This document shows, in pieces, positions 1 through 64,000 of a stretch of DNA of 64,000 bases. This stretch comes from Candidatus Anstonellales archaeon (GTDB lineage: Archaea; Micrarchaeota; Micrarchaeia; Anstonellales; J096), in the NCBI GenBank assembly GCA_038896535.1, contig JAWACY010000001.1, positions 355,111 to 419,110 of the forward strand, in the 5' to 3' direction. Both the position numbers and the translations under genes were made by a program. Positions within the stretch are counted from its first letter, which is position 1; each line of letters opens with the position of its first letter. Below the pieces are notes generated by a model. That model was not told the origin of the DNA, searched no databases, and worked only from the letters and a program-made list of their open reading frames with translations.

Positions 1-7
1 AAATAAG

Positions 8-415
8 TTGGATCAATCATTTTTAAATGTTAAAGAACTGATTGATGAACTGATTGATGAAATTAATAAATTGGTTGATGCTAAAACAGAAGAAGAAAAG
101 AAAAAAAGAGAAGAAATAATTGAAGCAGTTACCAATGAAATAAATGGAGCCGGGGAGTTAGCAAAAATGATTGTTGCTGAAATGAAGAAATTAAATTTTG
201 AGGAAGATGAAGGAGAGGAATTTAGAAGAAAAATAGAAGAAGAGCTGAAGGAAATAATAAAAAAGCTGGATGAGAGAATTAAAGAAGTTGAAGAAAAAAC
301 AAACGAGCTTAAAGATGGAAGTATAAAAGGAAAATTAAATCTGGCAATTGAAAAAGCGCTTGAAAATATTGAAAATATTAGAAAAGAACATATAGGAGAT
401 AGGAGATTAGTTTAA
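8..415 (+). CDS. Hypothetical E/K-rich coiled-coil protein (start uncertain at window edge)
   Basis: 135-aa ORF with genome-typical codon use and heptad-like E/K/I/L pattern; no recognisable motif. Confidence 0.6.
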   Translation: MDQSFLNVKELIDELIDEINKLVDAKTEEEKKKREEIIEAVTNEINGAGELAKMIVAEMKKLNFEEDEGEEFRRKIEEELKEIIKKLDERIKEVEEKTNELKDGSIKGKLNLAIEKALENIENIRKEHIGDRRLV

Positions 416-424
416 CATTTTTAT

Positions 425-754
425 GTGCTGGTAGAAATGAACAGTATAAAGCATTTTTTCATATCTCATAAAAAAACAAAAGAAATGCTTGAGTTTGCTG
501 GTAAAATAGGCGATATTGATAGTATTGGGTTTCTAAAAGTTGATGAAAAAAATGTTGGGCATTTAACAAAGCATTTTAGCAATTTCCCTTATTTTGTTGT
601 TTTTGTTAGCTCATTAAAACAGCCTTGCTGTACAATAACAAGAGCAATAAAAATGAAAAGAGAAATTGAAAAAAACATCGGCAATAAGATTTTTTATTCT
701 ACATTTGCTACACATGCCTTAGATGAAAACGATTATATTGTATATTGTTTTTAA
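425..754 (+). CDS. Hypothetical protein
   Basis: 109-aa ORF packed co-directionally between the upstream ORF and aspS. Confidence 0.55.
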   Translation: MLVEMNSIKHFFISHKKTKEMLEFAGKIGDIDSIGFLKVDEKNVGHLTKHFSNFPYFVVFVSSLKQPCCTITRAIKMKREIEKNIGNKIFYSTFATHALDENDYIVYCF

Positions 755-778
755 AATTATTCTAAAAAACATCTTATT

Positions 779-2029
779 ATGTATAGAACACATTTTATAG
801 AAGAAGCAAAAAAACAATTAGAGAAGGAAGTCATACTTTGCGGTTGGGCAGAGCATATAAGAGATTTAGGTAAGGTTGTATTTGTAATATTAAGGGATTA
901 TACAGGAAGGATACAATGCGTTATAAAAGACAGGAGCTTAATTAATGCACAAATAAATAGGGAGGATGTAATAAAAGTTAGGGGCATTGTGAAACCTGTG
1001 CAAAATGCTCCATATGGGGGAATAGAAATAGCAGTTAATGAAATAGCAATAATAAATTCTGTTAAAAAAACATTGCCAATAGACCCCACAGAAAAGGTTA
1101 AGTCAGAATTAGAAACTAGATTAAATTATAGGTTTATTGATTTGAGGAAGGATGAAGTAAAAAATATTTTTATTGCAAAGAGCATAGCAGCACAAACATT
1201 TACAAAAATATTGAGCAAAAAACGTTTTATACAGATACAGCCGCCTTCAATAATAGGGGCAGCAAGTGAAGGCGGAGCAGAAGTTTTTGAAGTGCAGTAT
1301 TTTGAGAAAAAGGCTTATCTTGCGCAGAGCCCTCAATTGTATAAACAGCTAGCAGTCATTGGAGGCCTTGAAAGAGTTATGATGATAGCAACTGTTTTTA
1401 GAGCAGAAAAGCACCACACTACATATCACTTAAATGAGATAACATCGATGGATGTAGAAGCAGCATTTTTTGATCATAAAGATATGATGGCCTTGCTTTC
1501 AGATGTTTTTTATGCAATGCTAAAGGAGATGAAAAAAATAAATAGCAATATTAAGTTAGTAAAGCCAATAAAAGTAGAATACAAAAAGGCAATAAATAAA
1601 TTGATTTCAGAAGGGTTTGATATTGAATATGGAGATGATTTAAACAGAGAAGCAGAGCAGAAATTATGTGAGATTTTTGGCGATGCTGTTTTAATACACA
1701 GCTGGCCTACAAAAATAAGAGCATTTTATTCTATGCCATATGAGGACAATCCAGATTTATGTAAGAGTTTTGACCTTCTTTATAAAGGATTGGAAATAAC
1801 AAGCGGAGCACAAAGAATACATGATGCAGATATGCTGAAAGAACAAATTAGAAATAAGGGGTTAAATATAAATGACTTTCAGCACTATATAGAAGCATTT
1901 TACTATGGAGCGCCCCCGCATGCTGGATTTGGGCTAGGCCTTGAAAGATTTATCATGAAAGCACTTGACATAAATAATATAAGAGAAGTTATGTTATTCC
2001 CGAGAGATAGGACAAGGCTTATGCCATAA
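779..2029 (+). CDS. aspS: Aspartate--tRNA ligase, archaeal type (probably non-discriminating Asp/Asn)
   Basis: MYRTH start, OB-fold GW..IRDLG, LAQSPQLYKQ, motif 2 FRAE, motif 3 GAPPHAGFGLGLER, terminal FPRD. Confidence 0.96.
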   Translation: MYRTHFIEEAKKQLEKEVILCGWAEHIRDLGKVVFVILRDYTGRIQCVIKDRSLINAQINREDVIKVRGIVKPVQNAPYGGIEIAVNEIAIINSVKKTLPIDPTEKVKSELETRLNYRFIDLRKDEVKNIFIAKSIAAQTFTKILSKKRFIQIQPPSIIGAASEGGAEVFEVQYFEKKAYLAQSPQLYKQLAVIGGLERVMMIATVFRAEKHHTTYHLNEITSMDVEAAFFDHKDMMALLSDVFYAMLKEMKKINSNIKLVKPIKVEYKKAINKLISEGFDIEYGDDLNREAEQKLCEIFGDAVLIHSWPTKIRAFYSMPYEDNPDLCKSFDLLYKGLEITSGAQRIHDADMLKEQIRNKGLNINDFQHYIEAFYYGAPPHAGFGLGLERFIMKALDINNIREVMLFPRDRTRLMP

Positions 2030-2083
2030 TCTGATGTTATAAAAATGATCGGTTTTTAAACCTTTCTACACACTATTTATAAC

Positions 2084-2659
2084 ATGGCAAACGAAAATGA
2101 GGGTGAAGGAATTATTAATGAGAATGAATATAGCAGATTAAAATTTGGCGCCGAATTTGATGAATTAAAAAACGAGCTAATTGGAAAGCTAGAGGGCCTT
2201 AAAAAAGAAATAGAAAACAAAGAAGAAGAAAAAGGAGATGGTAGGGCGGATATTATAGCATATTTAAATTCAATAAAAGATGGAGTTTATAGAGTTACGC
2301 TTGATCTTGATAAAGATAAACTACACGAAGATCAAGAAGAGAAAGCAAAACTGGAACTTTTTATTTTATTAAATGAGGCACTTGATGAATTAAAGGCAGA
2401 ATTAAATGAACAAAATGTTTTTAGCAAAGAAGCATTAGAAAAAAAGGTTGGGGAAAAATTAAATGAAAGACAAGAAAGTGAAGTTAAAGGGCATTTAGAA
2501 AAAATGCTTAAAGAAATTGGTTTGATAAAAGGACAGGAAGAGAATTTAGTTAAAACAAATATGCCATCTCTTAGTAATGGAGGAAATCAGTCACTTAATG
2601 CTGAAGGAGAGGGAATAAATAATATGCTGGCAGTGCAGGGAATGATGAACAATATATAG
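2084..2659 (+). CDS. Acidic coiled-coil protein; possibly the 5' part of a frameshifted gene extending to 3716
   Basis: 191-aa ORF; the -1 frame is open from 2623 to 2841 and reads like protein. Confidence 0.6.
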   Translation: MANENEGEGIINENEYSRLKFGAEFDELKNELIGKLEGLKKEIENKEEEKGDGRADIIAYLNSIKDGVYRVTLDLDKDKLHEDQEEKAKLELFILLNEALDELKAELNEQNVFSKEALEKKVGEKLNERQESEVKGHLEKMLKEIGLIKGQEENLVKTNMPSLSNGGNQSLNAEGEGINNMLAVQGMMNNI

Positions 2660-2840
2660 ATATAAATGCATTAGCTGTTGCCTTTGCTGATTTGCTTGTT
2701 GCAAAAGAGAGAATGATAAGAAGTAAGCATGATAAACATGTTATACAAAGTTCTGGCCAAATAATTAATAAGGTAAAATCTGCTTTGGCCAGTATGGAAG
2801 ATGAAAAGAAAAAGGGTTTTTCAATTATGTTAGGTTATTA

Positions 2841-3716
2841 ATGGCAGAAAAAAGAGAAGATGATAGTAGGAGAATATACAGGTTTTCAAGAGCATTAAGA
2901 AAGTATAGATGGCTTTTGCCAATATTCACTATTTCAACAACATTGGCCGCAACAACATTTCTAGTCAGTGGTTGCATTGTTGCTGGCATTTCATTATATA
3001 GCTTATCAGCAGTAGCAAGGGGCATATCATCTTATGTATCAACAAATGCATTATTAACAGCAACTCAAAGGCTTTATGCAACAAAGTTAAAGAGAAATAA
3101 AGAAAAAAGGATAGCAGCATGCCTTATATTTGATCATGAAAAAGCATTGAATAAGGCATTAGATGCATTAAATGAAGGCATAGGAGATAATACAGTGGAA
3201 AATATGGTTGAATATGCAGAAAATTACAGAAAATCAAAGTTTGCAAAACACATATTCTCAGCTCTTGTCGGCATTTCATTGGCATATGCTGGTTTAGCAA
3301 AAGCAACATGCTATGTTGATTCATTATCAAGCAAAATAGCAAGCATATCAACATTAAAAGAACAGCCAATAACAGCAATAAAAGAGGGGGCAAATGCAAT
3401 AACAGATGATAGCATTTTTATAGCAAAGAAAGGAGAGGGCATATGGCATATATCAAGAAGAGCATTAGAATACCATTACGGAGAAGCATTTAAAGCATTG
3501 ACTGAAAAAGAGAAAATAATGCTGATTGATAGGCTTAAAGATAAAATAATAGAAAACAAAGCACTATTTGGCTTGGAAGGGCATGAAGTAATAAATAGGA
3601 GTATAGAAAAAGGTGGGCCTTGGTTAAAGTTGGGTGCAAAAATAGATAATTTAACAGATAAAGAGCTAATAAATAAGGCAATTGGAAAATATGCGCATCT
3701 ATTAGCAAGGAGATAA
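2841..3716 (+). CDS. Membrane-associated protein with C-terminal LysM-like motif
   Basis: Hydrophobic segments (WLLPIFTISTTLAATTFLVSGCIVAGISLY; IFSALVGISLAYAGLA) and IAKKGEGIWHISRR resembling the LysM xVxxGDTLWxIA start. Confidence 0.6.
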   Translation: MAEKREDDSRRIYRFSRALRKYRWLLPIFTISTTLAATTFLVSGCIVAGISLYSLSAVARGISSYVSTNALLTATQRLYATKLKRNKEKRIAACLIFDHEKALNKALDALNEGIGDNTVENMVEYAENYRKSKFAKHIFSALVGISLAYAGLAKATCYVDSLSSKIASISTLKEQPITAIKEGANAITDDSIFIAKKGEGIWHISRRALEYHYGEAFKALTEKEKIMLIDRLKDKIIENKALFGLEGHEVINRSIEKGGPWLKLGAKIDNLTDKELINKAIGKYAHLLARR

Positions 3717-3764
3717 AAGGCTAAAAATAGGCAAAGTATTAAATAATTAATGTTATTATTTTTT

Positions 3765-4595
3765 ATGCTCTTATTTGGAACAGCAGGCATTCCTTTATCT
3801 AGCGAAGGAAATGATACTGTAGCAGGGATAAAAAGGGTAAAGGAGCTTGGCTTGGGTGCAATGGAGCTGGAATTTGTAAGGAGCGTTTATGTAAAAAGTA
3901 ATGAAGAAGCAGAGAGAATAAAACAGGAAGCAAAAAAGCAAAGCATAAGATTAAGCGTTCATGCTCCATACTTCATAAATCTCAATGCTTCAGAAAAAGC
4001 TAAATTAGAAGCAAGTAAAAAACGCATTTTAGATAGTGCAAAAGCAGCCTATTTATGCGGGGCAAATGATATAGCAATTCATTCTGGTTTTTATTTAGGG
4101 AATGAAAAATCAGCTGTTTATGAAAAAATAAAGCAGGCTTATAAAGATATAAGGAAGAAAATGAGAGAAATGGGCATAGATAGCATAATACTCAGGCCAG
4201 AAATGATGGGCAAACCAACCCAATTTGCTGATATTGATACAATAATAAGGTTATGTAATGATGTTGAAGGATTATTGCCATGTATTGATTACGCCCATTA
4301 TCAAGCGCTTTATGGAGAAAAAGTAAATAACTATGATGGCTTTTGTGCATTACTTGATAAAATTAAGGATGGCCTTGGAAAGCAGGCATTAAAAAATATG
4401 CATATCCAGTTTTCCGCTGTTGAATATACAGATAAAGGAGAGAGAAACCACACTACATTTGATGAAGGAACGCTTAGATGGAAAGATATGGTAAAGACAT
4501 GGAAGCATTATAAAATAGAAGGAATAGCAATAAGTGAAAGTCCAAATATAGAGGGAGATGCAATAAAAGCGATGTCAGAATATAAAAAGGCATGA
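3765..4595 (+). CDS. nfo: Endonuclease IV / AP endonuclease family 2 (TIM barrel)
   Basis: FGTAGIP, MELEFVR, SVHAPYFINLN, HSGFY, RPEMMGKPTQF, CIDYAH, GERNH, ISESP motifs. Confidence 0.9.
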   Translation: MLLFGTAGIPLSSEGNDTVAGIKRVKELGLGAMELEFVRSVYVKSNEEAERIKQEAKKQSIRLSVHAPYFINLNASEKAKLEASKKRILDSAKAAYLCGANDIAIHSGFYLGNEKSAVYEKIKQAYKDIRKKMREMGIDSIILRPEMMGKPTQFADIDTIIRLCNDVEGLLPCIDYAHYQALYGEKVNNYDGFCALLDKIKDGLGKQALKNMHIQFSAVEYTDKGERNHTTFDEGTLRWKDMVKTWKHYKIEGIAISESPNIEGDAIKAMSEYKKA

Positions 4596-4722
4596 AAATG
4601 TCAAAAACAGAATATAAATAGAAAATTTGCCTGCACTTGCTATTGCTTTTTATTCCTGCTTTATAACCACAAAATAACCACAAAATATTTAAATACTTTA
4701 AAACAATATTTAGCGTGGGAGG

Positions 4723-5523
4723 ATGGAGAGGCGAATAGTGGTTGTAAAACCCCATGAAAATGAAAAAGAAGCTATAAGGCCATTTGAACTGCCCCTTTTA
4801 AAAGAGCTTAGAAAAGCTGGTTTTGATTGTATTAGAGCGAGAACAAGAAGCAGGTTTAAATTCTATACAAAAGCAAAGCAAGCTGTCGAGCAAAGATTTG
4901 CTAAAGAGAACAGGTTTTATTTAAACAGAATCCTTGAGTTTGTTTTTTCTTCTTTGGATTTTATGTCAAGGATGAGAAGAGCTTTGAAATTGAAAGAACA
5001 TTATGGAATTTTAGAACTGCATTCATACAGGGCCAAAAGAGAAGATAATATAATGATATTTGGTAAGGAAGATTTAACAAATGCCATTGAAGATGCCATA
5101 ACATCTTTTACAGAGATGGCACAAGCTATGTGCTCAGGAAAAGGCATTAAGGTCAAAAACCTTTTTGGCATATCAGGGCTGGAATTTGAGGAAACAGAAA
5201 GAGTTGAAAGTGAATTCATTTCAAATGTTTGCTCAGTTGCTTGTGGAAAGAACATAGAAGCGCTGTTAAAAGAACTTAGAACTTTACTAGATAGGTTTAA
5301 ACTAGATAATCATAGCTTTAATATGATTGAATTTCCTGGAGTAATTGATGTAAAAGAGAGCTTGAAGAATGAGGGCATTGTATTTAATGGCTTTTCATCA
5401 AGGTTTGAGTATCTATATTTATGGTTAAAGTTAAAACAGATAGACGCAGAAAATTATGATATTGAAGAAGCTGCAAGGTTGGTTGCTTCTTTATATAAAA
5501 ATAGACATTATTATGTTTCATAG
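4723..5523 (+). CDS. Hypothetical protein
   Basis: 266-aa ORF with purine-rich GGGAGG just upstream; no motif recognised. Confidence 0.65.
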   Translation: MERRIVVVKPHENEKEAIRPFELPLLKELRKAGFDCIRARTRSRFKFYTKAKQAVEQRFAKENRFYLNRILEFVFSSLDFMSRMRRALKLKEHYGILELHSYRAKREDNIMIFGKEDLTNAIEDAITSFTEMAQAMCSGKGIKVKNLFGISGLEFEETERVESEFISNVCSVACGKNIEALLKELRTLLDRFKLDNHSFNMIEFPGVIDVKESLKNEGIVFNGFSSRFEYLYLWLKLKQIDAENYDIEEAARLVASLYKNRHYYVS

Positions 5524-5577
5524 CTATTTCTTTAAAAAAAGCAAAGGTTTTTAAATACATAAAATATCTTTTTAATT

Positions 5578-6546
5578 ATGGCCCGTTGCTGTAATTCAGT
5601 AAGTGTTTTGTCTTTGAATATTAACACAGGTCATGGGCCATTCAAATCTTTTCATGAGAGATTAGAAAGAAAAGAGCTGGAAGAGAATTTAGATAAAATA
5701 GCATCTTTTTTGAGAAAGGCAAAACCAGAAGTTGTTTGCTTGCAGGAAGTTGATCTATGCTGGGATGGAACGCATTGCATAAATCAAGCATCTTATATAG
5801 CAGAAAAAGCTGGCTATAATTATTATGTCTACCATATTTTTCATAAGAAAATTGGCGTTCCATCATTTATAAATAGCCCAACAATAAGTTCTATATTTAA
5901 TAGAGACACTGGAATGGCCATATTAAGCATTTATCCTATTACTGCTCATGGCTATTACAAGTTTGGTTCAAGTAAAAACAAGGCAGTTGATTGGTTGAAA
6001 AATATTATGAATGAAGCAAAAGGTTATATGTGGGCGGATATTGATAAGCAAGGGGTAATTTATACAGTTATAAATCTGCATTTAATAAATGATATAGTTG
6101 GCACTGTTATTGGCTTTTTAACTGGCAAATTCATATATAAAGGCGGGAAAATAAGGGAGAAGCAATTGACAACATTGTTAAGGCATTTAGATGAATTCTT
6201 TGGCAAGAAAAATGTAATTATAGCTGGCGATTTTAATTCTGTTCCTGAATCTTTGCAAGGTTGTTTTAGCAATAATATACATGGCTTAGAGGAAGATGAT
6301 TATAGAGGGGACAGCACGTTAGAAATATTAAAATCCTATGCTGAAAGGACAAAAAGATTTTTGCTTTTGCCATTTATTTCATGCAGGAAGATTGATGAAG
6401 CAAGAGATTATTTTACTTATCCAGCAATTAAGCCACAAAGGCCAATAGATTATATATTCCCCCCTTATGCAAAATCTTATTGTGTATTAAAAGAGCTATT
6501 GTCTGATCACTTACCAGTATTTAGCGAGGCAGAGGTTTTGTCATGA
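5578..6546 (+). CDS. Endonuclease/exonuclease/phosphatase (EEP) family protein
   Basis: SLNI, VVCLQEVD, INLHL, IIAGDFNS, IDYIF, SDHLPV catalytic motifs. Confidence 0.9.
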   Translation: MARCCNSVSVLSLNINTGHGPFKSFHERLERKELEENLDKIASFLRKAKPEVVCLQEVDLCWDGTHCINQASYIAEKAGYNYYVYHIFHKKIGVPSFINSPTISSIFNRDTGMAILSIYPITAHGYYKFGSSKNKAVDWLKNIMNEAKGYMWADIDKQGVIYTVINLHLINDIVGTVIGFLTGKFIYKGGKIREKQLTTLLRHLDEFFGKKNVIIAGDFNSVPESLQGCFSNNIHGLEEDDYRGDSTLEILKSYAERTKRFLLLPFISCRKIDEARDYFTYPAIKPQRPIDYIFPPYAKSYCVLKELLSDHLPVFSEAEVLS

Positions 6547-6860
6547 AAAATGAAATAGATTTTTGGAAAATAAGATTGCCAGCCATAATTGGAAGAGTTC
6601 AAAAATCAAAGGAGAAGACAAGGCAGAAATGGATAAGCAATACTTCAAGACACGTTGAAAGACTTTTGAAAGCAGAGACAACAATAAGTGCTAGATTAGA
6701 TGATATAACAGATGAAAGGGAGAAAGAGAGGTTAAGAAAAGAATCAGAAATATTAAGGCAAAAAATAAATCGTATAATAACGCATTTTCGTCAAATATGG
6801 CGTTTTTGGGAATGCTTGGAGGCCTTCAATGAAGAAAATGGCAAGAATTGGTTTAACTAA
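6543..6860 (+). CDS. Hypothetical basic helical protein
   Basis: 105-aa ORF overlapping the EEP stop (ATGA coupling). Confidence 0.55.
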   Translation: MKNEIDFWKIRLPAIIGRVQKSKEKTRQKWISNTSRHVERLLKAETTISARLDDITDEREKERLRKESEILRQKINRIITHFRQIWRFWECLEAFNEENGKNWFN

Positions 6861-7140
6861 GCATAGCAAAGAAAAGCAAGAAAAAATCAATAAACTTAAA
6901 GGCATAACAAAGACAAGTAAGGGAAAAATAGAGCAGCGCCTTTATTTATCAGAAGGAGATTTTATTATTTATGGTTACAGGGATTTAGATGGAAAAATGA
7001 TAGAGGGAAAATACAGCATAATATTGAAGCACAAAAATAATAAGATAGAGCAAATAATGATAGTTAAAACAAAAAATGGCAGAGAATTAATAGTAAAGCA
7101 TGAGAATATTGATAAAATTCCTGATATTGCATATGACTAA
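6829..7140 (+). CDS. Hypothetical protein
   Basis: 103-aa ORF ending just before tRNA-Leu. Confidence 0.6.
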   Translation: MKKMARIGLTKHSKEKQEKINKLKGITKTSKGKIEQRLYLSEGDFIIYGYRDLDGKMIEGKYSIILKHKNNKIEQIMIVKTKNGRELIVKHENIDKIPDIAYD

Positions 7141-7178
7141 TATTATAAAAGATTTTTCTTAATAATCTAATTTATTTA

Positions 7179-7264
7179 GCAGGGGTCGCCAAGTCTGGTC
7201 AAAGGCGCAGGGCTTAGGACCCTGTCCCTTAGTGGGTTCGTGGGTTCAAATCCCACCCCCTGCA
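7179..7264 (+). tRNA. tRNA-Leu (anticodon TAG)
   Basis: Acceptor GCAGGGG/CCCCTGC+A, anticodon arm CAGGG-CTTAGGA-CCCTG, long variable arm, GTTCAAATC T-loop; no encoded CCA. Confidence 0.96.
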
Positions 7265-7266
7265 TA

Positions 7267-7407
7267 GTAAGAAGGCAATGCCCTTATATATGCGCCTTCT
7301 TACAAACATCCCACCGCTATTATACGCTTGTTGAAGAAGGCAATGCCCTTATAAACATGCCTTCTTACAATCTTCCAACCCTTATTATAAACTTGTTGGG
7401 GAAGGCA
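7267..7407. repeat. Imperfect 65-bp tandem repeat with internal hairpin (two units plus start of a third)
   Basis: GAAGGCA recurs at 7271, 7336 and 7401; unit 1 has the stem GTAAGAAGGC/GCCTTCTTAC. Confidence 0.8.
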
Positions 7408-7589
7408 CTAAATTATTATTGGCTTGTGGAAGGTGGCGAGTTGGCTAAGAAATCCATTCTTATAATATCTGACATTTTTATCTTCTCCTTATATAATAAA
7501 GTCTGAGTTGGAAGGTAAAAGAATATGGAAGTTGGTTGTGGTAAGTCGGTTGATTAAATTATTGGCAGTTGATAAAGATTAAAGAAAGC

Positions 7590-8579
7590 TTATAAAACAT
7601 CTATACTTGTTATGTTTTCATCTTTTTTTCCGCCTGTGCCTAATATTGATGGAGATTTAACCCCAACAATAACTGCAGTTACATAAATTTTGTCTTTCAT
7701 ATTATCATTTATTCTTGCCCCAAGTTTTACATTTGCATCTTCTCTTAATGATTCTGTTATGCCCTCCCCTATTTTAACAGCCTCGCCAAGCGTTAAATCC
7801 TCTCCTCCTTCTATGTGTATAAGGGCCCCATGTGCATCTTCATAATCAACTTCAAGCAATGGATGGTAGAGTGTATTTTTTACTGCATCCTCTACCCTGT
7901 TTGGCCCTTCTCCTTCTCCTAATGAAATCATTGCAAGTCCTCCTTTTCCTTGCACAATAGCCCTTAAATCAGCATAATCCATAGGAATTAATGATGGTAA
8001 AACAATGCTGTCAGATATGCCTTTTACTGCCCGATTCATAACATTGTCAGCAAGTTCAAAAGCTTTATCAACTGGTAAATTTGGAGCATATGAAAGGAGC
8101 TTATTATTGTCTATTACTATAAGTGTATCACATACTTTTGACATCCTTTCTATGCCTTTTAAAGCATTTGCAATCCTTGACCTCTCAAGTTTGAATGGAT
8201 ATGTAACAACACCTATTGTTATTGCCCCAATGTCCTTTGCTGCTTGTGCAACAATAGGGGCCGCGCCAGTGCCAGTTCCTCCTCCCATGCCAGCAGAAAT
8301 AAAAACTAGCTCGTTCTCAGATAGGGTATTTTTTATTTCTTCATAACTTGTTTGAGCGCATTTCTCTGCAATTTCAGGATTTCCGCCAGCCCCAAGGCCC
8401 CTAGTAAATTCTTTCCCTATAAGTAATTTTTTGTGTGCATGTGTAACTTTTGTTAAATGCAATGCGTCTGTATTTAAAGCAATTGTTACTGCACTTTTTA
8501 TGCCTGATTTATAAAGCCTTGTTATTGCATTGCATCCAGCTCCACCAACCCCAACAGCAGCAATTTTTACTTCTCGCAT
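7590..8579 (-). CDS. ftsZ: Cell division protein FtsZ (FtsZ2-like)
   Basis: GVGGAGCNA, GLGAGG, tubulin signature GMGGGTGTGAAP; T7 loop reads IPMDYAD. Confidence 0.95.
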   Translation of the reverse strand: MREVKIAAVGVGGAGCNAITRLYKSGIKSAVTIALNTDALHLTKVTHAHKKLLIGKEFTRGLGAGGNPEIAEKCAQTSYEEIKNTLSENELVFISAGMGGGTGTGAAPIVAQAAKDIGAITIGVVTYPFKLERSRIANALKGIERMSKVCDTLIVIDNNKLLSYAPNLPVDKAFELADNVMNRAVKGISDSIVLPSLIPMDYADLRAIVQGKGGLAMISLGEGEGPNRVEDAVKNTLYHPLLEVDYEDAHGALIHIEGGEDLTLGEAVKIGEGITESLREDANVKLGARINDNMKDKIYVTAVIVGVKSPSILGTGGKKDENITSIDVL

Positions 8580-8627
8580 GATATATATTATAGTAATAAT
8601 TTAATAAATTTATGCCTTATTATTTTC

Positions 8628-11036
8628 ATGGCTATTGAAACGCAAGAAAATGAAAGAAATGGAGATAAATCAATGGGCAATTATAATAGAGAAATAGAAT
8701 TAAAATGGCTTGAAGTTTGGGAAAAAGAACAAATATATAAATTTGAAGAAAATAACGATAATGTTTATGTAATAGATTCCCCACCACCATTTACTTCTGG
8801 CAAATTGCACATGGGCCATATGCTATCATTTACAATGTTTGACATAGCTGCAAGATATAAAAGGATGAAAGGATATAATGTTTTATATGCTCAAGGCTGG
8901 GATACACAAGGTTTTCCTACAGAAGTTAAAGTCGAGGCCAAGTATGGAAAACTTCCAAGGGAGGAATTTATTAAAAGATGTATTGAATGGACAGATGAGC
9001 ACATTGCTTATATGAGATGGCAAGCAAAGAGGTTTGGCTTTTCTGCTGATTGGGATAGGGAATATATAACATATAAACCAGATTACCATAAAAAAATACA
9101 GCTTTCATTGATAATGATGTATAAGAACGGCCTTATATATAGAGAGGAGCATCCTGTATTTTTTTGCACTAATTGCGTATCTGCCATTGCAAAAGCAGAA
9201 ACTGAAGATAAGGAGAGGGAGGCAAAGATTTATGATGTTGTGTTTGAACTTGATGGGAAGCCATTTATAATAGCAACAACAAGGCCAGAGCTTATTCATG
9301 CTGTTGTTGCAATAGCAGTTAATCCAAATGACGAGAGATATAGAAATCTTGAAGGAAAATATGTTATAACACCAATAGGAAAAAAAGTGCCTTTAATATA
9401 TGATAATGATGTTGATATGGATTTTGGCACTGGGGCTGTTATGATAGCAACATTTGGCGATAAGCAGGATGTTATATGGTTTTATAGGCATAAATTGAAT
9501 TATATAAAAGCGATGGATGAAAACGGCTTTATAATAAATTCAGGCGTAATAGATGGCATACACATATCTGAGGCAAAAAAAAGCATGGTGGAGTGGCTCA
9601 AACAAAAAAATCTCATTGTTGGAGAAAGGGCATTAAAACAGGTTGTAAAATTGCATGATAGATGCAAGCAGCCAGTCGAGATATTAATGTCAAAACAATG
9701 GTTTGCTAAATTAATGGATCATAAAAAAGGAATAGAGAAAGTAGCAAGAGAAATAAAATGGTATCCTGATTTTGGCATATATTATTTACTTGATTGGCTT
9801 AATACACTTGAATGGGATTGGGTAATAAGCAGACAGAGATATTGGGGCACGCCTTTGCCATTCTATTATTGTGAATCATGCAATGAAACGCAAGCAGCAG
9901 AGGAGCATGAGTTGCCATTTTATCCAGAAAAAGCAAGCAATAAAACATGTAAAAAATGCAAAGGCAAAATGATTCCAGAGCAAGCAACAGCAGATGTTTG
10001 GATAGACTCAAGCATAACGCCTTTGATAATAGCAGGTTGGCCTGAAAAAGGATGGGAAAAGCTTTATCCAAGTGATTTAAGGCCGCAGGGCATTGAAATA
10101 GTTAGGACATGGGCATTTTACACGGTTTATAGATGCTATATGCTGACTGGAAAGAGGCCTTTTAAAGCAATATTGTTGAATGGCAATGTCTTAGGCCCTG
10201 ATGGAAGGAAGATGAGCAAAAGCCTTGGCAATGTCATAGACCCAATGCAACTTGTTGATCAATACAGCGCAGATGCAGCAAGGCTTTGGGTGGCATTAAG
10301 CGGGAATTTAGAAAAGGACAAGCCATTCAATTACCAGCAAATAAAAAGAGCACATTCTCTTGTTGTGAAATTATGGAATGCAGCAAGATTTATATTAATG
10401 CATGCTGATGCTGAAAATATAAAACATATAATGGAAAAAAACATGAAGCTCGAGCCAATTGATATGGCAATAATTGAAAAACTAAAAATGACGAGCCAAA
10501 AAATAAACAATAGCATGGAGTCATTTGATTATTACAATGCAATAACAGCATTGACTGATTTCTTCTGGCTGGATTTTTGCGATACTTATATAGAGATAGT
10601 GAAAAAAAGGCTGAAGGAAAATAAGAATAAAGAAGAAGCTTTATACACATTGTCTTATGTTTTTCAAAATATAATAAAATTATACGCCCCATTTGCACCT
10701 TTTATTACTGAAGAGCTTTATAGAAATGCATTTGCCAATGAAGGCAGTATACACAAAAAGCACTACCCATATTTTGATTCATATAATTATGCATATGTGC
10801 ATTATTTCGATATGATGAAGAAGGCTTTATCAATGATAAGGAAAAAAACAAAAGAGATACAAGATAAAGGTAAAATAAATTTAGAAATTCATAAAAACAG
10901 AGAAAAAAATGAAATTTTGATAATACTAAATGGAGAAGAAGAGCATATAAGTGTTGATAATGAAATATTAAATGAAATAGAAAAAAATGGATTAATAGAA
11001 AAAGCAAAGCACGAATTAAATTATCTAATAAAATAA
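8628..11036 (+). CDS. valS: Valine--tRNA ligase, archaeal type
   Basis: IDSPPPFTSGKLHMGH (HIGH), ATTRPE, DWVISRQRYWG, KMSKS; true start may be a downstream Met. Confidence 0.94.
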   Translation: MAIETQENERNGDKSMGNYNREIELKWLEVWEKEQIYKFEENNDNVYVIDSPPPFTSGKLHMGHMLSFTMFDIAARYKRMKGYNVLYAQGWDTQGFPTEVKVEAKYGKLPREEFIKRCIEWTDEHIAYMRWQAKRFGFSADWDREYITYKPDYHKKIQLSLIMMYKNGLIYREEHPVFFCTNCVSAIAKAETEDKEREAKIYDVVFELDGKPFIIATTRPELIHAVVAIAVNPNDERYRNLEGKYVITPIGKKVPLIYDNDVDMDFGTGAVMIATFGDKQDVIWFYRHKLNYIKAMDENGFIINSGVIDGIHISEAKKSMVEWLKQKNLIVGERALKQVVKLHDRCKQPVEILMSKQWFAKLMDHKKGIEKVAREIKWYPDFGIYYLLDWLNTLEWDWVISRQRYWGTPLPFYYCESCNETQAAEEHELPFYPEKASNKTCKKCKGKMIPEQATADVWIDSSITPLIIAGWPEKGWEKLYPSDLRPQGIEIVRTWAFYTVYRCYMLTGKRPFKAILLNGNVLGPDGRKMSKSLGNVIDPMQLVDQYSADAARLWVALSGNLEKDKPFNYQQIKRAHSLVVKLWNAARFILMHADAENIKHIMEKNMKLEPIDMAIIEKLKMTSQKINNSMESFDYYNAITALTDFFWLDFCDTYIEIVKKRLKENKNKEEALYTLSYVFQNIIKLYAPFAPFITEELYRNAFANEGSIHKKHYPYFDSYNYAYVHYFDMMKKALSMIRKKTKEIQDKGKINLEIHKNREKNEILIILNGEEEHISVDNEILNEIEKNGLIEKAKHELNYLIK

Positions 11037-11062
11037 AAATCTACTAAAATAAAAATGTAAAA

Positions 11063-11497
11063 TTACCTGCTAAAATAGAATTCTACCAATGTAACATTTT
11101 CAGTATCATTTGTAATAAAAAGCCTCTCTATTTTTGCTTGTCTTATGCCAATAATGCATTCTCCACTATCTGTTTTCCCATAAGATTGCTTGCCTATCTT
11201 TACGCATAAATTACCAGTAATGCTGAAATCATTAATGTAGCTTTCTACACTTTTTTTTATGTCTCTATCATTTTTTAGTATTGGAGTGTTGTTCACCAAT
11301 ATGCTGTAATTTTCATTTTCACTCGTTAATACAAGCATGTGTTTTATTGCTTCCCTTCTTATGCTTTCTATATTTGATGGGTCTTGTTCAATTGAATACT
11401 GCCAGTAAAGTAAAAGAGCACCAAAAGCAAGTATTGCTATAACGCCAGCAATAAGGACATCAAAAGAAAAATACTGGCCCTTTTTCATATTTTTCAT
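11063..11497 (-). CDS. Pilin-like protein with class III signal peptide
   Basis: KKG|QYFSFDVLIA followed by hydrophobic helix. Confidence 0.8.
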   Translation of the reverse strand: MKNMKKGQYFSFDVLIAGVIAILAFGALLLYWQYSIEQDPSNIESIRREAIKHMLVLTSENENYSILVNNTPILKNDRDIKKSVESYINDFSITGNLCVKIGKQSYGKTDSGECIIGIRQAKIERLFITNDTENVTLVEFYFSR

Positions 11498-11501
11498 GTT
11501 A

Positions 11502-11990
11502 TCATTCCCTTAATTCAATCTCATTCATTTTAGTTGTTAAATTATAAAAAACAGAAACATTGAATGATGTTGCATTAATAATGAATACATTAGTATTTCT
11601 ACACACATTAATATCACATATGCTACATACATTGCTTTCGCATCTTACAGGAAATTTCAATTCATTTGCTGTACTTATGTTGTAATCCTCTATTTCTAAT
11701 ATCAGTGTTGCATTTTTATCTTTATTTATTAAATATAATTTGTATTCTTTTGTCCCTATCCTTTTTGGCAATGTTATCGAATAAGTAAAGCCATCCCCGA
11801 CAGAATAAGCAGAATTTAATACAAGCACAAACCTCTGCATTATCTCACTTGCTGCATTGTAATAAGAGCTTTTTATTTGTGCATTTCCATATGTATAAAT
11901 AAGGTTATAGATAAAGAAAAATGCAATCAGGAAAATGCCCGAGAAAACGAGCATTTCAATAGCTATCTGCCCCTTCATTTGTTCCACCAA
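11502..11990 (-). CDS. Pilin-like protein with class III signal peptide
   Basis: MKG|QIAIEMLVF with +5 Glu and hydrophobic helix. Confidence 0.85.
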   Translation of the reverse strand: MVEQMKGQIAIEMLVFSGIFLIAFFFIYNLIYTYGNAQIKSSYYNAASEIMQRFVLVLNSAYSVGDGFTYSITLPKRIGTKEYKLYLINKDKNATLILEIEDYNISTANELKFPVRCESNVCSICDINVCRNTNVFIINATSFNVSVFYNLTTKMNEIELRE

Positions 11991-11993
11991 TAA

Positions 11994-12434
11994 TCAACCA
12001 CCTATAGTTATATTTACATTACCATTATTAATAGAGCATGTAACATTTATATTAATAAACCCACTTTTTCTTTCTATAGTCCCGCCAACAATTTCTGCCT
12101 GTACATTTAACTTTCTTATATAGCTATTTGTTCCGCTAAGTTTAATATATAAATTTTTATTTTGATCGTTGAATATTGTAAAGTTAACTTCTCTTGGAAA
12201 AAAAACCTGCACTATTTTATTTGATGGGCATGATGAGAAAGCCTCTTCTATACCAGTTTTTATCTTAAATAAAGCCAGGTTTTCTTGCTCATTCATTATC
12301 TGCTCTTGTTTAATCCTATCTTGTGATAAGAGTAAGAGTGTTAAAGGTATGAATATAACAAGAAAAAGTACTAAAACAGTCAAGAATTCTACGCTGAACT
12401 GGGCTTTTTTTATTTTAGCAACCATTTTTAGCAT
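11994..12434 (-). CDS. Pilin-like protein with class III signal peptide
   Basis: KKA|QFSVEFLTV with +5 Glu and hydrophobic helix. Confidence 0.85.
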   Translation of the reverse strand: MLKMVAKIKKAQFSVEFLTVLVLFLVIFIPLTLLLLSQDRIKQEQIMNEQENLALFKIKTGIEEAFSSCPSNKIVQVFFPREVNFTIFNDQNKNLYIKLSGTNSYIRKLNVQAEIVGGTIERKSGFININVTCSINNGNVNITIGG

Positions 12435-14076
12435 CTTCCCATTTGCAAGATATGTTTTCCAACCCTAATGTTTGTGCCAAATCCTTGCTTATAGCAAATC
12501 TTCCTATACTTAAATCAGATCTTTTACACATGCTAGCAGTTTTACATCCTGGAAAACCTTTAATGACTAAAATATCATTAGGAGTAAAGCTCTTGTTATA
12601 CTCATAATCTGCCCTGCTAATTGGTATTAAATCATTCCCTGCTCTTTTTGTAAATTCCTTTGTTATTATGAATGAAAATATTCCTTTCTCACTGTCTTTT
12701 TGCTCATATCCATTTACAAGCATTCTTTGGAAGAAATTTGGTGGAGCAAGATCATGCTGGCCAGCCCATTTTACATAATAGCCATTTATTACTATATCTC
12801 TTGCTAATTCTATATCATATACACTTATATTTTTAAGGTCATATTTTCTATTTCCAAGTTCATCGTCATTGGCATCGCTGGCATTTACATTTGTTAATAT
12901 CAAGTAATAGTTCCCATCTTTCATATTTGTTATCATTTCATTGTATAAGCTTTCATTTAACAACAAAAACATCTCATCAACTTTTTTGTTTTTTAATACA
13001 ATTTCACATCTCCTACTGCTGCTTACATAAAAGTCAATTGCATTGAACATTTCTTTTTCATACTCTTTACCATCACAAGGATCACGAGGATTATTGCTGC
13101 TTATTGTTATATTTTTCCCTGTCCCATTTACTATGAATCCTTCTGTGCCGAAATTAGATATTTCATTAAAAGAGCCATAACTAATGATTGGTTGTAATGA
13201 ATCATAATTTGGCTCTTTTCTTAATGAGCCATAAACCCAGCTTTGGCCAATGCCCTCTATTTCTGTTTTGCTTATTTTTATATTTTTCTTTTGATAAATT
13301 AAATTTATTGACGGGAATGTTTCTATATTATCCTTAAATACAACGCCCCTTGATATGTTATTGTAGCCATTGCTCTTTAATATGCCATTAACAAGTGCAT
13401 CAGGCATGCCATCTATTGTTATATTTGTATATATATTAAATGACCCCTTTAAATAAGATTGCTTTGCTTTATCTCTTATTGTAATATTGTATGTAGTATT
13501 AATTTCAACTGTCCCGTAATTCTTTAATAAAATTGTTGTTTTGCCTTTTGCATCTCCCTGCTTTGATGCTGATATGCTATAATTTAAATCAGAAACATTG
13601 AATTCTGCTATTTCAAGACCGACATTTTTCATGCTGTCATTTAAATCTTTTATCAAGCCAGTCAAATTAAATGTTGAATTCAGCCCTATAGAGTCATTAA
13701 AGTATGAGCTATTTGCACTGCCATAAATCATAAGCTCATACAATGCCTTTACTACATTAGTTGTGTTTTCTCCATTTTCATTATCTGGATTTATTTTATG
13801 CTCTGCTGTATGATTAGCTAGCTTATATAAATTATCATATAACAAATCTTGTGTTAATTTCTCAAGCGCATCTTTATTTAATGGGAGAAACTTTGCCTTA
13901 TAGCTCTCTAACTTTATAGATTCAGAATAGCTGAGCCTTGTTTGTTCTATTTCAGCCATTTTTATTGCTAGTAATGAAGATATGATGATTAATGCAATAA
14001 TTGCAGCAAGAGAAAGGAAAAATCCCCTGTAATTTTTATAATTTTTATTAAACATACGAACCACATATTCACGCAT
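12415..14076 (-). CDS. Large pilin-like or adhesin-like surface protein
   Basis: YRG|FFLSLAAIIALIII N-terminus; about 19 N-x-S/T sequons; paired Cys in the C-terminal half. Confidence 0.75.
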   Translation of the reverse strand: MREYVVRMFNKNYKNYRGFFLSLAAIIALIIISSLLAIKMAEIEQTRLSYSESIKLESYKAKFLPLNKDALEKLTQDLLYDNLYKLANHTAEHKINPDNENGENTTNVVKALYELMIYGSANSSYFNDSIGLNSTFNLTGLIKDLNDSMKNVGLEIAEFNVSDLNYSISASKQGDAKGKTTILLKNYGTVEINTTYNITIRDKAKQSYLKGSFNIYTNITIDGMPDALVNGILKSNGYNNISRGVVFKDNIETFPSINLIYQKKNIKISKTEIEGIGQSWVYGSLRKEPNYDSLQPIISYGSFNEISNFGTEGFIVNGTGKNITISSNNPRDPCDGKEYEKEMFNAIDFYVSSSRRCEIVLKNKKVDEMFLLLNESLYNEMITNMKDGNYYLILTNVNASDANDDELGNRKYDLKNISVYDIELARDIVINGYYVKWAGQHDLAPPNFFQRMLVNGYEQKDSEKGIFSFIITKEFTKRAGNDLIPISRADYEYNKSFTPNDILVIKGFPGCKTASMCKRSDLSIGRFAISKDLAQTLGLENISCKWEDAKNGC

Positions 14077-14128
14077 TATATTTATAAATTTCTATAAATT
14101 TCTACGCCCTATCTTCTACACCAGTTTT

Positions 14129-14620
14129 CTACACCCCTATTTCTATTGTTGTATAATTTAATACGACCCTGCCTATATTTGCAGTTGTGTTCTTCTGGCT
14201 GCAAAATGGGTCTGGTTTGTATAAATAATCTTCTTTCACATAATTTATAATCAAATAGTTATCTTTTACAAGCCCGATATCTGCATTTTTCTTTTTTTCT
14301 GCTTCTTCAACTCCGCCTTCAGCAGTCAAGCAGGTCATTTTGAAATTGTATTTTTTTGGTATAGCATTATTTATAGTATCACAGTTTATTGATGATAATT
14401 TATTTGTTATTGTATATGCATTTATATTATAAGCATCAAGCGATAAGATCTTTAATTGATATATTACTGGCTCATTCAATGCCGTGAAGCCAGAAAATGA
14501 AATAAGCGTTGATATAATGAATGTTATTATGATAAGTGCTATGAATGCATCTAATGAATAGATAAATGCCTTAAAATGCCAGTTTTTAATTTTCTTATTG
14601 CTATTATTTTTGTTTTCCAT
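14129..14620 (-). CDS. Pilin-like protein with class III signal peptide
   Basis: FKA|FIYSLDAFIALIII motif; first gene of a five-gene co-directional cluster. Confidence 0.75.
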   Translation of the reverse strand: MENKNNSNKKIKNWHFKAFIYSLDAFIALIIITFIISTLISFSGFTALNEPVIYQLKILSLDAYNINAYTITNKLSSINCDTINNAIPKKYNFKMTCLTAEGGVEEAEKKKNADIGLVKDNYLIINYVKEDYLYKPDPFCSQKNTTANIGRVVLNYTTIEIGV

Positions 14621-14807
14621 AACATAAAAAATACAGCATAAAACATTTAAAAAGCATGTGCAAACTTTATGAAAGCTTTATGAAAGCTTGAAATGTTATC
14701 AAAATTTACTAAAACTGATAATAAGAAAAAATTAGATAGATTTTTAAATATTTCCCTATAATAAAAAATAACGCTTTGCTGCATGCTGCCTTGTGCGGGT
14801 GGTGTTA

Positions 14808-15059
14808 TTGGTAAAACAAAAAAGAGCAAGAGAAGGAACAGAAATATTAAACTATTTTTTGAATCCTAAAGTTGAAGTGTTAGATGAAAAAGAAAAAGAG
14901 GCAGTGTTAAAGAAATTTAATATAACAGAAGATAAGCTGCCAAAAATAAGAAAAACAGACCCATTGGCAAGGGCCCTTGATTTAAAAGAAGGTCAAGTGA
15001 TAAAGATAATAAGAGATGATGGAACAGGAGAATATGTATATTATAGAATATGTGTTTAA
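14808..15059 (+). CDS. rpoH: DNA-directed RNA polymerase subunit Rpo5 (RpoH)
   Basis: LPKIRKTDP, GQVIKIIR, YVYYR motifs; probable TTG start at 14808 after GGTGGTG; upstream of rpoB. Confidence 0.92.
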   Translation: MVKQKRAREGTEILNYFLNPKVEVLDEKEKEAVLKKFNITEDKLPKIRKTDPLARALDLKEGQVIKIIRDDGTGEYVYYRICV

Positions 15060-15522
15060 GCATATTTATAGGCATATGCATTTAAGCACATTCATTGCAT
15101 GTTTGCATGCATTTCATGTTTGGATGCATTTTAAGCATGCAGCATAAAGCTTTGTAAATAAGTGCCGATATGGTGTATAAAGTATGGCCTGGCCGTATGG
15201 CCGTATGGAGCATTTATGAAAAAGAGGTTGGATGCATGAATGAATATGATATTATTGATGGAATTGATGGAATATTAGAACATGGAATTGATGGAATATT
15301 AGAACGGGATTGGGAAAATGGAATTGCTTTTGCCTTAAATGGCAGTGTATGGCATGGTGTATGGCATATTGATAAATGGCTATATGCTCTTATGCATTAT
15401 AATCATATTATGCATTATAATATTTCTGCCCGCAATATTTTTTATGCCCATAATAAATATGATGGGTATGGTTGGTATGATGGGCTTATATTGGGATTAT
15501 TTATGGGGGCGATTATTTCTTA
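15060..15522. repeat. Low-complexity insert built from short tandem duplications; contains questionable ORF 15170-15523
   Basis: ATGGAATTGATGGAATATTAGAAC twice, GGCCGTAT twice, GTATGGCAT twice, TTATGCATTATAAT twice, many GCAT/ATGC units. Confidence 0.7.
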
Positions 15523-18500
15523 ATGGGTGAAAATATGAAAGATGAATTAATTGAAGCATATTTTAAAGAAAACTCTCTTGTAAAGCAGCAGATTGATTCA
15601 TTTAATAGGTTTTTAACACAGGGATTGCAATCTATAATTGATGATGTTGGAATAATAAAAACAAACGTTGAAGGATTTGAAATTAAGCTTGGTAAAATAA
15701 GGGTTGAACCGCCAAGGTTTTATGAGATAAAAGGCGGGTATAGGCAAATACTTCCAGCAGAGGCAAGATTAAGGAATTTAACATATGCAAGTCCATTATT
15801 TTTAGAGATGATACCAGTGCATAATGGTGTAGAGCGTTCATCTCCTATAGAAGTTTTTATAGGAGAACTGCCAATAATGCTAAAATCTAAAGTTTGCTAT
15901 CTATCACAGATGACAAAAAATGAACTCATAGAAGCAGGGGAAGACCCTCTTGATCCTGGAGGGTATTTTATCATAAATGGAACAGAGAGAGTACTTGTCA
16001 GCTTAGAAGATTTAGTATTGAATAAAATACTGGTAACAAAAGAAAAAGAGGGCGAAGTTGTTGCAAAAATATTTTCAACAAGAAAAGGTTTTAGAGCAAA
16101 ATGCAGTATAAAAAGAACAAAGTCAGGGCATTGGGTGCTTGATTTCCCATCAGCTCCTACAAAAGGAGTTAGTTTGATGCCAATACTTTATGTCTTAGGG
16201 TTTGAAAAAAATGTAGAAAGCCTTTTTGACATGTCAATGATTGAAGTTGCAAACGATGTTGCATTTAATAAACATTATGATGCGATAGATGAGCCATATA
16301 AAGAATGGCTTTCAAAAAAATTGTCTCCAGGCCAGCCAAAGGAATACAGAGACCAAAGGATGTGGCACTTGCTTGATGAGTATTTACTCCCGCATTTAGG
16401 CAATACAATAAATGACAGAAAGAAAAAGGCATTTTACCTTGCAAAAATGGCTCAAAGGACAACTCTTGTTGCTCACAAAAAGCTTATTGCAGATGACAGA
16501 GACCATTATGGGAATAAGAGAGTCAAGCTTTCTGGAGAGCTTATGGAAGAACTTTTCAGGCATGCATTTAATTTCTTGACAAGAGATATTGTATATCAAG
16601 CAAGCAGGGTTGATGTAAGAGGAAGAAAACTGCAAGTCCATACATTGGTAAGGCAGGATGCATTAACTGACAGAATTTTATATGCAATGGCAACAGGCAA
16701 TTGGATTGCTGGCCAAACAGGAGTTAGTCAATTACTTGACAGGGTAAGCTGGTCAGCAACAATAAGCCATAGGAAAAGGCTTATATCGCCATTGAGCAAA
16801 AGACATCCTCATTTCCTGGCAAGAGATTTACATGGAACTCATTATGGCAGGATATGCCCTGCAGAAAGCCCTGAAGGCATAAGCATATCACTTGTAAAAA
16901 ACTTTGGCCTTATTGCAGAGGTAACAACTGGAGTGGAAGAGAAGCCAATTATTGATATATTAAAGAATTTTGGCATTTTAAATGAAGTTCAAAATCCTAG
17001 TAAATATGCTCATATTTATGTTAATGGCGATTTCATAGGATTTTATCAAGATGGTAATGCATTAGCCCAGAGATTGAGAGAAAAGAGAAGAAATAATGAG
17101 ATAGATAGTCAAGTGAATATTTATTATAGAGAAAAGACAAACGAACTTTTTATAAATACTGATAGAGGAAGAGTGAGAAGGCCTTATATAGTAGTAAAAG
17201 AAGGGAAGCCATTAATAACGCAGGATATTCTAAAAAGATTAGTTCAAGGCCAGCTTAGTTGGAGCCATTTAGTTAGAATAGGCGCTATTGAATATTTAGA
17301 TGCTGATGAGGAAGAGAATGCATTTATAGCATTTGATGAGAGTAAGATAACAAAAGAGACAACACATCTTGAAATTGATCCAGTAACAATAATGGGTTTT
17401 GTTGGTTCATTAGTGCCATTTTCAAATTACAACTCAAGCCCAAGGCTTACTATGGCTTGTGCCATGCAAAAACAAAGCCTTGGGTTGTATGCTTCAAACT
17501 TTAATCAGAGATTTGATACAAAAGCATATGTCATGTATTACCCCCAACAACCAATTGCTCAAACTGCAATATATAAAACATTGAATTTGAAGAGAAGAGC
17601 AGCAGGCCAGAATTTTGTTGTTGCATTAACTAGTTATAGGGGCTGGAATATAAGCGATGCTCTCGTAATAAATAAAGGGGCAATAGACAGAGGCTTGGGA
17701 AGGGCTATGATGCTCAGGACTTATGAAACAGAAGAAACTACATACCCCTCAGGACAAAAAGATTATATTGAAGTGCCATCTCCAAAGGTTGAGGGCTACA
17801 GGGGGGAAGAAGCTTATAGACATTTGGATGTTGATGGAATTGTTTTCCCTGAAAGCATTGTTGATGAAAAAGATGTTATTGTTGGAAAGGTATCACCCCC
17901 AAGGTTTTTGGAAGAGGTCTCAATATTCGGTCTTGTTGAGGAAAAAAGAAGAGAAAATTCCCTTGTTGTTAAAGCAGGAGAAGGCGGGAAGGTCGATAGC
18001 GTATTGATCGCAGAAGGGCCTTCAGGAAATAAAATAGCAAAAGTAAGGCTTAGAATTGAAAAAGTGCCTGAGATAGGAGATAAGTTTGCTTCAAGGCATG
18101 GACAGAAAGGCGTTATTGGCCTTGTTGTAAATCATGAAGATATGCCATTTACTGAATCTGGCGTAGTGCCTGATTTAATAGTTAATACTCATGCGATCCC
18201 TGGCAGAATGACAGCAGGGCATTTGCTAGAAATGCTTGGATGCAAAGCAGCATGTTTGAAAGGCGAGCTTCTTGATGCAACGCCATTTAGAAATACAAAT
18301 GTGCAGGAAATAGAAAATATTTTAAAAGAGCATGGATTTGAAGAAAGGGGAGAAGAGTGGCTCTATGATGGAATAACAGGAGAAAAAATGAAAGTAAAAA
18401 TCTTTGTTGGCGTTATATATTATCAAAGGCTTCATCATCTTGTTAGCAATAAGATGCATGCAAGAAGCAGAGGGCCAGTCCAATTACTAACATTGCAACC

Positions 18501-18828
18501 AACAGAAGGAAGGACTAGAGAAGGCGGCCTTAGATTTGGCGAGATGGAAAGAGACACATTAATAGGGCATGGAGCAGCAATGTTATTGAGAGAGAGGTTA
18601 CTTGAAGAGAGTGATAAATCGATACAGCTCGTATGCAAAGAATGCGGAGCCCTAGCATATGTTGACCATGTTAAAAAGCAAAACACATGCCAGCTTTGTA
18701 ATAGTTCTAATGTTAAAGAAGTTGAAATAAGCTATGCATTCAAACTTTTGCTTGAAGAAATAGAGGCATTGAACATATTCCCTAGGCTTATTATAGATAA
18801 AAAAGTTGAAATATTAGGAGGCGATTAA
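15523..18828 (+). CDS. rpoB: DNA-directed RNA polymerase subunit Rpo2 (undivided RpoB)
   Basis: DPGGYFIINGTER, GDKFASRHGQKG, YQRLHHLV, GGLRFGEMERD, C-terminal Zn ribbon; 1101 aa. Confidence 0.98.
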   Translation: MGENMKDELIEAYFKENSLVKQQIDSFNRFLTQGLQSIIDDVGIIKTNVEGFEIKLGKIRVEPPRFYEIKGGYRQILPAEARLRNLTYASPLFLEMIPVHNGVERSSPIEVFIGELPIMLKSKVCYLSQMTKNELIEAGEDPLDPGGYFIINGTERVLVSLEDLVLNKILVTKEKEGEVVAKIFSTRKGFRAKCSIKRTKSGHWVLDFPSAPTKGVSLMPILYVLGFEKNVESLFDMSMIEVANDVAFNKHYDAIDEPYKEWLSKKLSPGQPKEYRDQRMWHLLDEYLLPHLGNTINDRKKKAFYLAKMAQRTTLVAHKKLIADDRDHYGNKRVKLSGELMEELFRHAFNFLTRDIVYQASRVDVRGRKLQVHTLVRQDALTDRILYAMATGNWIAGQTGVSQLLDRVSWSATISHRKRLISPLSKRHPHFLARDLHGTHYGRICPAESPEGISISLVKNFGLIAEVTTGVEEKPIIDILKNFGILNEVQNPSKYAHIYVNGDFIGFYQDGNALAQRLREKRRNNEIDSQVNIYYREKTNELFINTDRGRVRRPYIVVKEGKPLITQDILKRLVQGQLSWSHLVRIGAIEYLDADEEENAFIAFDESKITKETTHLEIDPVTIMGFVGSLVPFSNYNSSPRLTMACAMQKQSLGLYASNFNQRFDTKAYVMYYPQQPIAQTAIYKTLNLKRRAAGQNFVVALTSYRGWNISDALVINKGAIDRGLGRAMMLRTYETEETTYPSGQKDYIEVPSPKVEGYRGEEAYRHLDVDGIVFPESIVDEKDVIVGKVSPPRFLEEVSIFGLVEEKRRENSLVVKAGEGGKVDSVLIAEGPSGNKIAKVRLRIEKVPEIGDKFASRHGQKGVIGLVVNHEDMPFTESGVVPDLIVNTHAIPGRMTAGHLLEMLGCKAACLKGELLDATPFRNTNVQEIENILKEHGFEERGEEWLYDGITGEKMKVKIFVGVIYYQRLHHLVSNKMHARSRGPVQLLTLQPTEGRTREGGLRFGEMERDTLIGHGAAMLLRERLLEESDKSIQLVCKECGALAYVDHVKKQNTCQLCNSSNVKEVEISYAFKLLLEEIEALNIFPRLIIDKKVEILGGD

Positions 18829-22325
<3,497 letters not shown>

Positions 22326-22327
22326 AC

Positions 22328-22675
22328 ATGGCAGAAAAAGAAAGTAAAGAAGTAAAAAGAGCAGTCAGAAAAAGAGAAAAAAAGGAAAAAATAGGTGATA
22401 TAGAGAAAAAAATATCTGTTTTGGTCGAAACAGGAAAAATATTGGTTGGAACAAGAAAGTCAATAAAAGCATTGTTAACAGGCAATCCAAAACTTGTTAT
22501 ATACGCCTCTAATATAGATGAGCAAAAAAAGGATGAAATAAAAAAACTTGGAGAGAAAGCGAGCGTAAAAACAATTGAGTTCAATGGCAGTTCAATACAG
22601 CTTGGAAAATTATGCGGGAAAATATTTCCAGTAAGCGTTTTGGTTGCACTTGATTTGGGAGAAGCTGAATTTTAG
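22328..22675 (+). CDS. rpl30e: Ribosomal protein eL30 (L30e)
   Basis: TGKILVGTRKSIK, LGKLCGKIFPVSVL; canonical position after rpoA2. Confidence 0.9.
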   Translation: MAEKESKEVKRAVRKREKKEKIGDIEKKISVLVETGKILVGTRKSIKALLTGNPKLVIYASNIDEQKKDEIKKLGEKASVKTIEFNGSSIQLGKLCGKIFPVSVLVALDLGEAEF

Positions 22676-22686
22676 CAAGTGAAAAA

Positions 22687-23115
22687 ATGCAGGAAATATC
22701 AGAAACTGAGCTAAAACTCTCTAATTTTTTTACTGAATTTACTGGCGTTATTCCATCCTTAGTTGTTGCTTTAAATGATGCAGTTGCTTTTGTTGTTGAT
22801 AAAAGGGTAATGTCAAAAGTACTTGGCAGAAATGGGAAAAATGCAGAAATAATGGCAAGAAAAATAAATAAAAAAGTATATATTTTTGCTGATGCAAAAG
22901 AGCTTGAGCCATTTGTCAGGAATTTATTATCAGATGTTAAGATCATTGCATTGGATATAAATAGAGTTATGGACAAAGATTTTGTAACTGCATTCATAAT
23001 GGAAAAAGATAAATCAAGAGTTATAGGCAAAAACAAAGCAAGAATACGCCTTACAGAAGAGCTTTTAAAAAGAAAATTCAACGCAATGTTTTATTTGAGA
23101 ACTAAAGTTATTTGA
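22687..23115 (+). CDS. nusA: Archaeal NusA (two KH domains)
   Basis: VLGRNGKN and VIGKNKARI KH-like loops; canonical synteny. Confidence 0.88.
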   Translation: MQEISETELKLSNFFTEFTGVIPSLVVALNDAVAFVVDKRVMSKVLGRNGKNAEIMARKINKKVYIFADAKELEPFVRNLLSDVKIIALDINRVMDKDFVTAFIMEKDKSRVIGKNKARIRLTEELLKRKFNAMFYLRTKVI

Positions 23116-23316
23116 TATGAGTTGGTAATGTAAAGGTAGTGCAAAAAAGTCTGGCAAATTTTTTATTTCATTTTATTGAATCAAAATGCTTCTTCGCTCC
23201 ATTAAAATTCCTCAGCAAGAAATACAGCATTAATATTCTTACAAAAAATAAAAGTTGAGAAATTAAATTCTAGGCAAAAAATAAAAAATAAAAAATTCTA
23301 GGAGTTAGAAAGATAT

Positions 23317-23859
23317 TTATTGCACTCCAGTTGTCAATACTTTGAATGATACCCTTGCTATTCTGCTTTCTACAAAGTCAGTGGTAAAGTTATATTTTAT
23401 TATTACAACTCCTTGAAAATCTTGATTTTGCCCCATTTGAAGTCTTGTTTTTGTTCCTTGTTCATAGCATGGCACATTCTTTAATTCTATTGTCTGGCCT
23501 GGGCTTAATTGAACTGTGCTTACTCCTGGCTGTAGGCCAGAACTGACTACATCTTTTATAGAGCTAAATGGTTCATTACCAGTAAATTCACTTCTAACGC
23601 ATGTTATGTTTATCAAATTTATTGCTTTATCCTTTTGATTTATAAACCTAAAAGAAACATTAACGCTTCTATCTGTTCCAGAAATCTTTGTAGTAGCAAT
23701 TAAATCAGAGCATGTAAACCCTTGGTCTGCAAGGCAGAACTCACCAGAGCTTCTAAACCTAGTCAAATAAAAGACTAATGCACCCAAAACTATAAGAATA
23801 ACAAATATGGCCCACCCATATGTCATTAAAAATTCTATTGCTGCCTGTGCTTTTTTCAT
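23317..23859 (-). CDS. Archaeal type IV pilin (probable major pilin)
   Basis: MKKA|QAAIEFLMTYGWAIFVILIVLGAL classic class III signal and pilin helix; near the assembly genes. Confidence 0.9.
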   Translation of the reverse strand: MKKAQAAIEFLMTYGWAIFVILIVLGALVFYLTRFRSSGEFCLADQGFTCSDLIATTKISGTDRSVNVSFRFINQKDKAINLINITCVRSEFTGNEPFSSIKDVVSSGLQPGVSTVQLSPGQTIELKNVPCYEQGTKTRLQMGQNQDFQGVVIIKYNFTTDFVESRIARVSFKVLTTGVQ

Positions 23860-24010
23860 ATGACCACCAAATTATTTAATATAGGAATATTAATAAATGT
23901 TTGCTTTTATATACTTGCTTACACTTAAATAACCTTTAATTCACTCAATGCCCAATCAATGCTAATCAATGCCTTAATCAAATAAATTATAAGAGAAGAA
24001 TACAAATATG

Positions 24011-24288
24011 AAATACCAAGGGAAATAAAAACCAAAAGAAATACAAGCTAAATTAAGCGGAACAAAAGATGAAGAAGGGAAAAATGCATTAAAGATAATA
24101 GTAATAATAAAAGATAAATCTGGGAGAGAAATTCTAGGCCTTAAAAGAGTTCAATGAAAAACTTCAATGAAATACTATATAAAAAGATAAAAAAAGAAAT
24201 TCTTGATGAAAAGGAATTAATAGAAATAATAAAAGCAATTAAAGAATGTGATGCAAAATATATTGAGAAAATTTTCTCTTCTTTGTGA
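24011..24288 (+). pseudogene. Internally deleted, frameshifted remnant of the 33973-34704 gene family
   Basis: Three collinear blocks resemble ~34118-34193, ~34444-34505 and 34628-34704; 24212-24291 is identical to the reverse complement of 63770-63849. Confidence 0.85.
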
Positions 24289-24391
24289 TGTTGTGATTTA
24301 ATTGTGACGTAATTATAAATTATAAATTATAAATATAAAAACAGCATATAAAAATTTAAATAATTAAACCATTACTCTAAGATACATATAT
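24286..24391 (+). repeat. Trailer/promoter cassette of the dispersed repeat family (copy 1)
   Basis: TGATGTTGTGATTTAATTGTGACGTAAT...TATAAAAACAGCATATAAA matches 30746-30833, and its 3' half matches 33923-33969. Confidence 0.85.
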
Positions 24392-24513
24392 AGGCTAACA
24401 GGGACAAACTAGTAAGGAAGGCAAAAAGAACAAAAGAGGCAGCGGGAATAATGCAACAACATAAAATGATAAATGAAGAACAATTAACAAGAGCAGAAGA
24501 TACGCTATTGATA

Positions 24514-25557
24514 TTAACCAATGTTGAGCATTAAACTGCTTACAAATGCTGTTGCAATGAAGAAAATGATATATGCTGTTATCAGCATCAATGGAAAGAA
24601 TCTAAATGCCTGTCTTTTTGTGCCAGTATAAGCTACACTTACAATGAAGCTTGCTATGAAAACGTTTATGAATATTGTTATAATAGAAAACCACAGGAAT
24701 TCCCTTGATGAAAATGGGGGTTTTGATAATGATATATTTATACCTCCAACACTTGTTGTTTGCTGGCCTGAAGTAAATGTAAATGTTTTTTCCAGAGTTT
24801 GTATAAGCATATTTGTAACAGCCAATACTGCAGGCACACCAATAGATGACGCAAAAATAAGAAATATGATAGAAACAAGCAGGCTTGTTCTTATCTCTTT
24901 TTTACTAATGATTATATCTCTCGCCTCATCAGCAGTTTTTTCCAAAACAACAGCAAGCTCACCACCAGATTTTAATGCCTCTTTTATCATGCTTAAAGTC
25001 CTTGATAATATTGGAGAGTTAAACCTTTTGCTTAGATTATCTAACGCTTTGTCCATTGGCGTGCCAGCAAATGCCTCCTTTATGCTTGCTTTAACCTCAA
25101 TAGATAATATGCCAAATTCTGGTTTTGCTGCTTGCCATAATGCCTGCTCTAATGTCATCCCGCCCCTTATATTTGATGAAACTAAAGAAAAAAAGTCTGG
25201 TAAAACAGATTCAACAGCATTTCTTCTCATATCTGATTTAAATACATAATAACCATAGATGAGAGTTGCAATAAAGAAATACAAAACAATGCCGAATATT
25301 GAGTAAATAATGAAGGACAAAACCTGTATTTGTGCTTGTTCTTTTGTAATATCTGATGCTATGCCATAAAATATTTCATTAATTGGCTTGAATAGAAATA
25401 ATAATATGAATAGCATGGCATAAATCAATGTTAAAACAATTGCAATGCCAATGAATGTATCTCCATCTATGCTAGAACCAGATTGTTTTATAAATGAATC
25501 AACATCATTAACAGTTTTTTCAGGCATTAATCTACCTATTGTTTTTAATATCTCCAT
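24514..25557 (-). CDS. Type II secretion system F-domain (TadC-like) pilus platform protein
   Basis: ESVLPDFFSLVSSNIRGGMTLEQAL, FGILSIE, SGGELAVVLE; several TM helices. Confidence 0.88.
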   Translation of the reverse strand: MEILKTIGRLMPEKTVNDVDSFIKQSGSSIDGDTFIGIAIVLTLIYAMLFILLFLFKPINEIFYGIASDITKEQAQIQVLSFIIYSIFGIVLYFFIATLIYGYYVFKSDMRRNAVESVLPDFFSLVSSNIRGGMTLEQALWQAAKPEFGILSIEVKASIKEAFAGTPMDKALDNLSKRFNSPILSRTLSMIKEALKSGGELAVVLEKTADEARDIIISKKEIRTSLLVSIIFLIFASSIGVPAVLAVTNMLIQTLEKTFTFTSGQQTTSVGGINISLSKPPFSSREFLWFSIITIFINVFIASFIVSVAYTGTKRQAFRFFPLMLITAYIIFFIATAFVSSLMLNIG

Positions 25558-25561
25558 AATA

Positions 25562-26425
25562 TCAGTCCATTATTGCATATCTTGGTCTTGTGCTGTCAAC
25601 TGCAGCCAGGAAAAGAAATTGTATAAGAGCCAATACAACAGCCACTCCAAGCAAATAAACAAAAGGCATTGAAAGGCCTGTTTGCGGGGAAAATGATAAA
25701 AATACCATCAAGAATACAATGCCCAAAGCAGGTAGTATAACGCCAATAATAAGATAAAACATGACAAGCGGGTTAAGCTTTTGTCCATATTCCTTTATTT
25801 CAAGAAACTGCTCTTTTGATATCTGATTGACAACGGCATTTAAGCTTGCAGCTATATCAGCTCCTGATACAACAGCATTTGCTAATTGTATTAAAACCCT
25901 TTTTAATGCTGATGATGGCGTTTTTTCTGCAGCATCCCTCAAAACAAATGTTAAAGGCTCTCCTAATGAAACCCTCTCAACAATTCTTTTGAATTCTTTA
26001 CTTACCCTACCATAACCTTTTGTCAATCCAACCATTGCATCAAAAAGCGTTGAACCAGAAGAGAGCGATATTATTAAATGCTTCACTGCAAATACAAGAT
26101 CGTAATCTATTTCTTTCTTTCTCCTCAATAGCAATACATCAACACTATTTATGCTGACGAAATAAAATATTATGAATAAAAATACAAAAAGCACAGAAAA
26201 AACAATAAGCATTAATGATTCTGATGTTATTACTGAATAGCTCCATAAAAAAAGTCCAGCAACAGCACTTATGAATAAAGACATTATAAAAGATACGAAA
26301 ATCACATTATCAAAATACTGCTCTGGTGTAAATACACTTTCTGCAGCAATAAGTTTTTTCCTTAAATCTGGGTAATATGGTAATAAGAGATCAGAAATTT
26401 TTGATATTATTGGCAATCTTATCAT
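25562..26425 (-). CDS. Type II secretion system F-domain (TadB/TadC-like) pilus platform protein
   Basis: SSGSTLFDAM, YGRVSKEF, SGADIAASL, YGQKLNPL; TM helices. Confidence 0.88.
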   Translation of the reverse strand: MIRLPIISKISDLLLPYYPDLRKKLIAAESVFTPEQYFDNVIFVSFIMSLFISAVAGLFLWSYSVITSESLMLIVFSVLFVFLFIIFYFVSINSVDVLLLRRKKEIDYDLVFAVKHLIISLSSGSTLFDAMVGLTKGYGRVSKEFKRIVERVSLGEPLTFVLRDAAEKTPSSALKRVLIQLANAVVSGADIAASLNAVVNQISKEQFLEIKEYGQKLNPLVMFYLIIGVILPALGIVFLMVFLSFSPQTGLSMPFVYLLGVAVVLALIQFLFLAAVDSTRPRYAIMD

Positions 26426-27669
26426 GAAAATGCCTCCTTTGCTTCTTGCTCATTCATGCCCATCTCAATAGCAATAAGCTGTTTTGCTCTTTTGATTGCA
26501 TCTTGTTTTGATATTTCCCCTCTTAAATAGCTGTAAAATACTTTTCTGTCTTTTGCTCCGAGTTCATGCAAAAGCTGTGCCTCTTTCATTGCATTTATCT
26601 TTTCCATTATCTCTTCTCTCTTTGTTTTTTTCTCTTCCACAATTTGCTCTTGCTTTACTTCTTCTGATATAATTTCTTTTTTCTCTTTCGTTTCTTCTAT
26701 AGGCATTGCTACAATTTCTTCCTTTACTTCTTTTTTCTCTTCTTTTTCTTTTGGTTTGTATTCATTTACTAAATTATCTATTGACGAGTAATCTGGCTCT
26801 TTTAATGGAACTTTGATCATTTCTATAATAGCATTGTGCATTGTTTTTAAATAATCCTTATATTCATTTGCTGCTGCCTTTATTGCTTCATAAAGTTCTT
26901 GCTCACTCATATGCTGCTTTTGTTCATTTGCCGCTGCCTTTATTGTATTTACCGCCTTTTCTATATCATTTTTTAACATTGTTTCTATCTGTTTTTCATT
27001 ATCTTCTTTTCCTTTACCCTCTATTAATGCCTTTATTTTCTCTATCTCAGCCTTTATAACAACTCTTTTCTGCTCTTGCTTTTCTTTGAGCAATTCAGTT
27101 GTTAATTGTATTAGCTTAGCAGATAATTGAGATTTTGATAACCCCTCATAACTTGTTTTTAATGTTTCAACTCTTTTATTTGCTTCTTCTAAGGCTTGCT
27201 CCTTTTTCGGTATGCTCAAACCAAGGCCAGGCTTTTCTTTCATATTATCCTTCATATTATCTTTTTTAAATGGCATTTCCTTTTTTAAGTTATCTGTTTC
27301 TATTTTTTCCATCCTTTCTATTTTTTCCGCAACCTTTGCTTCTTCCTTTTGTTCTTTTTTTTGTTCCTTCCCATATTCAGGCTTTTCTGTTTTTGTTTCT
27401 ACTTTCTCTTCCTGAGTTTTTTCTTTTATTTCAGCAATCTTGGCTTCTCTTTGTTGTTTTACATTAGCATATGCAGCCTTTCCATAAGCAGTAATGAGCT
27501 TTTGGCTCTTTTCTATATTCTGATAAATATTTAATAAATCTGCATATAGCAAAACATTAATTTCTTCTTGCACTAAATAAGAGCCTTGCTCTCTTTCCAG
27601 CTTACCGCTTGTTATTTTTGATTCTTTTATGATTTTCAATGCTTCATTAAAATTCATTGAAACACCCAT
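26422..27669 (-). CDS. Charged coiled-coil protein within the pilus assembly operon
   Basis: 415 aa, E/K/Q-rich, overlaps both neighbours. Confidence 0.75.
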   Translation of the reverse strand: MGVSMNFNEALKIIKESKITSGKLEREQGSYLVQEEINVLLYADLLNIYQNIEKSQKLITAYGKAAYANVKQQREAKIAEIKEKTQEEKVETKTEKPEYGKEQKKEQKEEAKVAEKIERMEKIETDNLKKEMPFKKDNMKDNMKEKPGLGLSIPKKEQALEEANKRVETLKTSYEGLSKSQLSAKLIQLTTELLKEKQEQKRVVIKAEIEKIKALIEGKGKEDNEKQIETMLKNDIEKAVNTIKAAANEQKQHMSEQELYEAIKAAANEYKDYLKTMHNAIIEMIKVPLKEPDYSSIDNLVNEYKPKEKEEKKEVKEEIVAMPIEETKEKKEIISEEVKQEQIVEEKKTKREEIMEKINAMKEAQLLHELGAKDRKVFYSYLRGEISKQDAIKRAKQLIAIEMGMNEQEAKEAFS

Positions 27670-29150
27670 TGCTTATCTTTCTCAGCCGCATTTACAACTT
27701 CTTCTGGATAGCTATAATATGTGCTTACTATATGCCCTACTTGGTCTATGTCAAAATATTTCTTATTTACCATCCAATTTAATATTACTGATTTTTCTTG
27801 AATATCTGCTTTTATTTCTTTTTCATTAAGCCCTGCATAAAGCTCAAGTAAATTCGCTATTCTCACAAGATTTCCAGATTTTATTATTGTATCCTTTCCT
27901 GCATCCCATCTGTATATGTTGTTTAATTTTCCATTCTTTAATACTTCTGTAAATTCAAGCGTTCTCCTTAAATTGTATCTTCTATGCCTGAATTGAACAA
28001 CAATGCCTGCAACTGCATCAAGCACTTCATTTGGCAAGCTTATAGGAGGAGTTGTTAATCTTGTTATTGTTTGCTCGCTATTATCAGCGTGTAATGTTGC
28101 ATAGACACTATGTCCAGTATGCATTGCTTCAAACATGACTTCTGCTTCTTTTTGCCTCCTTATTTCTCCTACAATAATTCTATCTGGCCTCATCCTTAAA
28201 GAGTTAACGAGCAAATCAAGCATTGTTACTTCTCCCTTTCCTTCTGGATTTGGTTCTCTTGTTACTAATGGCACCCATTGCAAGTATTTAGGCAATGTTA
28301 ACTCCCTTGTATCTTCAATTGTTATTACTCTCTGATTTGCTGGAATAAAGCCGGCTATTGCATTAAGAAATGAAGTCTTCCCGCTTCCAGTGCCACCAGA
28401 AACTATTAAGGATAGCTCATTCTGTATGCAGAGCCATATCAGTGCCATGACTTCTATGCTTATTGTATCAGATGCTATAAGATTTGTGACAGTCCAAGGA
28501 TTTCTCGAGAATTTTCTTATTGTTAATGTATTGCCATAAGATGATATGGGGAACAATGTGGCATTAACTCTATCCCCAGTTGATATATGTGCGTCAAGCA
28601 ATGGGTTTAAAATATTTATCTGCCTACCAACCTTTCTTGCTATGAATGCAGCATAATTATATATTTCCTCATCATCTTTCATTTTCAAGTTTGTTCTGCA
28701 CCACCCGAATTTTTTGTGATAAACCCATATATTATCATTTGGTCCATTCACGACTATTTCTTCAAGCATCTCGTCAGAAACAAGTATATCAAGATCACCA
28801 AGCCCTATTGTGTGCTGTATTAAATATGTTGCGAGTATTGCCTTTTGCTCTTCTGTTATGTCTGGGAAGCTTTTTTCAAGTATTGCTATTGCCCTATTGT
28901 AAAATTTTTTCTTTATTATTTCTGCTTTTTTTGGATCTAGTATTTCAGATAAATCAACATCAACTCCAACAAGCAAATCTGCTTTTAATTTCGTTTCTAT
29001 AATTGTTTTTGTTCCAACACCTATGCCTGGCACTTTTATATCATATGTTGGTACGAAATCTTTTTTTGTTCTTATTACTGTTGCTTGTACAGGAATATTT
29101 TCGCTATAAAATGTGTATTTTCCCATTAATTGCTCATTTGTATTTGGCAT
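27654..29150 (-). CDS. Type II/IV secretion system ATPase (CpaF/TadA/VirB11-like)
   Basis: Walker A GGTGSGKT, TIEDTREL, LRMRPDRIIVGEIR, AMHTGH..ATLHA. Confidence 0.95.
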   Translation of the reverse strand: MPNTNEQLMGKYTFYSENIPVQATVIRTKKDFVPTYDIKVPGIGVGTKTIIETKLKADLLVGVDVDLSEILDPKKAEIIKKKFYNRAIAILEKSFPDITEEQKAILATYLIQHTIGLGDLDILVSDEMLEEIVVNGPNDNIWVYHKKFGWCRTNLKMKDDEEIYNYAAFIARKVGRQINILNPLLDAHISTGDRVNATLFPISSYGNTLTIRKFSRNPWTVTNLIASDTISIEVMALIWLCIQNELSLIVSGGTGSGKTSFLNAIAGFIPANQRVITIEDTRELTLPKYLQWVPLVTREPNPEGKGEVTMLDLLVNSLRMRPDRIIVGEIRRQKEAEVMFEAMHTGHSVYATLHADNSEQTITRLTTPPISLPNEVLDAVAGIVVQFRHRRYNLRRTLEFTEVLKNGKLNNIYRWDAGKDTIIKSGNLVRIANLLELYAGLNEKEIKADIQEKSVILNWMVNKKYFDIDQVGHIVSTYYSYPEEVVNAAEKDKQWVFQ

Positions 29151-29261
29151 TAAACCACCATATGTTTTTTGATAGTTTTGTTTATAAGCTTTTCTATAGC
29201 TTTCTTATTTCCATATCGGCAATATAAAAAATTTATAAAGCCTTTGTATATATTTTTTTCA

Positions 29262-29954
29262 ATGGTAGATTTGAGCAAGGCAATTATTGGGAGGATAGAA
29301 AAAAACGGGCAGAAGTTTGAGCTTTATTTAGATCCTGACAAGGCATATGAATACTTAGAAGGCAGGAAAAAAGATTTGGCAAACATCCTTGTTGTTGAGG
29401 AAGTTTATAAAGATGCTAAAAAAGGAGAGAAGCATAGCCAGCAAGCATTGAAGCAAGCATTTGGTAGTGATGATGTTTATGTTGTGTTAAAGGAAGTGCT
29501 TGATAAAGGAGAAGTCCAGCTAACAACAGAGCAGAAAAGAAAGATGGCAGAACAAAAGAGGAAGCAGGTTATTGCCTTAATAGCAAGAGAAGTGGTTGAT
29601 GCAAGAACAGGAGCGCCAATCCCTATGCAGAGAATAGAGCTTGCAATGGAACAAGCAAAAGTACATATAGACATGTTTAAAAAACCGGAAGAGCAGATGG
29701 AGGATGTGATAAAGGCTTTAAGGCCAATATTGCCAATGAAAATAGAAAAGGCAAAAATAGCAGTTAAAGTGCCTGCACAATATGCTATGCAAGCATACGG
29801 CATATTGAAATCTTATAATATAGTAAAAGAAGAATGGGCTAATAATGGAGATTTGCTTGTATTGCTAGAAATGCCTGCTGGTCTGCAAACGGAGTTGTAT
29901 GATAAAATAGGAAAATTAACACAAGGACAAGCACAAGTAAAAGTAATAAGATGA
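29262..29954 (+). CDS. Ribosome maturation factor SBDS (Sdo1)
   Basis: GQKFELYLDP, VYKDAKKGEK, GEVQLTTEQKR, RIELAMEQAK; start reassigned to MVDL at 29262. Confidence 0.95.
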   Translation: MVDLSKAIIGRIEKNGQKFELYLDPDKAYEYLEGRKKDLANILVVEEVYKDAKKGEKHSQQALKQAFGSDDVYVVLKEVLDKGEVQLTTEQKRKMAEQKRKQVIALIAREVVDARTGAPIPMQRIELAMEQAKVHIDMFKKPEEQMEDVIKALRPILPMKIEKAKIAVKVPAQYAMQAYGILKSYNIVKEEWANNGDLLVLLEMPAGLQTELYDKIGKLTQGQAQVKVIR

Positions 29955-30037
29955 AAATTAGTATTTTTGATGCAAGCGAACCACATAGCTGCCAATAGCA
30001 TTATAAATTTATGTTTTATATATAATTAGTGATTTCT

Positions 30038-30628
30038 ATGCTATATATCCCTGGAGATGAAATAAAAGAAAAAATAAAGATGCATCCAACAGCAACAAGG
30101 TTAGAAAATGGCAAGATTTATGCAAATGTAATAGGCATGGTCTCTGATAATGTTTTTAAGCCTTTTGAATTGGCATATGTAGCCAATGTTGGAGATTTAA
30201 TTGTTGGTGTTGTTTATGAGAAAAAGCCAAATGTAATATTTGTTGATACGAGCACATCTTATACTGGCCTTGTAATGGCGAAAGCAATAAGAATTGAAAT
30301 AAAGCAAGGAGACATAATATCAGGCAAAGTAAGTAAAATAGAGGAGAGTGATATAATTTTATCAGACATATCCCTTCTCTCTAGCAGGAATGAAATAGGC
30401 ACTTTAATAAGCATTCCACCTTCAAAAGTTGCTAGAATAATAGGCAAAGATGCTACTATGATAAGTCTAATAAAGGAAAAAACATCATGCAAAATAGTAG
30501 TTGGAATGAATGGCTATATTTGGATACAGGGGAAAAATGCTGAAAAAGCAGTTAAAGCAATATTGTTTATAATTAAAAGAGCACATTTACAAGGCCTGAC
30601 TTCAAAAGTAGAACAAATACTTGCTTAA
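30038..30628 (+). CDS. rrp4: Exosome RNA-binding subunit Rrp4
   Basis: IPGD N-terminus, S1 domain (VGDLIVGVV), KH motif PSKVARIIGK, VGMNGYIWI; follows SBDS. Confidence 0.9.
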   Translation: MLYIPGDEIKEKIKMHPTATRLENGKIYANVIGMVSDNVFKPFELAYVANVGDLIVGVVYEKKPNVIFVDTSTSYTGLVMAKAIRIEIKQGDIISGKVSKIEESDIILSDISLLSSRNEIGTLISIPPSKVARIIGKDATMISLIKEKTSCKIVVGMNGYIWIQGKNAEKAVKAILFIIKRAHLQGLTSKVEQILA

Positions 30629-30745
30629 CTGCTTTACTATTTATGTTTTACTCCTTTATTGCTTTACCGCTTTACTGTTTATTGCTTTATTGATTACTTT
30701 CGCTTAAATTTATATTGAGCTTCTATATTCTTTTTTATGTAATTA

Positions 30746-30833
30746 TGATGTTGTGATTTAATTGTGACGTAATCATAAATTATAAATATAAAAACGGCAT
30801 ATAAATAATTAAAAACTCTTACTTGAAAATACA
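30746..30833 (+). repeat. Trailer/promoter cassette of the dispersed repeat family (copy 2, without gene)
   Basis: 5' half matches 24286 onward; 30787-30833 matches 33923-33969 at 46 of 47 nt. Confidence 0.88.
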
Positions 30834-30896
30834 TGTAAGGGGCAATAATGTAAAATAATAAAGGAAAAACGGAAATTTTGGGAATATACATTCTTA

Positions 30897-30970
30897 GGGC
30901 TCTTAGCTCAGACTGGTAGAGCGCTCCCTTGGCATGGGAGAGGCCGGGGGTTCAAATCCCCCAGAGTCCA
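30897..30970 (+). tRNA. tRNA-Ala (anticodon GGC)
   Basis: Acceptor GGGCTCT/AGAGTCC+A with G3:U70, anticodon arm CTCCC-TTGGCAT-GGGAG, GTTCAAATC. Confidence 0.96.
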
Positions 30971-31019
30971 CTAAAAACAAAGCTTGCATTTTTAAACACT
31001 TTTAATAAATATTAAATAC

Positions 31020-32054
31020 ATGTATTTATTGAAATTTTTTAAGACAAGAGAAAAGAAAAAAATATATTCAGATTTTGTATCAAATATAGCAAAAAAGCAC
31101 GGATTAAAATTACAAAATACGGATATAAAGAGAATTGCAAATGCCTTAATTATGTTTGATGATGACAAAGAGATGCTCAAGCAAGTATTGAAAACTATTG
31201 ATATGTTTCTTAAAAGCAAAAAAAGGCAAGCATTAATGTTTTCAATAGATATAATAAAAAGTCCATTATTCTTAGAATTAAAAAAACAAAGGTCAATGTA
31301 TTTATATAATTATATAGAATCTCTTGCTTCAATTAAAGAAGCGCATAATATGACAAATGAGAGTATTTTGGCAATATTATCAAATGAAAGCATTATCTCA
31401 GTTATAAGAGATATTAATAATACAAGTGCTTGTATTGCTATGTTTGAATATTTTATAAATACCTATTATAATGTAAAAAGTATTGATAAACTAGAAGAGA
31501 GAGTTAGGGGGATAAATAGATATAAAATTGGTATTATTAAATTATATGCTGATTTAGTCAAAAGCCATAGATTTAAAGATTTTTCATTTGCAATCCTTGG
31601 GCACGATGAAAATAAAATGAAATTCATTTATAGCCAGTTAGCAAATAATGAAGTATATAAGTTCATAGAATACTTAATTAATATTGATGAAGAAAAGGGA
31701 GCAGAGATATTAAAAGATTTTTATACGCTTATTTACAAGACAACAAATAATGAAAGCATTTATCTATATTCAAATGATCTTGTTAGTTGTTTAAAATGCT
31801 ATAGAGATATAAACATTATTGCTATAATATTAAAAGAGCTTATATCTGCATACGATGTTCATTTTAGATTTAATTCAAGTCCAGCAACGTTGTTAAAAGC
31901 CAGTATAAAAAGGCTTATTGAAGAAAAGAATATTAAAAAAATAAGCCATATTGCTGAGCAGAGAGATGGAAATGAAACATCTTATGCTATTGCCAATACA
32001 TATATTGATATAAAAACTGAAATAAAAAATGTTATATTGGGTAATGATATATAA
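31020..32054 (+). CDS. Hypothetical alpha-helical protein
   Basis: 344-aa I/K/N/Y-rich ORF; no motif recognised. Confidence 0.65.
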   Translation: MYLLKFFKTREKKKIYSDFVSNIAKKHGLKLQNTDIKRIANALIMFDDDKEMLKQVLKTIDMFLKSKKRQALMFSIDIIKSPLFLELKKQRSMYLYNYIESLASIKEAHNMTNESILAILSNESIISVIRDINNTSACIAMFEYFINTYYNVKSIDKLEERVRGINRYKIGIIKLYADLVKSHRFKDFSFAILGHDENKMKFIYSQLANNEVYKFIEYLINIDEEKGAEILKDFYTLIYKTTNNESIYLYSNDLVSCLKCYRDINIIAIILKELISAYDVHFRFNSSPATLLKASIKRLIEEKNIKKISHIAEQRDGNETSYAIANTYIDIKTEIKNVILGNDI

Positions 32055-32079
32055 TAGGAATAAGAAAAGAGGCAGTATA

Positions 32080-32979
32080 ATGAATGCAAAAACATGCGAT
32101 CACTGTAATAATGAAAGCATTGTGCATTTAGCTTATGCAAATAGAAACCTTTGCCAGCAGCACTTTTTTAATTTAATAGAAAAAAGGTTTTCTTTTTGTT
32201 TAAGACAAGAGGGAATGAAACCAAAGCAAAGAGTTGCTGTTGCTTTAAGCGGGGGGAAAGATTCAACAACATTGCTTTATTTATTAAATAAATTAAAAAG
32301 CAAAATACCTATGGACATTTTTGCAATAACAATTGATGAAGGCATTGCAGGATATAGGCCAAAAAGCATAGAAAAAGCAGCGATAATGTGTAAAAAACTT
32401 GGTATTGAGCATCATATAGTAAAGTTCAGTTCAGAAGTTGGCAAATCACTTGATGAAATAATGGAAGATAAAGATGATGAGCCTGCTTGTAGCTATTGCG
32501 GTGTATTCAGGAGATACCTTCTTAATAAAGCAGCTAAAGAGCTTAATGCTGATTTGATTGCTGTTGGTCATAATTTAGATGATACCGCACAGACGATATT
32601 TATGAATTTATTGAGAAACGAACCATCGCGGATTTTGAGATTTTTTAAGCCAATAATAGAACCAGAGGATTTTGTTAGAAGAATAAAGCCTTTGATGTAT
32701 ATTCCAGAAAAGGAGATAGCTATATATGCAATATTGAAAGGGCTTGAGTTTGATGATGGGGAGTGCCCATATGCGATGAGGAGTATAAGATATTACATAA
32801 GAGATATGATAAATAAACTTGAAGACAAAAAACCTGGGGCAAAGTTTCAGATAGTTAAAAGCATGCTTTCATTATTATATGAAAAAGAACAGAATAATGA
32901 GATAAAGAAATGTAAAGTATGCAAAATGCCAACAAATAGCGAAACTTGCATGTTCTGTCATTTAAAGAGTATTATTTAA
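32080..32979 (+). CDS. tRNA 2-thiolation protein, TtuA/Ncs6 (TIGR00269-like) family
   Basis: N-terminal CxxC..CxxH, PP-loop SGGKDS, CSYCGVFRR, GHNLDD, ECPYA, C-terminal CxxC..CxxC. Confidence 0.92.
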   Translation: MNAKTCDHCNNESIVHLAYANRNLCQQHFFNLIEKRFSFCLRQEGMKPKQRVAVALSGGKDSTTLLYLLNKLKSKIPMDIFAITIDEGIAGYRPKSIEKAAIMCKKLGIEHHIVKFSSEVGKSLDEIMEDKDDEPACSYCGVFRRYLLNKAAKELNADLIAVGHNLDDTAQTIFMNLLRNEPSRILRFFKPIIEPEDFVRRIKPLMYIPEKEIAIYAILKGLEFDDGECPYAMRSIRYYIRDMINKLEDKKPGAKFQIVKSMLSLLYEKEQNNEIKKCKVCKMPTNSETCMFCHLKSII

Positions 32980-33007
32980 AAAATCTTTTAGCAGTTTTTT
33001 ATTCATT

Positions 33008-33080
33008 GCTCCGGTCGTCTAGTGGTCAAGGATACTGGCCTTTCACGCCAGAGACCCGGGTTCGAATCCCGGCCGGAGCA
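33008..33080 (+). tRNA. tRNA-Glu (anticodon TTC)
   Basis: Acceptor GCTCCGG/CCGGAGC+A, anticodon arm CTGGC-CTTTCAC-GCCAG, GTTCGAATC. Confidence 0.96.
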
Positions 33081-33082
33081 TA

Positions 33083-33676
33083 TTATTTGCCTAAAACTTT
33101 TATCCCATTATCACTTGCCACAATGACATTTCCATCTTTGAATGTACAGTATTCAAATATTGACTCGATATTATTGCTTATTGTTTTTATTCTCCAGCTT
33201 TTGTTAAAGTCTACCTGCTTCCAAAATAGAGCATCAAGTTCAAAAAATTTTATATCCATTTTCTCATCTGCAGGATGAAAAACAAATACCTTTAATTTGG
33301 GTGCCCTATCAAGCTTATTCGCCATCTCAAGTTCTTTTTCATCAATAATGCCATTTATTATATAACCATTTGCAAGCATTACGCTAAAAGTGCCTGGCAT
33401 TGGAAATGCTTTTATTTGTTCACTGCTATTTATTGTTTTTTTGCTTTCATTATTTTGTTCTTTTACAAGAATATATATTGGACAATTTATCATATCTTGA
33501 AAATGTTGTTCTTTTTCCTGTACTTTTTTGTATTCATGAAATTCTAAATTCTCATTTATCCTAGATACCAAAGGCTCAAAATGTATAAATATAGGCATCA
33601 AAGCCGGCAAAATAAAAGTTTTAACAAATTTTTCTTTTTTCATCCCCATTCCCCAATAAAATAATTTTATAAGCAT
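33083..33676 (-). CDS. Hypothetical protein with N-terminal hydrophobic segment
   Basis: 197-aa ORF convergent on tRNA-Glu. Confidence 0.6.
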   Translation of the reverse strand: MLIKLFYWGMGMKKEKFVKTFILPALMPIFIHFEPLVSRINENLEFHEYKKVQEKEQHFQDMINCPIYILVKEQNNESKKTINSSEQIKAFPMPGTFSVMLANGYIINGIIDEKELEMANKLDRAPKLKVFVFHPADEKMDIKFFELDALFWKQVDFNKSWRIKTISNNIESIFEYCTFKDGNVIVASDNGIKVLGK

Positions 33677-33922
33677 TTAAAAATATTTATGTATTAATAA
33701 TGAATGTTAAAAATGATTTAAAAATGATAGTTAGTTATAATAGTTAGTTTGTATTAATAAGACATAAGTTGTTATCCTGTCCAAATAATTGCCAATAATC
33801 TTTTCAAATAAGATATAAATGATCTGGAAGATGAAGGTTTATTTAAGATTTAAGCATTTCTGACAGCAGCCAATTATTAAATAATTACAATGAATAGAAA
33901 CTGATGAAAAGAAAGTAAAAAT

Positions 33923-33969
33923 TATAAAAACAGCATATAAATAATTAAAAACTCTTACTTGAAAATACA
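33923..33969 (+). promoter_or_regulatory. Repeated promoter cassette (A-rich BRE-like plus TATAAATA) of the repeat-family gene
   Basis: TATAAATA about 30 nt before the ATG at 33973; near-identical copy at 30787-30833. Confidence 0.7.
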
Positions 33970-33972
33970 CAT

Positions 33973-34704
33973 ATGAGCCAACAAAAACAGAATACTGAAG
34001 AACAAACAAGACCGAAGAAAGTTAGAGTATGGCAACGACTAATAAAAGCAACAAAAGAAATAAAAGAAAGGTTAAGATTAAGAAGAGCAGAAATTATAAT
34101 AAAACAAAACAAAGATAAAATACCAAGGGAAATACAAGCCAAATTAATAGGGACACAAAACGAAGAAGAGAAAAACACATTAAAGATAATAGTTGCTAAT
34201 ATTTTGACAAAAATTAATAATGATTATACAAGAGAAGAGGCATTCGAAGCTCTTAACTCCATCTTACAAAACCCCAATTTCAAATCAGAATGGCTAACCG
34301 CAGAATTAGGGGAAAAAATCTCATCAATAGCAAATACAATAATAAAAAATACACCAGAACAATCAACAAGATGGGCATTTAAAGCTCTTAATTCCCTCTT
34401 ACAAAACCCCAATTTCACCCCCAAATTTATACCACTAATTGAAATAATGATAAAAGGTAAAAAAGGCCCAGAAATTCAAAAAACCTTAGAAAAGTTCAAT
34501 GAAATTATAAAAGAAGAAAAATCAATAGTATTATTACAAGATCTAGCCAATAAAGATGAAAAGATAATAAATGAAGCTGTTGCAATTATGCTTAACCCTG
34601 TTTTCTTTAATAATCTTCCTGATAAAGAGGAATTAATAGAAATAATAAAAGCAATTAAAAAATGTGATGCAAAATATATTGAGGAAATTTTCTCTTCTTT
34701 GTGA
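33973..34704 (+). CDS. Multicopy-family protein with 45-aa helical (HEAT-like) repeats
   Basis: AFEALNSILQNPNF and AFKALNSLLQNPNF 45 aa apart; paralogous DNA at 24011-24288 and 63773-64000. Confidence 0.8.
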   Translation: MSQQKQNTEEQTRPKKVRVWQRLIKATKEIKERLRLRRAEIIIKQNKDKIPREIQAKLIGTQNEEEKNTLKIIVANILTKINNDYTREEAFEALNSILQNPNFKSEWLTAELGEKISSIANTIIKNTPEQSTRWAFKALNSLLQNPNFTPKFIPLIEIMIKGKKGPEIQKTLEKFNEIIKEEKSIVLLQDLANKDEKIINEAVAIMLNPVFFNNLPDKEELIEIIKAIKKCDAKYIEEIFSSL

Positions 34705-34822
34705 TTCTGAATTTTAATTTACCCATTACACATTATTACACATTTAATGTCTTAGAATTTAGCTTGCATTATGGCTTGCATTAAATGATAAGTATTAATA
34801 ATAGTTTTACCACATTAAATAA

Positions 34823-35434
34823 ATGGAATCATTAAAGGCCATGGTTGAATATTTAAAAGATGCTGGCTTTTTAACCAAGCCAGATGTTGAGCTAGCCTTT
34901 TTATCTGTTGATAGAGCCTTTTTTGTCCCTGATCAATACAAAGATTATGCTTATGCTGATATAGCAATCCCAATAAAAGAGAATGTAACAATATCCGCCC
35001 CTTCTGTAATAGCCAGAACAATAGAGCTAAGCGAGATAAAAATTGGGAGCAATGTATTGGAGATAGGCACTGGCTCTGGCTATAGCACTGCTTTAATAAA
35101 ACACATAATAAAAGATGGCTTGCTTTATTCTGTTGAAATAGATAGCTTGGCATATGAATATGCTAAAAGAAAATTGGAAAAACTTGGCCTTGCTGATGAA
35201 ATAAAGCTATTCAATGCAGATGGAAAAAATATATTTTTTAAAGAAAGCATGTTTGATGCAATTATATTGCATGCCTCATTCAATAGAATATATGAAAATT
35301 GGAAAAGGCAGTTAAAAGAGCATGCTTGCATTGTTGGGCCTTATGAAAAAGAACCTTTTTACCAATTTCTTGTTAAATATAAAGATGGAAATCTTATATT
35401 TGACATTCCTGTTTTATATGTGCCATTAATATAG
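34823..35434 (+). CDS. pcm: Protein-L-isoaspartate O-methyltransferase
   Basis: VDRAFFVP, AYAD, TISAP, VLEIGTGSGY SAM-binding motif. Confidence 0.9.
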   Translation: MESLKAMVEYLKDAGFLTKPDVELAFLSVDRAFFVPDQYKDYAYADIAIPIKENVTISAPSVIARTIELSEIKIGSNVLEIGTGSGYSTALIKHIIKDGLLYSVEIDSLAYEYAKRKLEKLGLADEIKLFNADGKNIFFKESMFDAIILHASFNRIYENWKRQLKEHACIVGPYEKEPFYQFLVKYKDGNLIFDIPVLYVPLI

Positions 35435-35496
35435 TGCTATAAAGTCATCGCTATTCATTTGGTATGATTTTTAAATTTTACTTCATTTATTTATAT

Positions 35497-36402
35497 ATGT
35501 TAATGTGGTTTAACAATAAACTTATAGATGAAAAAGATTTTTCTATACATCCTTTAAGCCATAGCCTGCATTATGGTGATGCTGCATTCGAAGGCTTGAG
35601 GGCTTATAATTTGGGTAATAAAAAAACTGGGATTTTTAGAATAAGAGAACATGCCAACAGGCTTGTTTACAGCAGTTCTGTATTGATGGGGAAAAAAGTG
35701 CTTACAGTTGAGGAAGTAGAGAAGGGCATCATAGAAACAATAAGGGGGAATAAGATAAGTGAAGCTTATATAAGGCCAATATTTTTTCTTGGAAATGGGA
35801 CAATTGGTATAAACAATCTTGATAAAAACCAGAGGTTTTTTGCTGTTATGGCCTTGCCTTTTCCTCCATTCCTCGATAAAAATAAAGCGATAAGGGTTTT
35901 GATATCAAGTTATAGAAAAACGCCTAGCATATGCCAGCCAGCAAATGCAAAGATATCTGCTAATTATGTTAACAGCATCCTAGCAAGCAGAGAAGCAAGA
36001 ATTTCTGGTTATGATGAAGCGCTTTTATTAAATATACATAATAGAATAGCGGAGGGCCCTGGAGAGAATATATTCATAGTAAAAAATGAGAAACTATTTA
36101 CCCCACCATTAGATGAAGATTTATTAGAAGGCATAACAAGGGATAGCATAATTAAATTGGCAGAGCATATGGGCATTGAGGTTATAGAAAAACCTATAAG
36201 CATTGCTGAATTATTGAATGCAGATGAAGCATTTTTTACTGGAACTGCTGCTGAAGTTGTTGGCATAGGAGAAGTTTCTGGTTATAAAATAGGGGACGGG
36301 AATATTGGGGGCATAACAAAAAAATTGCAATCATTATATGAGAAAGCAACAAAAGGAAAAATAAAGGCATTTAGACATTGGGTAAAAGAAGTTAAGCTTT
36401 AG
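35497..36402 (+). CDS. ilvE: Branched-chain amino acid aminotransferase
   Basis: LHYGDAAFEGLRAY, AKISANYVNS, GYDEALLL, EGPGENIF, LEGITR, FFTGTAAEV. Confidence 0.95.
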   Translation: MLMWFNNKLIDEKDFSIHPLSHSLHYGDAAFEGLRAYNLGNKKTGIFRIREHANRLVYSSSVLMGKKVLTVEEVEKGIIETIRGNKISEAYIRPIFFLGNGTIGINNLDKNQRFFAVMALPFPPFLDKNKAIRVLISSYRKTPSICQPANAKISANYVNSILASREARISGYDEALLLNIHNRIAEGPGENIFIVKNEKLFTPPLDEDLLEGITRDSIIKLAEHMGIEVIEKPISIAELLNADEAFFTGTAAEVVGIGEVSGYKIGDGNIGGITKKLQSLYEKATKGKIKAFRHWVKEVKL

Positions 36403-38207
36403 CCTGCTTGATTCATAAAAAATTTCTTTACATAATAAAGATAATTTGCAGTTTCTAATACATCATGTGGAAGCATTTTCTTATATGAAGAAAACCTATC
36501 ATCCATAAAAATAATTGCTGCTTTATCGCTCTCTTTTCTTATTGCTCTTCCGCTTGCTTGCAAAGCTTTTATTATTGCTGGATATATATAAGCATATGCC
36601 ATTCCCTTGCCAAATTTTTTATCATAGTGCTCAATAAGTGCTTTTCTCTCTAATGTCATTTCATCTAATGCAAGGCCTGCAATGACCAATATCTTTATTT
36701 CTCCTTCTGAAAAATCTATTCCCTCAGCAAAAGAGCCACCTTGAACTGCTAACAATAATGATTTTTCAGCCCTAAAAAGTTCAAGCAGCATTGCATTATC
36801 TTTTGGCTTTGCATCTTTTTGTTGCATTAAAATTGGATAACTCTTAACCCTTGCTTTTACTTCCTCCATGAATTCAAATGAAGGGAAGAAAACGGCAACA
36901 CCGCCAGGGCTTATGTTAAATAAAGAATCAATAGCATTGGCATATTTCTCATACATCGCATTACCCCTTATCTCATATTTTGATGTGAATCCCTTTGCTA
37001 TAAGCATTAATCTATTACTTTTCGGAAATGGGTCCTCATAAGTTTTCATGACAGCATTTTCAAGGCCAAGTATATCTTTATACATCTCAATTGGCTTCAA
37101 TGTCCCGCTCATGAATATTGATGCAAATGCCTTATTAGATATCCTAGTTATTATTGAAGGATCGAGACATTTCTTGCTTATTGATATGCCCCTATCTGTC
37201 TTTTTTATTATTCTAACGCTAGCATCATTTTCTTGCCATAATGACAAAAATGATGCAATCTTAGTGCAAAAGCTATTTTTGTTTGTTTGCTTAGTATATT
37301 CTTCTCCAACGCTTGCAAAATAATGCATAAGCTCTTCAATATTATCTGGCAAGTATTTTTCCAGCTCATCTTTTGTTAATAGACTCTCATTTTTGCCCAA
37401 AAGTTTTTTTTCTTCAAGCTTTTTGAATGTATCTACCAGGCTTATCTTATCAGCATTTATCTGTTCTTGCTCTTGTTCTGCCTTTTTTGCCATCAAGCTA
37501 GTTATTGTTTTTGATAAATATTGCATAAGCCTTGCTGGTAGATTATGTGCTTCATCAACAATTATTATGCTGTCTTCAACATTTTTCTTCGCCTTTTTAA
37601 GTAAAACTTCCCTTATCTGAGGAATGAAGAAATGGTAATAGTCAGCTATTATAATATTTGCATCTCTTGATACTTTTAACATAAGTTCATAAGGGCATGC
37701 TTCATGCTCAATACCAAAATTAATGATTTCTTTATGGCTTGGTTCTTTGTAATATATTTTTACTTTTTTTATCAACTCTTCTGCTTCCATACTCTCTTTT
37801 TGATTATAACCTATTGCCCTTCTATGATAATAACATTGTTCATTTTCTCTTAAACTCTGACATGCTGTATAAAAATTGTCATGGTCCAACTTTGAGATAA
37901 CAGAGAAAAGACATGTATAGCGCCTGCCTATTATATCACATGTCCTTATTGAAGTGCCATATTTCGCATTTATTCCCTTTACAACATCAATTGCTATGTT
38001 GTGCTGGCTTATCTTTGGCGTCAAAAAAAATACGTTTAATCCTTTTTCAAGAGCCACTGTCAGGCTTGGGCCAAGAACAGCATCAGTTTTTCCCAGCCCC
38101 ATGGGAGCATGAGCAAGCATCTGCTTATTAGATTCGATTGCAATGATTACATCATTTATGAGCTTATCCTGATATTTTCTGAATTTATCATGCCTGAATA
38201 AGAGCAT
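36399..38207 (-). CDS. xpd: XPD/Rad3-family ATP-dependent DNA helicase (Fe-S)
   Basis: Q motif FRKYQ, APMGLGKT, Fe-S cysteines ending in ACPY, IVDEAHNL, SGTL, EGIDF, QASGRAIR. Confidence 0.9.
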   Translation of the reverse strand: MLLFRHDKFRKYQDKLINDVIIAIESNKQMLAHAPMGLGKTDAVLGPSLTVALEKGLNVFFLTPKISQHNIAIDVVKGINAKYGTSIRTCDIIGRRYTCLFSVISKLDHDNFYTACQSLRENEQCYYHRRAIGYNQKESMEAEELIKKVKIYYKEPSHKEIINFGIEHEACPYELMLKVSRDANIIIADYYHFFIPQIREVLLKKAKKNVEDSIIIVDEAHNLPARLMQYLSKTITSLMAKKAEQEQEQINADKISLVDTFKKLEEKKLLGKNESLLTKDELEKYLPDNIEELMHYFASVGEEYTKQTNKNSFCTKIASFLSLWQENDASVRIIKKTDRGISISKKCLDPSIITRISNKAFASIFMSGTLKPIEMYKDILGLENAVMKTYEDPFPKSNRLMLIAKGFTSKYEIRGNAMYEKYANAIDSLFNISPGGVAVFFPSFEFMEEVKARVKSYPILMQQKDAKPKDNAMLLELFRAEKSLLLAVQGGSFAEGIDFSEGEIKILVIAGLALDEMTLERKALIEHYDKKFGKGMAYAYIYPAIIKALQASGRAIRKESDKAAIIFMDDRFSSYKKMLPHDVLETANYLYYVKKFFMNQAG

Positions 38208-38249
38208 AAATTATTGTTGAAAAACCCTTTTAAATACTTACAATAAATA

Positions 38250-39257
38250 ATGCATATGCGAGATAAAAAAGAAATTGATGATTATCTGCCTTGGACTGAG
38301 AAATACAGGCCGAAGAGATTAAATGAAGTCATAGGGCAAGAGCAGATTGTTAAGGTTATGAAAGCATTTGTGGAAAAAGGAACTATGCCACATTTATTAT
38401 TCGCTGGCCCTCCTGGGGTTGGCAAAACAACAATAGCAATTGCAATTGCACATGAATTATATAAAGATCAGCTAGCAGGAAATTTTCTTGAAACTAACGC
38501 AAGTGACGAGAGGGGTATAGACATTATCAGGGGAAAAATAAAAGAATTTTCACGTTCATTAACTGCAAATGATGTGGGCTTTAAGATCATATTCTTAGAT
38601 GAAGCAGATGCATTAACACAAGATGCCCAACATGCATTAAGAAGAACTATGGAGATATTTTCAAAAGAAACTAGGATGATATTAAGTTGTAATTATTCTA
38701 GCAAAATTATAGAGCCAATACAAAGCAGAACAGCAATTTTTAGATTTTCACAGCTTGACGAGAAAGATGTTGAGAAAATGGTAAAAAGAATAGAGAAAGG
38801 AGAAAATCTGAAAGTAAGCGATGAAGCAATAAAGGCACTATACTATATATCAGAAGGCGATTTGAGAAAAGTAATAAATATATTACAAGGAGCAGCTTTT
38901 ATAGATAAAAAAATAGACGAGGAAATAGTGTATAAAATAGCTGGCAGGGCGAGTCCAAAAGAAGTGAAAGAACTTTTGAAAATTGCTTATGAGGGCAGGT
39001 TTAATGAAGCCAGAAAGATGGCAGAAGCCCTTATGTTTCAAAATGGATTAAGCGCAGAAGATATATTAATACAATTTTATAAAGAACTCTTCCATATGCA
39101 AATATCAGATAATGAAAAAGCATTTATTGCAGAGAAGATTGCTGATTATAACTTTCGCATTGTTGAAGGGGCAAATGAAAAAATACAGCTAGATGCATTA
39201 TTGGCCCAGATTGGATTGGCAAGGCAATTAACAAAGCACAGCACTAAAAATGATTGA
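38250..39257 (+). CDS. rfcS: Replication factor C small subunit
   Basis: PWTEKYRP, GPPGVGKT, NASDERGID, LDEAD, IQSR; no intein. Confidence 0.96.
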   Translation: MHMRDKKEIDDYLPWTEKYRPKRLNEVIGQEQIVKVMKAFVEKGTMPHLLFAGPPGVGKTTIAIAIAHELYKDQLAGNFLETNASDERGIDIIRGKIKEFSRSLTANDVGFKIIFLDEADALTQDAQHALRRTMEIFSKETRMILSCNYSSKIIEPIQSRTAIFRFSQLDEKDVEKMVKRIEKGENLKVSDEAIKALYYISEGDLRKVINILQGAAFIDKKIDEEIVYKIAGRASPKEVKELLKIAYEGRFNEARKMAEALMFQNGLSAEDILIQFYKELFHMQISDNEKAFIAEKIADYNFRIVEGANEKIQLDALLAQIGLARQLTKHSTKND

Positions 39258-39292
39258 TAAAAATGGCTGATGAAATAAAGCCAATGTGTTCA

Positions 39293-40213
39293 TCACTTTA
39301 TCATTATAACTCCTTTTCTTGCCATTCTTAAATCAAAAGTTCTAAAACCGCTGGGCAATTTTTTCAGTATTGAGGCTATATCATTTTTCGTTTTTTCAAT
39401 TAATATTCTCTCTTTTCTCCTTTTTTTATTATATAATATTGCTATTGCTGGCCCAGAACCAGATAAAAAGCAAGGCAGGCTAGATGCATTTATTGCTTCC
39501 TCAAGAATTGATGTGTTATGCAAAGCAAGCCTATAAGGTTGATGTATTTTATCTTTCACAAGTTCAAAAAGTTTTTTAGTATTTCCTTGCTTCAATGCTT
39601 CTATTATTGATATGGCCCTTTGTAAATTATATAATACATCATCTATTTTATATAAATCTGGCAAGGCCTTCCTTGCCTCGCTTGTCTTTGTCCTTAAATT
39701 TGGTAGAAAGATAAAAACATTGTATGGGCATTCTTTATATATATCATAATTAAAAGGCTGGTTCATAACACTTACGAGATTGCCAAAAAGACATGGTAAT
39801 AAATTATCATAATGTCCTTCGATTTCATAAGCAAGCTTCAATATCTCATCATAATAATTTCTATAATTAATGCCGTTAAAAAATGCTGCTGCCAATATGC
39901 CTGCAATAATAGCTGTTGCTGAGCTTCCTAAACCAGAACATGGAGGGATTTTATTTATTGCCTCAACTTTTATTTTATTAAATGAACCAAACTTCTCTGA
40001 TGCTTTTTTGTATGCTTCATAAAATATATCTCCATCTAATGAATGTTCAAATGCATAAATTTTATAGTAACTGCTTCTCTGGCATAAAAATACATTCCTT
40101 AAATTTAATGCCATTCCTAACGTATCAAACGCAGGACCAAAATTTGTTATTGATGCTGGCAATGATATGGCCAAATGCTCGCTTTCATAATGCTTATTTA
40201 TTACTCTTTGCAT
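39293..40213 (-). CDS. thrB: Homoserine kinase (GHMP family)
   Basis: PASITNFGPAFDTLGMAL, IPPCSGLGSSA, IEGHYDN, TSEARKALP, HQPYR, LSGSGP. Confidence 0.9.
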   Translation of the reverse strand: MQRVINKHYESEHLAISLPASITNFGPAFDTLGMALNLRNVFLCQRSSYYKIYAFEHSLDGDIFYEAYKKASEKFGSFNKIKVEAINKIPPCSGLGSSATAIIAGILAAAFFNGINYRNYYDEILKLAYEIEGHYDNLLPCLFGNLVSVMNQPFNYDIYKECPYNVFIFLPNLRTKTSEARKALPDLYKIDDVLYNLQRAISIIEALKQGNTKKLFELVKDKIHQPYRLALHNTSILEEAINASSLPCFLSGSGPAIAILYNKKRRKERILIEKTKNDIASILKKLPSGFRTFDLRMARKGVIMIK

Positions 40214-40343
40214 AATATATTATAGGCTGGTAAAATTTTATAAAAAATAGCTAAAATTTTGCTTGATGAAAGATTAAGGAAAGGTATTTAAATTTTACTA
40301 TTACAATTACTAATATAAATTAAAAAGGAGGAAAAGGTCTCTG

Positions 40344-41486
40344 ATGGAGGCTGTTGCAGAGGGCGATAAAAGCTCGAATATCGATGGCCCGCCTTTTGCT
40401 TTAGTTAGAAAAATTAGCGAAAGTTCTGCTGGGCCTTTAAATTTAAATTCAGAAAACAGAGGGTTTGCTGTCAATATAATTAATGCTAATGAAAATGCTG
40501 ATAGGGCATTAAGTAGCAAACAAAATATTAAAAGAATTTTTCTAAATGCTGATCCTTTAACTGATGAACTTGATTTTGATAGTCCTGATAAAGATGTTCC
40601 TGATAAAGATGTTGATGAAGGAGATGGGGAAGATAATGATAATGAAGAGCCCCCAGTTATTTTAGATGAAGAATACTTAGCTGAATTATTAGAAGAGCTA
40701 TTCTTATCTGCATTTTGTGGAGAAGATGATGCTGAAATTGATGGAGTTGATGATAAATATGAGGGGGAAGATGAATTTAAAGATGCAGAAGATAGCAAAG
40801 AAAATGAAATTGAAACATTGAATGGGGGAGAAGAAAATGAAGGAGAGGGATTAACCCATAGTTCAGAAGAAGTTGATGAGGGAGAAAATGTGGACAATGA
40901 AGAATTTGATGAAGGAGAAAATGAAGAGGAAGAAATTAATAGTGTTGAAACAAATACTGAAGAGGGCTTGGATGAAAAAGATGAAACAAGCATCGAAATT
41001 AATGATGGAGAAAGCGAAGTTGATGAAGATGATAAAGATAGCATAGAAAATGAAGTAATTAGAGATTCTGAAGAAAAAATTGAAGAAGAAATTGAAGAAG
41101 ATGGATTAGGTAATACTGATGCTGAGAACGATGAAGGAAAAAATGAAGAAGGGGAAGATGAAAAAATAGAAGATGAAAATGTTGAAGAAGATAATGCTAG
41201 CATTGAGGGAGTTGATGATAAATATGAGGGAGAAGATGAATTTAAAGATGCAGAAGATAGCAAAGAAAATGAAATTGAAACATTGAATGAGGGAGAAGAA
41301 AATGAAGGAGAGGGATTAACCCATAGTTCAGAAGAAGTTGATGAGGGAGAAAATGATAATGAATTTGATAATGAATTATTTGATATTAGCAATAACGAAA
41401 ATGAAATTGAATTTGATTTAACAAGTAATGAGCAAGTTGAAGATCAAGGAATTGATTCACATTTTGAAGATGACTTATCTGATTAA
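40344..41486 (+). CDS. Extremely acidic, probably disordered protein with an internal duplication
   Basis: 380 aa dominated by D/E/N/G; GGAGG upstream; GAA/GAT codon bias consistent with a real gene. Confidence 0.75.
   Translation: MEAVAEGDKSSNIDGPPFALVRKISESSAGPLNLNSENRGFAVNIINANENADRALSSKQNIKRIFLNADPLTDELDFDSPDKDVPDKDVDEGDGEDNDNEEPPVILDEEYLAELLEELFLSAFCGEDDAEIDGVDDKYEGEDEFKDAEDSKENEIETLNGGEENEGEGLTHSSEEVDEGENVDNEEFDEGENEEEEINSVETNTEEGLDEKDETSIEINDGESEVDEDDKDSIENEVIRDSEEKIEEEIEEDGLGNTDAENDEGKNEEGEDEKIEDENVEEDNASIEGVDDKYEGEDEFKDAEDSKENEIETLNEGEENEGEGLTHSSEEVDEGENDNEFDNELFDISNNENEIEFDLTSNEQVEDQGIDSHFEDDLSD
40743..41355 (+). repeat. 148-bp in-frame direct repeat (40743-40890 and 41208-41355)
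   Basis: Near-identical copies 465 bp apart encoding GVDDKYEGEDEFKDAEDSKENEIETLN.GEENEGEGLTHSSEEVDEGEN. Confidence 0.92.
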
Positions 41487-41495
41487 CCTTTTATT

Positions 41496-42533
41496 TCATG
41501 TCTTTAATTTTCCTCTTACTTTAACGTATGTTGCATAATCAATATATTGTTTATTTTTAATGAAGTACTCAAGCTTAATTGATCTGTTCTGCACTTCTTT
41601 AATTTTATCCTTAACTTCAAATATAAATGAATCGCTGCCAGCACCAGAGCCAAAGCTCGTTAATAAAATCAGTTCTCCTGCTTTTGCATTATCCAATACG
41701 TTTGCCAATGCAAGCATTGATGCCCCGCTGTACGTATTACCAATATAAGGAACAAGCAAGCTGTGGGACATTTGTTTTTTATCAACGCCAAGCTTTTTTG
41801 CAATACTTAAAGGGAATTTTGCATTCGGTTGATGGAATATGACATGAGAAAAATCGGATATTTTATAACCAGTTTCATCAAGTGCTTTTTTTGTACATTC
41901 ATATACGTGCCTAAAATATCCAGGCTCTCCAGTAAATCTGCCTCCATGAGATGGATAAAGTGCATGTGCCCTTCTCCAAAAATCTGGTGTATCTGTTGTA
42001 TAAGAGCATGTATACAATATTTCAGCAATGACATTTTCATTTCCTATTAAAAAAGCTGCTCCACCACTTGCTGCACTATATTCAAGTGCATCCCCTGGCT
42101 TTGATTGTGCTGTATCTGCCCCTATTGCAAGCCCATATTTTATATTTCCTGCCTTTACCATACCAAAAACTGCTTGCATTGCTGCTGTGCCTGCTTTACA
42201 AGCAAACTCCCAATCTGCTGCTGTTGAAAATGGAAAGGCATCTATTGCTTCTCCAACTATTGTTGCAGTAGGCTTAACAGCATATGGATGGCTTTCGCTT
42301 CCAACATATATTGCCCCTATTTCTCTTGCTTCTATGTCAACCCTTTCTAAAGCTATTCTTGCAGCTTCAACTGCTATTGTGGCAGTATCTTCATCAAAAT
42401 TTGCAACTGCTTTTTCTTTTATGCCCAGCCCTTCTTCAATCCTTACTGGGTCTTCTCCCCATACATGCGCTATAACATTAGATTTAATCCTTAATTTAGG
42501 CACATATCCGCCATATGAAACAATGCCGGCCAT
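41496..42533 (-). CDS. Hydroxymethylglutaryl-CoA synthase (archaeal)
   Basis: GIVSYGGYVP, DEDTATIAVEA, GSESHPYAVKP, EFACKAGT, FHQPNAKFP, GNTYSG, SFGSGAGSD. Confidence 0.95.
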   Translation of the reverse strand: MAGIVSYGGYVPKLRIKSNVIAHVWGEDPVRIEEGLGIKEKAVANFDEDTATIAVEAARIALERVDIEAREIGAIYVGSESHPYAVKPTATIVGEAIDAFPFSTAADWEFACKAGTAAMQAVFGMVKAGNIKYGLAIGADTAQSKPGDALEYSAASGGAAFLIGNENVIAEILYTCSYTTDTPDFWRRAHALYPSHGGRFTGEPGYFRHVYECTKKALDETGYKISDFSHVIFHQPNAKFPLSIAKKLGVDKKQMSHSLLVPYIGNTYSGASMLALANVLDNAKAGELILLTSFGSGAGSDSFIFEVKDKIKEVQNRSIKLEYFIKNKQYIDYATYVKVRGKLKT

Positions 42534-42590
42534 AAAAAAAGCACAGCACAAGCATATTAAAACATAACTATTGCTATTTCGACTTTTTAT

Positions 42591-43700
42591 TTATCCAACA
42601 GCCAAGTAAAATATTTCTGGCCAGTAGTAGGATGTTAGATTTTCGTTTTCTTTTTCATCCAGCTCTTTTGTGATTAATTTTGCTTTTTCATAAGAATCCA
42701 TTAGCGTTGCGTACATTATTTCTCTTGCTTGTTCTTTTGCTTTTTCATTTACATAAAGCAGGTTTAAAAATGTCTTTAATGTATTAGACATGTGCAATAT
42801 AATATTTAACTTATTATTTTGCATGATATCAATGCTGGAAAGATTTGCAACTAATTTCTTCTCTCTAGAATAAACAATTTCATCAAGACCGAACCAAGAA
42901 TAGCTATTAAGGCAGGAATAAAATGAGGCAAAGCATATCTGCTTGATAAATTCTTCATTCAACCCATCATTTAAAATCTGAAAATTAACTTTTGGATTAA
43001 AAACAACATTTATATATTTCCTGCAGTCCTCATCAAAATCAACTCTTTTGCCTTTATGCATAAAAAATGACAGGTTAAAAAGGAATAAATTATTATTTTC
43101 AGCAATGCGTTTATTTAAACCTATTAATTGATCAGCAACTATAGAATCTTGTTCAAATGACTCTGCTAAATATTTAATAAGCTTTGCGAAATATACTGGA
43201 AAATTAGAATAATCATAAAAAGCACTCTCAAAGAATGCCCACAAATTAAAATCTTTCTCTTGAAACATTGACTCAAAATGTAAATATTTTAGCTTTGGCG
43301 TTAATAAGCAGGAATAAATACCATAATTTGAGTATGTCAAAATAAGCTCGCTATTTTCAATTGCAATTTGCTTGAAGTTTTTTAAGTATAACAATGTATT
43401 TTTCCCTTCTTCATCGTTGTTTCCTTTAAAAATGATCCTTAAAACTGGATTCATATGAACATCAAATGTTAAATATAGATCGCTAAATTCTGGGAATTCT
43501 ATCAATCTTAGCATTTCTATATCTTTATCTAAAAATTTATATTCTTTCTCTATCTCATTAAGGTTCATAGCAACATAAAATAATTGTTGCCTATTAAATC
43601 TACTTTTAATTATGCTCTTTTGCTGCTTTATTTTTTCTTGTATTGGTTTTATTGCTTGCCTGTAAGAAATAAAATCCTTTATTCCGTTTATTTGTTGCAT
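42591..43700 (-). CDS. Hypothetical protein
   Basis: 369-aa ORF divergent from cdc6; no motif recognised. Confidence 0.65.
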   Translation of the reverse strand: MQQINGIKDFISYRQAIKPIQEKIKQQKSIIKSRFNRQQLFYVAMNLNEIEKEYKFLDKDIEMLRLIEFPEFSDLYLTFDVHMNPVLRIIFKGNNDEEGKNTLLYLKNFKQIAIENSELILTYSNYGIYSCLLTPKLKYLHFESMFQEKDFNLWAFFESAFYDYSNFPVYFAKLIKYLAESFEQDSIVADQLIGLNKRIAENNNLFLFNLSFFMHKGKRVDFDEDCRKYINVVFNPKVNFQILNDGLNEEFIKQICFASFYSCLNSYSWFGLDEIVYSREKKLVANLSSIDIMQNNKLNIILHMSNTLKTFLNLLYVNEKAKEQAREIMYATLMDSYEKAKLITKELDEKENENLTSYYWPEIFYLAVG

Positions 43701-43838
43701 TATATATTTATTATTGCATAAAATTAAAAAACCATAATGTTACATTAATGTACATAACAGTGTTATCAAATATCAGTATGCAAAAAAATTGCAAAAATTA
43801 CCAAAAACCTTTTTAAGCATTTCTAACAAAAAGGGTTT

Positions 43839-45032
43839 ATGGTTTCTAATCTTGAAGAACTATTAAACAAAAAAAGCATCATAAAAGACAGGAATGCCTT
43901 ATCCCCTCATTTTATCCCTGATAATATACTTTATAGAGATAGCGAAATAGAGGCAATAGCAAGAACAATAGCCCCTGTATTAAAGCAAGAAAAACCAAAA
44001 AATTTATTCATATATGGCAAAACAGGGACAGGAAAAACAACATGTGCTAAATATGTAATAAAAAAAGTAAGTGAGGTAAAAGAACGCTATAACGTTAATG
44101 CAGAATTTCATTATCTAAATTGCAGGGTTTATGATTCAAGATATAAAATAATGCAGAATTTCTTGAAAAACTATTATCCAGAAATAGAAAAATCTGGTTT
44201 TGGTCTTCCATATTTTTATGAGAAGCTTATCGATGCACTATCACAAAATAAATATATTGTATTAGTACTTGATGAAATAGACATAGTTAAAGACCTTGAT
44301 GAACTTATATATACACTTATAAGAATAAATGATGAAGCAAAAAATGGTAGCTTATCAATTGTTGGCATATCAAACAAGCTAAGCTTCAAAACAAAACTTG
44401 ATCCAAGGAGTAGGAGCAGCCTTTATGAGACAGAAATTATATTTTCACCATATGATGCTATACAATTGAGGGGCATATTAGAGCAGAGAATAAAGATTGC
44501 CTTTGAGCCAAATACAATAGCAGGCAATGCGATAAGCTTAATATCCGCTATAACTGCTCAAGAAAATGGGGATGCAAGATATGCATTAAAACTTTTACAT
44601 ACTGCTGCTGAAGTTGCAGAGCAAGAAGGCAGCAATATAGTAGAGGAAAGGCATGTCGAAAATGCAAGAAGGCTCGTTGAATATGACATAGCTGCTGAAG
44701 CGATAAAAACATTGCCATTACACCATCAACTTATTCTTTATGCGCTGGCAAAGATGACGCTTAACAATAAAAATAGGGCATTAGTTGATGAAGATGGGGG
44801 CTATTTCTTTTCTGGCGATCTTTATGATTTCTATACAAAAATGTGCAGGCAGTTTTATAAAAAACCAAAATCCGCAAGGAGTTATAGAGATTACATAAAT
44901 GAACTTGAAAGCCTTGGCCTTGTATCGACTGTTTTTACAAGCAAAGGCATAAGAGGGCATACAAGATTGATAAAGATAGGCCATAATGCAGAAGACATTG
45001 TCAATATAATAAATAAAAGATTTGACTTGTAA
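43839..45032 (+). CDS. cdc6: Orc1/Cdc6 replication initiator
   Basis: YGKTGTGKT, YLNC, VLDEID, LDPRSRSSL, FSPYDAIQL, GDARYAL, C-terminal wHTH. Confidence 0.95.
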   Translation: MVSNLEELLNKKSIIKDRNALSPHFIPDNILYRDSEIEAIARTIAPVLKQEKPKNLFIYGKTGTGKTTCAKYVIKKVSEVKERYNVNAEFHYLNCRVYDSRYKIMQNFLKNYYPEIEKSGFGLPYFYEKLIDALSQNKYIVLVLDEIDIVKDLDELIYTLIRINDEAKNGSLSIVGISNKLSFKTKLDPRSRSSLYETEIIFSPYDAIQLRGILEQRIKIAFEPNTIAGNAISLISAITAQENGDARYALKLLHTAAEVAEQEGSNIVEERHVENARRLVEYDIAAEAIKTLPLHHQLILYALAKMTLNNKNRALVDEDGGYFFSGDLYDFYTKMCRQFYKKPKSARSYRDYINELESLGLVSTVFTSKGIRGHTRLIKIGHNAEDIVNIINKRFDL

Positions 45033-45106
45033 ATTTATTTGTAAATTTATTTGGTAAATGATAAAAATATGATAAAAATATAAAAAAATTAAAAATAAGC
45101 AAGAAA

Positions 45107-45121
45107 CGAAAGGTTTAAATA
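45107..45121 (+). promoter_or_regulatory. BRE plus TATA box upstream of the structured RNA candidate
   Basis: CGAAAGG-TTTAAATA; similar form upstream of genes at 5578 and 40344; predicted start about 45144. Confidence 0.6.
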
Positions 45122-45144
45122 TTTTACGCTACATATTTATTTAG

Positions 45145-45264
45145 GACCAAACTGAAAGGCTGAAAAAAGAACTGGTAACAGTGTTCTGCCCTTTTCAAGG
45201 GAAATCCTTGAAATAGGGATCTTGTTTCCCTTCGGGGAATCAAGAAGTTAAGCCTTTCGGGGTC
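45145..45264 (+). ncRNA. Candidate structured non-coding RNA (four-way junction), family not recognised
   Basis: GC-rich island; closing helix GACC-AAA-CTGAAAGGCT / AGCCTTTCGG-GGTC with a G-U pair; three inner hairpins with GUAA, GAAA(U) and C(UUCG)G loops; T-tract after. Confidence 0.7.
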
Positions 45265-45569
45265 AAACTCCTCTTTAAATTTTTTATTTAAATTTTTTAT
45301 AATCTTAGATGAGCAACTTATTGACAAAGTTCTTGATATCTTGATAAAAAGATTATAGAAAAAATATTATACATATATAAAAATATGAGATATGAAAATA
45401 TTATAAAAATGCAGGGTAAAATATATTGGAGTTAGCAATAGGTAATATTTTATATTATCAACAAACTGAAAATAGAATGAGAGAAAGAACGATACAAAAA
45501 AGATATTACTACAATATAAGATAAGCTAATAAAGTAAAAATTTTTTAACTGTTGGATATAAATTAAATT

Positions 45570-47072
45570 ATGTTTCTTGAACTTGTTGACACGACATTAA
45601 GAGATGGAGAGCAGGTTTATGGATTAAGCTATAAAGCAGAAGAGAAATTTATAATAGGAAGGTTCATACTGGAAAAGTTGAGAATTGATAGGCTCGAATG
45701 CGCTAGTGCATTAACTGAGAGCGATAAAAAAGCAGTCAGCATGCTCTCAACATTTGCAAATGATTATTTAAAAAAGCCTTTTTGTGTTGAAGTGCTGGCA
45801 TTCTTGAATAAAGAATCAATAGACTGGGCATATGATGCTGGATGCAGGACTGTTAATATATTGGCAAAGGGCTCTAAGCAGCATTTAACAAAACAACTTA
45901 AATTAGATGAAAAGGGGCATAAAGAACTTATAGAATATGTATTTAATTACGCAAAAGACAGAGAAATGAGAGTAAATATTTACTTAGAAGATGTATCATA
46001 TGGAATCCAAGAAAACAAGGATTATGTTTATGGTTTACTGGAATTCCTTGAGGGCCTTGAGCCAAACAGAGTTATGCTTCCAGATACAAGAGGGATTTTA
46101 TGCCCAAGCCTTGTCAATGATTTATTTAAACCAGTATTAAAAGAATTTAGCAAACTTATTTTTGATTTTCATGGCCATAACGATTATGGGCTTGCATTGG
46201 CAAACAGCATTGAAGCAGCAAACATAGGATTTAACGGTATTCATGGGACAATAAATGGCATGGGCGAAAGGACTGGCAATACTCCTTTAGAAGAGCTTAT
46301 AGTAGCAATAAAGGATTTCACAAAAAGAAGGGTGAATGCTCAAGAAAAACACTTATATACTGCCAGCTTGATAGTGCAAAAATTCTCAGGAAAAAGTGTA
46401 GCTTTCAACAAGCCTATTGTTGGTGAATATGCATTTACACACACTGCTGGCATTCATGCGGACGGAGAAAGAAAAGCAGGCCTTTATACATCAAGGCTCA
46501 GCCCAGCAAGATTTGGCAGAGAGAAGCAATTTTCAATAGGAAAATTATCAGGAAAGGCAAATATAAAAGTTGTGCTCGAAGAGCTTGGCATAAATATAAG
46601 TGATGAAGAGGCAAAGGTATTAAAAGAGAAAATTTCTACACTTGCCGGAAAGAAATTAATTATATCAGAAGCTGATATCATATATTTATTGGGGGACATA
46701 AAGAAAGATAAAAACATAACAAGATTAATTAAAATACATGACATAGGCATAGAAAAACAGAATGAAAAATATGTGTGCAAAATGAAAATGTCAATAAAAG
46801 AAAATGAAGAAATATTTGAAGAAAAACAGGACAATTTATTATTATGTATATTAGAAATAATAAAAAAAGCAAGCAAAAAACACGGTTTTTTTGTTCCTTT
46901 TATAGATGGTTATGAGATAGCAGATAATGGAGGGCTTGTATTGACAACAATAAAATGTAAGAGCAGGAAAGGAAAAATATTCAAAACATATGGAAATGAT
47001 AGTGATCTGATAAAATCGTTTGCATCTGCTATTGAAAAGGCAGTTAACTACGAAAACATTGCTTTAAAATAA
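45570..47072 (+). CDS. cimA: Citramalate / 2-isopropylmalate synthase (DRE-TIM; resembles bacterial CimA)
   Basis: DTTLRDGEQ, KGSKQH, NIYLED, RVMLPDT, FHGHNDYGLA, GMGERTGN, HTAGIHADG; substrate not certain. Confidence 0.8.
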   Translation: MFLELVDTTLRDGEQVYGLSYKAEEKFIIGRFILEKLRIDRLECASALTESDKKAVSMLSTFANDYLKKPFCVEVLAFLNKESIDWAYDAGCRTVNILAKGSKQHLTKQLKLDEKGHKELIEYVFNYAKDREMRVNIYLEDVSYGIQENKDYVYGLLEFLEGLEPNRVMLPDTRGILCPSLVNDLFKPVLKEFSKLIFDFHGHNDYGLALANSIEAANIGFNGIHGTINGMGERTGNTPLEELIVAIKDFTKRRVNAQEKHLYTASLIVQKFSGKSVAFNKPIVGEYAFTHTAGIHADGERKAGLYTSRLSPARFGREKQFSIGKLSGKANIKVVLEELGINISDEEAKVLKEKISTLAGKKLIISEADIIYLLGDIKKDKNITRLIKIHDIGIEKQNEKYVCKMKMSIKENEEIFEEKQDNLLLCILEIIKKASKKHGFFVPFIDGYEIADNGGLVLTTIKCKSRKGKIFKTYGNDSDLIKSFASAIEKAVNYENIALK

Positions 47073-47092
47073 CTTTGTTAAAATTTAATTAC

Positions 47093-47671
47093 ATGGCAGG
47101 AAAAGAAACAAAAAATAAAAAATATGAGATTGAAAAAATAATAAAAAGGCTTAAGGGTTCAAGGTTCCCAAATGTGCTAAGCAATAAGGAGCTTTTAGAA
47201 AGCATGGAAAAAACAAAAGAAAAACAAGAGCCAATAGCTGTTGTCTTAACTTGTAGTGACAGCAGGGTAATACCAGAATACATATTTGGAGCAAAACTTG
47301 GAGAGCTTTTTGTTATAAGAACTGCCGGTAATATGCCAGATAAGAACAGCATGGCAAGTATTGAATATGCATTAGAGCACTTGAAAGTAAAAGTCATTGT
47401 TGTTTTGGGCCATACAAATTGTGGAGCAGTAAAGGGAGCAATAGCATTAAGGCAAGAGATGAAAAAATGGCAGAAGGATAGTTTCTTACCATATTTATTA
47501 GATAGCATAGCAGAAAACATAAAAGAAGCAAGAAATGTTGATGAAGCAATTTATATGAATGCAAAAAAAATAAAAGGCATCTTAGAAGAGAAACTAAAAA
47601 AATATGAAGTAAAAATTGTGCCTGCAATTTATGACATTGGAGATGGAAGTATTAAATGGCTTGATAGCTAA
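47093..47671 (+). CDS. Beta-class carbonic anhydrase
   Basis: CSDSRV, GELFVIRTAGN, SIEYA, LGHTNCGAV. Confidence 0.93.
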   Translation: MAGKETKNKKYEIEKIIKRLKGSRFPNVLSNKELLESMEKTKEKQEPIAVVLTCSDSRVIPEYIFGAKLGELFVIRTAGNMPDKNSMASIEYALEHLKVKVIVVLGHTNCGAVKGAIALRQEMKKWQKDSFLPYLLDSIAENIKEARNVDEAIYMNAKKIKGILEEKLKKYEVKIVPAIYDIGDGSIKWLDS

Positions 47672-47687
47672 TTATTGGTAGTTAGAC

Positions 47688-48905
47688 ATGGAAGAAATAG
47701 AAAGCAAAAAGTTCTATGAATTTAAAAAAACAATAAAAAAACTGAAAGAAATAAGGGGCACTGGAACTCAGCTTGTATCATTTTATATTCCAGCGGGCTA
47801 TCCTATACCAGAAGCAGCTGCAAAAATAAGAGAAGAAATAAGCCAAGCACAAAACATAAAAAGTAAACAAACAAGGACAGCAGTAATATCAGCATTAGAA
47901 AGAATATCAAATGCATTAAAGCATTTTAAATCAACGCCAGAAAAAGGGCTTGTCATGTTTGCAGGAAATATCAGCAATGACCCATCAAGGGAGGATATAC
48001 AGATTTTTATAATAGAGCCATTATATAGGCTAGGGCAAAGTATATATAGGTGTGACTCATCCTTTTTTTTAGAGCCATTGGAAAAAATGCTTGAATCAAC
48101 AGATAGCTATGGCATTGTCGCAATAGAAGGCAGAGAAGCAACACTTGCATTGTTAAGGGGAACAGAAGTAAATATAGTTGAAAGGATAGAAAATCAAGCA
48201 CATGCAAAAGTAAGAAAAGGCGGACAAAGTGCAAGGAGATATGAAAGGCTCATAGAAGAGGCAATAGAAAGATTTTACAAAAAGGTTGGCGAAGCAATGG
48301 ATAAACATTTTCTTGGCAAAGTTAAGGGCATAATAGTTGGTGGCCCTGGCCCAACAAAAGATTATTTCTTAAAAGAAAGTCCATTCAATTACCAGCATAA
48401 GATCCTTGGTGTTGTCGATACTGGATATGCTGATGAAAATGGAGTTTATGAAATAATGAATAAAATGGAGGGCATAATAAAAGAACAAGAAGCAGTAAAA
48501 GAAAAAGCACTTTTAACAAGATTTATATCAGAAGTAGTAAAGGGTGGCAAAGCAATTTATGGCTATGCTGAAGTGGTTGAGGCAATAAAAACAGGGAGGG
48601 CATTTAAAGTGCTTGTTTCAGAAGGTCTTGACCAAAATTATTTTCTCTTCAAATGCCAAAAGGATGATACAACAATTGAGATAATAACACCAAAAGAGCA
48701 GGCACATAAAAAAAGAACTAGTCCAGAAACATGCCCGCAAGACGGGACATTAATGACAATAATAGAAGATGAAGATTTAACTGATCACATAATAAAAATT
48801 GCAATGGAATCAAATATTGACGTTGAGGTCATAAGCACAAATACACAAGAAGGCCAGCAATTTCTCAAAGGATTTAAAGGCATTGGCGCATTTCTAAAAT
48901 ATTGA
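47688..48905 (+). CDS. prf1: Peptide chain release factor aRF1
   Basis: NIKS, YRCDSSF, KGGQSARRY, GGPGPTK, terminal GIGAFLKY. Confidence 0.96.
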   Translation: MEEIESKKFYEFKKTIKKLKEIRGTGTQLVSFYIPAGYPIPEAAAKIREEISQAQNIKSKQTRTAVISALERISNALKHFKSTPEKGLVMFAGNISNDPSREDIQIFIIEPLYRLGQSIYRCDSSFFLEPLEKMLESTDSYGIVAIEGREATLALLRGTEVNIVERIENQAHAKVRKGGQSARRYERLIEEAIERFYKKVGEAMDKHFLGKVKGIIVGGPGPTKDYFLKESPFNYQHKILGVVDTGYADENGVYEIMNKMEGIIKEQEAVKEKALLTRFISEVVKGGKAIYGYAEVVEAIKTGRAFKVLVSEGLDQNYFLFKCQKDDTTIEIITPKEQAHKKRTSPETCPQDGTLMTIIEDEDLTDHIIKIAMESNIDVEVISTNTQEGQQFLKGFKGIGAFLKY

Positions 48906-49044
48906 GCAAACCATAAATGTTGCCAAAATCTTCAATACATCATATTAACATTTTTATTTTGTCTTTATTTTGTCTATTTGTCATCCTTCTAGTATAAGTA
49001 GATTGATATTAACAATTCATCATTTAATGAATTTAATGAATTCT

Positions 49045-49479
49045 TTACTTAACGATCTTTATGCTTTTTCCTTTTAATCTGACTGGTATTGATACTACTG
49101 CTTCTAATGGCAAAACTGTATATTCATCCTTTGCTTTATCAACAGAAATGACTCTTGCTTTTTCTCCTTTAAATGGACCAGATACAATTTCAACAGTATC
49201 GCCAATTTTAATTTCTTGTTCTGGTTTTTCTTCGATCTTGAACATTGCAATGACTTGCTCATCTTGCATGGGCTTTTGCAACATGCCTTTAACATGCTTT
49301 ATGCCTGAAATTGCTTCATAAGCAGCATTCTCATCATCTGTTTCAATGAATACATAACCTCTTACTGGCTCATGGAAAAAAACAGAATAAATTGGCAATT
49401 TATTTGCTATTACTCTTTTTTCTATCATCATAGTTACTATCTTTTCTTGTTTTGTTGCTACTCTTACAACATAAAACAT
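49045..49479 (-). CDS. spt5: Transcription elongation factor Spt5 (NusG)
   Basis: RGYVFIE NGN domain; KOW motif GDTVEIVSGPFKGEKARV. Confidence 0.95.
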   Translation of the reverse strand: MFYVVRVATKQEKIVTMMIEKRVIANKLPIYSVFFHEPVRGYVFIETDDENAAYEAISGIKHVKGMLQKPMQDEQVIAMFKIEEKPEQEIKIGDTVEIVSGPFKGEKARVISVDKAKDEYTVLPLEAVVSIPVRLKGKSIKIVK

Positions 49480-49488
49480 GCTTCCACC

Positions 49489-49647
49489 TCAAAACAAAAA
49501 CATTAATGTGTGTATTATAAAACCAATGAGCCCTATTATTATTATGAGCAAACCTACAACCCATGCTTTTCTGGCAAGTTCTTCATCATTTGGCAGCTTA
49601 ACCTTCTTTGTTACAAATAAAACATCCTTTATTACTGGCAACTTCAT
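49489..49647 (-). CDS. secE: Protein translocase subunit SecE (Sec61-gamma); absent from ORF track
   Basis: Translated by hand: MKLPVIKDVLFVTKKVKLPNDEELARKAWVVGLLIIIIGLIGFIIHTLMFLF; canonical ftsZ-secE-spt5 synteny. Confidence 0.9.
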   Translation of the reverse strand: MKLPVIKDVLFVTKKVKLPNDEELARKAWVVGLLIIIIGLIGFIIHTLMFLF

Positions 49648-49659
49648 TTTATCACATTA

Positions 49660-50784
49660 CTAACCTATATCATCTATAACAAAGCTACTGTAATCTTCTG
49701 CTTTCTCTTGGTCTAGGCTAAATTCCTCAAATGAAACGCCAGCAAGAACAACAAGCACTCTTATTGTTGACTTCTTTAAGTTTGGTTCGGTTCTGGCGCC
49801 AAATATGATATGTGCATCAGGGGCAATTCTTTTTGCAGTTTCTCCTACTATGTATTCAACTTCTCTTAATGATAAATCTTCCCCGCCAACTATATTTATC
49901 AAAGCTCTTTTTGCTGTGCTTATATCAACATCGAGTAATGGACTGTTCAATGCAGTTTCTATTGCTATCTTTGCCCTTTCTTGTTTATCAACATCTGCTG
50001 TTGCTTCACCAACGCCAATAACTGCATAACCAGCATCTTTCAATACAGTCATCAAATCCGCAAAATCAACATTCACAAGTCCTGCTTTTGTTATTAGCTC
50101 TGTTATATTCTTTACTGAACCGGCAAGCACTTCATCACTTATTTTAAATGCTGTATTCAACGGCAAATCTGGGGCTAAGGATAAAAGCTTGTCATTCTTT
50201 ATTAAAATAAGCGTATCTACACTTCTTTTTAATTTCTCTAATCCTTTTATTGCATTTTCTCTCCTTGTTTTTCCTTCTGAAGTGAAAGGCATTGTAACAA
50301 TTGCAACAGTCAATGCATTTAAGTCCTTTTTTGCTATTCTGGCAACAACTGGAGCAGTGCCTGTTCCTGTACCACCTCCCAACCCACATGTAACAAAAAC
50401 CATGCTGGCATCTTCAATGTTCTTTTTTATATCATTAACTGCTTCTTCTGCTGCTTTTTCACCGCATTCTGGATAGCTTCCACACCCCCTGCCTTTTGTC
50501 AATTGTTTTCCTAGCAGTATCTTTTTATCTGCTTTAACTGTAAGTAAATGCCTTGCATCAGTGTTTGCAGCAATTGTTAAAGCCCCATCTACATGCAATT
50601 CAAAAAGCCTGTTTAGTGTATTACAACCAGAGCCGCCGCACCCAACTACATAAACCTTCGGCTCGCTCTCTTTTATGAATTTCAATATTTCATTATCTCC
50701 CACATCATCTGCTATTGCTTTTTCTTCATTGTCTATAACATTTTTTGCATGTTGCTTTATATTTTGCATTTGCTGCTCTTCCAT
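49660..50784 (-). CDS. ftsZ: Cell division protein FtsZ (FtsZ1-like)
   Basis: GCGGSGCNT, GLGGGTGTGTAP, canonical T7 loop GLVNVDFAD; AGGTGA before ATG at 50784. Confidence 0.96.
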   Translation of the reverse strand: MEEQQMQNIKQHAKNVIDNEEKAIADDVGDNEILKFIKESEPKVYVVGCGGSGCNTLNRLFELHVDGALTIAANTDARHLLTVKADKKILLGKQLTKGRGCGSYPECGEKAAEEAVNDIKKNIEDASMVFVTCGLGGGTGTGTAPVVARIAKKDLNALTVAIVTMPFTSEGKTRRENAIKGLEKLKRSVDTLILIKNDKLLSLAPDLPLNTAFKISDEVLAGSVKNITELITKAGLVNVDFADLMTVLKDAGYAVIGVGEATADVDKQERAKIAIETALNSPLLDVDISTAKRALINIVGGEDLSLREVEYIVGETAKRIAPDAHIIFGARTEPNLKKSTIRVLVVLAGVSFEEFSLDQEKAEDYSSFVIDDIG

Positions 50785-50859
50785 AAAATCACCTATAAAA
50801 AGCAATATTTATTATTTAACATATCCATTTTTAATTCCTTCTGCTATATATTTTTAACT

Positions 50860-51060
50860 ATGTCAGAATTAAAACTCAAAAACGATAATTTTAAGAGGGG
50901 CGTTTTTTATTCAAGATTGGCAAGAAAAATAGAAACATTGATTGAAGAGGGAAGATTAAATAAAGGAGATGAAGAAAGAGCATTAAAGTTATTGAAGGAA
51001 TGCTGGAGCAAAGCCCATGAATATATTGATAAATTTTGCGAAGAAAAAGTAAAGAAATAA
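50860..51060 (+). CDS. Small hypothetical helical protein
   Basis: 66-aa MSELKLK... portion of the 50749-51060 ORF, divergent from ftsZ1. Confidence 0.55.
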   Translation: MSELKLKNDNFKRGVFYSRLARKIETLIEEGRLNKGDEERALKLLKECWSKAHEYIDKFCEEKVKK

Positions 51061-51201
51061 AAAAGAGAAGTGAAAGAAAATTGAAAGAACGGGCAAGAAA
51101 AAATTGATGCTTTATTTAATTACATAATGCCTTTAAACATACTCACTTTAACTACATGCCTAATTTTTGCCTAATTTCTACCTATATTTACCTAATTTTA
51201 A

Positions 51202-52170
51202 CTACATACTTAATATTTCATGCTCTTTTTGTTGATTTGGTAATTGAATGCATATAAAAGCATTTAAAAAGTTGTTTTTTATTTCCTCATTTTCTATACC
51301 AAGGCCTTCTTCCAAAGCAGTTATTATACCCCTACAATGTGCATGTCCAACAACAACTGCTAATTTGTCATATTCATTTATTAATGCCCTTATTGCATCA
51401 GCAAATGCCAAGTCGCGCAAATAAAGCAAAAAGAAAAAACGCTTCCAGTCATTTATAGAAGTGCTTTTTGTATACGGCAATAAGTCAAATGATATGCCTT
51501 TTAATGTGCTTTCTCCAATAATAAAACTATTAATACTTAACATTGCAAGAAATTCTCCAACACCAAAATTTAAAAATTCCTTTTGTGCTTCAATAGTGTC
51601 AATCTCTATTATTTTATCAAAGGGGTATTTGGATAATAAGTAGTTTATCGCTTTATTTATAGAGCCAAGCTCAATATCAGCAATTGGTATTAACTTGCAT
51701 AATTTATATGCAACTTTTGCAAATGCATGAATGCTATTTCTCGAATGAATACATAAGCCATCATCTTTTACATGAGATTCAAATGCAAGGCATTCAATAT
51801 CAAATAATTTTATAAACTTTGTTAAAAATTTCTGTGCTTCAAAAGCATATGCACTATTATTTTTATGATCAATACCAATTATGTATAAATTTTTCTTGCC
51901 AATGATTTTGCTTTTCTCTTCGAACAATAACTTTGTAACTGATTGCAAAAAATTATAAGGCCTTTTTCTTAACAATCCAGAACTGCCAATTTTTATTATT
52001 TTGCTCCTTTCATTTTCGCTTAATGGCTCTTTTGCCCATGCATTTTTATCATGTTTTTTAAATGCTCCCTTGTTCTCATAATATTGCTGCAACTCAATAT
52101 TTATTTTATCTCTCAGGCTCATTAAAATTTTAAAATTTTCATTTTTTTCAAAATTTCCCATTTTGCACAC
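51202..52170 (-). CDS. TraB/GumN (Tiki/EreA/ChaN-like) superfamily protein
   Basis: LYIIGIDH, CLAFES, RDLAFADAI, AVVVGHAH motif order. Confidence 0.65.
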   Translation of the reverse strand: MCKMGNFEKNENFKILMSLRDKINIELQQYYENKGAFKKHDKNAWAKEPLSENERSKIIKIGSSGLLRKRPYNFLQSVTKLLFEEKSKIIGKKNLYIIGIDHKNNSAYAFEAQKFLTKFIKLFDIECLAFESHVKDDGLCIHSRNSIHAFAKVAYKLCKLIPIADIELGSINKAINYLLSKYPFDKIIEIDTIEAQKEFLNFGVGEFLAMLSINSFIIGESTLKGISFDLLPYTKSTSINDWKRFFFLLYLRDLAFADAIRALINEYDKLAVVVGHAHCRGIITALEEGLGIENEEIKNNFLNAFICIQLPNQQKEHEILSM

Positions 52171-52314
52171 ATTTATATAATTAATAACAAAAATTTATAA
52201 ACGTTGCTATAAGCTTAATATAACCCTATGTTTGCTATGTGTTTGCTATGCCTTTATTTTGCCATTGCCTTATATTTGTTTAATTTACAAAATTTATTTA
52301 AATTTATTTTAAAC

Positions 52315-52713
52315 TTATTTTAAACTACATCCTGCAGCATCTGCAAGCTTATCTAAAGGTTGAGTGCCTTCTAGCACTTTACCATTTATCTTCCATGTTG
52401 GATATGCTTTTATGCCCTCTTTTTTGCATATCTCTATCTGTTCTTGCCTATTATTTGGATCGCAATTAATATATTTTATAAATCTGAATGAACTGCCAAA
52501 CATATTTTTTTGTTCTCTACAATGCGGGCACCAATCAGCACCATACATAACAGCATCTTTACTTGATAAGCATTTTGCAAAATTATCATATTTCCCTTGC
52601 TCTGGCTGAAAACCAACGTAGTAATAATAGAGAAAGCCAAATAATAATATAACTGCTATTAATATTGCAATGCTTTTTTTATCAATTTGCATATTAAAGC
52701 TTAAAAAAGACAT
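52315..52713 (-). CDS. Membrane-anchored thioredoxin-fold protein (similar to the Trx-like domain associated with VKOR)
   Basis: N-terminal TM, FAKCL, MYGADWCPHCREQKNMFG, YINC, GIKAYPTW. Confidence 0.85.
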   Translation of the reverse strand: MSFLSFNMQIDKKSIAILIAVILLFGFLYYYYVGFQPEQGKYDNFAKCLSSKDAVMYGADWCPHCREQKNMFGSSFRFIKYINCDPNNRQEQIEICKKEGIKAYPTWKINGKVLEGTQPLDKLADAAGCSLK

Positions 52714-52728
52714 TTTAAAAATATTTTT

Positions 52729-53448
52729 ATGGAAGAAATGAGAGTTATTGGGCTTGATACACTAAGGGGCATAGCAATAATGCTTATGATAATTGATCAT
52801 GTTGCAGCAATAATATATTTTCAGCCAATAAATGAAAATACAATTAGATTTTTAACAAGATTATCAGAGCCCATTTTTGTCATTTTATTTGGATATTTTC
52901 TTTATGGAAGGAAAAAAGAAAATAAGTTTTTGACAAGGGCATTGCAAATATTGGCAGCCGCAATTTTTGTTAATATTTTTTACTTTCTTATAATTGGTAA
53001 AGCAGAAATATTGTTAAGCATATTGCTCGTTTACACAATTTTCATGATTTTTGATAAGGCAGTTTTGCTTTTCCCCTTATTTGCACTATTAAGCTTTAAT
53101 GACATAACAGTAAAATTCTTAGATTATCCATTAAGCATAGTATTCATGCAGGCTTGTATTGGCTATTTAATAAGAAGTAAAAGCAATCTTTCTTTTTTTG
53201 CAATAACGATATTTTTGCTCACTTCATTATTATGGCCCAGTCCTTATTTCTATACCATAATATTTACAATTCCGGCAATTTTATTATTAATAATTTTTGA
53301 AAAGCATTTTAATAAATTAAAAATTGAGCCACTAACAACATTTGGAAAATACCCATTATCATCATATATTTCTCAATACATCATTATTGTTCTTCTAGCA
53401 TTATATTTAAACCCAGATTTGGCATTATTATTAAGCTTAAAAATATAG
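52729..53448 (+). CDS. Polytopic membrane protein, TraX / acyltransferase-like
   Basis: RVIGLDTLRGIAIMLMIIDH, RLSEPIF, GKYPLSSY; multiple TM helices. Confidence 0.65.
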   Translation: MEEMRVIGLDTLRGIAIMLMIIDHVAAIIYFQPINENTIRFLTRLSEPIFVILFGYFLYGRKKENKFLTRALQILAAAIFVNIFYFLIIGKAEILLSILLVYTIFMIFDKAVLLFPLFALLSFNDITVKFLDYPLSIVFMQACIGYLIRSKSNLSFFAITIFLLTSLLWPSPYFYTIIFTIPAILLLIIFEKHFNKLKIEPLTTFGKYPLSSYISQYIIIVLLALYLNPDLALLLSLKI

Positions 53449-53482
53449 GATAAATTTAAAAATATTAATAGGAAAATCTATC

Positions 53483-54181
53483 ATGCTGAATATTGATAAA
53501 CCAACAAAGCAAGCAATCATTATAAGCATTGCTGTGATTCTTGCTTTCTTTATCTTCTATTCTGGTTATAGCAAAGAAAAAAAGGCGCTTGATTTTTCTT
53601 TGCTTTATAAAATAATAAGCTTTGAAGATTACACATTCTCAATAAAAGAAATAAATAAGCTTTCAGCTCTTGCTGGTTTAACATTACTTGCAATGGCATT
53701 TTTGCCAGGCCCTTTATCTAAGCTATGGCCACAAATATTTAGCAAATATTTAGTATTGAGAAAACCTATAGGCATTATAGGGTTCTTGTTAATTTTATTA
53801 CATTCATATCTATCATTTGTCTATTATTATAAATCAGACTTTTATGGGGCTTTGTTTAACAATCCAAAAGTATCTGCCTTTATAGCTGCTTTAATAGCAT
53901 TTATCATATTCACAGCAATGGCTTTAACATCAACAAAAGAAGCAGTTAATAAGATGGGATACGAAAAATGGAAATTATTACAAAGAACTGGTTACATAGC
54001 ACTTGCCCTATCATTAATACATTTTATAATAATAGAAACAAAGCCTGACATAGGATTTGATGTAAGGCCATTTGCTTATATTGCTTTGATAATAGCATTA
54101 TTAACATTATTATTAAGGATATATGTCCATATAAGAAAAGCACCAGAAAGAAAATCTTATGAAGAGCATTTCAGAGCTTAA
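53483..54181 (+). CDS. MsrQ / ferric reductase-like heme-binding transmembrane protein
   Basis: LRKPIGIIGF..ILLH, MALTST, WKLLQRTGY...LIH. Confidence 0.8.
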   Translation: MLNIDKPTKQAIIISIAVILAFFIFYSGYSKEKKALDFSLLYKIISFEDYTFSIKEINKLSALAGLTLLAMAFLPGPLSKLWPQIFSKYLVLRKPIGIIGFLLILLHSYLSFVYYYKSDFYGALFNNPKVSAFIAALIAFIIFTAMALTSTKEAVNKMGYEKWKLLQRTGYIALALSLIHFIIIETKPDIGFDVRPFAYIALIIALLTLLLRIYVHIRKAPERKSYEEHFRA

Positions 54182-54195
54182 AATTAATAAACAAA

Positions 54196-55359
54196 TTAAT
54201 AAACAACTGATATTTTGCCCTCTAAAATTTTATAAGTCAATTCTGGCAATAGTTCTAAATGATATAAAATGATATCTTTTAATTTCTGCTCATCGCGTTG
54301 TTTGCCATATATCTCAGCTATTGCCATCTTCGGCTTTGTTATCTCTTGTCCTATTCTGGAAAGCAAATAAACATTTACATCAAGCCCTTGCTGTTCAAAA
54401 ATATCATTAGCTATGAGGTTAGAGCATATTGAGTAAAGCTTTCCTACATGGCTTACAGGGTTTTTTCCTGCGCTTGCCTCAAGAGTCATTGGCCTAAAAG
54501 GAGTTATAAGGCCATTTGCCCTATTTCCCCTTCCAACGCTTCCATCATCTCCTGCTTCTATGCTTGAGCCTATGCATGTAATATATATGCTATCTCCCTT
54601 ATCTGCTGTATTTATTTTAACTTCAACATCATCGCCATATACTTTCTTAGCTTGCTTTTCAGCCAATTCTTGTATTTTATTTTTCTTTTCCCAGTAATCA
54701 CTAACGCTATCAATGTATTTCGAAACAAAGGCCATTGCAATTGTTATGCTTGCTTCATTTCCCTGCCTTGAACCCATGACTTTTATATCCTCTCCTATAA
54801 AAGGGAATTTCTTTTTTATTAAATTGCTATTAAAAAACAGCTCTAAATCCTTAACAGTTTTTTCAAGTTTTGTTAACGGAGCATAACCAACACCAAAACT
54901 TGTATCATTCGCTAATGGTACTTTGCTTCTCATAAATAACTCAGTTAAATCCTTAGATCCCTCTTTTATATTTATTTCATAATCAAAATCTTTTTCCACA
55001 TCAGCATTTCTCAATCCTTTCAAAATTTTTTTTGCTGCATTTGTTGCTATATCATCAATATCTATCTTTTTTCCATTCCAATTAGATGTTGCTCTGCCAG
55101 TGATATAAACAAGTGGTTTTTTAATGAGCATTCCTCCATTAAATTCAACGCGTGCTTTTCCACCGACAATAAGCCCCTTATCGACATTATGGTGTGCTAT
55201 AAAACCAAAATTTTCTATATAACATTTACATAAATCCCTGCTTGTTTGCTCAACAATCATATCTATCAGTGTATCTGGATGGCCAAAGCCTTTTCTTTCC
55301 ACAATCTCAATATCTTTATACTGCGGTGGTAAGCAGGTAGTCTGCCTTACAACAAGCAT
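54196..55359 (-). CDS. mat: S-adenosylmethionine synthetase, archaeal type
   Basis: EIVERKGFGHPDT, HHNVDK, ANDTSFGVG, GEDIKVMG, GDDGSVGRGNR, GKNPVSHVGKLY. Confidence 0.96.
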   Translation of the reverse strand: MLVVRQTTCLPPQYKDIEIVERKGFGHPDTLIDMIVEQTSRDLCKCYIENFGFIAHHNVDKGLIVGGKARVEFNGGMLIKKPLVYITGRATSNWNGKKIDIDDIATNAAKKILKGLRNADVEKDFDYEINIKEGSKDLTELFMRSKVPLANDTSFGVGYAPLTKLEKTVKDLELFFNSNLIKKKFPFIGEDIKVMGSRQGNEASITIAMAFVSKYIDSVSDYWEKKNKIQELAEKQAKKVYGDDVEVKINTADKGDSIYITCIGSSIEAGDDGSVGRGNRANGLITPFRPMTLEASAGKNPVSHVGKLYSICSNLIANDIFEQQGLDVNVYLLSRIGQEITKPKMAIAEIYGKQRDEQKLKDIILYHLELLPELTYKILEGKISVVY

Positions 55360-55367
55360 AATAATAA

Positions 55368-56180
55368 TTAGTATAGATTTTTTAAATTATCTCTTAAAAC
55401 CGCAGTGAAATTTATTGTTAAAATCTCTTCTTTTTTTAATTCTTTATCCAAATAATAAGCTGCTCTGCCTTCTTCATTTGTTAAAGCATGAAAAAGGCCT
55501 GTAACAACTATAGCCCTATGCCCCTTATTTATTATTTCACTTATTCTTTTATACATATTTATATCTCTTTGTTGCATAAATTCTTGATAATGCATATTTA
55601 ATGTTAAAAATTGCTCAGCATCTTTATCTATGCATAAAACATCAAAACCAATCATTTTCCCTTCGTAGGCAAGATCAAACCAAGCAAAGCCAAAGTGATA
55701 ACGTGACAAAAACCTCAAATATAAGTCAATCTTATTTCTTATTTTATCTAAATCTCTAATCTTTTCATTAAAAGTTTCTTCGCATTCTAAACAAAGATAA
55801 GAGAAGCCCTGCTGTTTCATATAGGCAAGTAATTCTTTTGACAGTAATAAATTTAATGGCGTTGAGTGCCTATCTCCAATAAATACAACCTTTGCTTTTT
55901 TAACTGCATTTTGAAAACTTTCTGATTCAATGAGATTTTTAGCTATTTTTATTGCCTCATTTATTTTTTTCTCTTTCCAATGTTTATCTTCTAATAGCCA
56001 TAAAGTTTCATAAGGCCTGTTAAAAATTAATTCTCTAATAAAATTTACTCCATAATTGTAGCCTTTATACAAAGATAGACAGCAAGCAGCAGCAATAACA
56101 AATTTCTTCATTGTATTTTTTATATCCTTCCTTCTAATACTGCTTTTTATATTCATAAAGCATTTATTGCCCATCTGCAT
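55368..56180 (-). CDS. EreA/ChaN/TraB-like superfamily protein with N-terminal anchor
   Basis: VVFIGDRH, YLCLE, RDINM, IVVTGLFH motif order. Confidence 0.6.
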   Translation of the reverse strand: MQMGNKCFMNIKSSIRRKDIKNTMKKFVIAAACCLSLYKGYNYGVNFIRELIFNRPYETLWLLEDKHWKEKKINEAIKIAKNLIESESFQNAVKKAKVVFIGDRHSTPLNLLLSKELLAYMKQQGFSYLCLECEETFNEKIRDLDKIRNKIDLYLRFLSRYHFGFAWFDLAYEGKMIGFDVLCIDKDAEQFLTLNMHYQEFMQQRDINMYKRISEIINKGHRAIVVTGLFHALTNEEGRAAYYLDKELKKEEILTINFTAVLRDNLKNLY

Positions 56181-56217
56181 TTTTGCCCTCCAATAATTTA
56201 TATATGAACAGAATTAT

Positions 56218-56706
56218 TTAAAATTTATACTTTTTTATTATAGCCATTATCTTATCAACATCTTTTTTCTTATAACTTGGCTTAAATCTGATCTTTTTCT
56301 TTGCTCTTGTTTTTATCCAAAAATAGTCAAGATGCAATGCTATTAAGTTTTGCTCTATTTTTTCCTTATTATATTTTCTTGCTTTCATTCTTTTATATAA
56401 CAACTCTGGTTTTGTATCTATGATTATAGCAATATCAAACTTAATATTAATATCTGGCAGAAGATGGCTTTCCACCAATATTTTATTTTCTTTTTTTTCA
56501 ATTTCTTTTATATATTCTTTTAGCATCTTGCCTACCTTTTCATTGTCAATAATGTACGCTTTTAATTTCCTATCATAACCTATTATTAAATTTCTTCTCT
56601 CCTTTATCCACTCATTCAGATGTATAACAAATATGCCTTTTCTTTTCAGCTTTTTTGCCAAAAATGTCTTACCAGAGCAGACAGGGCCTGTTAAAGCAAT
56701 AAGCAT
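56218..56706 (-). CDS. Adenylate kinase, AK6/Fap7-like
   Basis: IALTGPVCSGKT, LVESH, LYKRMKARKY..EKIEQN. Confidence 0.8.
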   Translation of the reverse strand: MLIALTGPVCSGKTFLAKKLKRKGIFVIHLNEWIKERRNLIIGYDRKLKAYIIDNEKVGKMLKEYIKEIEKKENKILVESHLLPDINIKFDIAIIIDTKPELLYKRMKARKYNKEKIEQNLIALHLDYFWIKTRAKKKIRFKPSYKKKDVDKIMAIIKKYKF

Positions 56707-56715
56707 TATATCTCC

Positions 56716-57609
56716 TTAGCTCAATCTTATTTTTGCTATTAATATTTCTCTTTTTGCTATGCCAAAATCTCTTCTATATTCTTTTATTACAAAATATTTT
56801 ACCTGCTTTCCTGATGGAACAGAAAAAACAAATGGCTTCAATGTTTCATTCTCATTAAAAACATAGCCAAATTTCACTCTATAGTCTGGCACATAAAGGT
56901 TTCCATCAGCATCTTCTAAATAATACTTATAAGTTATTTTTGTGCCTGCAATAATATTGAGAAATGTTTGCATTGCATTAAATGGCATTGCTGATAATGT
57001 TTTTACAAAACATTTTCCGTCTTTCTCTTCACATGTTATGCCTTTTTCCTCTGCTTCCTGCTTTGTTATTACAAAGCCATAACTTATGGCATAAAAGATA
57101 TTGCCCTGCTCTGGTCTTATGTATTCTTTATTACATTCCTTTGAACAGAAAAACATATCATTCGATTCAAGGCATGCATTATATTTACTTAATTGCTCTT
57201 CATTTAACTCATTGCAGTTGTAATAAAAAAATCCATCTATTTTATCGACCCTATCAATAAAGAAGTTGTTAAAATTTGATAATGGCTCATTTATTGCTGC
57301 TGTGCCAAAATCTGAATTGCTTGCTTCTGTATTGCTTATATTTTCCAACGCTGTTTCATTAATATTTGTTTCATTAATATTCAATTGCTCATTTCCTATT
57401 TCATTATTAATATTGGCATTGCTGACATTAGAGCTAACATTTTGGGAGGAACAACCAAATAAAAACAGCAATAAAGGCAGCATTATTAATAAAAATACAA
57501 TGTAATGATTTTTTTTATTGCCTTTCTCTATAATGCCTTTCCCTGTATTGCCTACTGATGCATTACCTATTAATGTATTGCCTTTTTCTACTTTCATAAT
57601 TTCCACCAA
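56716..57609 (-). CDS. Putative lipoprotein / surface protein
   Basis: Hydrophobic stretch ending LFGC followed by an N/S-rich linker with sequons. Confidence 0.65.
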   Translation of the reverse strand: MVEIMKVEKGNTLIGNASVGNTGKGIIEKGNKKNHYIVFLLIMLPLLLFLFGCSSQNVSSNVSNANINNEIGNEQLNINETNINETALENISNTEASNSDFGTAAINEPLSNFNNFFIDRVDKIDGFFYYNCNELNEEQLSKYNACLESNDMFFCSKECNKEYIRPEQGNIFYAISYGFVITKQEAEEKGITCEEKDGKCFVKTLSAMPFNAMQTFLNIIAGTKITYKYYLEDADGNLYVPDYRVKFGYVFNENETLKPFVFSVPSGKQVKYFVIKEYRRDFGIAKREILIAKIRLS

Positions 57610-57640
57610 ATTGTAGAAAATTGTAGAAAATAAAATTTAA

Positions 57641-57715
57641 TAGTGGGGGGTGGATTTGAACCACCGTTCTCCGGGTTATGAGCCCGGCGGGCACTCCAAG
57701 CTACCCTACCCCACT
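57641..57715 (-). tRNA. Initiator tRNA-Met (anticodon CAT)
   Basis: Reverse complement AGTGGGG.../CCCCACT+A with A1:U72; anticodon arm CCGGG-CTCATAA-CCCGG with three consecutive G-C pairs. Confidence 0.95.
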
Positions 57716-57741
57716 TAAAAATATTAATGTAACAAAACATT

Positions 57742-59190
57742 TTAATATTGCTTTGCTATATACGCAAAGACTTTTGCTTCCCTGCCGCATATTATACACT
57801 TTTCATTATGAACTGGGCTTTCTTTTATATCTGCTCTTTCTCCTCTTACTTCTGCTTGAAGTTTTTCTTTTATTTCTTTATAGCATTCTTTTCCATCATT
57901 GCCTATTGAACAAAAAGGCACTCTTACAATGCCTTTTTCTAAATGCTTTTCTATCTCATCAAATGTTTTTGCTTCTCTTATATTTTTATTTAGAGCATCA
58001 ATATTTTCCTTTATTATGTGTTCAAAATGCTTTCTATATTCTTCAAAAACAACGCTTATATTATCTATGCTTGTTTTTCTTTTTTCATTGCTTTTACGCA
58101 ATACATATGTTATTGTATTTGATTCCATTTCTTTTTGGCCCAATTCAATCCTTATAGGAACGCCCTTTAATTCCCATTTATTAAACTTAAAACCAGGGCT
58201 TTCATCTTCTGTTAAATCAGCATATGCCCTATATCCAAGTGCTTTTAATTTATGCTCAATGCTTTTTGCATAATGAAAAATGCTTTCTTTGTTTTCTTTA
58301 ACAAATATTGGCACAATAACAATCTGTATTGGGCTTAAATCAAGTGGGAAAAAAAGGCCTTTTTCATCACCATGCCAGCTTATCATAGCAGCCAAAAATC
58401 TTTGCATACCTGGACCACAAGTTGTTTGCCATACATATTTTTTCTTTCCATCTACATCGAGGAACATTATATTAAACGGCTTTGAAAAATTATTGCCTAG
58501 CAAATGTGTTGTTAATATTTGCAAAACTCTAGAATCAGGCATTAATGTATCAGCAGCATAAGTTTCTTCTGCTCCAGCAAATTTATCCCATTCTGGCCTT
58601 CTGAAAAATATGAATGGAATACCAAAAATATGCTTGACAACTCTTTCTGCTATTTCTATATCTTGCTTTATCTGGTTTCTTGCATTTTTCTCATTGTTGA
58701 ATGCACAATGTGTTTCTATCCACAATATCTCTCTCCCCCTTATTAAAGGTCTTGTTGCCTTTGTTTCATACCTCCATACTGTCCCGCTTTGGTATACTTT
58801 TAACGGCAGGTCTTTTGCACCATTTATCCATAACGAGAACATTGGATATATTGCTGTCTCACTAGTTGGTCTCAAAACAACAATTTCCTCCTTTGCAAGT
58901 TCATTTAAGCCTGCTCTTGTTATCCAAAAAACCTCGCCTTCAAAACCTTTTATGTGCTCTTCCTCTTTTTTAAAATATTCTATTGGTATAACTGCCGGAA
59001 AATGAACCGGCATATGCCCATTTTCTTCAAGCACTTTTTCATACATGCTATACATTTTTTTCAGAACAAACATTCCCCAAGGCCTGTAAACAATAAAGCC
59101 TTTGACATTATAACGTAAATCTATTATTTCTGCTTCTTTTATTATTTCATTATACCATTCAGAAAAATTGTTCTTATTAAGCTTAGCCAT
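57742..59190 (-). CDS. proS: Proline--tRNA ligase, archaeal/eukaryotic type
   Basis: FSEWY, LRPTSET, WRYETKATRPLIRGRE, PGFKFNKWELKGVPIRIE, terminal AKQY. Confidence 0.96.
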   Translation of the reverse strand: MAKLNKNNFSEWYNEIIKEAEIIDLRYNVKGFIVYRPWGMFVLKKMYSMYEKVLEENGHMPVHFPAVIPIEYFKKEEEHIKGFEGEVFWITRAGLNELAKEEIVVLRPTSETAIYPMFSLWINGAKDLPLKVYQSGTVWRYETKATRPLIRGREILWIETHCAFNNEKNARNQIKQDIEIAERVVKHIFGIPFIFFRRPEWDKFAGAEETYAADTLMPDSRVLQILTTHLLGNNFSKPFNIMFLDVDGKKKYVWQTTCGPGMQRFLAAMISWHGDEKGLFFPLDLSPIQIVIVPIFVKENKESIFHYAKSIEHKLKALGYRAYADLTEDESPGFKFNKWELKGVPIRIELGQKEMESNTITYVLRKSNEKRKTSIDNISVVFEEYRKHFEHIIKENIDALNKNIREAKTFDEIEKHLEKGIVRVPFCSIGNDGKECYKEIKEKLQAEVRGERADIKESPVHNEKCIICGREAKVFAYIAKQY

Positions 59191-59236
59191 AGAAAAAATT
59201 CACAAAACCTTTTTTAAAATAATGCATAATTTATTT

Positions 59237-59746
59237 ATGTCATCTGCATTTGGCCAGGCATTCGCACAAGCTTTTGCGCAGGCTTTTGCTTTTTTAATTC
59301 TTGCTGCATGCTTTGCATTTATTATTATTTTAATAGGCATAATTAATTTCCTTGTTTATGGCCTTTCTAAATTTCCGAAAAAGGCGATAATATCATTGAT
59401 AATAGCGTTCTTATCTTTCATTATAAGCATAATATTAATTGATTATAAAGCAGTCGCTTTTATTATTCCCTATGTGGTTCTTTTTGCATTTTATTTTGGC
59501 GTAAATTTTAAAGAAAAAACGTCTCCATTATTTGAGCGCATAGCAAAAGAAACAGGGAAAATGTCTTTAATTGGAGGAGCCATAATGTTAATCATATTAA
59601 TATTATTGTTTATATTCTCTCTACCAAGCATTTTATCTCTTGACATAAACGTAATTGCCCCATTCATAACATTTTTCTTAATATCATTATTTAATATATA
59701 TTTCGGGCTTAAGGCCATTGACAAAAATTTATTTTCTGCTTTTTAA
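59237..59746 (+). CDS. Hypothetical integral membrane protein
   Basis: About five hydrophobic helices; N-terminal AFxQ repeat. Confidence 0.65.
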   Translation: MSSAFGQAFAQAFAQAFAFLILAACFAFIIILIGIINFLVYGLSKFPKKAIISLIIAFLSFIISIILIDYKAVAFIIPYVVLFAFYFGVNFKEKTSPLFERIAKETGKMSLIGGAIMLIILILLFIFSLPSILSLDINVIAPFITFFLISLFNIYFGLKAIDKNLFSAF

Positions 59747-59838
59747 TTTTGCCTCTTACTTAAGCAATATTTATAAAATTTCACAAAATAACGAAAAAAG
59801 CAACATTTTTAAATAGTTCCATAAATATAATAATATCA

Positions 59839-60507
59839 ATGATTGCTGGCACTTTTAATGCTTTTAATAGTAAAACGTGCAATAATAAAACATGCATGGC
59901 AAAGGCAAATGGTAGTAAAAAAAGGCATAGCAAAGGCAATGCACAGAAAATTGCAGAAAAGAAAACGAAAAATAAGGAATTAGAAAAATTTAATGTAATT
60001 ATTGATACTTGCTATATTTTAGAACAGCTAAAGGCTGGAAGGAGCATAAAAGATGTGCTATTTTCTTTAGCAGAAGGCAAAGAAGTAAATAATGTTATTA
60101 TACCAAAGCAAGTATTAGATGAGCTATGTAATATTTTATCATCAAGGGCCGATGTAAAGAATGAAATAATTAAAGCTGGCTTAACCTTATCTAAATTAAA
60201 AGCTGACATTGAAGAATTTAGATATTGCACATTACATGAAAGGGTCAAAATTATAGATGTAATTATAGATAATGAAGAAATTACATATTATAATAAGTTA
60301 TTGGCTTCGCAATCTATTAAAGGCAATAGAAGGATAGGTTTAGGAGAAGCTGCAATATTCAATATTATAACTAAACATTGCTCTTTAGATTGCTCTTTAG
60401 ATTTTTTTAATGACTTTGGCGGAGAAAATATAAAAATATTAGTATTATCCCTGGATTCAGATGTTTCAACATTATTGAAATTATTGAAAAATATTAATGG
60501 GGTGTAA
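59839..60507 (+). CDS. PIN-domain protein (putative ribonuclease)
   Basis: VIIDTCYIL, VIIPKQVLDEL, IGLGEAAI, VLSLDSD: the acidic PIN active-site pattern. Confidence 0.75.
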   Translation: MIAGTFNAFNSKTCNNKTCMAKANGSKKRHSKGNAQKIAEKKTKNKELEKFNVIIDTCYILEQLKAGRSIKDVLFSLAEGKEVNNVIIPKQVLDELCNILSSRADVKNEIIKAGLTLSKLKADIEEFRYCTLHERVKIIDVIIDNEEITYYNKLLASQSIKGNRRIGLGEAAIFNIITKHCSLDCSLDFFNDFGGENIKILVLSLDSDVSTLLKLLKNINGV

Positions 60508-61177
60508 AAGAATGAATCAAGTATTTAAATATAAAAAACCACTTAGGCTGCCTATTGGTGATAAGCAATATGGAAAGAGATATTTAAGAGAAGATGAGGC
60601 AGAGAGATTATTTTCGTTCCGTTTAATAGCTGAAGAAAAATTTGATGGCACTATGCATGAGATAGATACACAAGAATTTAAATTTTATGTTGAGGATATG
60701 AAATACAGAAAGACAATTCCTTATAGAATACCAGCAAGATATGCTGTTTTTGATATTCTTGATAAGAGGGCAACTATCTTTTTAAGAAGAGATGACAAAG
60801 AAAGACTTGTAATTGATATAATAAAGGGCAGAATATGGGCATATAGACATTTAGCTGATAAGTTATTTATTGTTCCTTTAATAGAAGCAGGAAAGTTCTC
60901 AATTTCAGAAGTACCAAAGCTTGCTGATATGTGCTCTTATTATGGCCATGGCAAAAATGTGCCAATAGAAGGAATAGTTTTCAAAATTGATGCTGCTATT
61001 TCAATACTTGAATCATACCCATTTTCAGCAAAATATGTAAGGGCTGATTTCATAGATAAAATAAATAGTAGTGATAAAAAAATATCTGGGTTAAATGTTA
61101 TAAGCTCAAGCATACCAATGATATTATCTTATAAAAATCAATCAGCAAAGATTAAAAATCAAATAAGAGAGCCTTAA
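60497..61177 (+). CDS. ATP-dependent RNA ligase-like nucleotidyltransferase (Rnl2-like adenylation domain)
   Basis: Motif I EEKFDG, III FYVE, IIIa AVFDI, IV EGIVFK, V AKYVR; no OB domain. Confidence 0.8.
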   Translation: MGCKRMNQVFKYKKPLRLPIGDKQYGKRYLREDEAERLFSFRLIAEEKFDGTMHEIDTQEFKFYVEDMKYRKTIPYRIPARYAVFDILDKRATIFLRRDDKERLVIDIIKGRIWAYRHLADKLFIVPLIEAGKFSISEVPKLADMCSYYGHGKNVPIEGIVFKIDAAISILESYPFSAKYVRADFIDKINSSDKKISGLNVISSSIPMILSYKNQSAKIKNQIREP

Positions 61178-61198
61178 GGCTCTCTACAAAAAATCCAT

Positions 61199-61639
61199 TC
61201 AATAATCTTGGGGGAGACTGCTACCTTGCCAGTCTTTATTTATAAAGAAATAAGCTTTTCTTCCTGCAAAGCCTTTTTTTAAAACTCCAATTCTGCATAA
61301 ATTATTAAGCCTTGCAGAAGCAGCATTCCTTCCTTTGTAATTCAGCAATGCCTTTATCTCTTCTGCTGTTGCTTTGCCCTTTTGCTCTATTATATTAATA
61401 ATCTTTTCATCAACTTCTGATAAAAGATTTATTGGTTCATTACTTCCTGCTGTTTTTGTTTCTAATAATTCTATTTTTCTTATAAGTGTTTTCATAAGCC
61501 TATTATTATCTTCAACCTGCTTTGCCAATTCATATATTGCCAGAGCAAGTTCTATGCTCTTATCTACATTTTTTTGTTCTTTTAATTTCTGCTCAATCTT
61601 TTGCTCTTTATTTTCTTTATCAATAAAATCCTCTTCCAT
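61199..61639 (-). CDS. Coiled-coil plus winged-helix DNA-binding protein
   Basis: N-terminal heptads; LSEVDEKIINII..KGKATAEEI..LLNYKGRNAASARLNNL...GVLKK...GRKAYF. Confidence 0.75.
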   Translation of the reverse strand: MEEDFIDKENKEQKIEQKLKEQKNVDKSIELALAIYELAKQVEDNNRLMKTLIRKIELLETKTAGSNEPINLLSEVDEKIINIIEQKGKATAEEIKALLNYKGRNAASARLNNLCRIGVLKKGFAGRKAYFFINKDWQGSSLPQDY

Positions 61640-61648
61640 TTTTATCAT

Positions 61649-61703
61649 CAGAGTCATGATGTTCATGTGATATGTCATGACTCTGTCATGATTTTAGCAT
61701 GAT
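61649..61703. promoter_or_regulatory. Array of five CATG-core palindromic sites with an 11-bp inverted repeat; candidate operator
   Basis: CATG at 61655, 61664, 61676, 61687, 61698; CAGAGTCATGA (61649-59) / TCATGACTCTG (61675-85); lies between a TATA-like element and the wHTH start. Confidence 0.55.
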
Positions 61704-61752
61704 ATATTTTTAAATGTTACTGTTTTTTGTTTGCATTTTTAATTTCTTATGT

Positions 61753-61890
61753 TTAATCAGTGCTGACCTCTCTTGCTATTGCTGTTTTTTCCTTAAATAT
61801 AATTTTTGCTCCTGAATAAGGAAGGTTATATTCTTTTAAATTCTCAATTTCTGTTTGTTCTCCTATGGGCCATATTCTGTATTTTGGCAT
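61753..61890 (-). CDS. rpoP: DNA-directed RNA polymerase subunit Rpo12 (RpoP), cysteine-free; absent from ORF track
   Basis: MPKYRIWPIGEQTEIENLKEYNLPYSGAKIIFKEKTAIAREVSTD (45 aa), GAGGGAG upstream, directly after rpl37ae as in the conserved operon. Confidence 0.8.
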   Translation of the reverse strand: MPKYRIWPIGEQTEIENLKEYNLPYSGAKIIFKEKTAIAREVSTD

Positions 61891-61898
61891 ATTCTCCC

Positions 61899-62141
61899 TC
61901 ATATTTTATTATTCTTTATTTCAGCAAGCATTCTTTTTGCTGTTTCACCAGCTTCTGTTAGTGGCTTATAAGCCCCGCCAGCAACTTTTGTTTTGCATGA
62001 TTTGCATATAAATATTGCAAACCCGCTCCTCTTCAATTTTCTTTTTTCGCACTTTGGGCATATATAAAGTTTTTTTGCTGCTTCTTGCATTTCTTTATAA
62101 AGCTTCCTTATCTTTCTCCCATATTTTGGTGTTCTCAGCAT
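61899..62141 (-). CDS. rpl37ae: Ribosomal protein eL43 (L37Ae)
   Basis: KYGRKIRK, CPKC..CKSC zinc finger, AGGAY. Confidence 0.93.
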   Translation of the reverse strand: MLRTPKYGRKIRKLYKEMQEAAKKLYICPKCEKRKLKRSGFAIFICKSCKTKVAGGAYKPLTEAGETAKRMLAEIKNNKI

Positions 62142-62158
62142 TTTTCCACCCTAATCAA

Positions 62159-62959
62159 TTAATCAATCAAATATTTATTTAATTCTTTTGCATGTTTAAA
62201 AGCAAGATCAATAATATTTAGCACATCAGATTTTTTAAAACTGCCTGTTCCCCTTTTTTGCAATGAACAAACATAATTATTTGTTGTACTAACTATTAAT
62301 TGAGCATCGCTTGCTATATCCTCTTCATAGCTTGGGTCTAAAAGCAAGTAATCGTCAAGCTTGGAAAATGTATTGCTGACTGGCAAAGGATTTTTTAATG
62401 GCAATTTTCCAGCTATTTCATTTCTTATTATTTTTCCTTCTTCAACTTTTGGCAATCTGCAATGCTTTAATGCAAAAGAAGCTGCGAGCAGAGCAGGATC
62501 AAAAAGATTTCCTCCATAATCTATTACATATAAATCAATAAAAACGCCAAAAACCTTCCCCTCTTCTATAAAAAGCTTTTCCATATCAATGCATTCGCTG
62601 CTTCTTATAGCTCTATCAACAACTCTTGAAAATTCTATACTATTCTCATCAGGTGGGCCAGGCTCAAACTTTGCACTTGCTAAAGGCAAAAGTTCTGCAT
62701 TTGTTATTAAAGCCCCTCTGTTTGGCTCTTCTGGAAATGGTTCAACAACTTCAAGCTTTATGCCTGCAATAACCTGTGTTGAACCTATGCTTACTATTGC
62801 TGATCCTTCTGCATTGGGGATAACATTTGGTTTTGCTTCTATTTCTCTATATTCCATAAATGTTCTGCCGTCAAGCCTTTTTCCATGCTTGAGGAATTGC
62901 CCGAGAAATTCCTTTTTTTGCTTTGTTATTATCGACTGCTTACTCATTTTATCCCTCAT
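62159..62959 (-). CDS. rrp42: Exosome subunit Rrp42
   Basis: GKRLDGR, AEGSA, FEPGPPDENSIE, RVVDRAIR, DYGGNLFD. Confidence 0.95.
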   Translation of the reverse strand: MRDKMSKQSIITKQKKEFLGQFLKHGKRLDGRTFMEYREIEAKPNVIPNAEGSAIVSIGSTQVIAGIKLEVVEPFPEEPNRGALITNAELLPLASAKFEPGPPDENSIEFSRVVDRAIRSSECIDMEKLFIEEGKVFGVFIDLYVIDYGGNLFDPALLAASFALKHCRLPKVEEGKIIRNEIAGKLPLKNPLPVSNTFSKLDDYLLLDPSYEEDIASDAQLIVSTTNNYVCSLQKRGTGSFKKSDVLNIIDLAFKHAKELNKYLID

Positions 62960-63696
62960 AATTTTAATTTCTTCTCCATCTCTTTTGTATATGCCTCTTC
63001 TATAGCTTTTCTTTGTTCTTCAAAAAGTTTTTGTGCGCCTTGCCAGGTATAATCAAGGAGCTTTTCTATTTCATCTCTTTTAAGCAAGCCATCTGCTTGC
63101 AAAAGCACTATATCTCCATTCTTTGTATAACCAACTGGCATGTCTGCTTGGCCATAATTATCTTCCTCTTTTCCCAAATCAAGCACAAGCTGTCCATCAA
63201 CTTTGCCTGCTGATATGGCTGCTAAAGGCATTTTTACAGGAATACCGGCATTCATTAAAGCAAGACAAGCCGCTGTTAAAGAAGCTACTCTTGTTCCACC
63301 TTCTGCCTGTAATACTATAATATAAACATCTATTATAGTATTTGGAAATTTCTCTGTTAATGTTATATTTTCTAACGCTTCTCTTATCACTTTACTTATT
63401 TCTATGCTCCTTCTGTTTGGTCCCATCCTACCATGCTCTTCGAGACTTGCAAAAGTGCTCATGCTATAAATACATCTAAGGGTTGCTTTATGCATATCAG
63501 CAAGATGCTTTGGCAAAGCTTCTTTAGGCCCAAAAACACCTGCAAGTATTTTATTTTTTCCCCATTCTATATAAGCTGAGCCGTCAGCTTCTTCAAGAAC
63601 ACCTACCTTCATTGATATGTTACGCAACTGCAAATAGTCCCTTCCATCGATCCTTTTTCCATCAATTATTAATTTAATATCCTTTTTTACTCCCAT
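62956..63696 (-). CDS. rrp41: Exosome subunit Rrp41 (RNase PH family)
   Basis: RIDGR, ADGSAYIEWG, GPNRRSIEISK, QAEGGTR, EEDNYGQADMP. Confidence 0.95.
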   Translation of the reverse strand: MGVKKDIKLIIDGKRIDGRDYLQLRNISMKVGVLEEADGSAYIEWGKNKILAGVFGPKEALPKHLADMHKATLRCIYSMSTFASLEEHGRMGPNRRSIEISKVIREALENITLTEKFPNTIIDVYIIVLQAEGGTRVASLTAACLALMNAGIPVKMPLAAISAGKVDGQLVLDLGKEEDNYGQADMPVGYTKNGDIVLLQADGLLKRDEIEKLLDYTWQGAQKLFEEQRKAIEEAYTKEMEKKLKL

Positions 63697-63772
63697 TTTA
63701 TCTCTCTTTTTTAATTTCTTTTTTGCATTTATTCATAAATCTTTATACAAAGGTTTTTTAATTATTTATACA

Positions 63773-64000
63773 TCACAAAGAAGAGAAAATTTTCTCAATA
63801 TATTTTGCATCACATTCTTTAATTGCTTTTATTATTTCTATTAATTCCTCTTTATCAGGAAGATTATTAAAGAAAACATGGCTAAGCATAATTGCAACAG
63901 CTTCATTTATTATCTTTTCATCTTTATTGGCTAGATCTTGTAATAATACTATTGATTTTTCTTCTTTTATAATTTCATTGAACTTTTCTAAGGTTTTTTG
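63773..64000 (-). CDS. 3' end of a near-identical paralog of the 33973-34704 gene (continues beyond window)
   Basis: Reverse complement matches 34477-34704 at 224 of 228 nt. Confidence 0.88.
   Translation of the reverse strand, partial: QKTLEKFNEIIKEEKSIVLLQDLANKDEKIINEAVAIMLSHVFFNNLPDKEELIEIIKAIKECDAKYIEKIFSSL

Follow-up and report, generated by a model that had tools for sequence, protein, structure and literature searches.

Do four stretches of closely related DNA, found within 40 kb of the genome of a Candidatus Anstonellales archaeon, belong to an undescribed mobile element, or to a multigene family whose members recombine and reshape the chromosome? A sequence-only reading of this region had proposed both.

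The family and its seven loci

The window analysed here is a stretch of 64,000 nt, whose end is also the end of contig C1 of a metagenome assembly of 751.8 kb (~752 kb) in 5 contigs, 91% complete. All four loci reported from the window (a, b, c and d) proved to be present at or near the places first described, and the genome-wide count gave seven family loci and one distant paralogue. All seven loci fall within 148.8 kb of the 751.8 kb, a clustering with P ~4e-4 by simulation. In the following list, T is the trailer behind a family gene, and P is a promoter-like block.

23984-24430, + strand: locus a, full extent of homology (gene remnant, T, P, 5' remnant of a second gene)
23984-24288, + strand: locus a, family gene remnant, 5'-truncated and frameshifted
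24154-24288, + strand: 44-aa terminal ORF of this remnant (P0035)
24286-24330, + strand: locus a, T
24331-24430, + strand: locus a, promoter-like P, then the 5' remnant of the second family gene
30711-30845 (end approximate), + strand: locus b, last ~35 nt of the CDS, T, P and the beginning of a 5' remnant
33913-33972, + strand: locus c, P, with TATAAATA at 33936-33943, ~33 nt before the ATG
33973-34704, + strand: locus c, intact 243-aa CDS (P0001)
63773-64000, - strand: locus d, last 75 codons and stop of a 364-aa gene, continued at C3:66-932
63745-63770, - strand: locus d, P fragment directly after the stop codon (16-nt piece at 63755-63770, then rrp41)
C1:324026: family locus outside the window
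C1:338005-338546: family locus outside the window
C5:4538-4904: family locus outside the window
Contig C2: distant paralogue, 728 aa

Locus c consists, as had been described, of a promoter-like block and an intact 243-aa gene; judged by archaeal promoter geometry, its P is probably a promoter. Locus b had been described as trailer and promoter only, and it does contain T and P, but the last ~35 nt of the CDS are present as well. At locus a, the start codon of the second family gene is mutated to ATA; in the copy comparison, the 5' remnant of this gene appears as a 509-580 matching x 76-150. Locus d is cut at the end of C1 and runs on into contig C3 via a 65-nt exact overlap, giving a 364-aa gene. 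The contigs break at this point because c and d share a 174-nt exact repeat, and the join is borne out by P0046 from an independent public assembly, which is exactly the joined C1-C3 translation. The T-P junction is kept in a, in b, in the C5 copy and in a2, a remnant outside the window whose architecture recurs at a, 41 kb off. Genome-wide, the 16-mer TATAAATAATTAAAAA is confined to a2, b, c and d, four of the family loci. No two loci have the same extent of homology and the flanks are unique, the copies having no common ends.

Some copies are whole and some are broken, and all are of one helical-repeat gene. P0001 has a basic N-terminus, two ~45-aa helical repeats, corresponding to a 135-nt direct repeat in locus c (34195-34282 and 34330-34417), and a C-terminal domain, while the repeat number in the 364-aa gene of locus d is five. 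The predicted structure of P0001 is all-helical (pLDDT 72), and a Foldseek search with this model returned nothing at E <= 0.001, its top rows being designed helical repeats and TAL effectors. P0001 has no significant match in Pfam, PHROG or NCBIfam; its relative P0004 passes the thresholds of HEAT_ULK4 (30.7 vs 27 bits) and Arm_2 (24.2 vs 20.4). The family protein is predicted to consist of helices throughout, with a basic tail at the N-terminus, HEAT-like repeats of ~45 aa that number two to five, and a small domain at the C-terminus. Reading the P0001 sequence by eye, we saw no signal peptide or transmembrane helix. All named relatives are hypothetical proteins of archaeal metagenome assemblies, mostly of Candidatus Micrarchaeota.

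Two interrupted operons

The genes next to loci a, b and d are as follows.

23317-23859, - strand: pilin-like gene, with a class III signal peptide read by eye at the N-terminus
24514-25557, - strand: T2SSF (TadC/FlaJ-like) pilus membrane gene (PF00482, 50.7 bits), upstream of the gap
29169-30628, + strand: SBDS and rrp4 (SBDS domains, KH_6), first half of an operon
30897-30971, + strand: tRNA-Ala(GGC), downstream of locus b
62159-63696, - strand: rrp41 and rrp42 (RNase_PH domains), second half of the operon, inverted

In 5/5 relatives, a mere 9-13 nt separate the pilin gene from the adjoining T2SSF gene; here the gap is 654 nt and is filled by remnant a. The second interruption concerns SBDS-rrp4-rrp41-rrp42, whose genes are contiguous in each of 5 relatives that were examined closely. 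In all 39 relatives that have both genes (G030 has neither), rrp41 directly follows rrp4 on the same strand, with gaps between the matched stretches of 13-331 nt as read from coordinates. In this genome, 32.3 kb separate rrp4 and rrp41, and the two are on opposite strands. Locus b (+) lies within ~85 nt of rrp4 and locus d (-) within ~60 nt of rrp41; b is the left and d the right breakpoint of the operon split, in inverted orientation. The breakpoints coincide with inverted copies as expected for an inversion, but the point of exchange between b and d cannot be reconstructed, because only 16-25 nt of P are left at d. The same-genus relatives have only ~50-66% protein identity and thus offer no empty site at the nucleotide level. 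The archaeal exosome superoperon Rrp4-Rrp41-Rrp42, as described in PMC2806925, has the order kept in the relatives here, and in this genome it is cut between rrp4 and rrp41.

Exchange among copies and the search for mobility machinery

Loci c and d, which lie in inverted orientation 29 kb apart, are 98.25% identical over 229 nt (~225/229), close to the 224/228 counted before. Over the last 285 nt they have 4 differences (98.6% identical, 174 nt exact), compared with 34 differences in the preceding 195 nt and ~50% identity in the first 120 nt. Loci a and d share the 80/80 nt already reported, and are 97% identical over 92 nt, while the 46/47 reported for the trailers of a and b was not reproduced, as we measured 96% over 45 nt. 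Along locus a the closest copy changes: the 5' part (101/117, 86%) and the middle (83/100, 83%) are closest to a2, the 3' CDS has its best match in d (86/89, with 80 nt exact, but only 67/88 to a2), and T matches b at 41/42 and a2 at 40/43. Locus a is therefore a mosaic of three different paralogues. In the C5 copy, 109 nt match c at 95% identity, and the sequence is then 88-90% identical to a2. The near-identical tracts of 80-285 nt are set in copies that are otherwise 50-90% identical, so that the identity among the dispersed copies is segmental and incongruent, in the manner of conversion tracts. Since such short tracts in divergent copies indicate homogenisation or gene conversion rather than recent spread, of the two readings offered earlier, spread or homogenisation, only the second is supported.

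Two proteins from other assemblies bear on the same point. P0045 equals P0001 with all four C-terminal differences of the d type, and is thus a hybrid that follows c in its 5' part and d at its 3' end, though an assembly switch within the 174-nt exact repeat could have produced it instead of a real allele. P0048 is an a-like allele whose frame jumps from 24285 to 24395, and it is therefore without the 109 nt of T and P. The family thereby flags a place at which strains of the organism differ.

The sequence-only reading had found no transposase, integrase or reverse transcriptase motif, terminal inverted repeat (TIR) or target-site duplication (TSD), and this is in agreement with our searches. 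The 91%-complete assembly has no match to PF00589 (Phage_integrase), which matched in 14/14 control genomes, the genome-wide recombinase search having covered the tyrosine class; nor has it a match to TnpB (PF07282), DDE_Tnp_1 (PF01609) or RVT_1. None of the 38 flanking proteins scanned matched a transposase family, and locus a has no flanking direct or inverted repeat, and hence neither TSD nor TIR. No relatives of the family were found in viral contigs, and three DNA patterns drawn from T, P and the CDS had 0 matches in two public contig collections. RadA is present (PF08423, 307.8 bits, C1:196949-197665). An IS element or transposon was rejected on the lack of PF01609 and PF07282 in the genome and of transposases among the 38 flanking proteins, and on P0001 being unmatched; IS or MITE termini, on the extent of homology varying per locus and no repeats bracketing a; and an integron-like or integrase-driven cassette, which would need a tyrosine or serine recombinase with its sites, on the lack of a match to the tyrosine-recombinase model PF00589 in the 91%-complete assembly. 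Retro-copied genes were rejected as well, given that no RVT_1 was found and that the fragments carry the intergenic T and the next putative promoter P, and therefore derive from genomic DNA and not from mRNA. Because the copies exchange sequence and sit at two operon interruptions, we regard them as a recombining family and not as a jumping element.

Origin of the arrangement and related systems

The explanation that we favour, with moderate confidence, is a lineage-specific, array-derived paralogous family in which homologous recombination inverts DNA and shuffles gene ends, with no autonomous mobile element. Of the two original proposals, the recombining family that reshapes the chromosome is supported by the mosaic identity, the P0045 hybrid and the copies at both operon breakpoints. 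The undescribed mobile element is not, there being no common ends, TIR, TSD or enzyme found, the fragments varying, and the loci lying within 149 kb. Units of P, gene and T, arranged head to tail in an array, were most likely the starting point of the family; such an origin would explain why the succession gene 3' end, T, P and next gene's 5' end lies at the centre of four fragments (a, a2, b and C5). The array would afterwards have been scattered and eroded inside ~150 kb. Copies lie at both ends of a ~33-kb segment, and the inversion of this segment separated rrp4 from rrp41-rrp42. Exchanges and inversion alike would be the work of the cell's own homologous recombination, with RadA present and no site-specific recombinase found. 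Dispersal could proceed without a transposase if the array were broken by an illegitimate inversion and the segment were afterwards flipped back through recombination of the copies thus placed in inverted orientation, leaving a fragment at a new site; locus a may have entered the pilus operon by a route of this kind. The leftover P fragments may act as promoters for rrp41-rrp42 and for the 214-aa gene after a2, and perhaps for tRNA-Ala. The c/d pair (98.6% identical, inverted, 29 kb apart) remains a substrate for further flipping. However, some observations fit this explanation less well. Four of the five remnants are centred on T-P, which random decay does not predict; either T was later deleted at d or the history was more complex; and under an alternative inversion between c and d, 4.1 kb would remain between rrp4 and rrp41.

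Other explanations were weighed against the recombining family. An array of dispensable genes might simply be a tolerated site of unrelated illegitimate breaks, so that the copies mark rearrangements and do not cause them. The fragments are indeed array junctions, the loci are clustered, the 16-25 nt of P at d are very little homology for RadA, and gene order in the genus is much shuffled anyway. However, a single break of an array predicts complementary ends, whereas b and d overlap (CDS 3' end and P 16-mer), family DNA is found at both operon interruptions, and ongoing exchange between copies is shown independently, which leaves passive marking improbable. We also consider it unlikely that a non-autonomous cassette, either gene-T-P or T-P, was inserted by an unrecognised or trans-supplied enzyme from a virus, a plasmid, the host or an unmodelled family. 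Such a cassette would be consistent with family DNA in two junctions that are tight in relatives (T2SSF-pilin in 5/5, rrp4-rrp41 in 39/39), with the a2 architecture recurring at a, 41 kb away, with the varying presence of T-P between strains at the a-like locus, and with an assembly only 91% complete. Nevertheless, the copies lack shared termini, TIRs and TSDs; searches for integrase, TnpB, DDE transposase and reverse transcriptase found none in the genome, nor did the scan of the 38 neighbouring proteins; no relatives turned up in viral contigs, and the T, P and CDS patterns are unmatched in the two contig collections. Moreover, the loci are clustered rather than scattered, and away from the short tracts identity among copies is 78-90%, which speaks against a recent burst.

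Chimeric joins at repeats, by which the operon would be only apparently split or some copies would be unreal, seem highly improbable to us. The source is a metagenome assembly in 5 contigs, and the contigs do break within the c/d repeat; but the assembler stopped at this 174-nt exact repeat and forced no path, the copies are divergent, unique sequences, exact matches with other copies reaching at most 37 nt for b and 80 nt for a, and P0046 from the other assembly equals the C1-C3 join. In addition, six runs from two studies contain 72-99% of the words sampled from window positions 25001-35000, a figure that does not reach junction level; this DNA may have come from one of these runs. Finally, the family might be a working sequence-variation system, an archaeal counterpart of MgPar or pilS, or else T-P might have spread via excised array circles, and we hold this pair of readings to be doubtful. 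By analogy, the expressed c and d would draw on the silent a, a2, b and C5 by gene conversion, the 29-33-kb segment would flip and rewire promoters, and a host-interaction protein of this episymbiotic archaeon would thereby change in repeat number and at its C-terminal end. In the second case, T-P junction fragments could spread, without a transposase, through circles excised from the tandem array.

The operon rrp4-rrp41-rrp42, among the most conserved in archaea, is cut, like the pilus operon, beside copies of one orphan family, although no transposase, integrase or reverse transcriptase can be recognised in the assembly. The genomes of DPANN archaea are very reduced, and the present results suggest that paralogues specific to one lineage can, through ordinary homologous recombination, restructure a genome of no more than 0.75 Mb and may pass promoters on to essential genes. 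As for known systems, PMC5495485 describes large archaeal inversions in Thermococcales that, as here, lie between short identical stretches, but that are driven by the pTN3 integrase, a plasmid-borne tyrosine recombinase, whereas this assembly has no Phage_integrase match. The family resembles insertion sequences and MITEs in its multiple copies, location at breakpoints, operon interruption and possible promoter donation, but differs from them in having no transposase, terminal inverted repeats, target duplication or constant ends. The Rhs elements of Escherichia coli, "rearrangement hot spots" encoding large YD-repeat toxins with immunity genes, are likewise dispersed repeated genes that offer homology for chromosomal rearrangement without a transposase, and their full genes are also accompanied by displaced partial 3' fragments. 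Here, however, the product is an archaeal helical-repeat protein of 243-364 aa, and the putative promoter of the next gene is included in the fragments. The MgPa repeats (MgPar) of Mycoplasma genitalium and the pilS cassettes of Neisseria vary surface adhesins or pilins, whereas no signal peptide or membrane helix was seen by eye in the family protein; still, they share with the present family a very small host-dependent genome, one or two expressed genes with truncated copies scattered about them, segmental conversion in short tracts, and mosaic alleles that differ between strains.

Loci of the repeat-gene family

A repeat search of the window recovered an inverted pair of 229 nt (34477-34705 / 63772-64000, 98% complementary), a 92-nt pair (24200-24291 / 63770-63861, 97%), a trailer pair (24283-24327 / 30743-30787, 96%) and a 72-nt pair (30777-30848 / 33913-33984, 85%), and the four repeat loci that the sequence-only reading had described were present with the sequences it had read. 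The genome-wide BLAST count called for in that reading (BLASTN and TBLASTN against the whole G000 assembly of this archaeon: 751,790 bp, five contigs C1-C5, about 32% G+C) gave seven family loci, three of them beyond the window, as follows.

Loci of the gene family (T, trailer after the family CDS; P, AT-rich promoter-like block before the family gene)
C1:324026-324150, locus x: P and a 5' remnant
C1:338005-338546, locus a2: remnant
window 23984-24430, locus a: remnant, T, P and a 5' remnant
window 30711-30845, locus b: final ~35 nt of a CDS, T and P
window 33913-34719, locus c: P and an intact 243-aa gene
window 63745-64000, continuing in C3, locus d: gene of 364 aa, with a P fragment
C5:4538-4904, minus strand: remnant

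The ORF at 33973-34704, the intact gene of locus c, translates to 243 aa (protein P0001), as had been read. The seven loci span 148.8 kb of the 751.8 kb (simulated P ~4e-4) when the contigs are chained C1-C3-C5 from their exact end overlaps, and the six C1 loci alone give a simulated clustering P of ~2e-4. A paralogue of 728 aa on C2 (P0005) has two repeats in common with the family; a PD-(D/E)XK nuclease gene lies ~1.4 kb upstream of it (C2:104181-104870; L040:3181-3870).

Loci a, a2, b and the C5 locus share a core consisting of a family CDS end, T (containing …GTTGTGATTTAATTGTGACGTAAT…), P (containing TATAAATA) and the opening codons of a second family gene, which looks like the junction of two head-to-tail units. 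At c, the intact gene is preceded by P, whose TATA centre lies ~33 nt upstream of the ATG, and the mRNA would be nearly leaderless if P acts as an archaeal promoter; a sigma-70 promoter scan was set aside as not relevant to archaea. What remains of P at d is a stretch of only 16-25 nt behind the stop codon. A 16-mer of P is confined in the genome to the family loci a2, b, c and d. An unrelated gene of 214 aa at a2 has its ATG exactly at the family-ATG position and appears to have taken over the promoter and first codons of the family. The 214-aa gene (C1:338550-339191; L039:18550-19191), which starts behind the P block of a2, has no Pfam family. The limits of homology differ at each locus, and the flanks are unique. 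An Rfam search of 23000-36000 returned the two tRNAs and nothing else. Between b and c lie ORFs at 31020-32054 (344 aa, plus strand) and 33083-33676 (197 aa, minus strand), neither with a Pfam family.

Using HMMER against 1.84 billion representatives, we found 38 proteins at E <= 0.001, ranging from short fragments to ~1,450 aa with up to 13 matched stretches; all but a few align through the repeats alone, and just three of them, P0001 included, reach E 1e-30, the other two being the C3 part of d and one further protein. A word-indexed search returned P0001 itself and the C3 copy and no others. The named repeat-domain relatives are three hypothetical proteins from Candidatus Micrarchaeota assemblies and one labelled Methanobacteriota, consistent with a Micrarchaeota archaeon as the carrier of the family. 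One of the 17 relatives scanned scored above the cut-offs of HEAT_ULK4 and Arm_2. For P0001, no usable result came from Pfam, PHROGs, NCBIfam or the ESM Atlas; the AlphaFold model of P0001 is all-helical (pLDDT 72.1, pTM 0.58), and Foldseek, the structure search suggested earlier, matched nothing in the PDB at E <= 0.001. A similar small gene, broken over two contig ends, is found in G003, a relative of the same genus, so the family is older than the studied species. Positional orthology with that gene was rejected, as its neighbours map to C2 of G000, far from any family locus.

Locus d across the contig break

The window, C1:355111-419110, ends with C1, the last 65 nt of which are the first 65 nt of C3. 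Read over this join, d is unbroken and encodes 364 aa with five repeats, against two in c. The join is independently supported, because a different assembly encodes, on a contig of 9,089 nt, a 364-aa protein (P0046) with exactly the sequence of the joined translation. Loci c and d have an exact stretch of 174 nt in common, which accounts for the assembler's stop at the C1 end. Six metagenome runs from hot springs, belonging to two studies, contained 72-99% of the words sampled from positions 25001-35000 of the window; one of these runs may be the source of this DNA. Further overlaps or near-repeats join C5:16347-16821 and C2:1-118 with C1:126358-127439, C4:24868-26097 with C1:20-1252, and the C3 end with the C5 start. 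The contig ends suggest a circular order C1-C3-C5-C2-C4 with a repeat at each break. A 65-nt tandem array (2.1 copies, window 7269-7407) directly follows tRNA-Leu (7179-7264); its repeat family, which is unrelated to the helical-repeat genes, forms many arrays over C1 and C2 and also occurs at the C2 and C4 contig ends.

Exchange between copies and tests of mobility

Identity between c and d is ~50% over the first 120 nt and ~90% over the next 180 nt; within the final 480 nt it is 83% over the first 195 (34 differences), with 4 differences over the last 285. The closest matches show locus a to be mosaic: a2 for the 5' and middle parts (101/117 and 83/100), d for the 3' CDS (86/89, with 80 nt exact; a2 just 67/88) and b for the trailer (41/42). 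Likewise, the C5 remnant matches c at 95% for 109 nt and from there on a2 at 88-90%. The very high identities, which had been taken as a sign of recent spread or homogenisation, are thus short conversion tracts within old, divergent copies, which bears out homogenisation and goes against recent spread. Comparing c with d, dN/dS comes to 0.33 for the 5' block and ~0.7 for the repeats; over the final 285 nt there are 5 nonsynonymous and 0 synonymous differences, too few for interpretation. Other public assemblies extend this to the strain level. Protein P0045, from a 3.1-kb contig, equals P0001 but has the d type at all four C-terminal differences (208, 209, 230 and 238); it may reflect a genuine conversion, the outcome of a c x d crossover or a change of path by the assembler within the exact repeat of 174 nt. 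In P0048, from a 12.1-kb contig, the 44-aa ORF of a runs straight into the codons found here at 24395, so its allele is without the 109 nt of T and P. RadA is encoded in the genome.

An undescribed mobile element had been offered as one explanation of these copies, with a recombining multigene family as the other. No direct or inverted repeat brackets locus a, in keeping with the earlier failure to see terminal inverted repeats or a target duplication. The absence of transposase, integrase and reverse transcriptase motifs was likewise upheld: none of the 38 neighbouring proteins matched a transposase family, and the 91%-complete assembly gave no match to Phage_integrase (14/14 control genomes matched), the TnpB Zn-ribbon domain (8/14), DDE_Tnp_1 (9/14) or RVT_1 (3/14). 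Among 24 pattern matches to viral contigs there was no relative, and DNA patterns for T, P and the 3' CDS had 0 matches in two public contig collections (genome and metagenome). With the differing ends and clustered loci, these results leave the mobile element unsupported, while the mosaic copies and the operon split described below support the recombining family. As a separate observation, the lack of a PF00589 match in this 91%-complete genome (14/14 controls matched) means that it has no recognisable XerA-type resolvase.

The exosome and pilin-T2SSF junctions

The genes SBDS-rrp4-rrp41-rrp42 are contiguous in all five closely inspected relatives (three of the same genus and two of the same family). 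We surveyed 40 relatives of the same order; G030 matched neither rrp4 nor rrp41, and in all 39 having both, rrp41 comes after rrp4 on one contig and one strand, the matched stretches being 13-331 nt apart (coordinates read by eye). The order rrp4-rrp41-rrp42 is that described for the archaeal exosome superoperon (PMC2806925). In the G000 assembly, locus b comes 82 nt after SBDS-rrp4 (29169-30628, plus strand), and the P fragment and gene d lie upstream of rrp41-rrp42 (63696-62159, minus strand).

Recombination between inverted repeats needs copies in inverted orientation, and b and d are inverted relative to each other. Their exchange point is beyond reconstruction because d has lost T. An inversion between c and d may be an alternative or additional step, which would place rrp41 behind c, on the strand of rrp4 and 4.1 kb off. 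Under a passive one-break model, complementary pieces are expected at the two break ends; however, b and d overlap in content instead. On the far side of the inversion, gene order around a TtuA/NcsA-like PP-loop gene is too scrambled among the relatives to be traced; in G003 the homologue of C3:4349-5065 lies two genes from that gene, a weak hint. GC and AT skew of C1 had no replication-type pattern and was uninformative on the inversion.

Locus a lies at a second altered junction: the pilin-T2SSF gap is 9-13 nt in 5/5 relatives and 654 nt in G000, where it holds remnant a on the opposite strand. Elsewhere in the window, at 40588-41363, a 173-nt sequence is directly duplicated (95% identity, copies separated by 465 nt) inside one coding region, which also contains shorter GAT/GAA-rich acidic repeats.

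Taken from the sequence comparisons, non-allelic recombination between dispersed paralogues is the supported process. It is a known kind of process. The listings returned for literature on Micrarchaeota synteny, rearrangement, inversion, repeats and paralogue recombination showed no paper on such a family. New here are the gene family, the lineage and the interruption of the exosome operon.

Follow-up and report, generated by a model that had tools for sequence, protein, structure and literature searches.

The locus analysed here, part of a 64,000-nt stretch of DNA (the window), raises the question of how an archaeal exosome operon came to be divided, with SBDS-rrp4 on the forward strand and rrp41-rrp42-rpl37ae on the reverse strand. 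It belongs to a tiny hot-spring archaeon (G000; genome of 752 kb, 91% complete). The archaeon is host-dependent and its genome is small. An initial annotation had read the split as an element-mediated, possibly reversible inversion of 33 kb between inverted repeat copies.

Split of the exosome operon

Pfam matches identified SBDS, a KH-domain rrp4, two RNase PH genes, L37ae, and cdc6 (Table 1). The 49-aa ORF called rpoP had no Pfam match and owes its name to its position; it was the one member of the gene set proposed by the initial annotation that Pfam did not confirm. The archaeal exosome neighbourhood, as described in PMC2588523 and PMC2890523, contains the same genes; in G000 each is intact and rrp41-rrp42-rpl37ae remain linked, but rrp4 lies apart from rrp41, and the link of rpoP to pcc1/prefoldin, present in G001 and G003, is broken too. 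Among the papers that literature searches listed, none concerned a split exosome operon or a repeat-mediated inversion in Micrarchaeota.

Among 147 relatives searched for rrp4, 144 had both rrp4 and rrp41, and rrp4 lay immediately 5' of rrp41 in 142 of these, indicating that the split is derived. The two exceptions look like assembly breaks and not true splits: in G137, the genes are adjacent across a contig break, and G151, considered as a second case, was set aside as a probable misjoin with a 46-nt overlap at 89% identity. G000 is the only clear rrp4-rrp41 break among 145 genomes of this order. A scan of metagenomes for rrp4 led to one distant locus, where the operon was intact. On the read side, the contig sets of four runs were used, which are of low depth and, as contigs, drop rare variants; the RNA run X7 (fraction of words found, 0.06) was not among them. 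In all four runs, contigs passed the rrp4 stop and the motif TGATGT with 0 differences, the rrp4-side junction of the split being unchanged in each. The split is real.

Table 1. Features of the window that bear on the divided operon
Feature	Position	Strand	Evidence
e0: decayed GF copy, full trailer and leader	23984-24430	+	Alignments
SBDS	29169-29954	+	Pfam SBDS_N/II/C; bounds are those of the ORF, true start probably internal
Full-length rrp4, 5' half of split operon	30038-30628	+	Pfam KH_6; full-length matches in 144/147 relatives
Short duplications forming a T-rich stutter behind rrp4, possibly a terminator	30629-30710	+	Sequence
e1: last codons of GF gene, trailer, GF promoter/leader; left break	30711-30848	+	Alignments; contigs cross in 4/4 runs
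Block B: tRNA-Ala(GGC), 344-aa ORF, TtuA-like gene, tRNA-Glu, 197-aa ORF	30897-33676		Between direct GF copies e1 and e2
GF leader, sharing 37 identical nt with e1; TATA-like TTAAAAA 28 nt 5' of ATG	33913-33972	+	Genome TATA peak, -40 to -26
e2: intact GF gene, 243 aa (GF243), all-helical repeat protein	33973-34704	+	Structure model; no Pfam match
Left arm of 285-nt inverted repeat, 4 mismatches; 34421-34594 perfect (174 nt)	34421-34705	+	Sequence match
PCMT	34823-35434	+	Pfam; ortholog in G003 directly after C3 coiled-coil gene
cdc6, inside both candidate inverted segments	43839-45032	+	Pfam
rrp41-rrp42-rpl37ae-(rpoP by position), downstream half of split operon	61753-63696	-	Pfam for two RNase PH genes and L37ae
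16-nt GF leader remnant fused to e3 stop, 59 nt upstream of rrp41	63755-63770	-	Sequence match
e3: 3' end of second intact GF gene, 364 aa, rest at C3:1-932	63772-64000	-	Right inverted-repeat arm; contig C1 ends inside

GF copies at the breakpoints

The repeat flanking the breaks comes from a family of Micrarchaeota genes for helical-repeat proteins, here called GF, and comprises their tail and promoter; eight copies or remnants are present in the genome. A 32-nt GF-like match at 43393-43424 was kept out of this count as possibly due to chance. The GF protein had no Pfam family above the cut-off and no Atlas match, and one weak partial match to a PHROG family was judged chance. Its model is all-helical, with only weak HEAT/importin-like and designed-helix matches and no significant fold match. 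The trailer had no significant match in any of five relatives searched, its pattern gave 0 matches in the viral and genome contigs searched, and the TATA-like position in the leader fits the genome-wide peak. The decayed copy e0 shows GF pieces entering operon junctions: it lies within the 654 nt that separate a T2SSF gene from a pilin-like gene, a pair only 10 nt apart in G001 and G002.

As the initial annotation held, the family is present at both broken ends on opposite strands, 83 and 59 nt from the broken gene ends. This was the only such case among 40 broken tight adjacencies, with a chance expectation of roughly 40 x (8/312)^2 = 0.03 by our own arithmetic. GF does not drive breaks in general: 38 of the 40 had no GF within 1 kb, and the second break of the operon, behind rpoP, has no GF copy.

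The coordinates given for the shared motifs were exact (TGATGT at 30746-51 and 63770-75, a 16-mer at 30800-15 and 63755-70, and the intact junction at 24281), although the left copy begins at 30711 and not at 30746. The sharing of the 16-mer is not due to chance, because all four of its occurrences in the 752-kb genome are within repeat-family copies; TGATGT occurs 465 times and is uninformative alone. No homology break is visible at TGATGT, as the left copy is collinear across it with two other copies (114/153 and 123/170 columns). Moreover, the two motifs overlap by one base at the right end but are separated by 48 nt at the left. A single crossover in register can therefore not involve both, and the arms of the proposed flip share exactly only 6 and 16 bases, out of register. 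A flip at TGATGT does restore rrp4-rrp41 and rebuild an e0-like junction, leaving a 196-nt spacer with a repeat remnant between the two genes (0 nt in G001, 70 nt in G002), and in e1 a gene end of the e4/e5 type is followed by a trailer of the e0 type, a weak sign of a TGATGT crossover. In terms of gene order, this flip belongs to a shortest reversal path for each of the five adjacency sets tested, decreasing the reversal distance by one every time; the gene-61199/Lon adjacency of G001 and G002, considered as counter-evidence, was dropped, as the flip stayed on a shortest path. Any single flip restores one adjacency, so no single reversal brought back both flanking adjacencies; these need three reversals, and all four need five. 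With 16 exact nt left, the split junction in all four runs, and no loose end toward rrp41 among the 24 ends listed of 34 in their contigs, a flip at TGATGT looks historic, not reversible.

The proposed element was not borne out either. Ten recombinase, transposase, and reverse-transcriptase families (PF00589, PF00239, PF00078, PF07282, PF01548, PF01797, PF01609, PF00665, PF13610, and PF00872; seven are transposase/TnpB/integrase-core) were searched in the 91% complete G000 and none was found, including the serine and tyrosine recombinases (PF00239 and PF00589); PF00589 was found in 0 of 12 family relatives, i.e., 0 of 13 genomes with G000. The ends of the e0 spacer, the only copy so compared, had a longest direct match of 7 nt and a longest inverted match of 6 nt, with no terminal repeats or target duplication of at least 8 nt, and GF copies start and stop at differing points of gene, trailer, and leader. 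The repeat is therefore a paralogous protein-gene family, in which we found neither the transposase, terminal repeats or target duplication, and defined ends of an insertion sequence or MITE, nor the reverse transcriptase of a diversity-generating retroelement (PF00078), nor matching in-register recombination sites at both ends, as in a site-specific invertible segment. A GF circular intermediate, with gene end joined to gene start, was also rejected: no enzyme or fixed ends were found, and tandem GF ancestry explains the arrangement equally well.

A longer inverted repeat and the inner 29 kb

A stronger inverted repeat had escaped the initial annotation: 285 nt, 174 of them perfect, are common to two GF genes, at 34421-34705 and at the window end (within the window, 34477-34705 against 63772-64000, inverted, 98%), and the window ends at a contig end lying inside this repeat. 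Contig C1 extends 118 nt into the perfect part and C3 begins 121 nt into it; the same pattern, of 118-127 nt, recurs at four other contig ends. The 285 nt hold 4 mismatches, against 20 in the 135 nt just upstream. A flip at this repeat would place rrp41 4.15 kb behind rrp4 on the same strand.

Other public assemblies join the GF halves both ways, while at TGATGT only the split junction was present in the four low-depth contig sets. Two of three complete joins fit the assembled state (the window, P0001, and P0057, on a contig of 9089 nt for which gene 61199 is recorded as well). The third, P0056, combines the 5' half of e2 with the C-terminus of the rrp41 side; its join, with P0059, gives the alternative orientation. 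In a second assembly, P0056 and rrp42 are both on 3073-nt contigs, suggesting from equal lengths only that they share one. Block B was spanned by one 3020-nt contig of run X1. With all four adjacencies, both orientations need four reversals, and the alternative restores exactly the coiled-coil>PCMT order of G003. Cumulative GC skew, proposed as a check across the breakpoints, follows the coding strand; after removal of coding bias, no 20-kb bin exceeded |z| 1.7, and skew therefore can neither orient the segment nor place an origin.

Because the inner 29 kb between the 174-nt perfect inverted repeats are joined both ways in public data, the 33-kb inversion is plausible but unproven in size and orientation, although cdc6 does lie within the segment as claimed. 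The distance between rrp4 and rrp41 may be 33 kb, with the two genes in inverted orientation, or no more than 4 kb; a live switch, if there is one, would consist of the inner 29 kb. Flip misassembly at long perfect inverted repeats, as reported by Chen et al. 2020 (PMC7111523), is similar in that the repeat is longer than a short read and contigs break inside it; here, it explains only the orientation of the inner 29 kb, since the rrp4|rrp41 split is read-supported, and the GC skew used there as a test is flat in G000.

Origin of the break

We consider, with a probability of about one half, that the break arose once and irreversibly by ordinary homology-driven recombination between scattered GF copies, whose remnants lie at both ends. 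A GF piece made up of tail and promoter would have come to lie between rrp4 and rrp41, much as e0 entered a pilus-type operon, and may have given rrp41-rrp42-rpl37ae a promoter of their own. A crossover with an oppositely oriented GF trailer about 33 kb away, presumably through RadA, which is present in G000, or microhomology repair, would then have inverted the segment. Slippage could then have worn down the exact match within the shared trailer to 16 nt, after which the split would have been locked, and the inversion would have turned two GF genes from direct into inverted repeats, because of which the inner 29 kb are not orientable by short reads and could flip by RadA.

This kind of event, paralog-mediated rearrangement, is already known, and here GF is inverted at both breakpoints, the 285-nt repeat lies at the inner pair, and the ancestral order is known from relatives without the repeat there (142/144; trailer, 0/5). 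The closest parallel is in Thermococcus nautili, where, according to Cossu et al. 2017 (PMC5495485), large inversions end in paralogous genes and occur as nested sequential events with direct repeats inverted by an earlier inversion, and identity of at least 104 bp was enough. There, however, the pTN3 tyrosine integrase drives the process, and none was found in G000 or 12 family relatives. In G000, moreover, the paralogs encode repeat proteins and form a family specific to the lineage, and one of the breaks runs through a conserved operon. Against our reading, the relatives are distant (mean ortholog identity of 48%), and the same source reports that homologous recombination in T. kodakarensis was detected between identical stretches of at least 500 bp, and all repeats here are shorter. 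In Wolbachia (bioRxiv 10.1101/2023.10.25.563763), ANK genes likewise encode helical-repeat proteins and lie at breakpoints in a small host-dependent genome, but rearrangement there is driven by transposons, which cover as much as 18% of the genome. In G000, none of the transposase families searched was found, and no more than 2 of the 40 broken adjacencies are marked by GF.

A tentative alternative is that the true order is rrp4, e1, block B, GF243, and rrp41 on one strand, over 4.15 kb, with block B brought in between GF remnants either by a block move or by two inversions that overlapped. The inversion would then be only apparent, the assembler having mispaired GF halves across the 174-nt repeat. 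The contig ends inside that repeat, the P0056 join, the coiled-coil>PCMT adjacency, and the documented flip misassembly are in agreement with it. However, two of the three complete joins fit the assembled state, the sharing of a contig with rrp42 comes from equal lengths only, and without the single G003 adjacency this order is no closer to relatives (4 versus 4 reversals); in the assembled order, TtuA is also closer to HMG-CoA synthase and RFC, one or other of which adjoins it in G001-G003. We regard as unlikely that RadA flips the 29 kb between GF tails back and forth in the living population, so that the two GF proteins exchange four C-terminal residues and the GF transcript that reads into rrp41 or PCMT changes. 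The few mismatches in the 285 nt suggest recent exchange, both joins exist, RadA is present, and T. nautili paralogs sharing at least 104 bp underwent inversion, but those inversions needed an integrase, and an unresolved repeat yields discordant joins anyway. The fuller version, a live RadA-driven switch with cdc6 inside and no detectable site-specific recombinase or transposase, whose flips swap GF C-termini and rewire the promoter feeding the exosome core and rpl37ae while GF spreads as tail-plus-promoter cassettes into operons without transposase, is similarly doubtful.

It is highly improbable that the 33 kb are inverted at TGATGT by a site-specific recombinase or a mobile element that can restore the operon: the motifs are shared and the e0-like junction is rebuilt, yet TGATGT is abundant, the motifs are out of register, the enzymes and element ends were not found, and no listed end pointed toward rrp41. 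It is scarcely credible that the whole split is a misassembly of adjacent genes, as the crossing from the rrp4 stop into the trailer in all four runs refutes this for the left junction, and the second assembly appears to record GF with rrp42 on one short contig, even though the window ends at a contig end within a repeat.

The recombination between GF copies that we favour would offer a route to genome shuffling in genomes where no tyrosine recombinase was found (0/13), with decaying copies of a repeat-protein gene supplying both promoters and the sites of crossover. The locus also warns plainly that an inversion called close to a contig end may hang on a repeat that has not been phased. Once a promoter has been captured, the cap and the core of the exosome do not have to be transcribed together. 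Should both orientations be alive, this DPANN archaeon would have a chromosomal switch that can be put to the test.

Reality and distribution of the rrp4-rrp41 split

The source genome comprised 752 kb in five contigs (C1-C5), was 91% complete and was contained in public runs of hot-spring metagenomes; the window was the last 64 kb of C1. C1 and C3 shared 65 exact bases at the end of the former and the start of the latter. End overlaps and repeat matches at contig ends suggest one circle in the order C1-C3-C5-C2-C4, a nearly closed genome interrupted at repeats only. Among the gene names of the initial annotation, SBDS, rrp4, rrp41, rrp42, L37ae and cdc6 were confirmed by Pfam, and the 49-aa 'rpoP' had no Pfam match; the motif coordinates given in that annotation were all exact on recheck. 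The rrp41 gene was a 246-aa frame without interruption.

The exosome gene neighbourhood is described as conserved in the accessible text of PMC2588523 and PMC2890523, and all 29 loci of a first sample had rrp4 immediately 5' of rrp41. We then surveyed 148 genomes of the order with completeness of at least 80%. Both genes were present in 144 relatives and adjacent in 142 of them, with a median gap of 67 nt. In one exception, G137, the adjacency spanned a contig break. In the other, G151, there was an overlap of 46 nt at 89%; the gene joined to rrp41 there (L181:610-1506), which we take to be ThiI-like, showed this overlap with the rrp4 contig end, and the separation is probably a misjoin in that genome. 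The synteny comparison proposed in the initial annotation showed the split to be derived. Positions 30000-31300 were covered by contigs of four runs, and in each run one contig continued past the rrp4 stop and through TGATGT as far as 30821-30826 with zero differences. These contigs had depths of 4-17 and came from two studies, maybe one campaign; run X1 may be the source of the assembly, rare variants drop out of contigs, and the comparison concerns the left junction only. The split is derived, real and unique in the order.

The repeat-protein family at the junctions

Both ends of the split carried copies of a lineage-specific helical-repeat gene family (GF).

GF copies and other features of the genome (bare coordinates, window)
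Feature	Location	Remark
GF intact gene (e2)	33973-34704	243 aa
GF intact gene (e3)	C3:932 to 63773	364 aa
GF longer ORF	C2	same repeats
GF remnant (e0)	23984-24430	
GF remnant (e1)	30711-30848	
GF remnants	C1:338087-338550, C1:324026-324110, C5:4470-4905	
Pilus-type operon	23317-29150 (-)	T2SSE ATPase, two T2SSF genes, pilin-like gene; the last preceded by an inserted GF remnant
Acidic repeat protein	40344-41486 (+)	380 aa; internal duplication, 173 nt at 95%
Hairpin-like segments	45107-45289	GC-richer stretch 3' of cdc6
Second dispersed repeat family	C2:240144-240444, C4:1-114, many on C1	66-nt period (22 codons), at least 12 loci
Tandem-duplication examples	30629-30710, 34706-34800	

The GF protein consisted of repeats of roughly 45 residues; 53 representatives matched the protein, and no Pfam family scored above cut-off. 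Its single-sequence structure model was all-helical (pLDDT 74.8), and a fold search gave no match at E 0.001. Named homologs came from Micrarchaeota; of 40 relatives, three (G003, G015 and G036) gave matches, all weak. Four remnants had the order gene end, trailer, leader, as a broken-up tandem array would leave. The leader is probably a promoter, because its TTAAAAA, 28 nt 5' of the ATG, falls within the genome's TATA peak (-40 to -26). Across the genome, 162 upstream regions showed a peak of TATA-like motifs 26-40 nt 5' of the ATG, a sign that most mRNAs are leaderless or have a very short leader.

Remnant e0 occupied a 654-nt spacer whose two flanking genes were 10 nt apart in the relatives G001 and G002; this comparison shows that GF pieces do enter operon junctions. 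The operon gene that this remnant precedes is presumably pilin-like, judging from its N-terminus. In the remnant at C1:338087-338550, the leader met the ATG of an unrelated gene, immediately after an 834-aa ORF ending at C1:337999, which looks like promoter capture.

Inversion, insertion or assembly artefact

The synteny comparison covered G001 (1.01 Mb), G002 (0.90 Mb) and 13 pieces of G003, with a mean ortholog identity of 48%. The source genome retained 181 of the 221 tight adjacencies common to G001 and G002 and broke 40. Only the rrp4|rrp41 break had GF at both ends and 38 lacked it; at the TtuA|HMG-CoA synthase break, one end was 933 nt away from e2. No GF copy accompanied the second break in the operon, after rpoP.

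The initial annotation had proposed an element-mediated, possibly reversible inversion of ~33 kb at TGATGT. This hexamer occurred 465 times in the genome, and the 16-mer shared by the junctions four times, all within GF. At the right end the two motifs shared a single base; at the left they lay 48 nt apart, and the repeat copy there started at 30711 and was collinear across TGATGT with two other copies. Flipping at TGATGT would leave rrp4 and rrp41 separated by 196 nt that include a remnant of the repeat, and therefore an insertion must have preceded the inversion. A reversible switch at TGATGT is very improbable and poorly supported, since the contigs of all four runs showed the split junction and no rrp41-side continuation was found among 24 listed of 34 loose contig ends. 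Mediation by a mobile element was not borne out either: the repeat is a protein-gene family, and a search of ten families, with controls detected every time, found no tyrosine recombinase, serine recombinase, reverse transcriptase, TnpB, IS110, Y1, DDE_1, rve, IS240 or mutator in this genome. Without a tyrosine recombinase found, there would be no XerA-like dimer resolvase; RadA was present. Nor was a tyrosine recombinase found in any of 12 relatives searched in family f1; among eight genomes from other families, five had one. Cumulative GC-skew was uninformative.

A reversal search used seven blocks and four ancestral adjacencies, including the C3 coiled-coil gene directly 5' of PCMT in G003. 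The assembled state needed five reversals to reach all four, and four remained after either the TGATGT flip or the flip of the inner ~29 kb between e2 and e3. With all adjacency data the two tie; excluding the G003 adjacency, three remained after the former and four after the latter. No single flip restored both flanks. The ~33-kb inversion always lay on a shortest path, its size and orientation being unproven.

Over their 3' 285 nt, the two intact genes formed an inverted repeat that the initial annotation had not listed, with four differences between the arms and 174 nt identical (34421-34594). C1 ended 118 nt into this perfect stretch and C3 started 121 nt in, and a 118-127-nt pattern recurred at four other contig ends, as expected of contigs ending at an unresolved repeat; the join of C1 through e2 may therefore be arbitrary. 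Records from other public assemblies bear this out. In P0056 the 5' half of e2 ran into the rrp41-side tail, on a contig of 3073 nt, equal in length to one with rrp42 (contig sharing being judged from equal length alone), and P0055 terminated within the repeat. P0057 had the C3-type 5' half and the rrp41-side tail, as in our assembly; rrp42 and L37ae were not recorded on its 9089-nt contig. The P0056 join would place rrp41 4.15 kb 3' of rrp4 on the same strand. That this 4.15-kb insertion is the true order and the inversion an assembly phase is a tentative alternative, and coexistence of both inner orientations is unlikely. The accessible text of PMC7111523 describes a pattern of misassembly that matches the inner segment. 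Plain misassembly of the whole split is the least probable reading and poorly supported, given the zero differences across runs.

Most likely, with a probability of about 0.5, a GF tail-plus-promoter piece would have entered the rrp4-rrp41 junction, crossover with an inverted GF trailer would have inverted ~33 kb, and slippage would have eroded the trailer common to both ends, leaving the two intact GF genes in inverted orientation. Slippage appears common here: intergenic tandem duplications of at least 8 nt numbered 73, versus 2-4 in shuffles. Perfect duplications (unit at least 8 nt) reached 13.9 per 10 kb intergenic versus ~0.6 in shuffles, 1.6 in G001 and 7.0 in G002, an excess that may reflect either frequent slippage or defective repair.

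Our literature search, which covered main texts, found no paper on an rrp4-rrp41 split. As the accessible text of PMC5495485 describes, Thermococcus nautili has nested inversions likewise bounded by paralogs, with an integrase involved that our genome lacks. Wolbachia ANK genes at breakpoints (10.1101/2023.10.25.563763, accessible text) are alike in type, but our genome has no such transposons. The split is tied to a lineage-specific repeat-protein family, and the event is of a known kind.

Follow-up and report, generated by a model that had tools for sequence, protein, structure and literature searches.

What is encoded in the short, GC-rich stretch of DNA that separates cdc6 from cimA in the archaeal genome G000? 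The initial annotation, which was based on the letters and their open reading frames, described it as a four-way-junction RNA next to cdc6 with a promoter of its own. Two roles were proposed there, a new archaeal noncoding RNA or a leader that regulates the downstream cimA, carbonic anhydrase and aRF1 genes. We have analyzed the fold, the conservation, the genomic setting and the possible relatives of this element. From the combined results we think it quite probable that the locus is a free-standing gene for a structured noncoding RNA of about 125-140 nt, an accessory RNA that would act in trans as a protein-bound scaffold.

The RNA locus in G000

The window is the whole stretch of DNA that was analyzed, 64,000 nucleotides corresponding to G000:C1:355111-419110, and positions without a contig name refer to it. 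G000 is an archaeal genome of 0.75 Mb with 32% GC, present in five contigs and 91% complete. The features of the locus are collected in Table 1. A GC-rich island in AT-rich DNA, as it had been described, is readily seen: the GC content of the element is 0.41-0.46 (0.44 in a 128-nt window) versus 0.12-0.20 in the flanks. Between the RNA and cimA lie 300 nt of spacer at 18-24% GC and two T6 tracts. The RNA is present as a single copy in G000.

Contigs from four other DNA runs of two studies, all labelled as hot-spring metagenomes, bridge the locus (44762-45374 and 44909-45306) with 0 differences. Thus, the locus is no assembly artefact. These contigs are identical at the locus and therefore carry no natural variation for comparison. 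Directly behind the cdc6 stop codon, the spacer contains AT-rich tandem direct repeats (window 45036-45097), with GTAAATTTATTT occurring twice and TGATAAAAATA two to three times. This repeat DNA has a GC content of 12% and belongs to the G000-specific spacer.

Table 1. Position of the RNA gene, its helices, its putative signals and the neighbouring genes in the window.
Feature	Position	Strand	Basis or remark
Cdc6/Orc1 gene	43839-45032		upstream neighbour of the spacer
cdc6-cimA spacer with RNA gene	45033-45569 (537 nt)		such a spacer only in G000
Putative archaeal promoter: BRE-like CGAAAGG (45107-13) and TATA box TTTAAATA (45114-21)	45107-45121	+	sequence
CGCTAC hexamer between TATA box and RNA start	45127-45132	+	also in G003 copy
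Predicted transcript, start A45143/G45144, end at first T6 tract	45143-45285	+	fold, promoter spacing, T tracts
P1 5' strand: GACC, AAA bulge (45149-51), CTGAAAGGCT	45145-45161	+	MFE
J1/2, A-rich junction strand GAAAAA	45162-45167	+	MFE; GAAAA kept in G003
P2 hairpin, 7 pairs, GUAA loop, GU bulge	45168-45187	+	MFE
P3 hairpin, 12 bp, bulged U, GAAAU loop	45189-45218	+	MFE
P4 hairpin, 10 pairs, C(UUCG)G loop	45220-45245	+	MFE
P1 3' strand: AGCCTTTCGG GGTC	45251-45264	+	MFE, homolog alignment
Two T6 tracts, likely archaeal terminator	45280-85 and 45293-98	+	sequence
Citramalate/homocitrate-synthase-like gene (cimA)	45570-47072		downstream of the spacer; followed by beta-carbonic anhydrase and aRF1 genes

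The element folds into a stable four-way junction

The minimum free energy (MFE) structure of the plus strand at 45143-45270 is a junction in which P1 closes three hairpins, with a folding energy of -52.9 kcal/mol. Dinucleotide shuffles of the same sequence (n = 200) reached -32.0 ± 3.4 kcal/mol, and none of the 200 was equally stable (z -6.09). All four helices of the initial annotation, P1 to P4, are recovered in this structure at the positions given there. P1 is composed of 4 + 10 bp (45145-48 with 45261-64 and 45152-61 with 45251-60) and includes one U-G pair; the RNA of G000 contains just one G-U pair. With helices of 14, 7, 12 and 10 bp nearly every base is paired. The junction strands have lengths of 6, 1, 1 and 5 nt, that is, two A/G-rich strands and two 1-nt linkers. 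Beyond the folded core, which extends to C45264, the 3' tail is pyrimidine-rich. The four-way junction was still the MFE structure when folding was carried out at 55, 65 and 75°C.

As a genome-wide control, the 165 non-ORF regions of G000 provided 4716 windows of 128 nt, which were folded on both strands. The RNA locus ranked 8th in fold stability, preceded only by six pieces of 16S/23S rRNA and by 5S rRNA. It outranked all tRNA loci despite its lower GC content (0.44 versus 0.49-0.68). The minus strand of the element had a z score of -4.14.

A homolog in a congener retains the structure

A BLASTN search with the element against 41 relatives returned only a 25-nt chance match within a coding region of G012. 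Two covariance models were used: R1 has the window sequence with its fold as sole input, and R2 is the two-sequence model of G000 and G003. Among 61 genomes, R1 identified one full-length homolog, G003:C47:4698-4823(-), with 77.5 bits and an E-value of 3e-17. G003 is a congener of G000 and has the Cdc6 that most resembles the G000 protein (69% identity). The DNA of the two copies is 67% identical. Folded alone, the G003 copy adopts the same P1-P4 junction with -60.8 kcal/mol and a z score of -5.28.

In the alignment fitted to the model, each of the 43 pairs is formed in G000 as well as in G003, and 15 of them are changed on both sides. Shuffling of the partners resulted in 7.4 ± 2.0 both-side changes, and none of 500 shuffles reached 15; with the partners displaced by 1-3 columns the number fell to 0-2. 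The double-changed pairs are spread over all helices (P1 3/14, P2 2/7, P3 5/12 and P4 5/10). RNAalifold, applied to an independent MAFFT alignment, predicted 35 pairs with nine double changes and recovered P1, P3 and part of P4. The covariation comes from two sequences, hence from one evolutionary comparison, and is to be read as good evidence, not as a statistical test. Within this frame, the check for compensatory change that had been suggested with the initial annotation turned out in favor of the RNA, with 15 of 43 pairs double-changed at 100% pairing. The structure is kept through compensatory changes, which is the generic criterion for a stand-alone structured noncoding RNA.

The unpaired nucleotides kept in G003 are the AAA bulge, GAAAA of J1/2, UAA of L2, AAA of L3, the bulged U and the UUCG loop, and all these conserved stretches are at most 5 nt long. 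The loops had been brought forward as signs of a functional RNA. This holds for the UUCG loop; in G003 the P2 loop does not have the GNRA form and is one G shorter. The copy in G003 contains approximately nine G-U pairs, and its reverse complement folds poorly (z -1.10). The selected structure is thus the RNA read from the promoter (+) strand, the strand that had been proposed from the loops and G-U pairs.

Promoter and ends of the predicted transcript

We infer that 45107-45121 has the role of a promoter. From the end of the TTTAAATA box to G45144 the distance is 22 nt, close to the ~23 nt that had been noted, and this spacing is that of other RNA genes of G000: TTTAAAAA lies 23 nt ahead of the first base of the 5S gene, and TTTAAAAG lies 22 nt ahead of the SRP RNA gene. 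The CGCTAC hexamer is the sole upstream block that is conserved between the spacers of G000 and G003 in the spacer alignment. This sharing may simply reflect common ancestry. Downstream of the RNA, the two spacers have a short AGCAACT block in common and otherwise share only CGCTAC.

Oligo-T is a termination signal in archaea. The T-tract that had been seen downstream consists of two T6 tracts (Table 1), and termination is likely to occur there, at 45280-45298. From the fold, the promoter spacing and the T tracts, the transcript is predicted to begin at A45143/G45144 and to end at the first T6 tract.

The RNA gene is independent of its neighbours

The genomic context was compared within the genus. 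In G001 and G002 an ORF of the size of cimA begins 40-60 nt past cdc6, which leaves no room for the RNA. On contig C35 of G003, the orthologs of cdc6 and cimA abut without the RNA between them. The RNA of G003 is found on contig C47 instead, with a gene for an Ig-domain surface protein upstream, and a Rieske gene (at ~170 nt) and a gene for a PP-loop (TtuA-like) ATPase downstream. The G000 ortholog of this ATPase is located ~12 kb from the G000 RNA. Among the genomes searched, the location next to cdc6 thus holds for G000 only, and in G003 the neighbours are the Ig-domain and Rieske genes. As the RNA is sited between unrelated genes in G003, and as cdc6 and cimA abut in the congeners, the RNA has moved to another place and would possess a promoter and a terminator of its own. 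In G000, the RNA together with ~400 nt of AT-rich flank has evidently come between two genes that otherwise touch.

These data bear directly on the proposal of a leader, that is, a cis-acting 5' leader, riboswitch or attenuator for cimA, carbonic anhydrase and aRF1. The RNA does lie upstream of cimA on the same strand, and the compact junction of several helices, with T tracts behind it, looks like an aptamer with a terminator. However, the cimA orthologs of G001, G002 and G003 follow cdc6 directly and lack the element, and the G003 copy precedes the Rieske and PP-loop ATPase genes. In G000 itself, 300 nt of AT-rich spacer and the two T6 tracts separate the RNA from cimA. The conserved unpaired nucleotides are few, unlike those of known aptamers, and no riboswitch family was matched. 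We therefore abandon this part of the initial annotation and consider a leader function highly improbable.

The location beside cdc6 would also suit an element that acts as DNA, for example a cruciform, a binding site for a protein or a structure associated with an origin. AT-rich tandem repeats just upstream (45059-45097) and the good folding of both G000 strands would be in line with this. Against it, the G003 copy is located away from cdc6, and its roughly nine G-U pairs are mismatches in DNA or on the other strand (reverse strand z -1.10). The cumulative GC skew of the contig is lowest at ~325 kb, away from the locus at 400 kb, and a promoter of the stable-RNA type is found at the correct distance. 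A role at the DNA level is extremely unlikely on these grounds.

Among the genomes searched, the RNA occurs in two

Searches for further copies of the RNA gene were carried out with the models and with sequence patterns. In 19 genomes from the family and in 151 from the order, R2 detected G000 and G003 only. The initial annotation had proposed to collect homologs near cdc6 or cimA in related genomes; R1 revealed nothing under an E-value of 1.3 near 29 cdc6 loci of relatives. With filters off, the best score of R2 at the TtuA-like and cdc6 loci of G001, G002, G005 and G006 was 12.1 bits. A pattern based on P1 hit six loci in metagenome contigs and two in genome contigs. The sole model match among them, L064, was equated with the G003:C47 contig by its same length and same score. 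Two patterns run on viral contigs hit at least 127 loci, and among the matches listed none fit the model. A looser pattern matched 17 of 401 genomes of the phylum, seemingly no more often than a reversed-pattern control, and the 15 matches beyond G000 and G003 all failed the model.

Consequently, the RNA is found in two of the four genomes of the genus and in none elsewhere among those searched. The congeners that lack it, G001 and G002, are each 88% complete, and the comparison of these assemblies shows it to be an apparently non-essential, dispensable, accessory gene. Changed position and absence in congeners together support a free-standing, relocatable and dispensable RNA gene.

The same distribution raises the possibility that a mobile element, virus or plasmid carried the RNA as cargo or left it behind as a remnant, and such an origin would be compatible with a functional RNA. 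It occurs in two of four genomes of the genus at differing sites, and it arrived in G000 with ~400 nt of AT-rich flank between genes that otherwise abut. In G000, a 26-nt inverted repeat with 81% complementarity brackets promoter, RNA and terminator. This repeat is low-complexity A/T, however, and a bracketing inverted repeat is missing in G003. The flanks in G000 match elsewhere in the genome only by short A/T-rich stretches, an integrase or transposase gene is adjacent to neither copy, and the viral-contig patterns yielded no fit to the model among the matches listed from at least 127 loci. Such an origin is unlikely. A MITE-like unit was rejected as well, since the flanks are unrepeated and G003 has no bracketing inverted repeat.

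Comparison with known RNA families

The free-standing RNA gene was next compared with known RNA families, using the 4227 covariance models of Rfam 15 and the gathering score as criterion. In the whole window, only four tRNAs were detected at gathering scores, all away from the element. A permissive scan of 45000-45400 gave a best E-value of 0.48, for an AT-rich snoRNA model on the minus strand that lay mostly outside the element, and the best E-value for the G003 copy was 4.3. The failure to match known RNA classes by inspection is thereby confirmed by an Infernal-type check, in which no model reached its gathering score.

Individual classes were also examined. Neither ARAGORN nor RF00005 called a tRNA at the element, a T-loop is missing, and junction strands of 6, 1, 1 and 5 nt are unlike the cloverleaf. 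C/D box sRNAs have a C box RUGAUGA and a D box CUGA that form a K-turn; TGATGA is absent in 45143-45270, and the 3' strand of P1 does not offer the GA for sheared pairs beside the AAA bulge. H/ACA sRNAs are hairpins in which a pseudouridylation pocket is combined with a K-turn or K-loop, and their lower stem is followed on its 3' side by an ACA box. Here the interior is a four-way junction, and the 3' tails, CAAACUC in G000 and CAAUCCC in G003, contain no ACA. With respect to Y RNAs, the TROVE/Ro domain (PF05731) was not found in G000 and no Y RNA model matched. When the sequence is read against the BHB splicing motif, the 4-bp helix has its bulges on the wrong side. An anti-Shine-Dalgarno tail was discarded, CUCCUC of G000 being lost in G003. 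A small protein on the minus strand was considered and rejected too: one frame is open in both genomes, and its products are ~20% identical by eye versus a DNA identity of 67%. No ORF of at least 60 aa is present at the element in G003, and all three plus-strand frames hold stops in both genomes.

The 5S rRNA and SRP RNA of G000 are encoded elsewhere. The true 5S rRNA is on contig C2 (73.1 bits). With 260 nt the SRP RNA, at G000:C1:127822-128081, is short, and its 75.8 bits are below the Rfam gathering score of 96.5. 5S rRNA is a three-way junction. The RNA gene shares with the 5S and SRP RNA genes of G000 the TTTAAA[A/T][A/G] box at a distance of 22-23 nt upstream of the first base, a similar fold stability and a helix that closes 5' and 3' ends. 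It differs from them in being dispensable in congeners.

SAM-I and yybP-ykoY are four-way-junction riboswitch aptamers. They resemble the RNA in size (~100-125 nt) and in having a P1 that closes three helices; the RNA differs in that it matches no Rfam model, has an unconserved downstream gene and very few conserved unpaired nucleotides. The nearest class are the Hgc RNAs, which were reportedly recognized as GC-rich islands by Klein, Misulovin and Eddy in 2002 ('Noncoding RNA genes identified in AT-rich hyperthermophiles'). Like these, the RNA has a stand-alone gene in an AT-rich thermophile (32% GC) with a local rise in GC, a promoter-like box and a T-tract, has a stable fold and is functionally an orphan. 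Unlike them it matches nothing in Rfam, has a closed four-way junction, shows a GC rise weaker than that of tRNAs and is found, among the genomes searched, in two of one genus. The Hgc families are presumably part of Rfam and hence were among the models scanned.

Titles and abstract openings of the literature on Micrarchaeota and 'non-coding RNA' describe no such RNA. Matching no Rfam family, the RNA represents a new family among orphan genes for structured sRNAs, and the Hgc class is nearest to it. The proposal of a new archaeal noncoding RNA is upheld by this lack of a match, the 15 of 43 double-changed pairs, the strand asymmetry and the 5S/SRP-like promoter.

RNase P RNA is undetected in G000, which encodes HARP

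RNase P RNA was not detected in G000. A six-frame search of G000 for Rpp29, Rpp30 and Pop5 (PF01868, PF01876 and PF01900) found nothing at E <= 0.1. HARP (PF08745, PIN_5) is present in full length at C3:41917-42453 with 173.8 bits. We counted HARP and RNase P RNA (RF00373 at E <= 0.001) in 41 genomes including G000. In family f1, the 13 genomes of genera g1, g4 and g5 have HARP and gave no match to RNase P RNA, the four genomes of g2 and g6 have RNase P RNA and no HARP, and the two genomes of g3 and g7 have both. In other families of the order, RNase P RNA is found in all 22 genomes and HARP in three only. Hence, three genera (g1, g4 and g5) appear to have HARP in place of the RNase P ribonucleoprotein. 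RNase P RNA would then be undetected in G000 because the lineage carries the protein enzyme. According to a 2019 review, every archaeal genome then examined encodes at least one protein of the RNase P ribonucleoprotein, and HARP is mostly missing outside Euryarchaeota (PMC6380272).

In sister genera, RNase P RNA is short, with lengths of 179-241 nt. Unusually short ones (179-218 nt) are located at G004:C15:75899-76077, G005:C50:21713-21920, G008:C6:6279-6496 and G019:C41:14598-14788. In the Rfam alignment, much of the specificity domain is missing in the short sister-genus RNAs, and several score below the gathering threshold. The core motifs GAGGAA.UCC, ACAGAAACG, GAUGAAACG and GAAUGC are visible in the RNase P RNAs of G019, G009 and G005. 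None of these motifs is present in 45143-45270.

These results are relevant to the question whether the RNA could be a diverged or reduced form of a known RNA, be it a relic of RNase P RNA, a Y-RNA-like or tRNA-like molecule, or a derivative of SRP or 5S RNA. Such a relic would be conceivable because RNase P RNA is undetected in G000 and its genus, because the forms of its relatives are already short (179-241 nt), and because a closing stem with three arms is superficially cloverleaf-like. Like archaeal RNase P RNA (RF00373), the RNA is small and structured, has stable tetraloops and is closed by a long helix. Unlike it, the core motifs, the model match, the partner proteins and the synteny are all missing: RF00373 did not match even at E <= 10, Rpp29, Rpp30 and Pop5 were not found, and the flanking genes of the RNase P RNA of five relatives map to other G000 loci. 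In addition, g4 and g5, which likewise have HARP only, lack the element. We rejected a relic of RNase P RNA for the missing motifs, the lack of synteny and this absence. For the remaining classes, 5S and SRP RNA were located elsewhere, no tRNA was called, and no TROVE/Ro protein was found. We regard descent from a known RNA class as very unlikely.

Other loci of G000

Several further loci were noted in G000. Of the 40 tRNA genes predicted by ARAGORN, 11 are directly followed by a common 3' flank, (t)aGTAAGAAGGC..., of ~25-30 nt, including window 7265-7295 behind tRNA-Leu-UAG. This flank may be a trailer or a processing signal. Two islands of 60% GC, C1:283145-283245 and C1:324888-324980 (minus), are tRNA-like with an insert in the T-arm region. 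They were missed by ARAGORN and by RF00005 at E <= 0.01. Strong folds at modest GC are found at C1:320141-320268 (+) and C1:63943-64070 (+), with -47.0 and -45.8 kcal/mol per 128 nt. Finally, C2:48000-48120 contains a G-rich island of GGGTTGGGG-type repeats without a match in Rfam.

Discussion

The free-standing RNA gene would be transcribed from its own BRE/TATA on the plus strand, starting at the base of P1 without a leader and ending at oligo-T. The product would fold as a heat-stable four-way junction from a 14-bp P1 with the conserved AAA bulge and hairpins of 7, 12 and 10 bp. Near-full pairing and conserved unpaired parts of at most 5 nt argue for a role as protein scaffold and against an antisense seed or a ligand pocket. 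From this anatomy we infer a rigid scaffold that would be recognized by its shape, be bound by a protein and act in trans, and that would not function by antisense pairing or ligand sensing. The analysis brought up neither a partner protein nor a target or a conserved neighbour.

DPANN archaea have very small genomes with little non-coding DNA. Given these small genomes, a fold stability near that of rRNA, and helices that are kept through double substitutions, the RNA is likely to be under selection. A further-reaching interpretation is that it forms the core of a new ribonucleoprotein or is a small catalytic RNA of hot-spring, ultra-small symbiotic archaea, recently acquired, mobile within the chromosome and accessory, with a function in defence or host interaction. 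We consider this improbable. If true, it would mean a new functional RNA class, beyond another orphan motif.

The finding is limited in value, since only two of the genomes searched contain the RNA and a functional lead is lacking. To specialists, the apparent replacement of the RNase P ribonucleoprotein by HARP in three genera of the family may be of greater interest than the RNA. What the RNA gene contributes is a new and well-defined RNA family in a group of archaea whose RNA biology is almost unexplored, and with it a target for metatranscriptomics and co-culture work.
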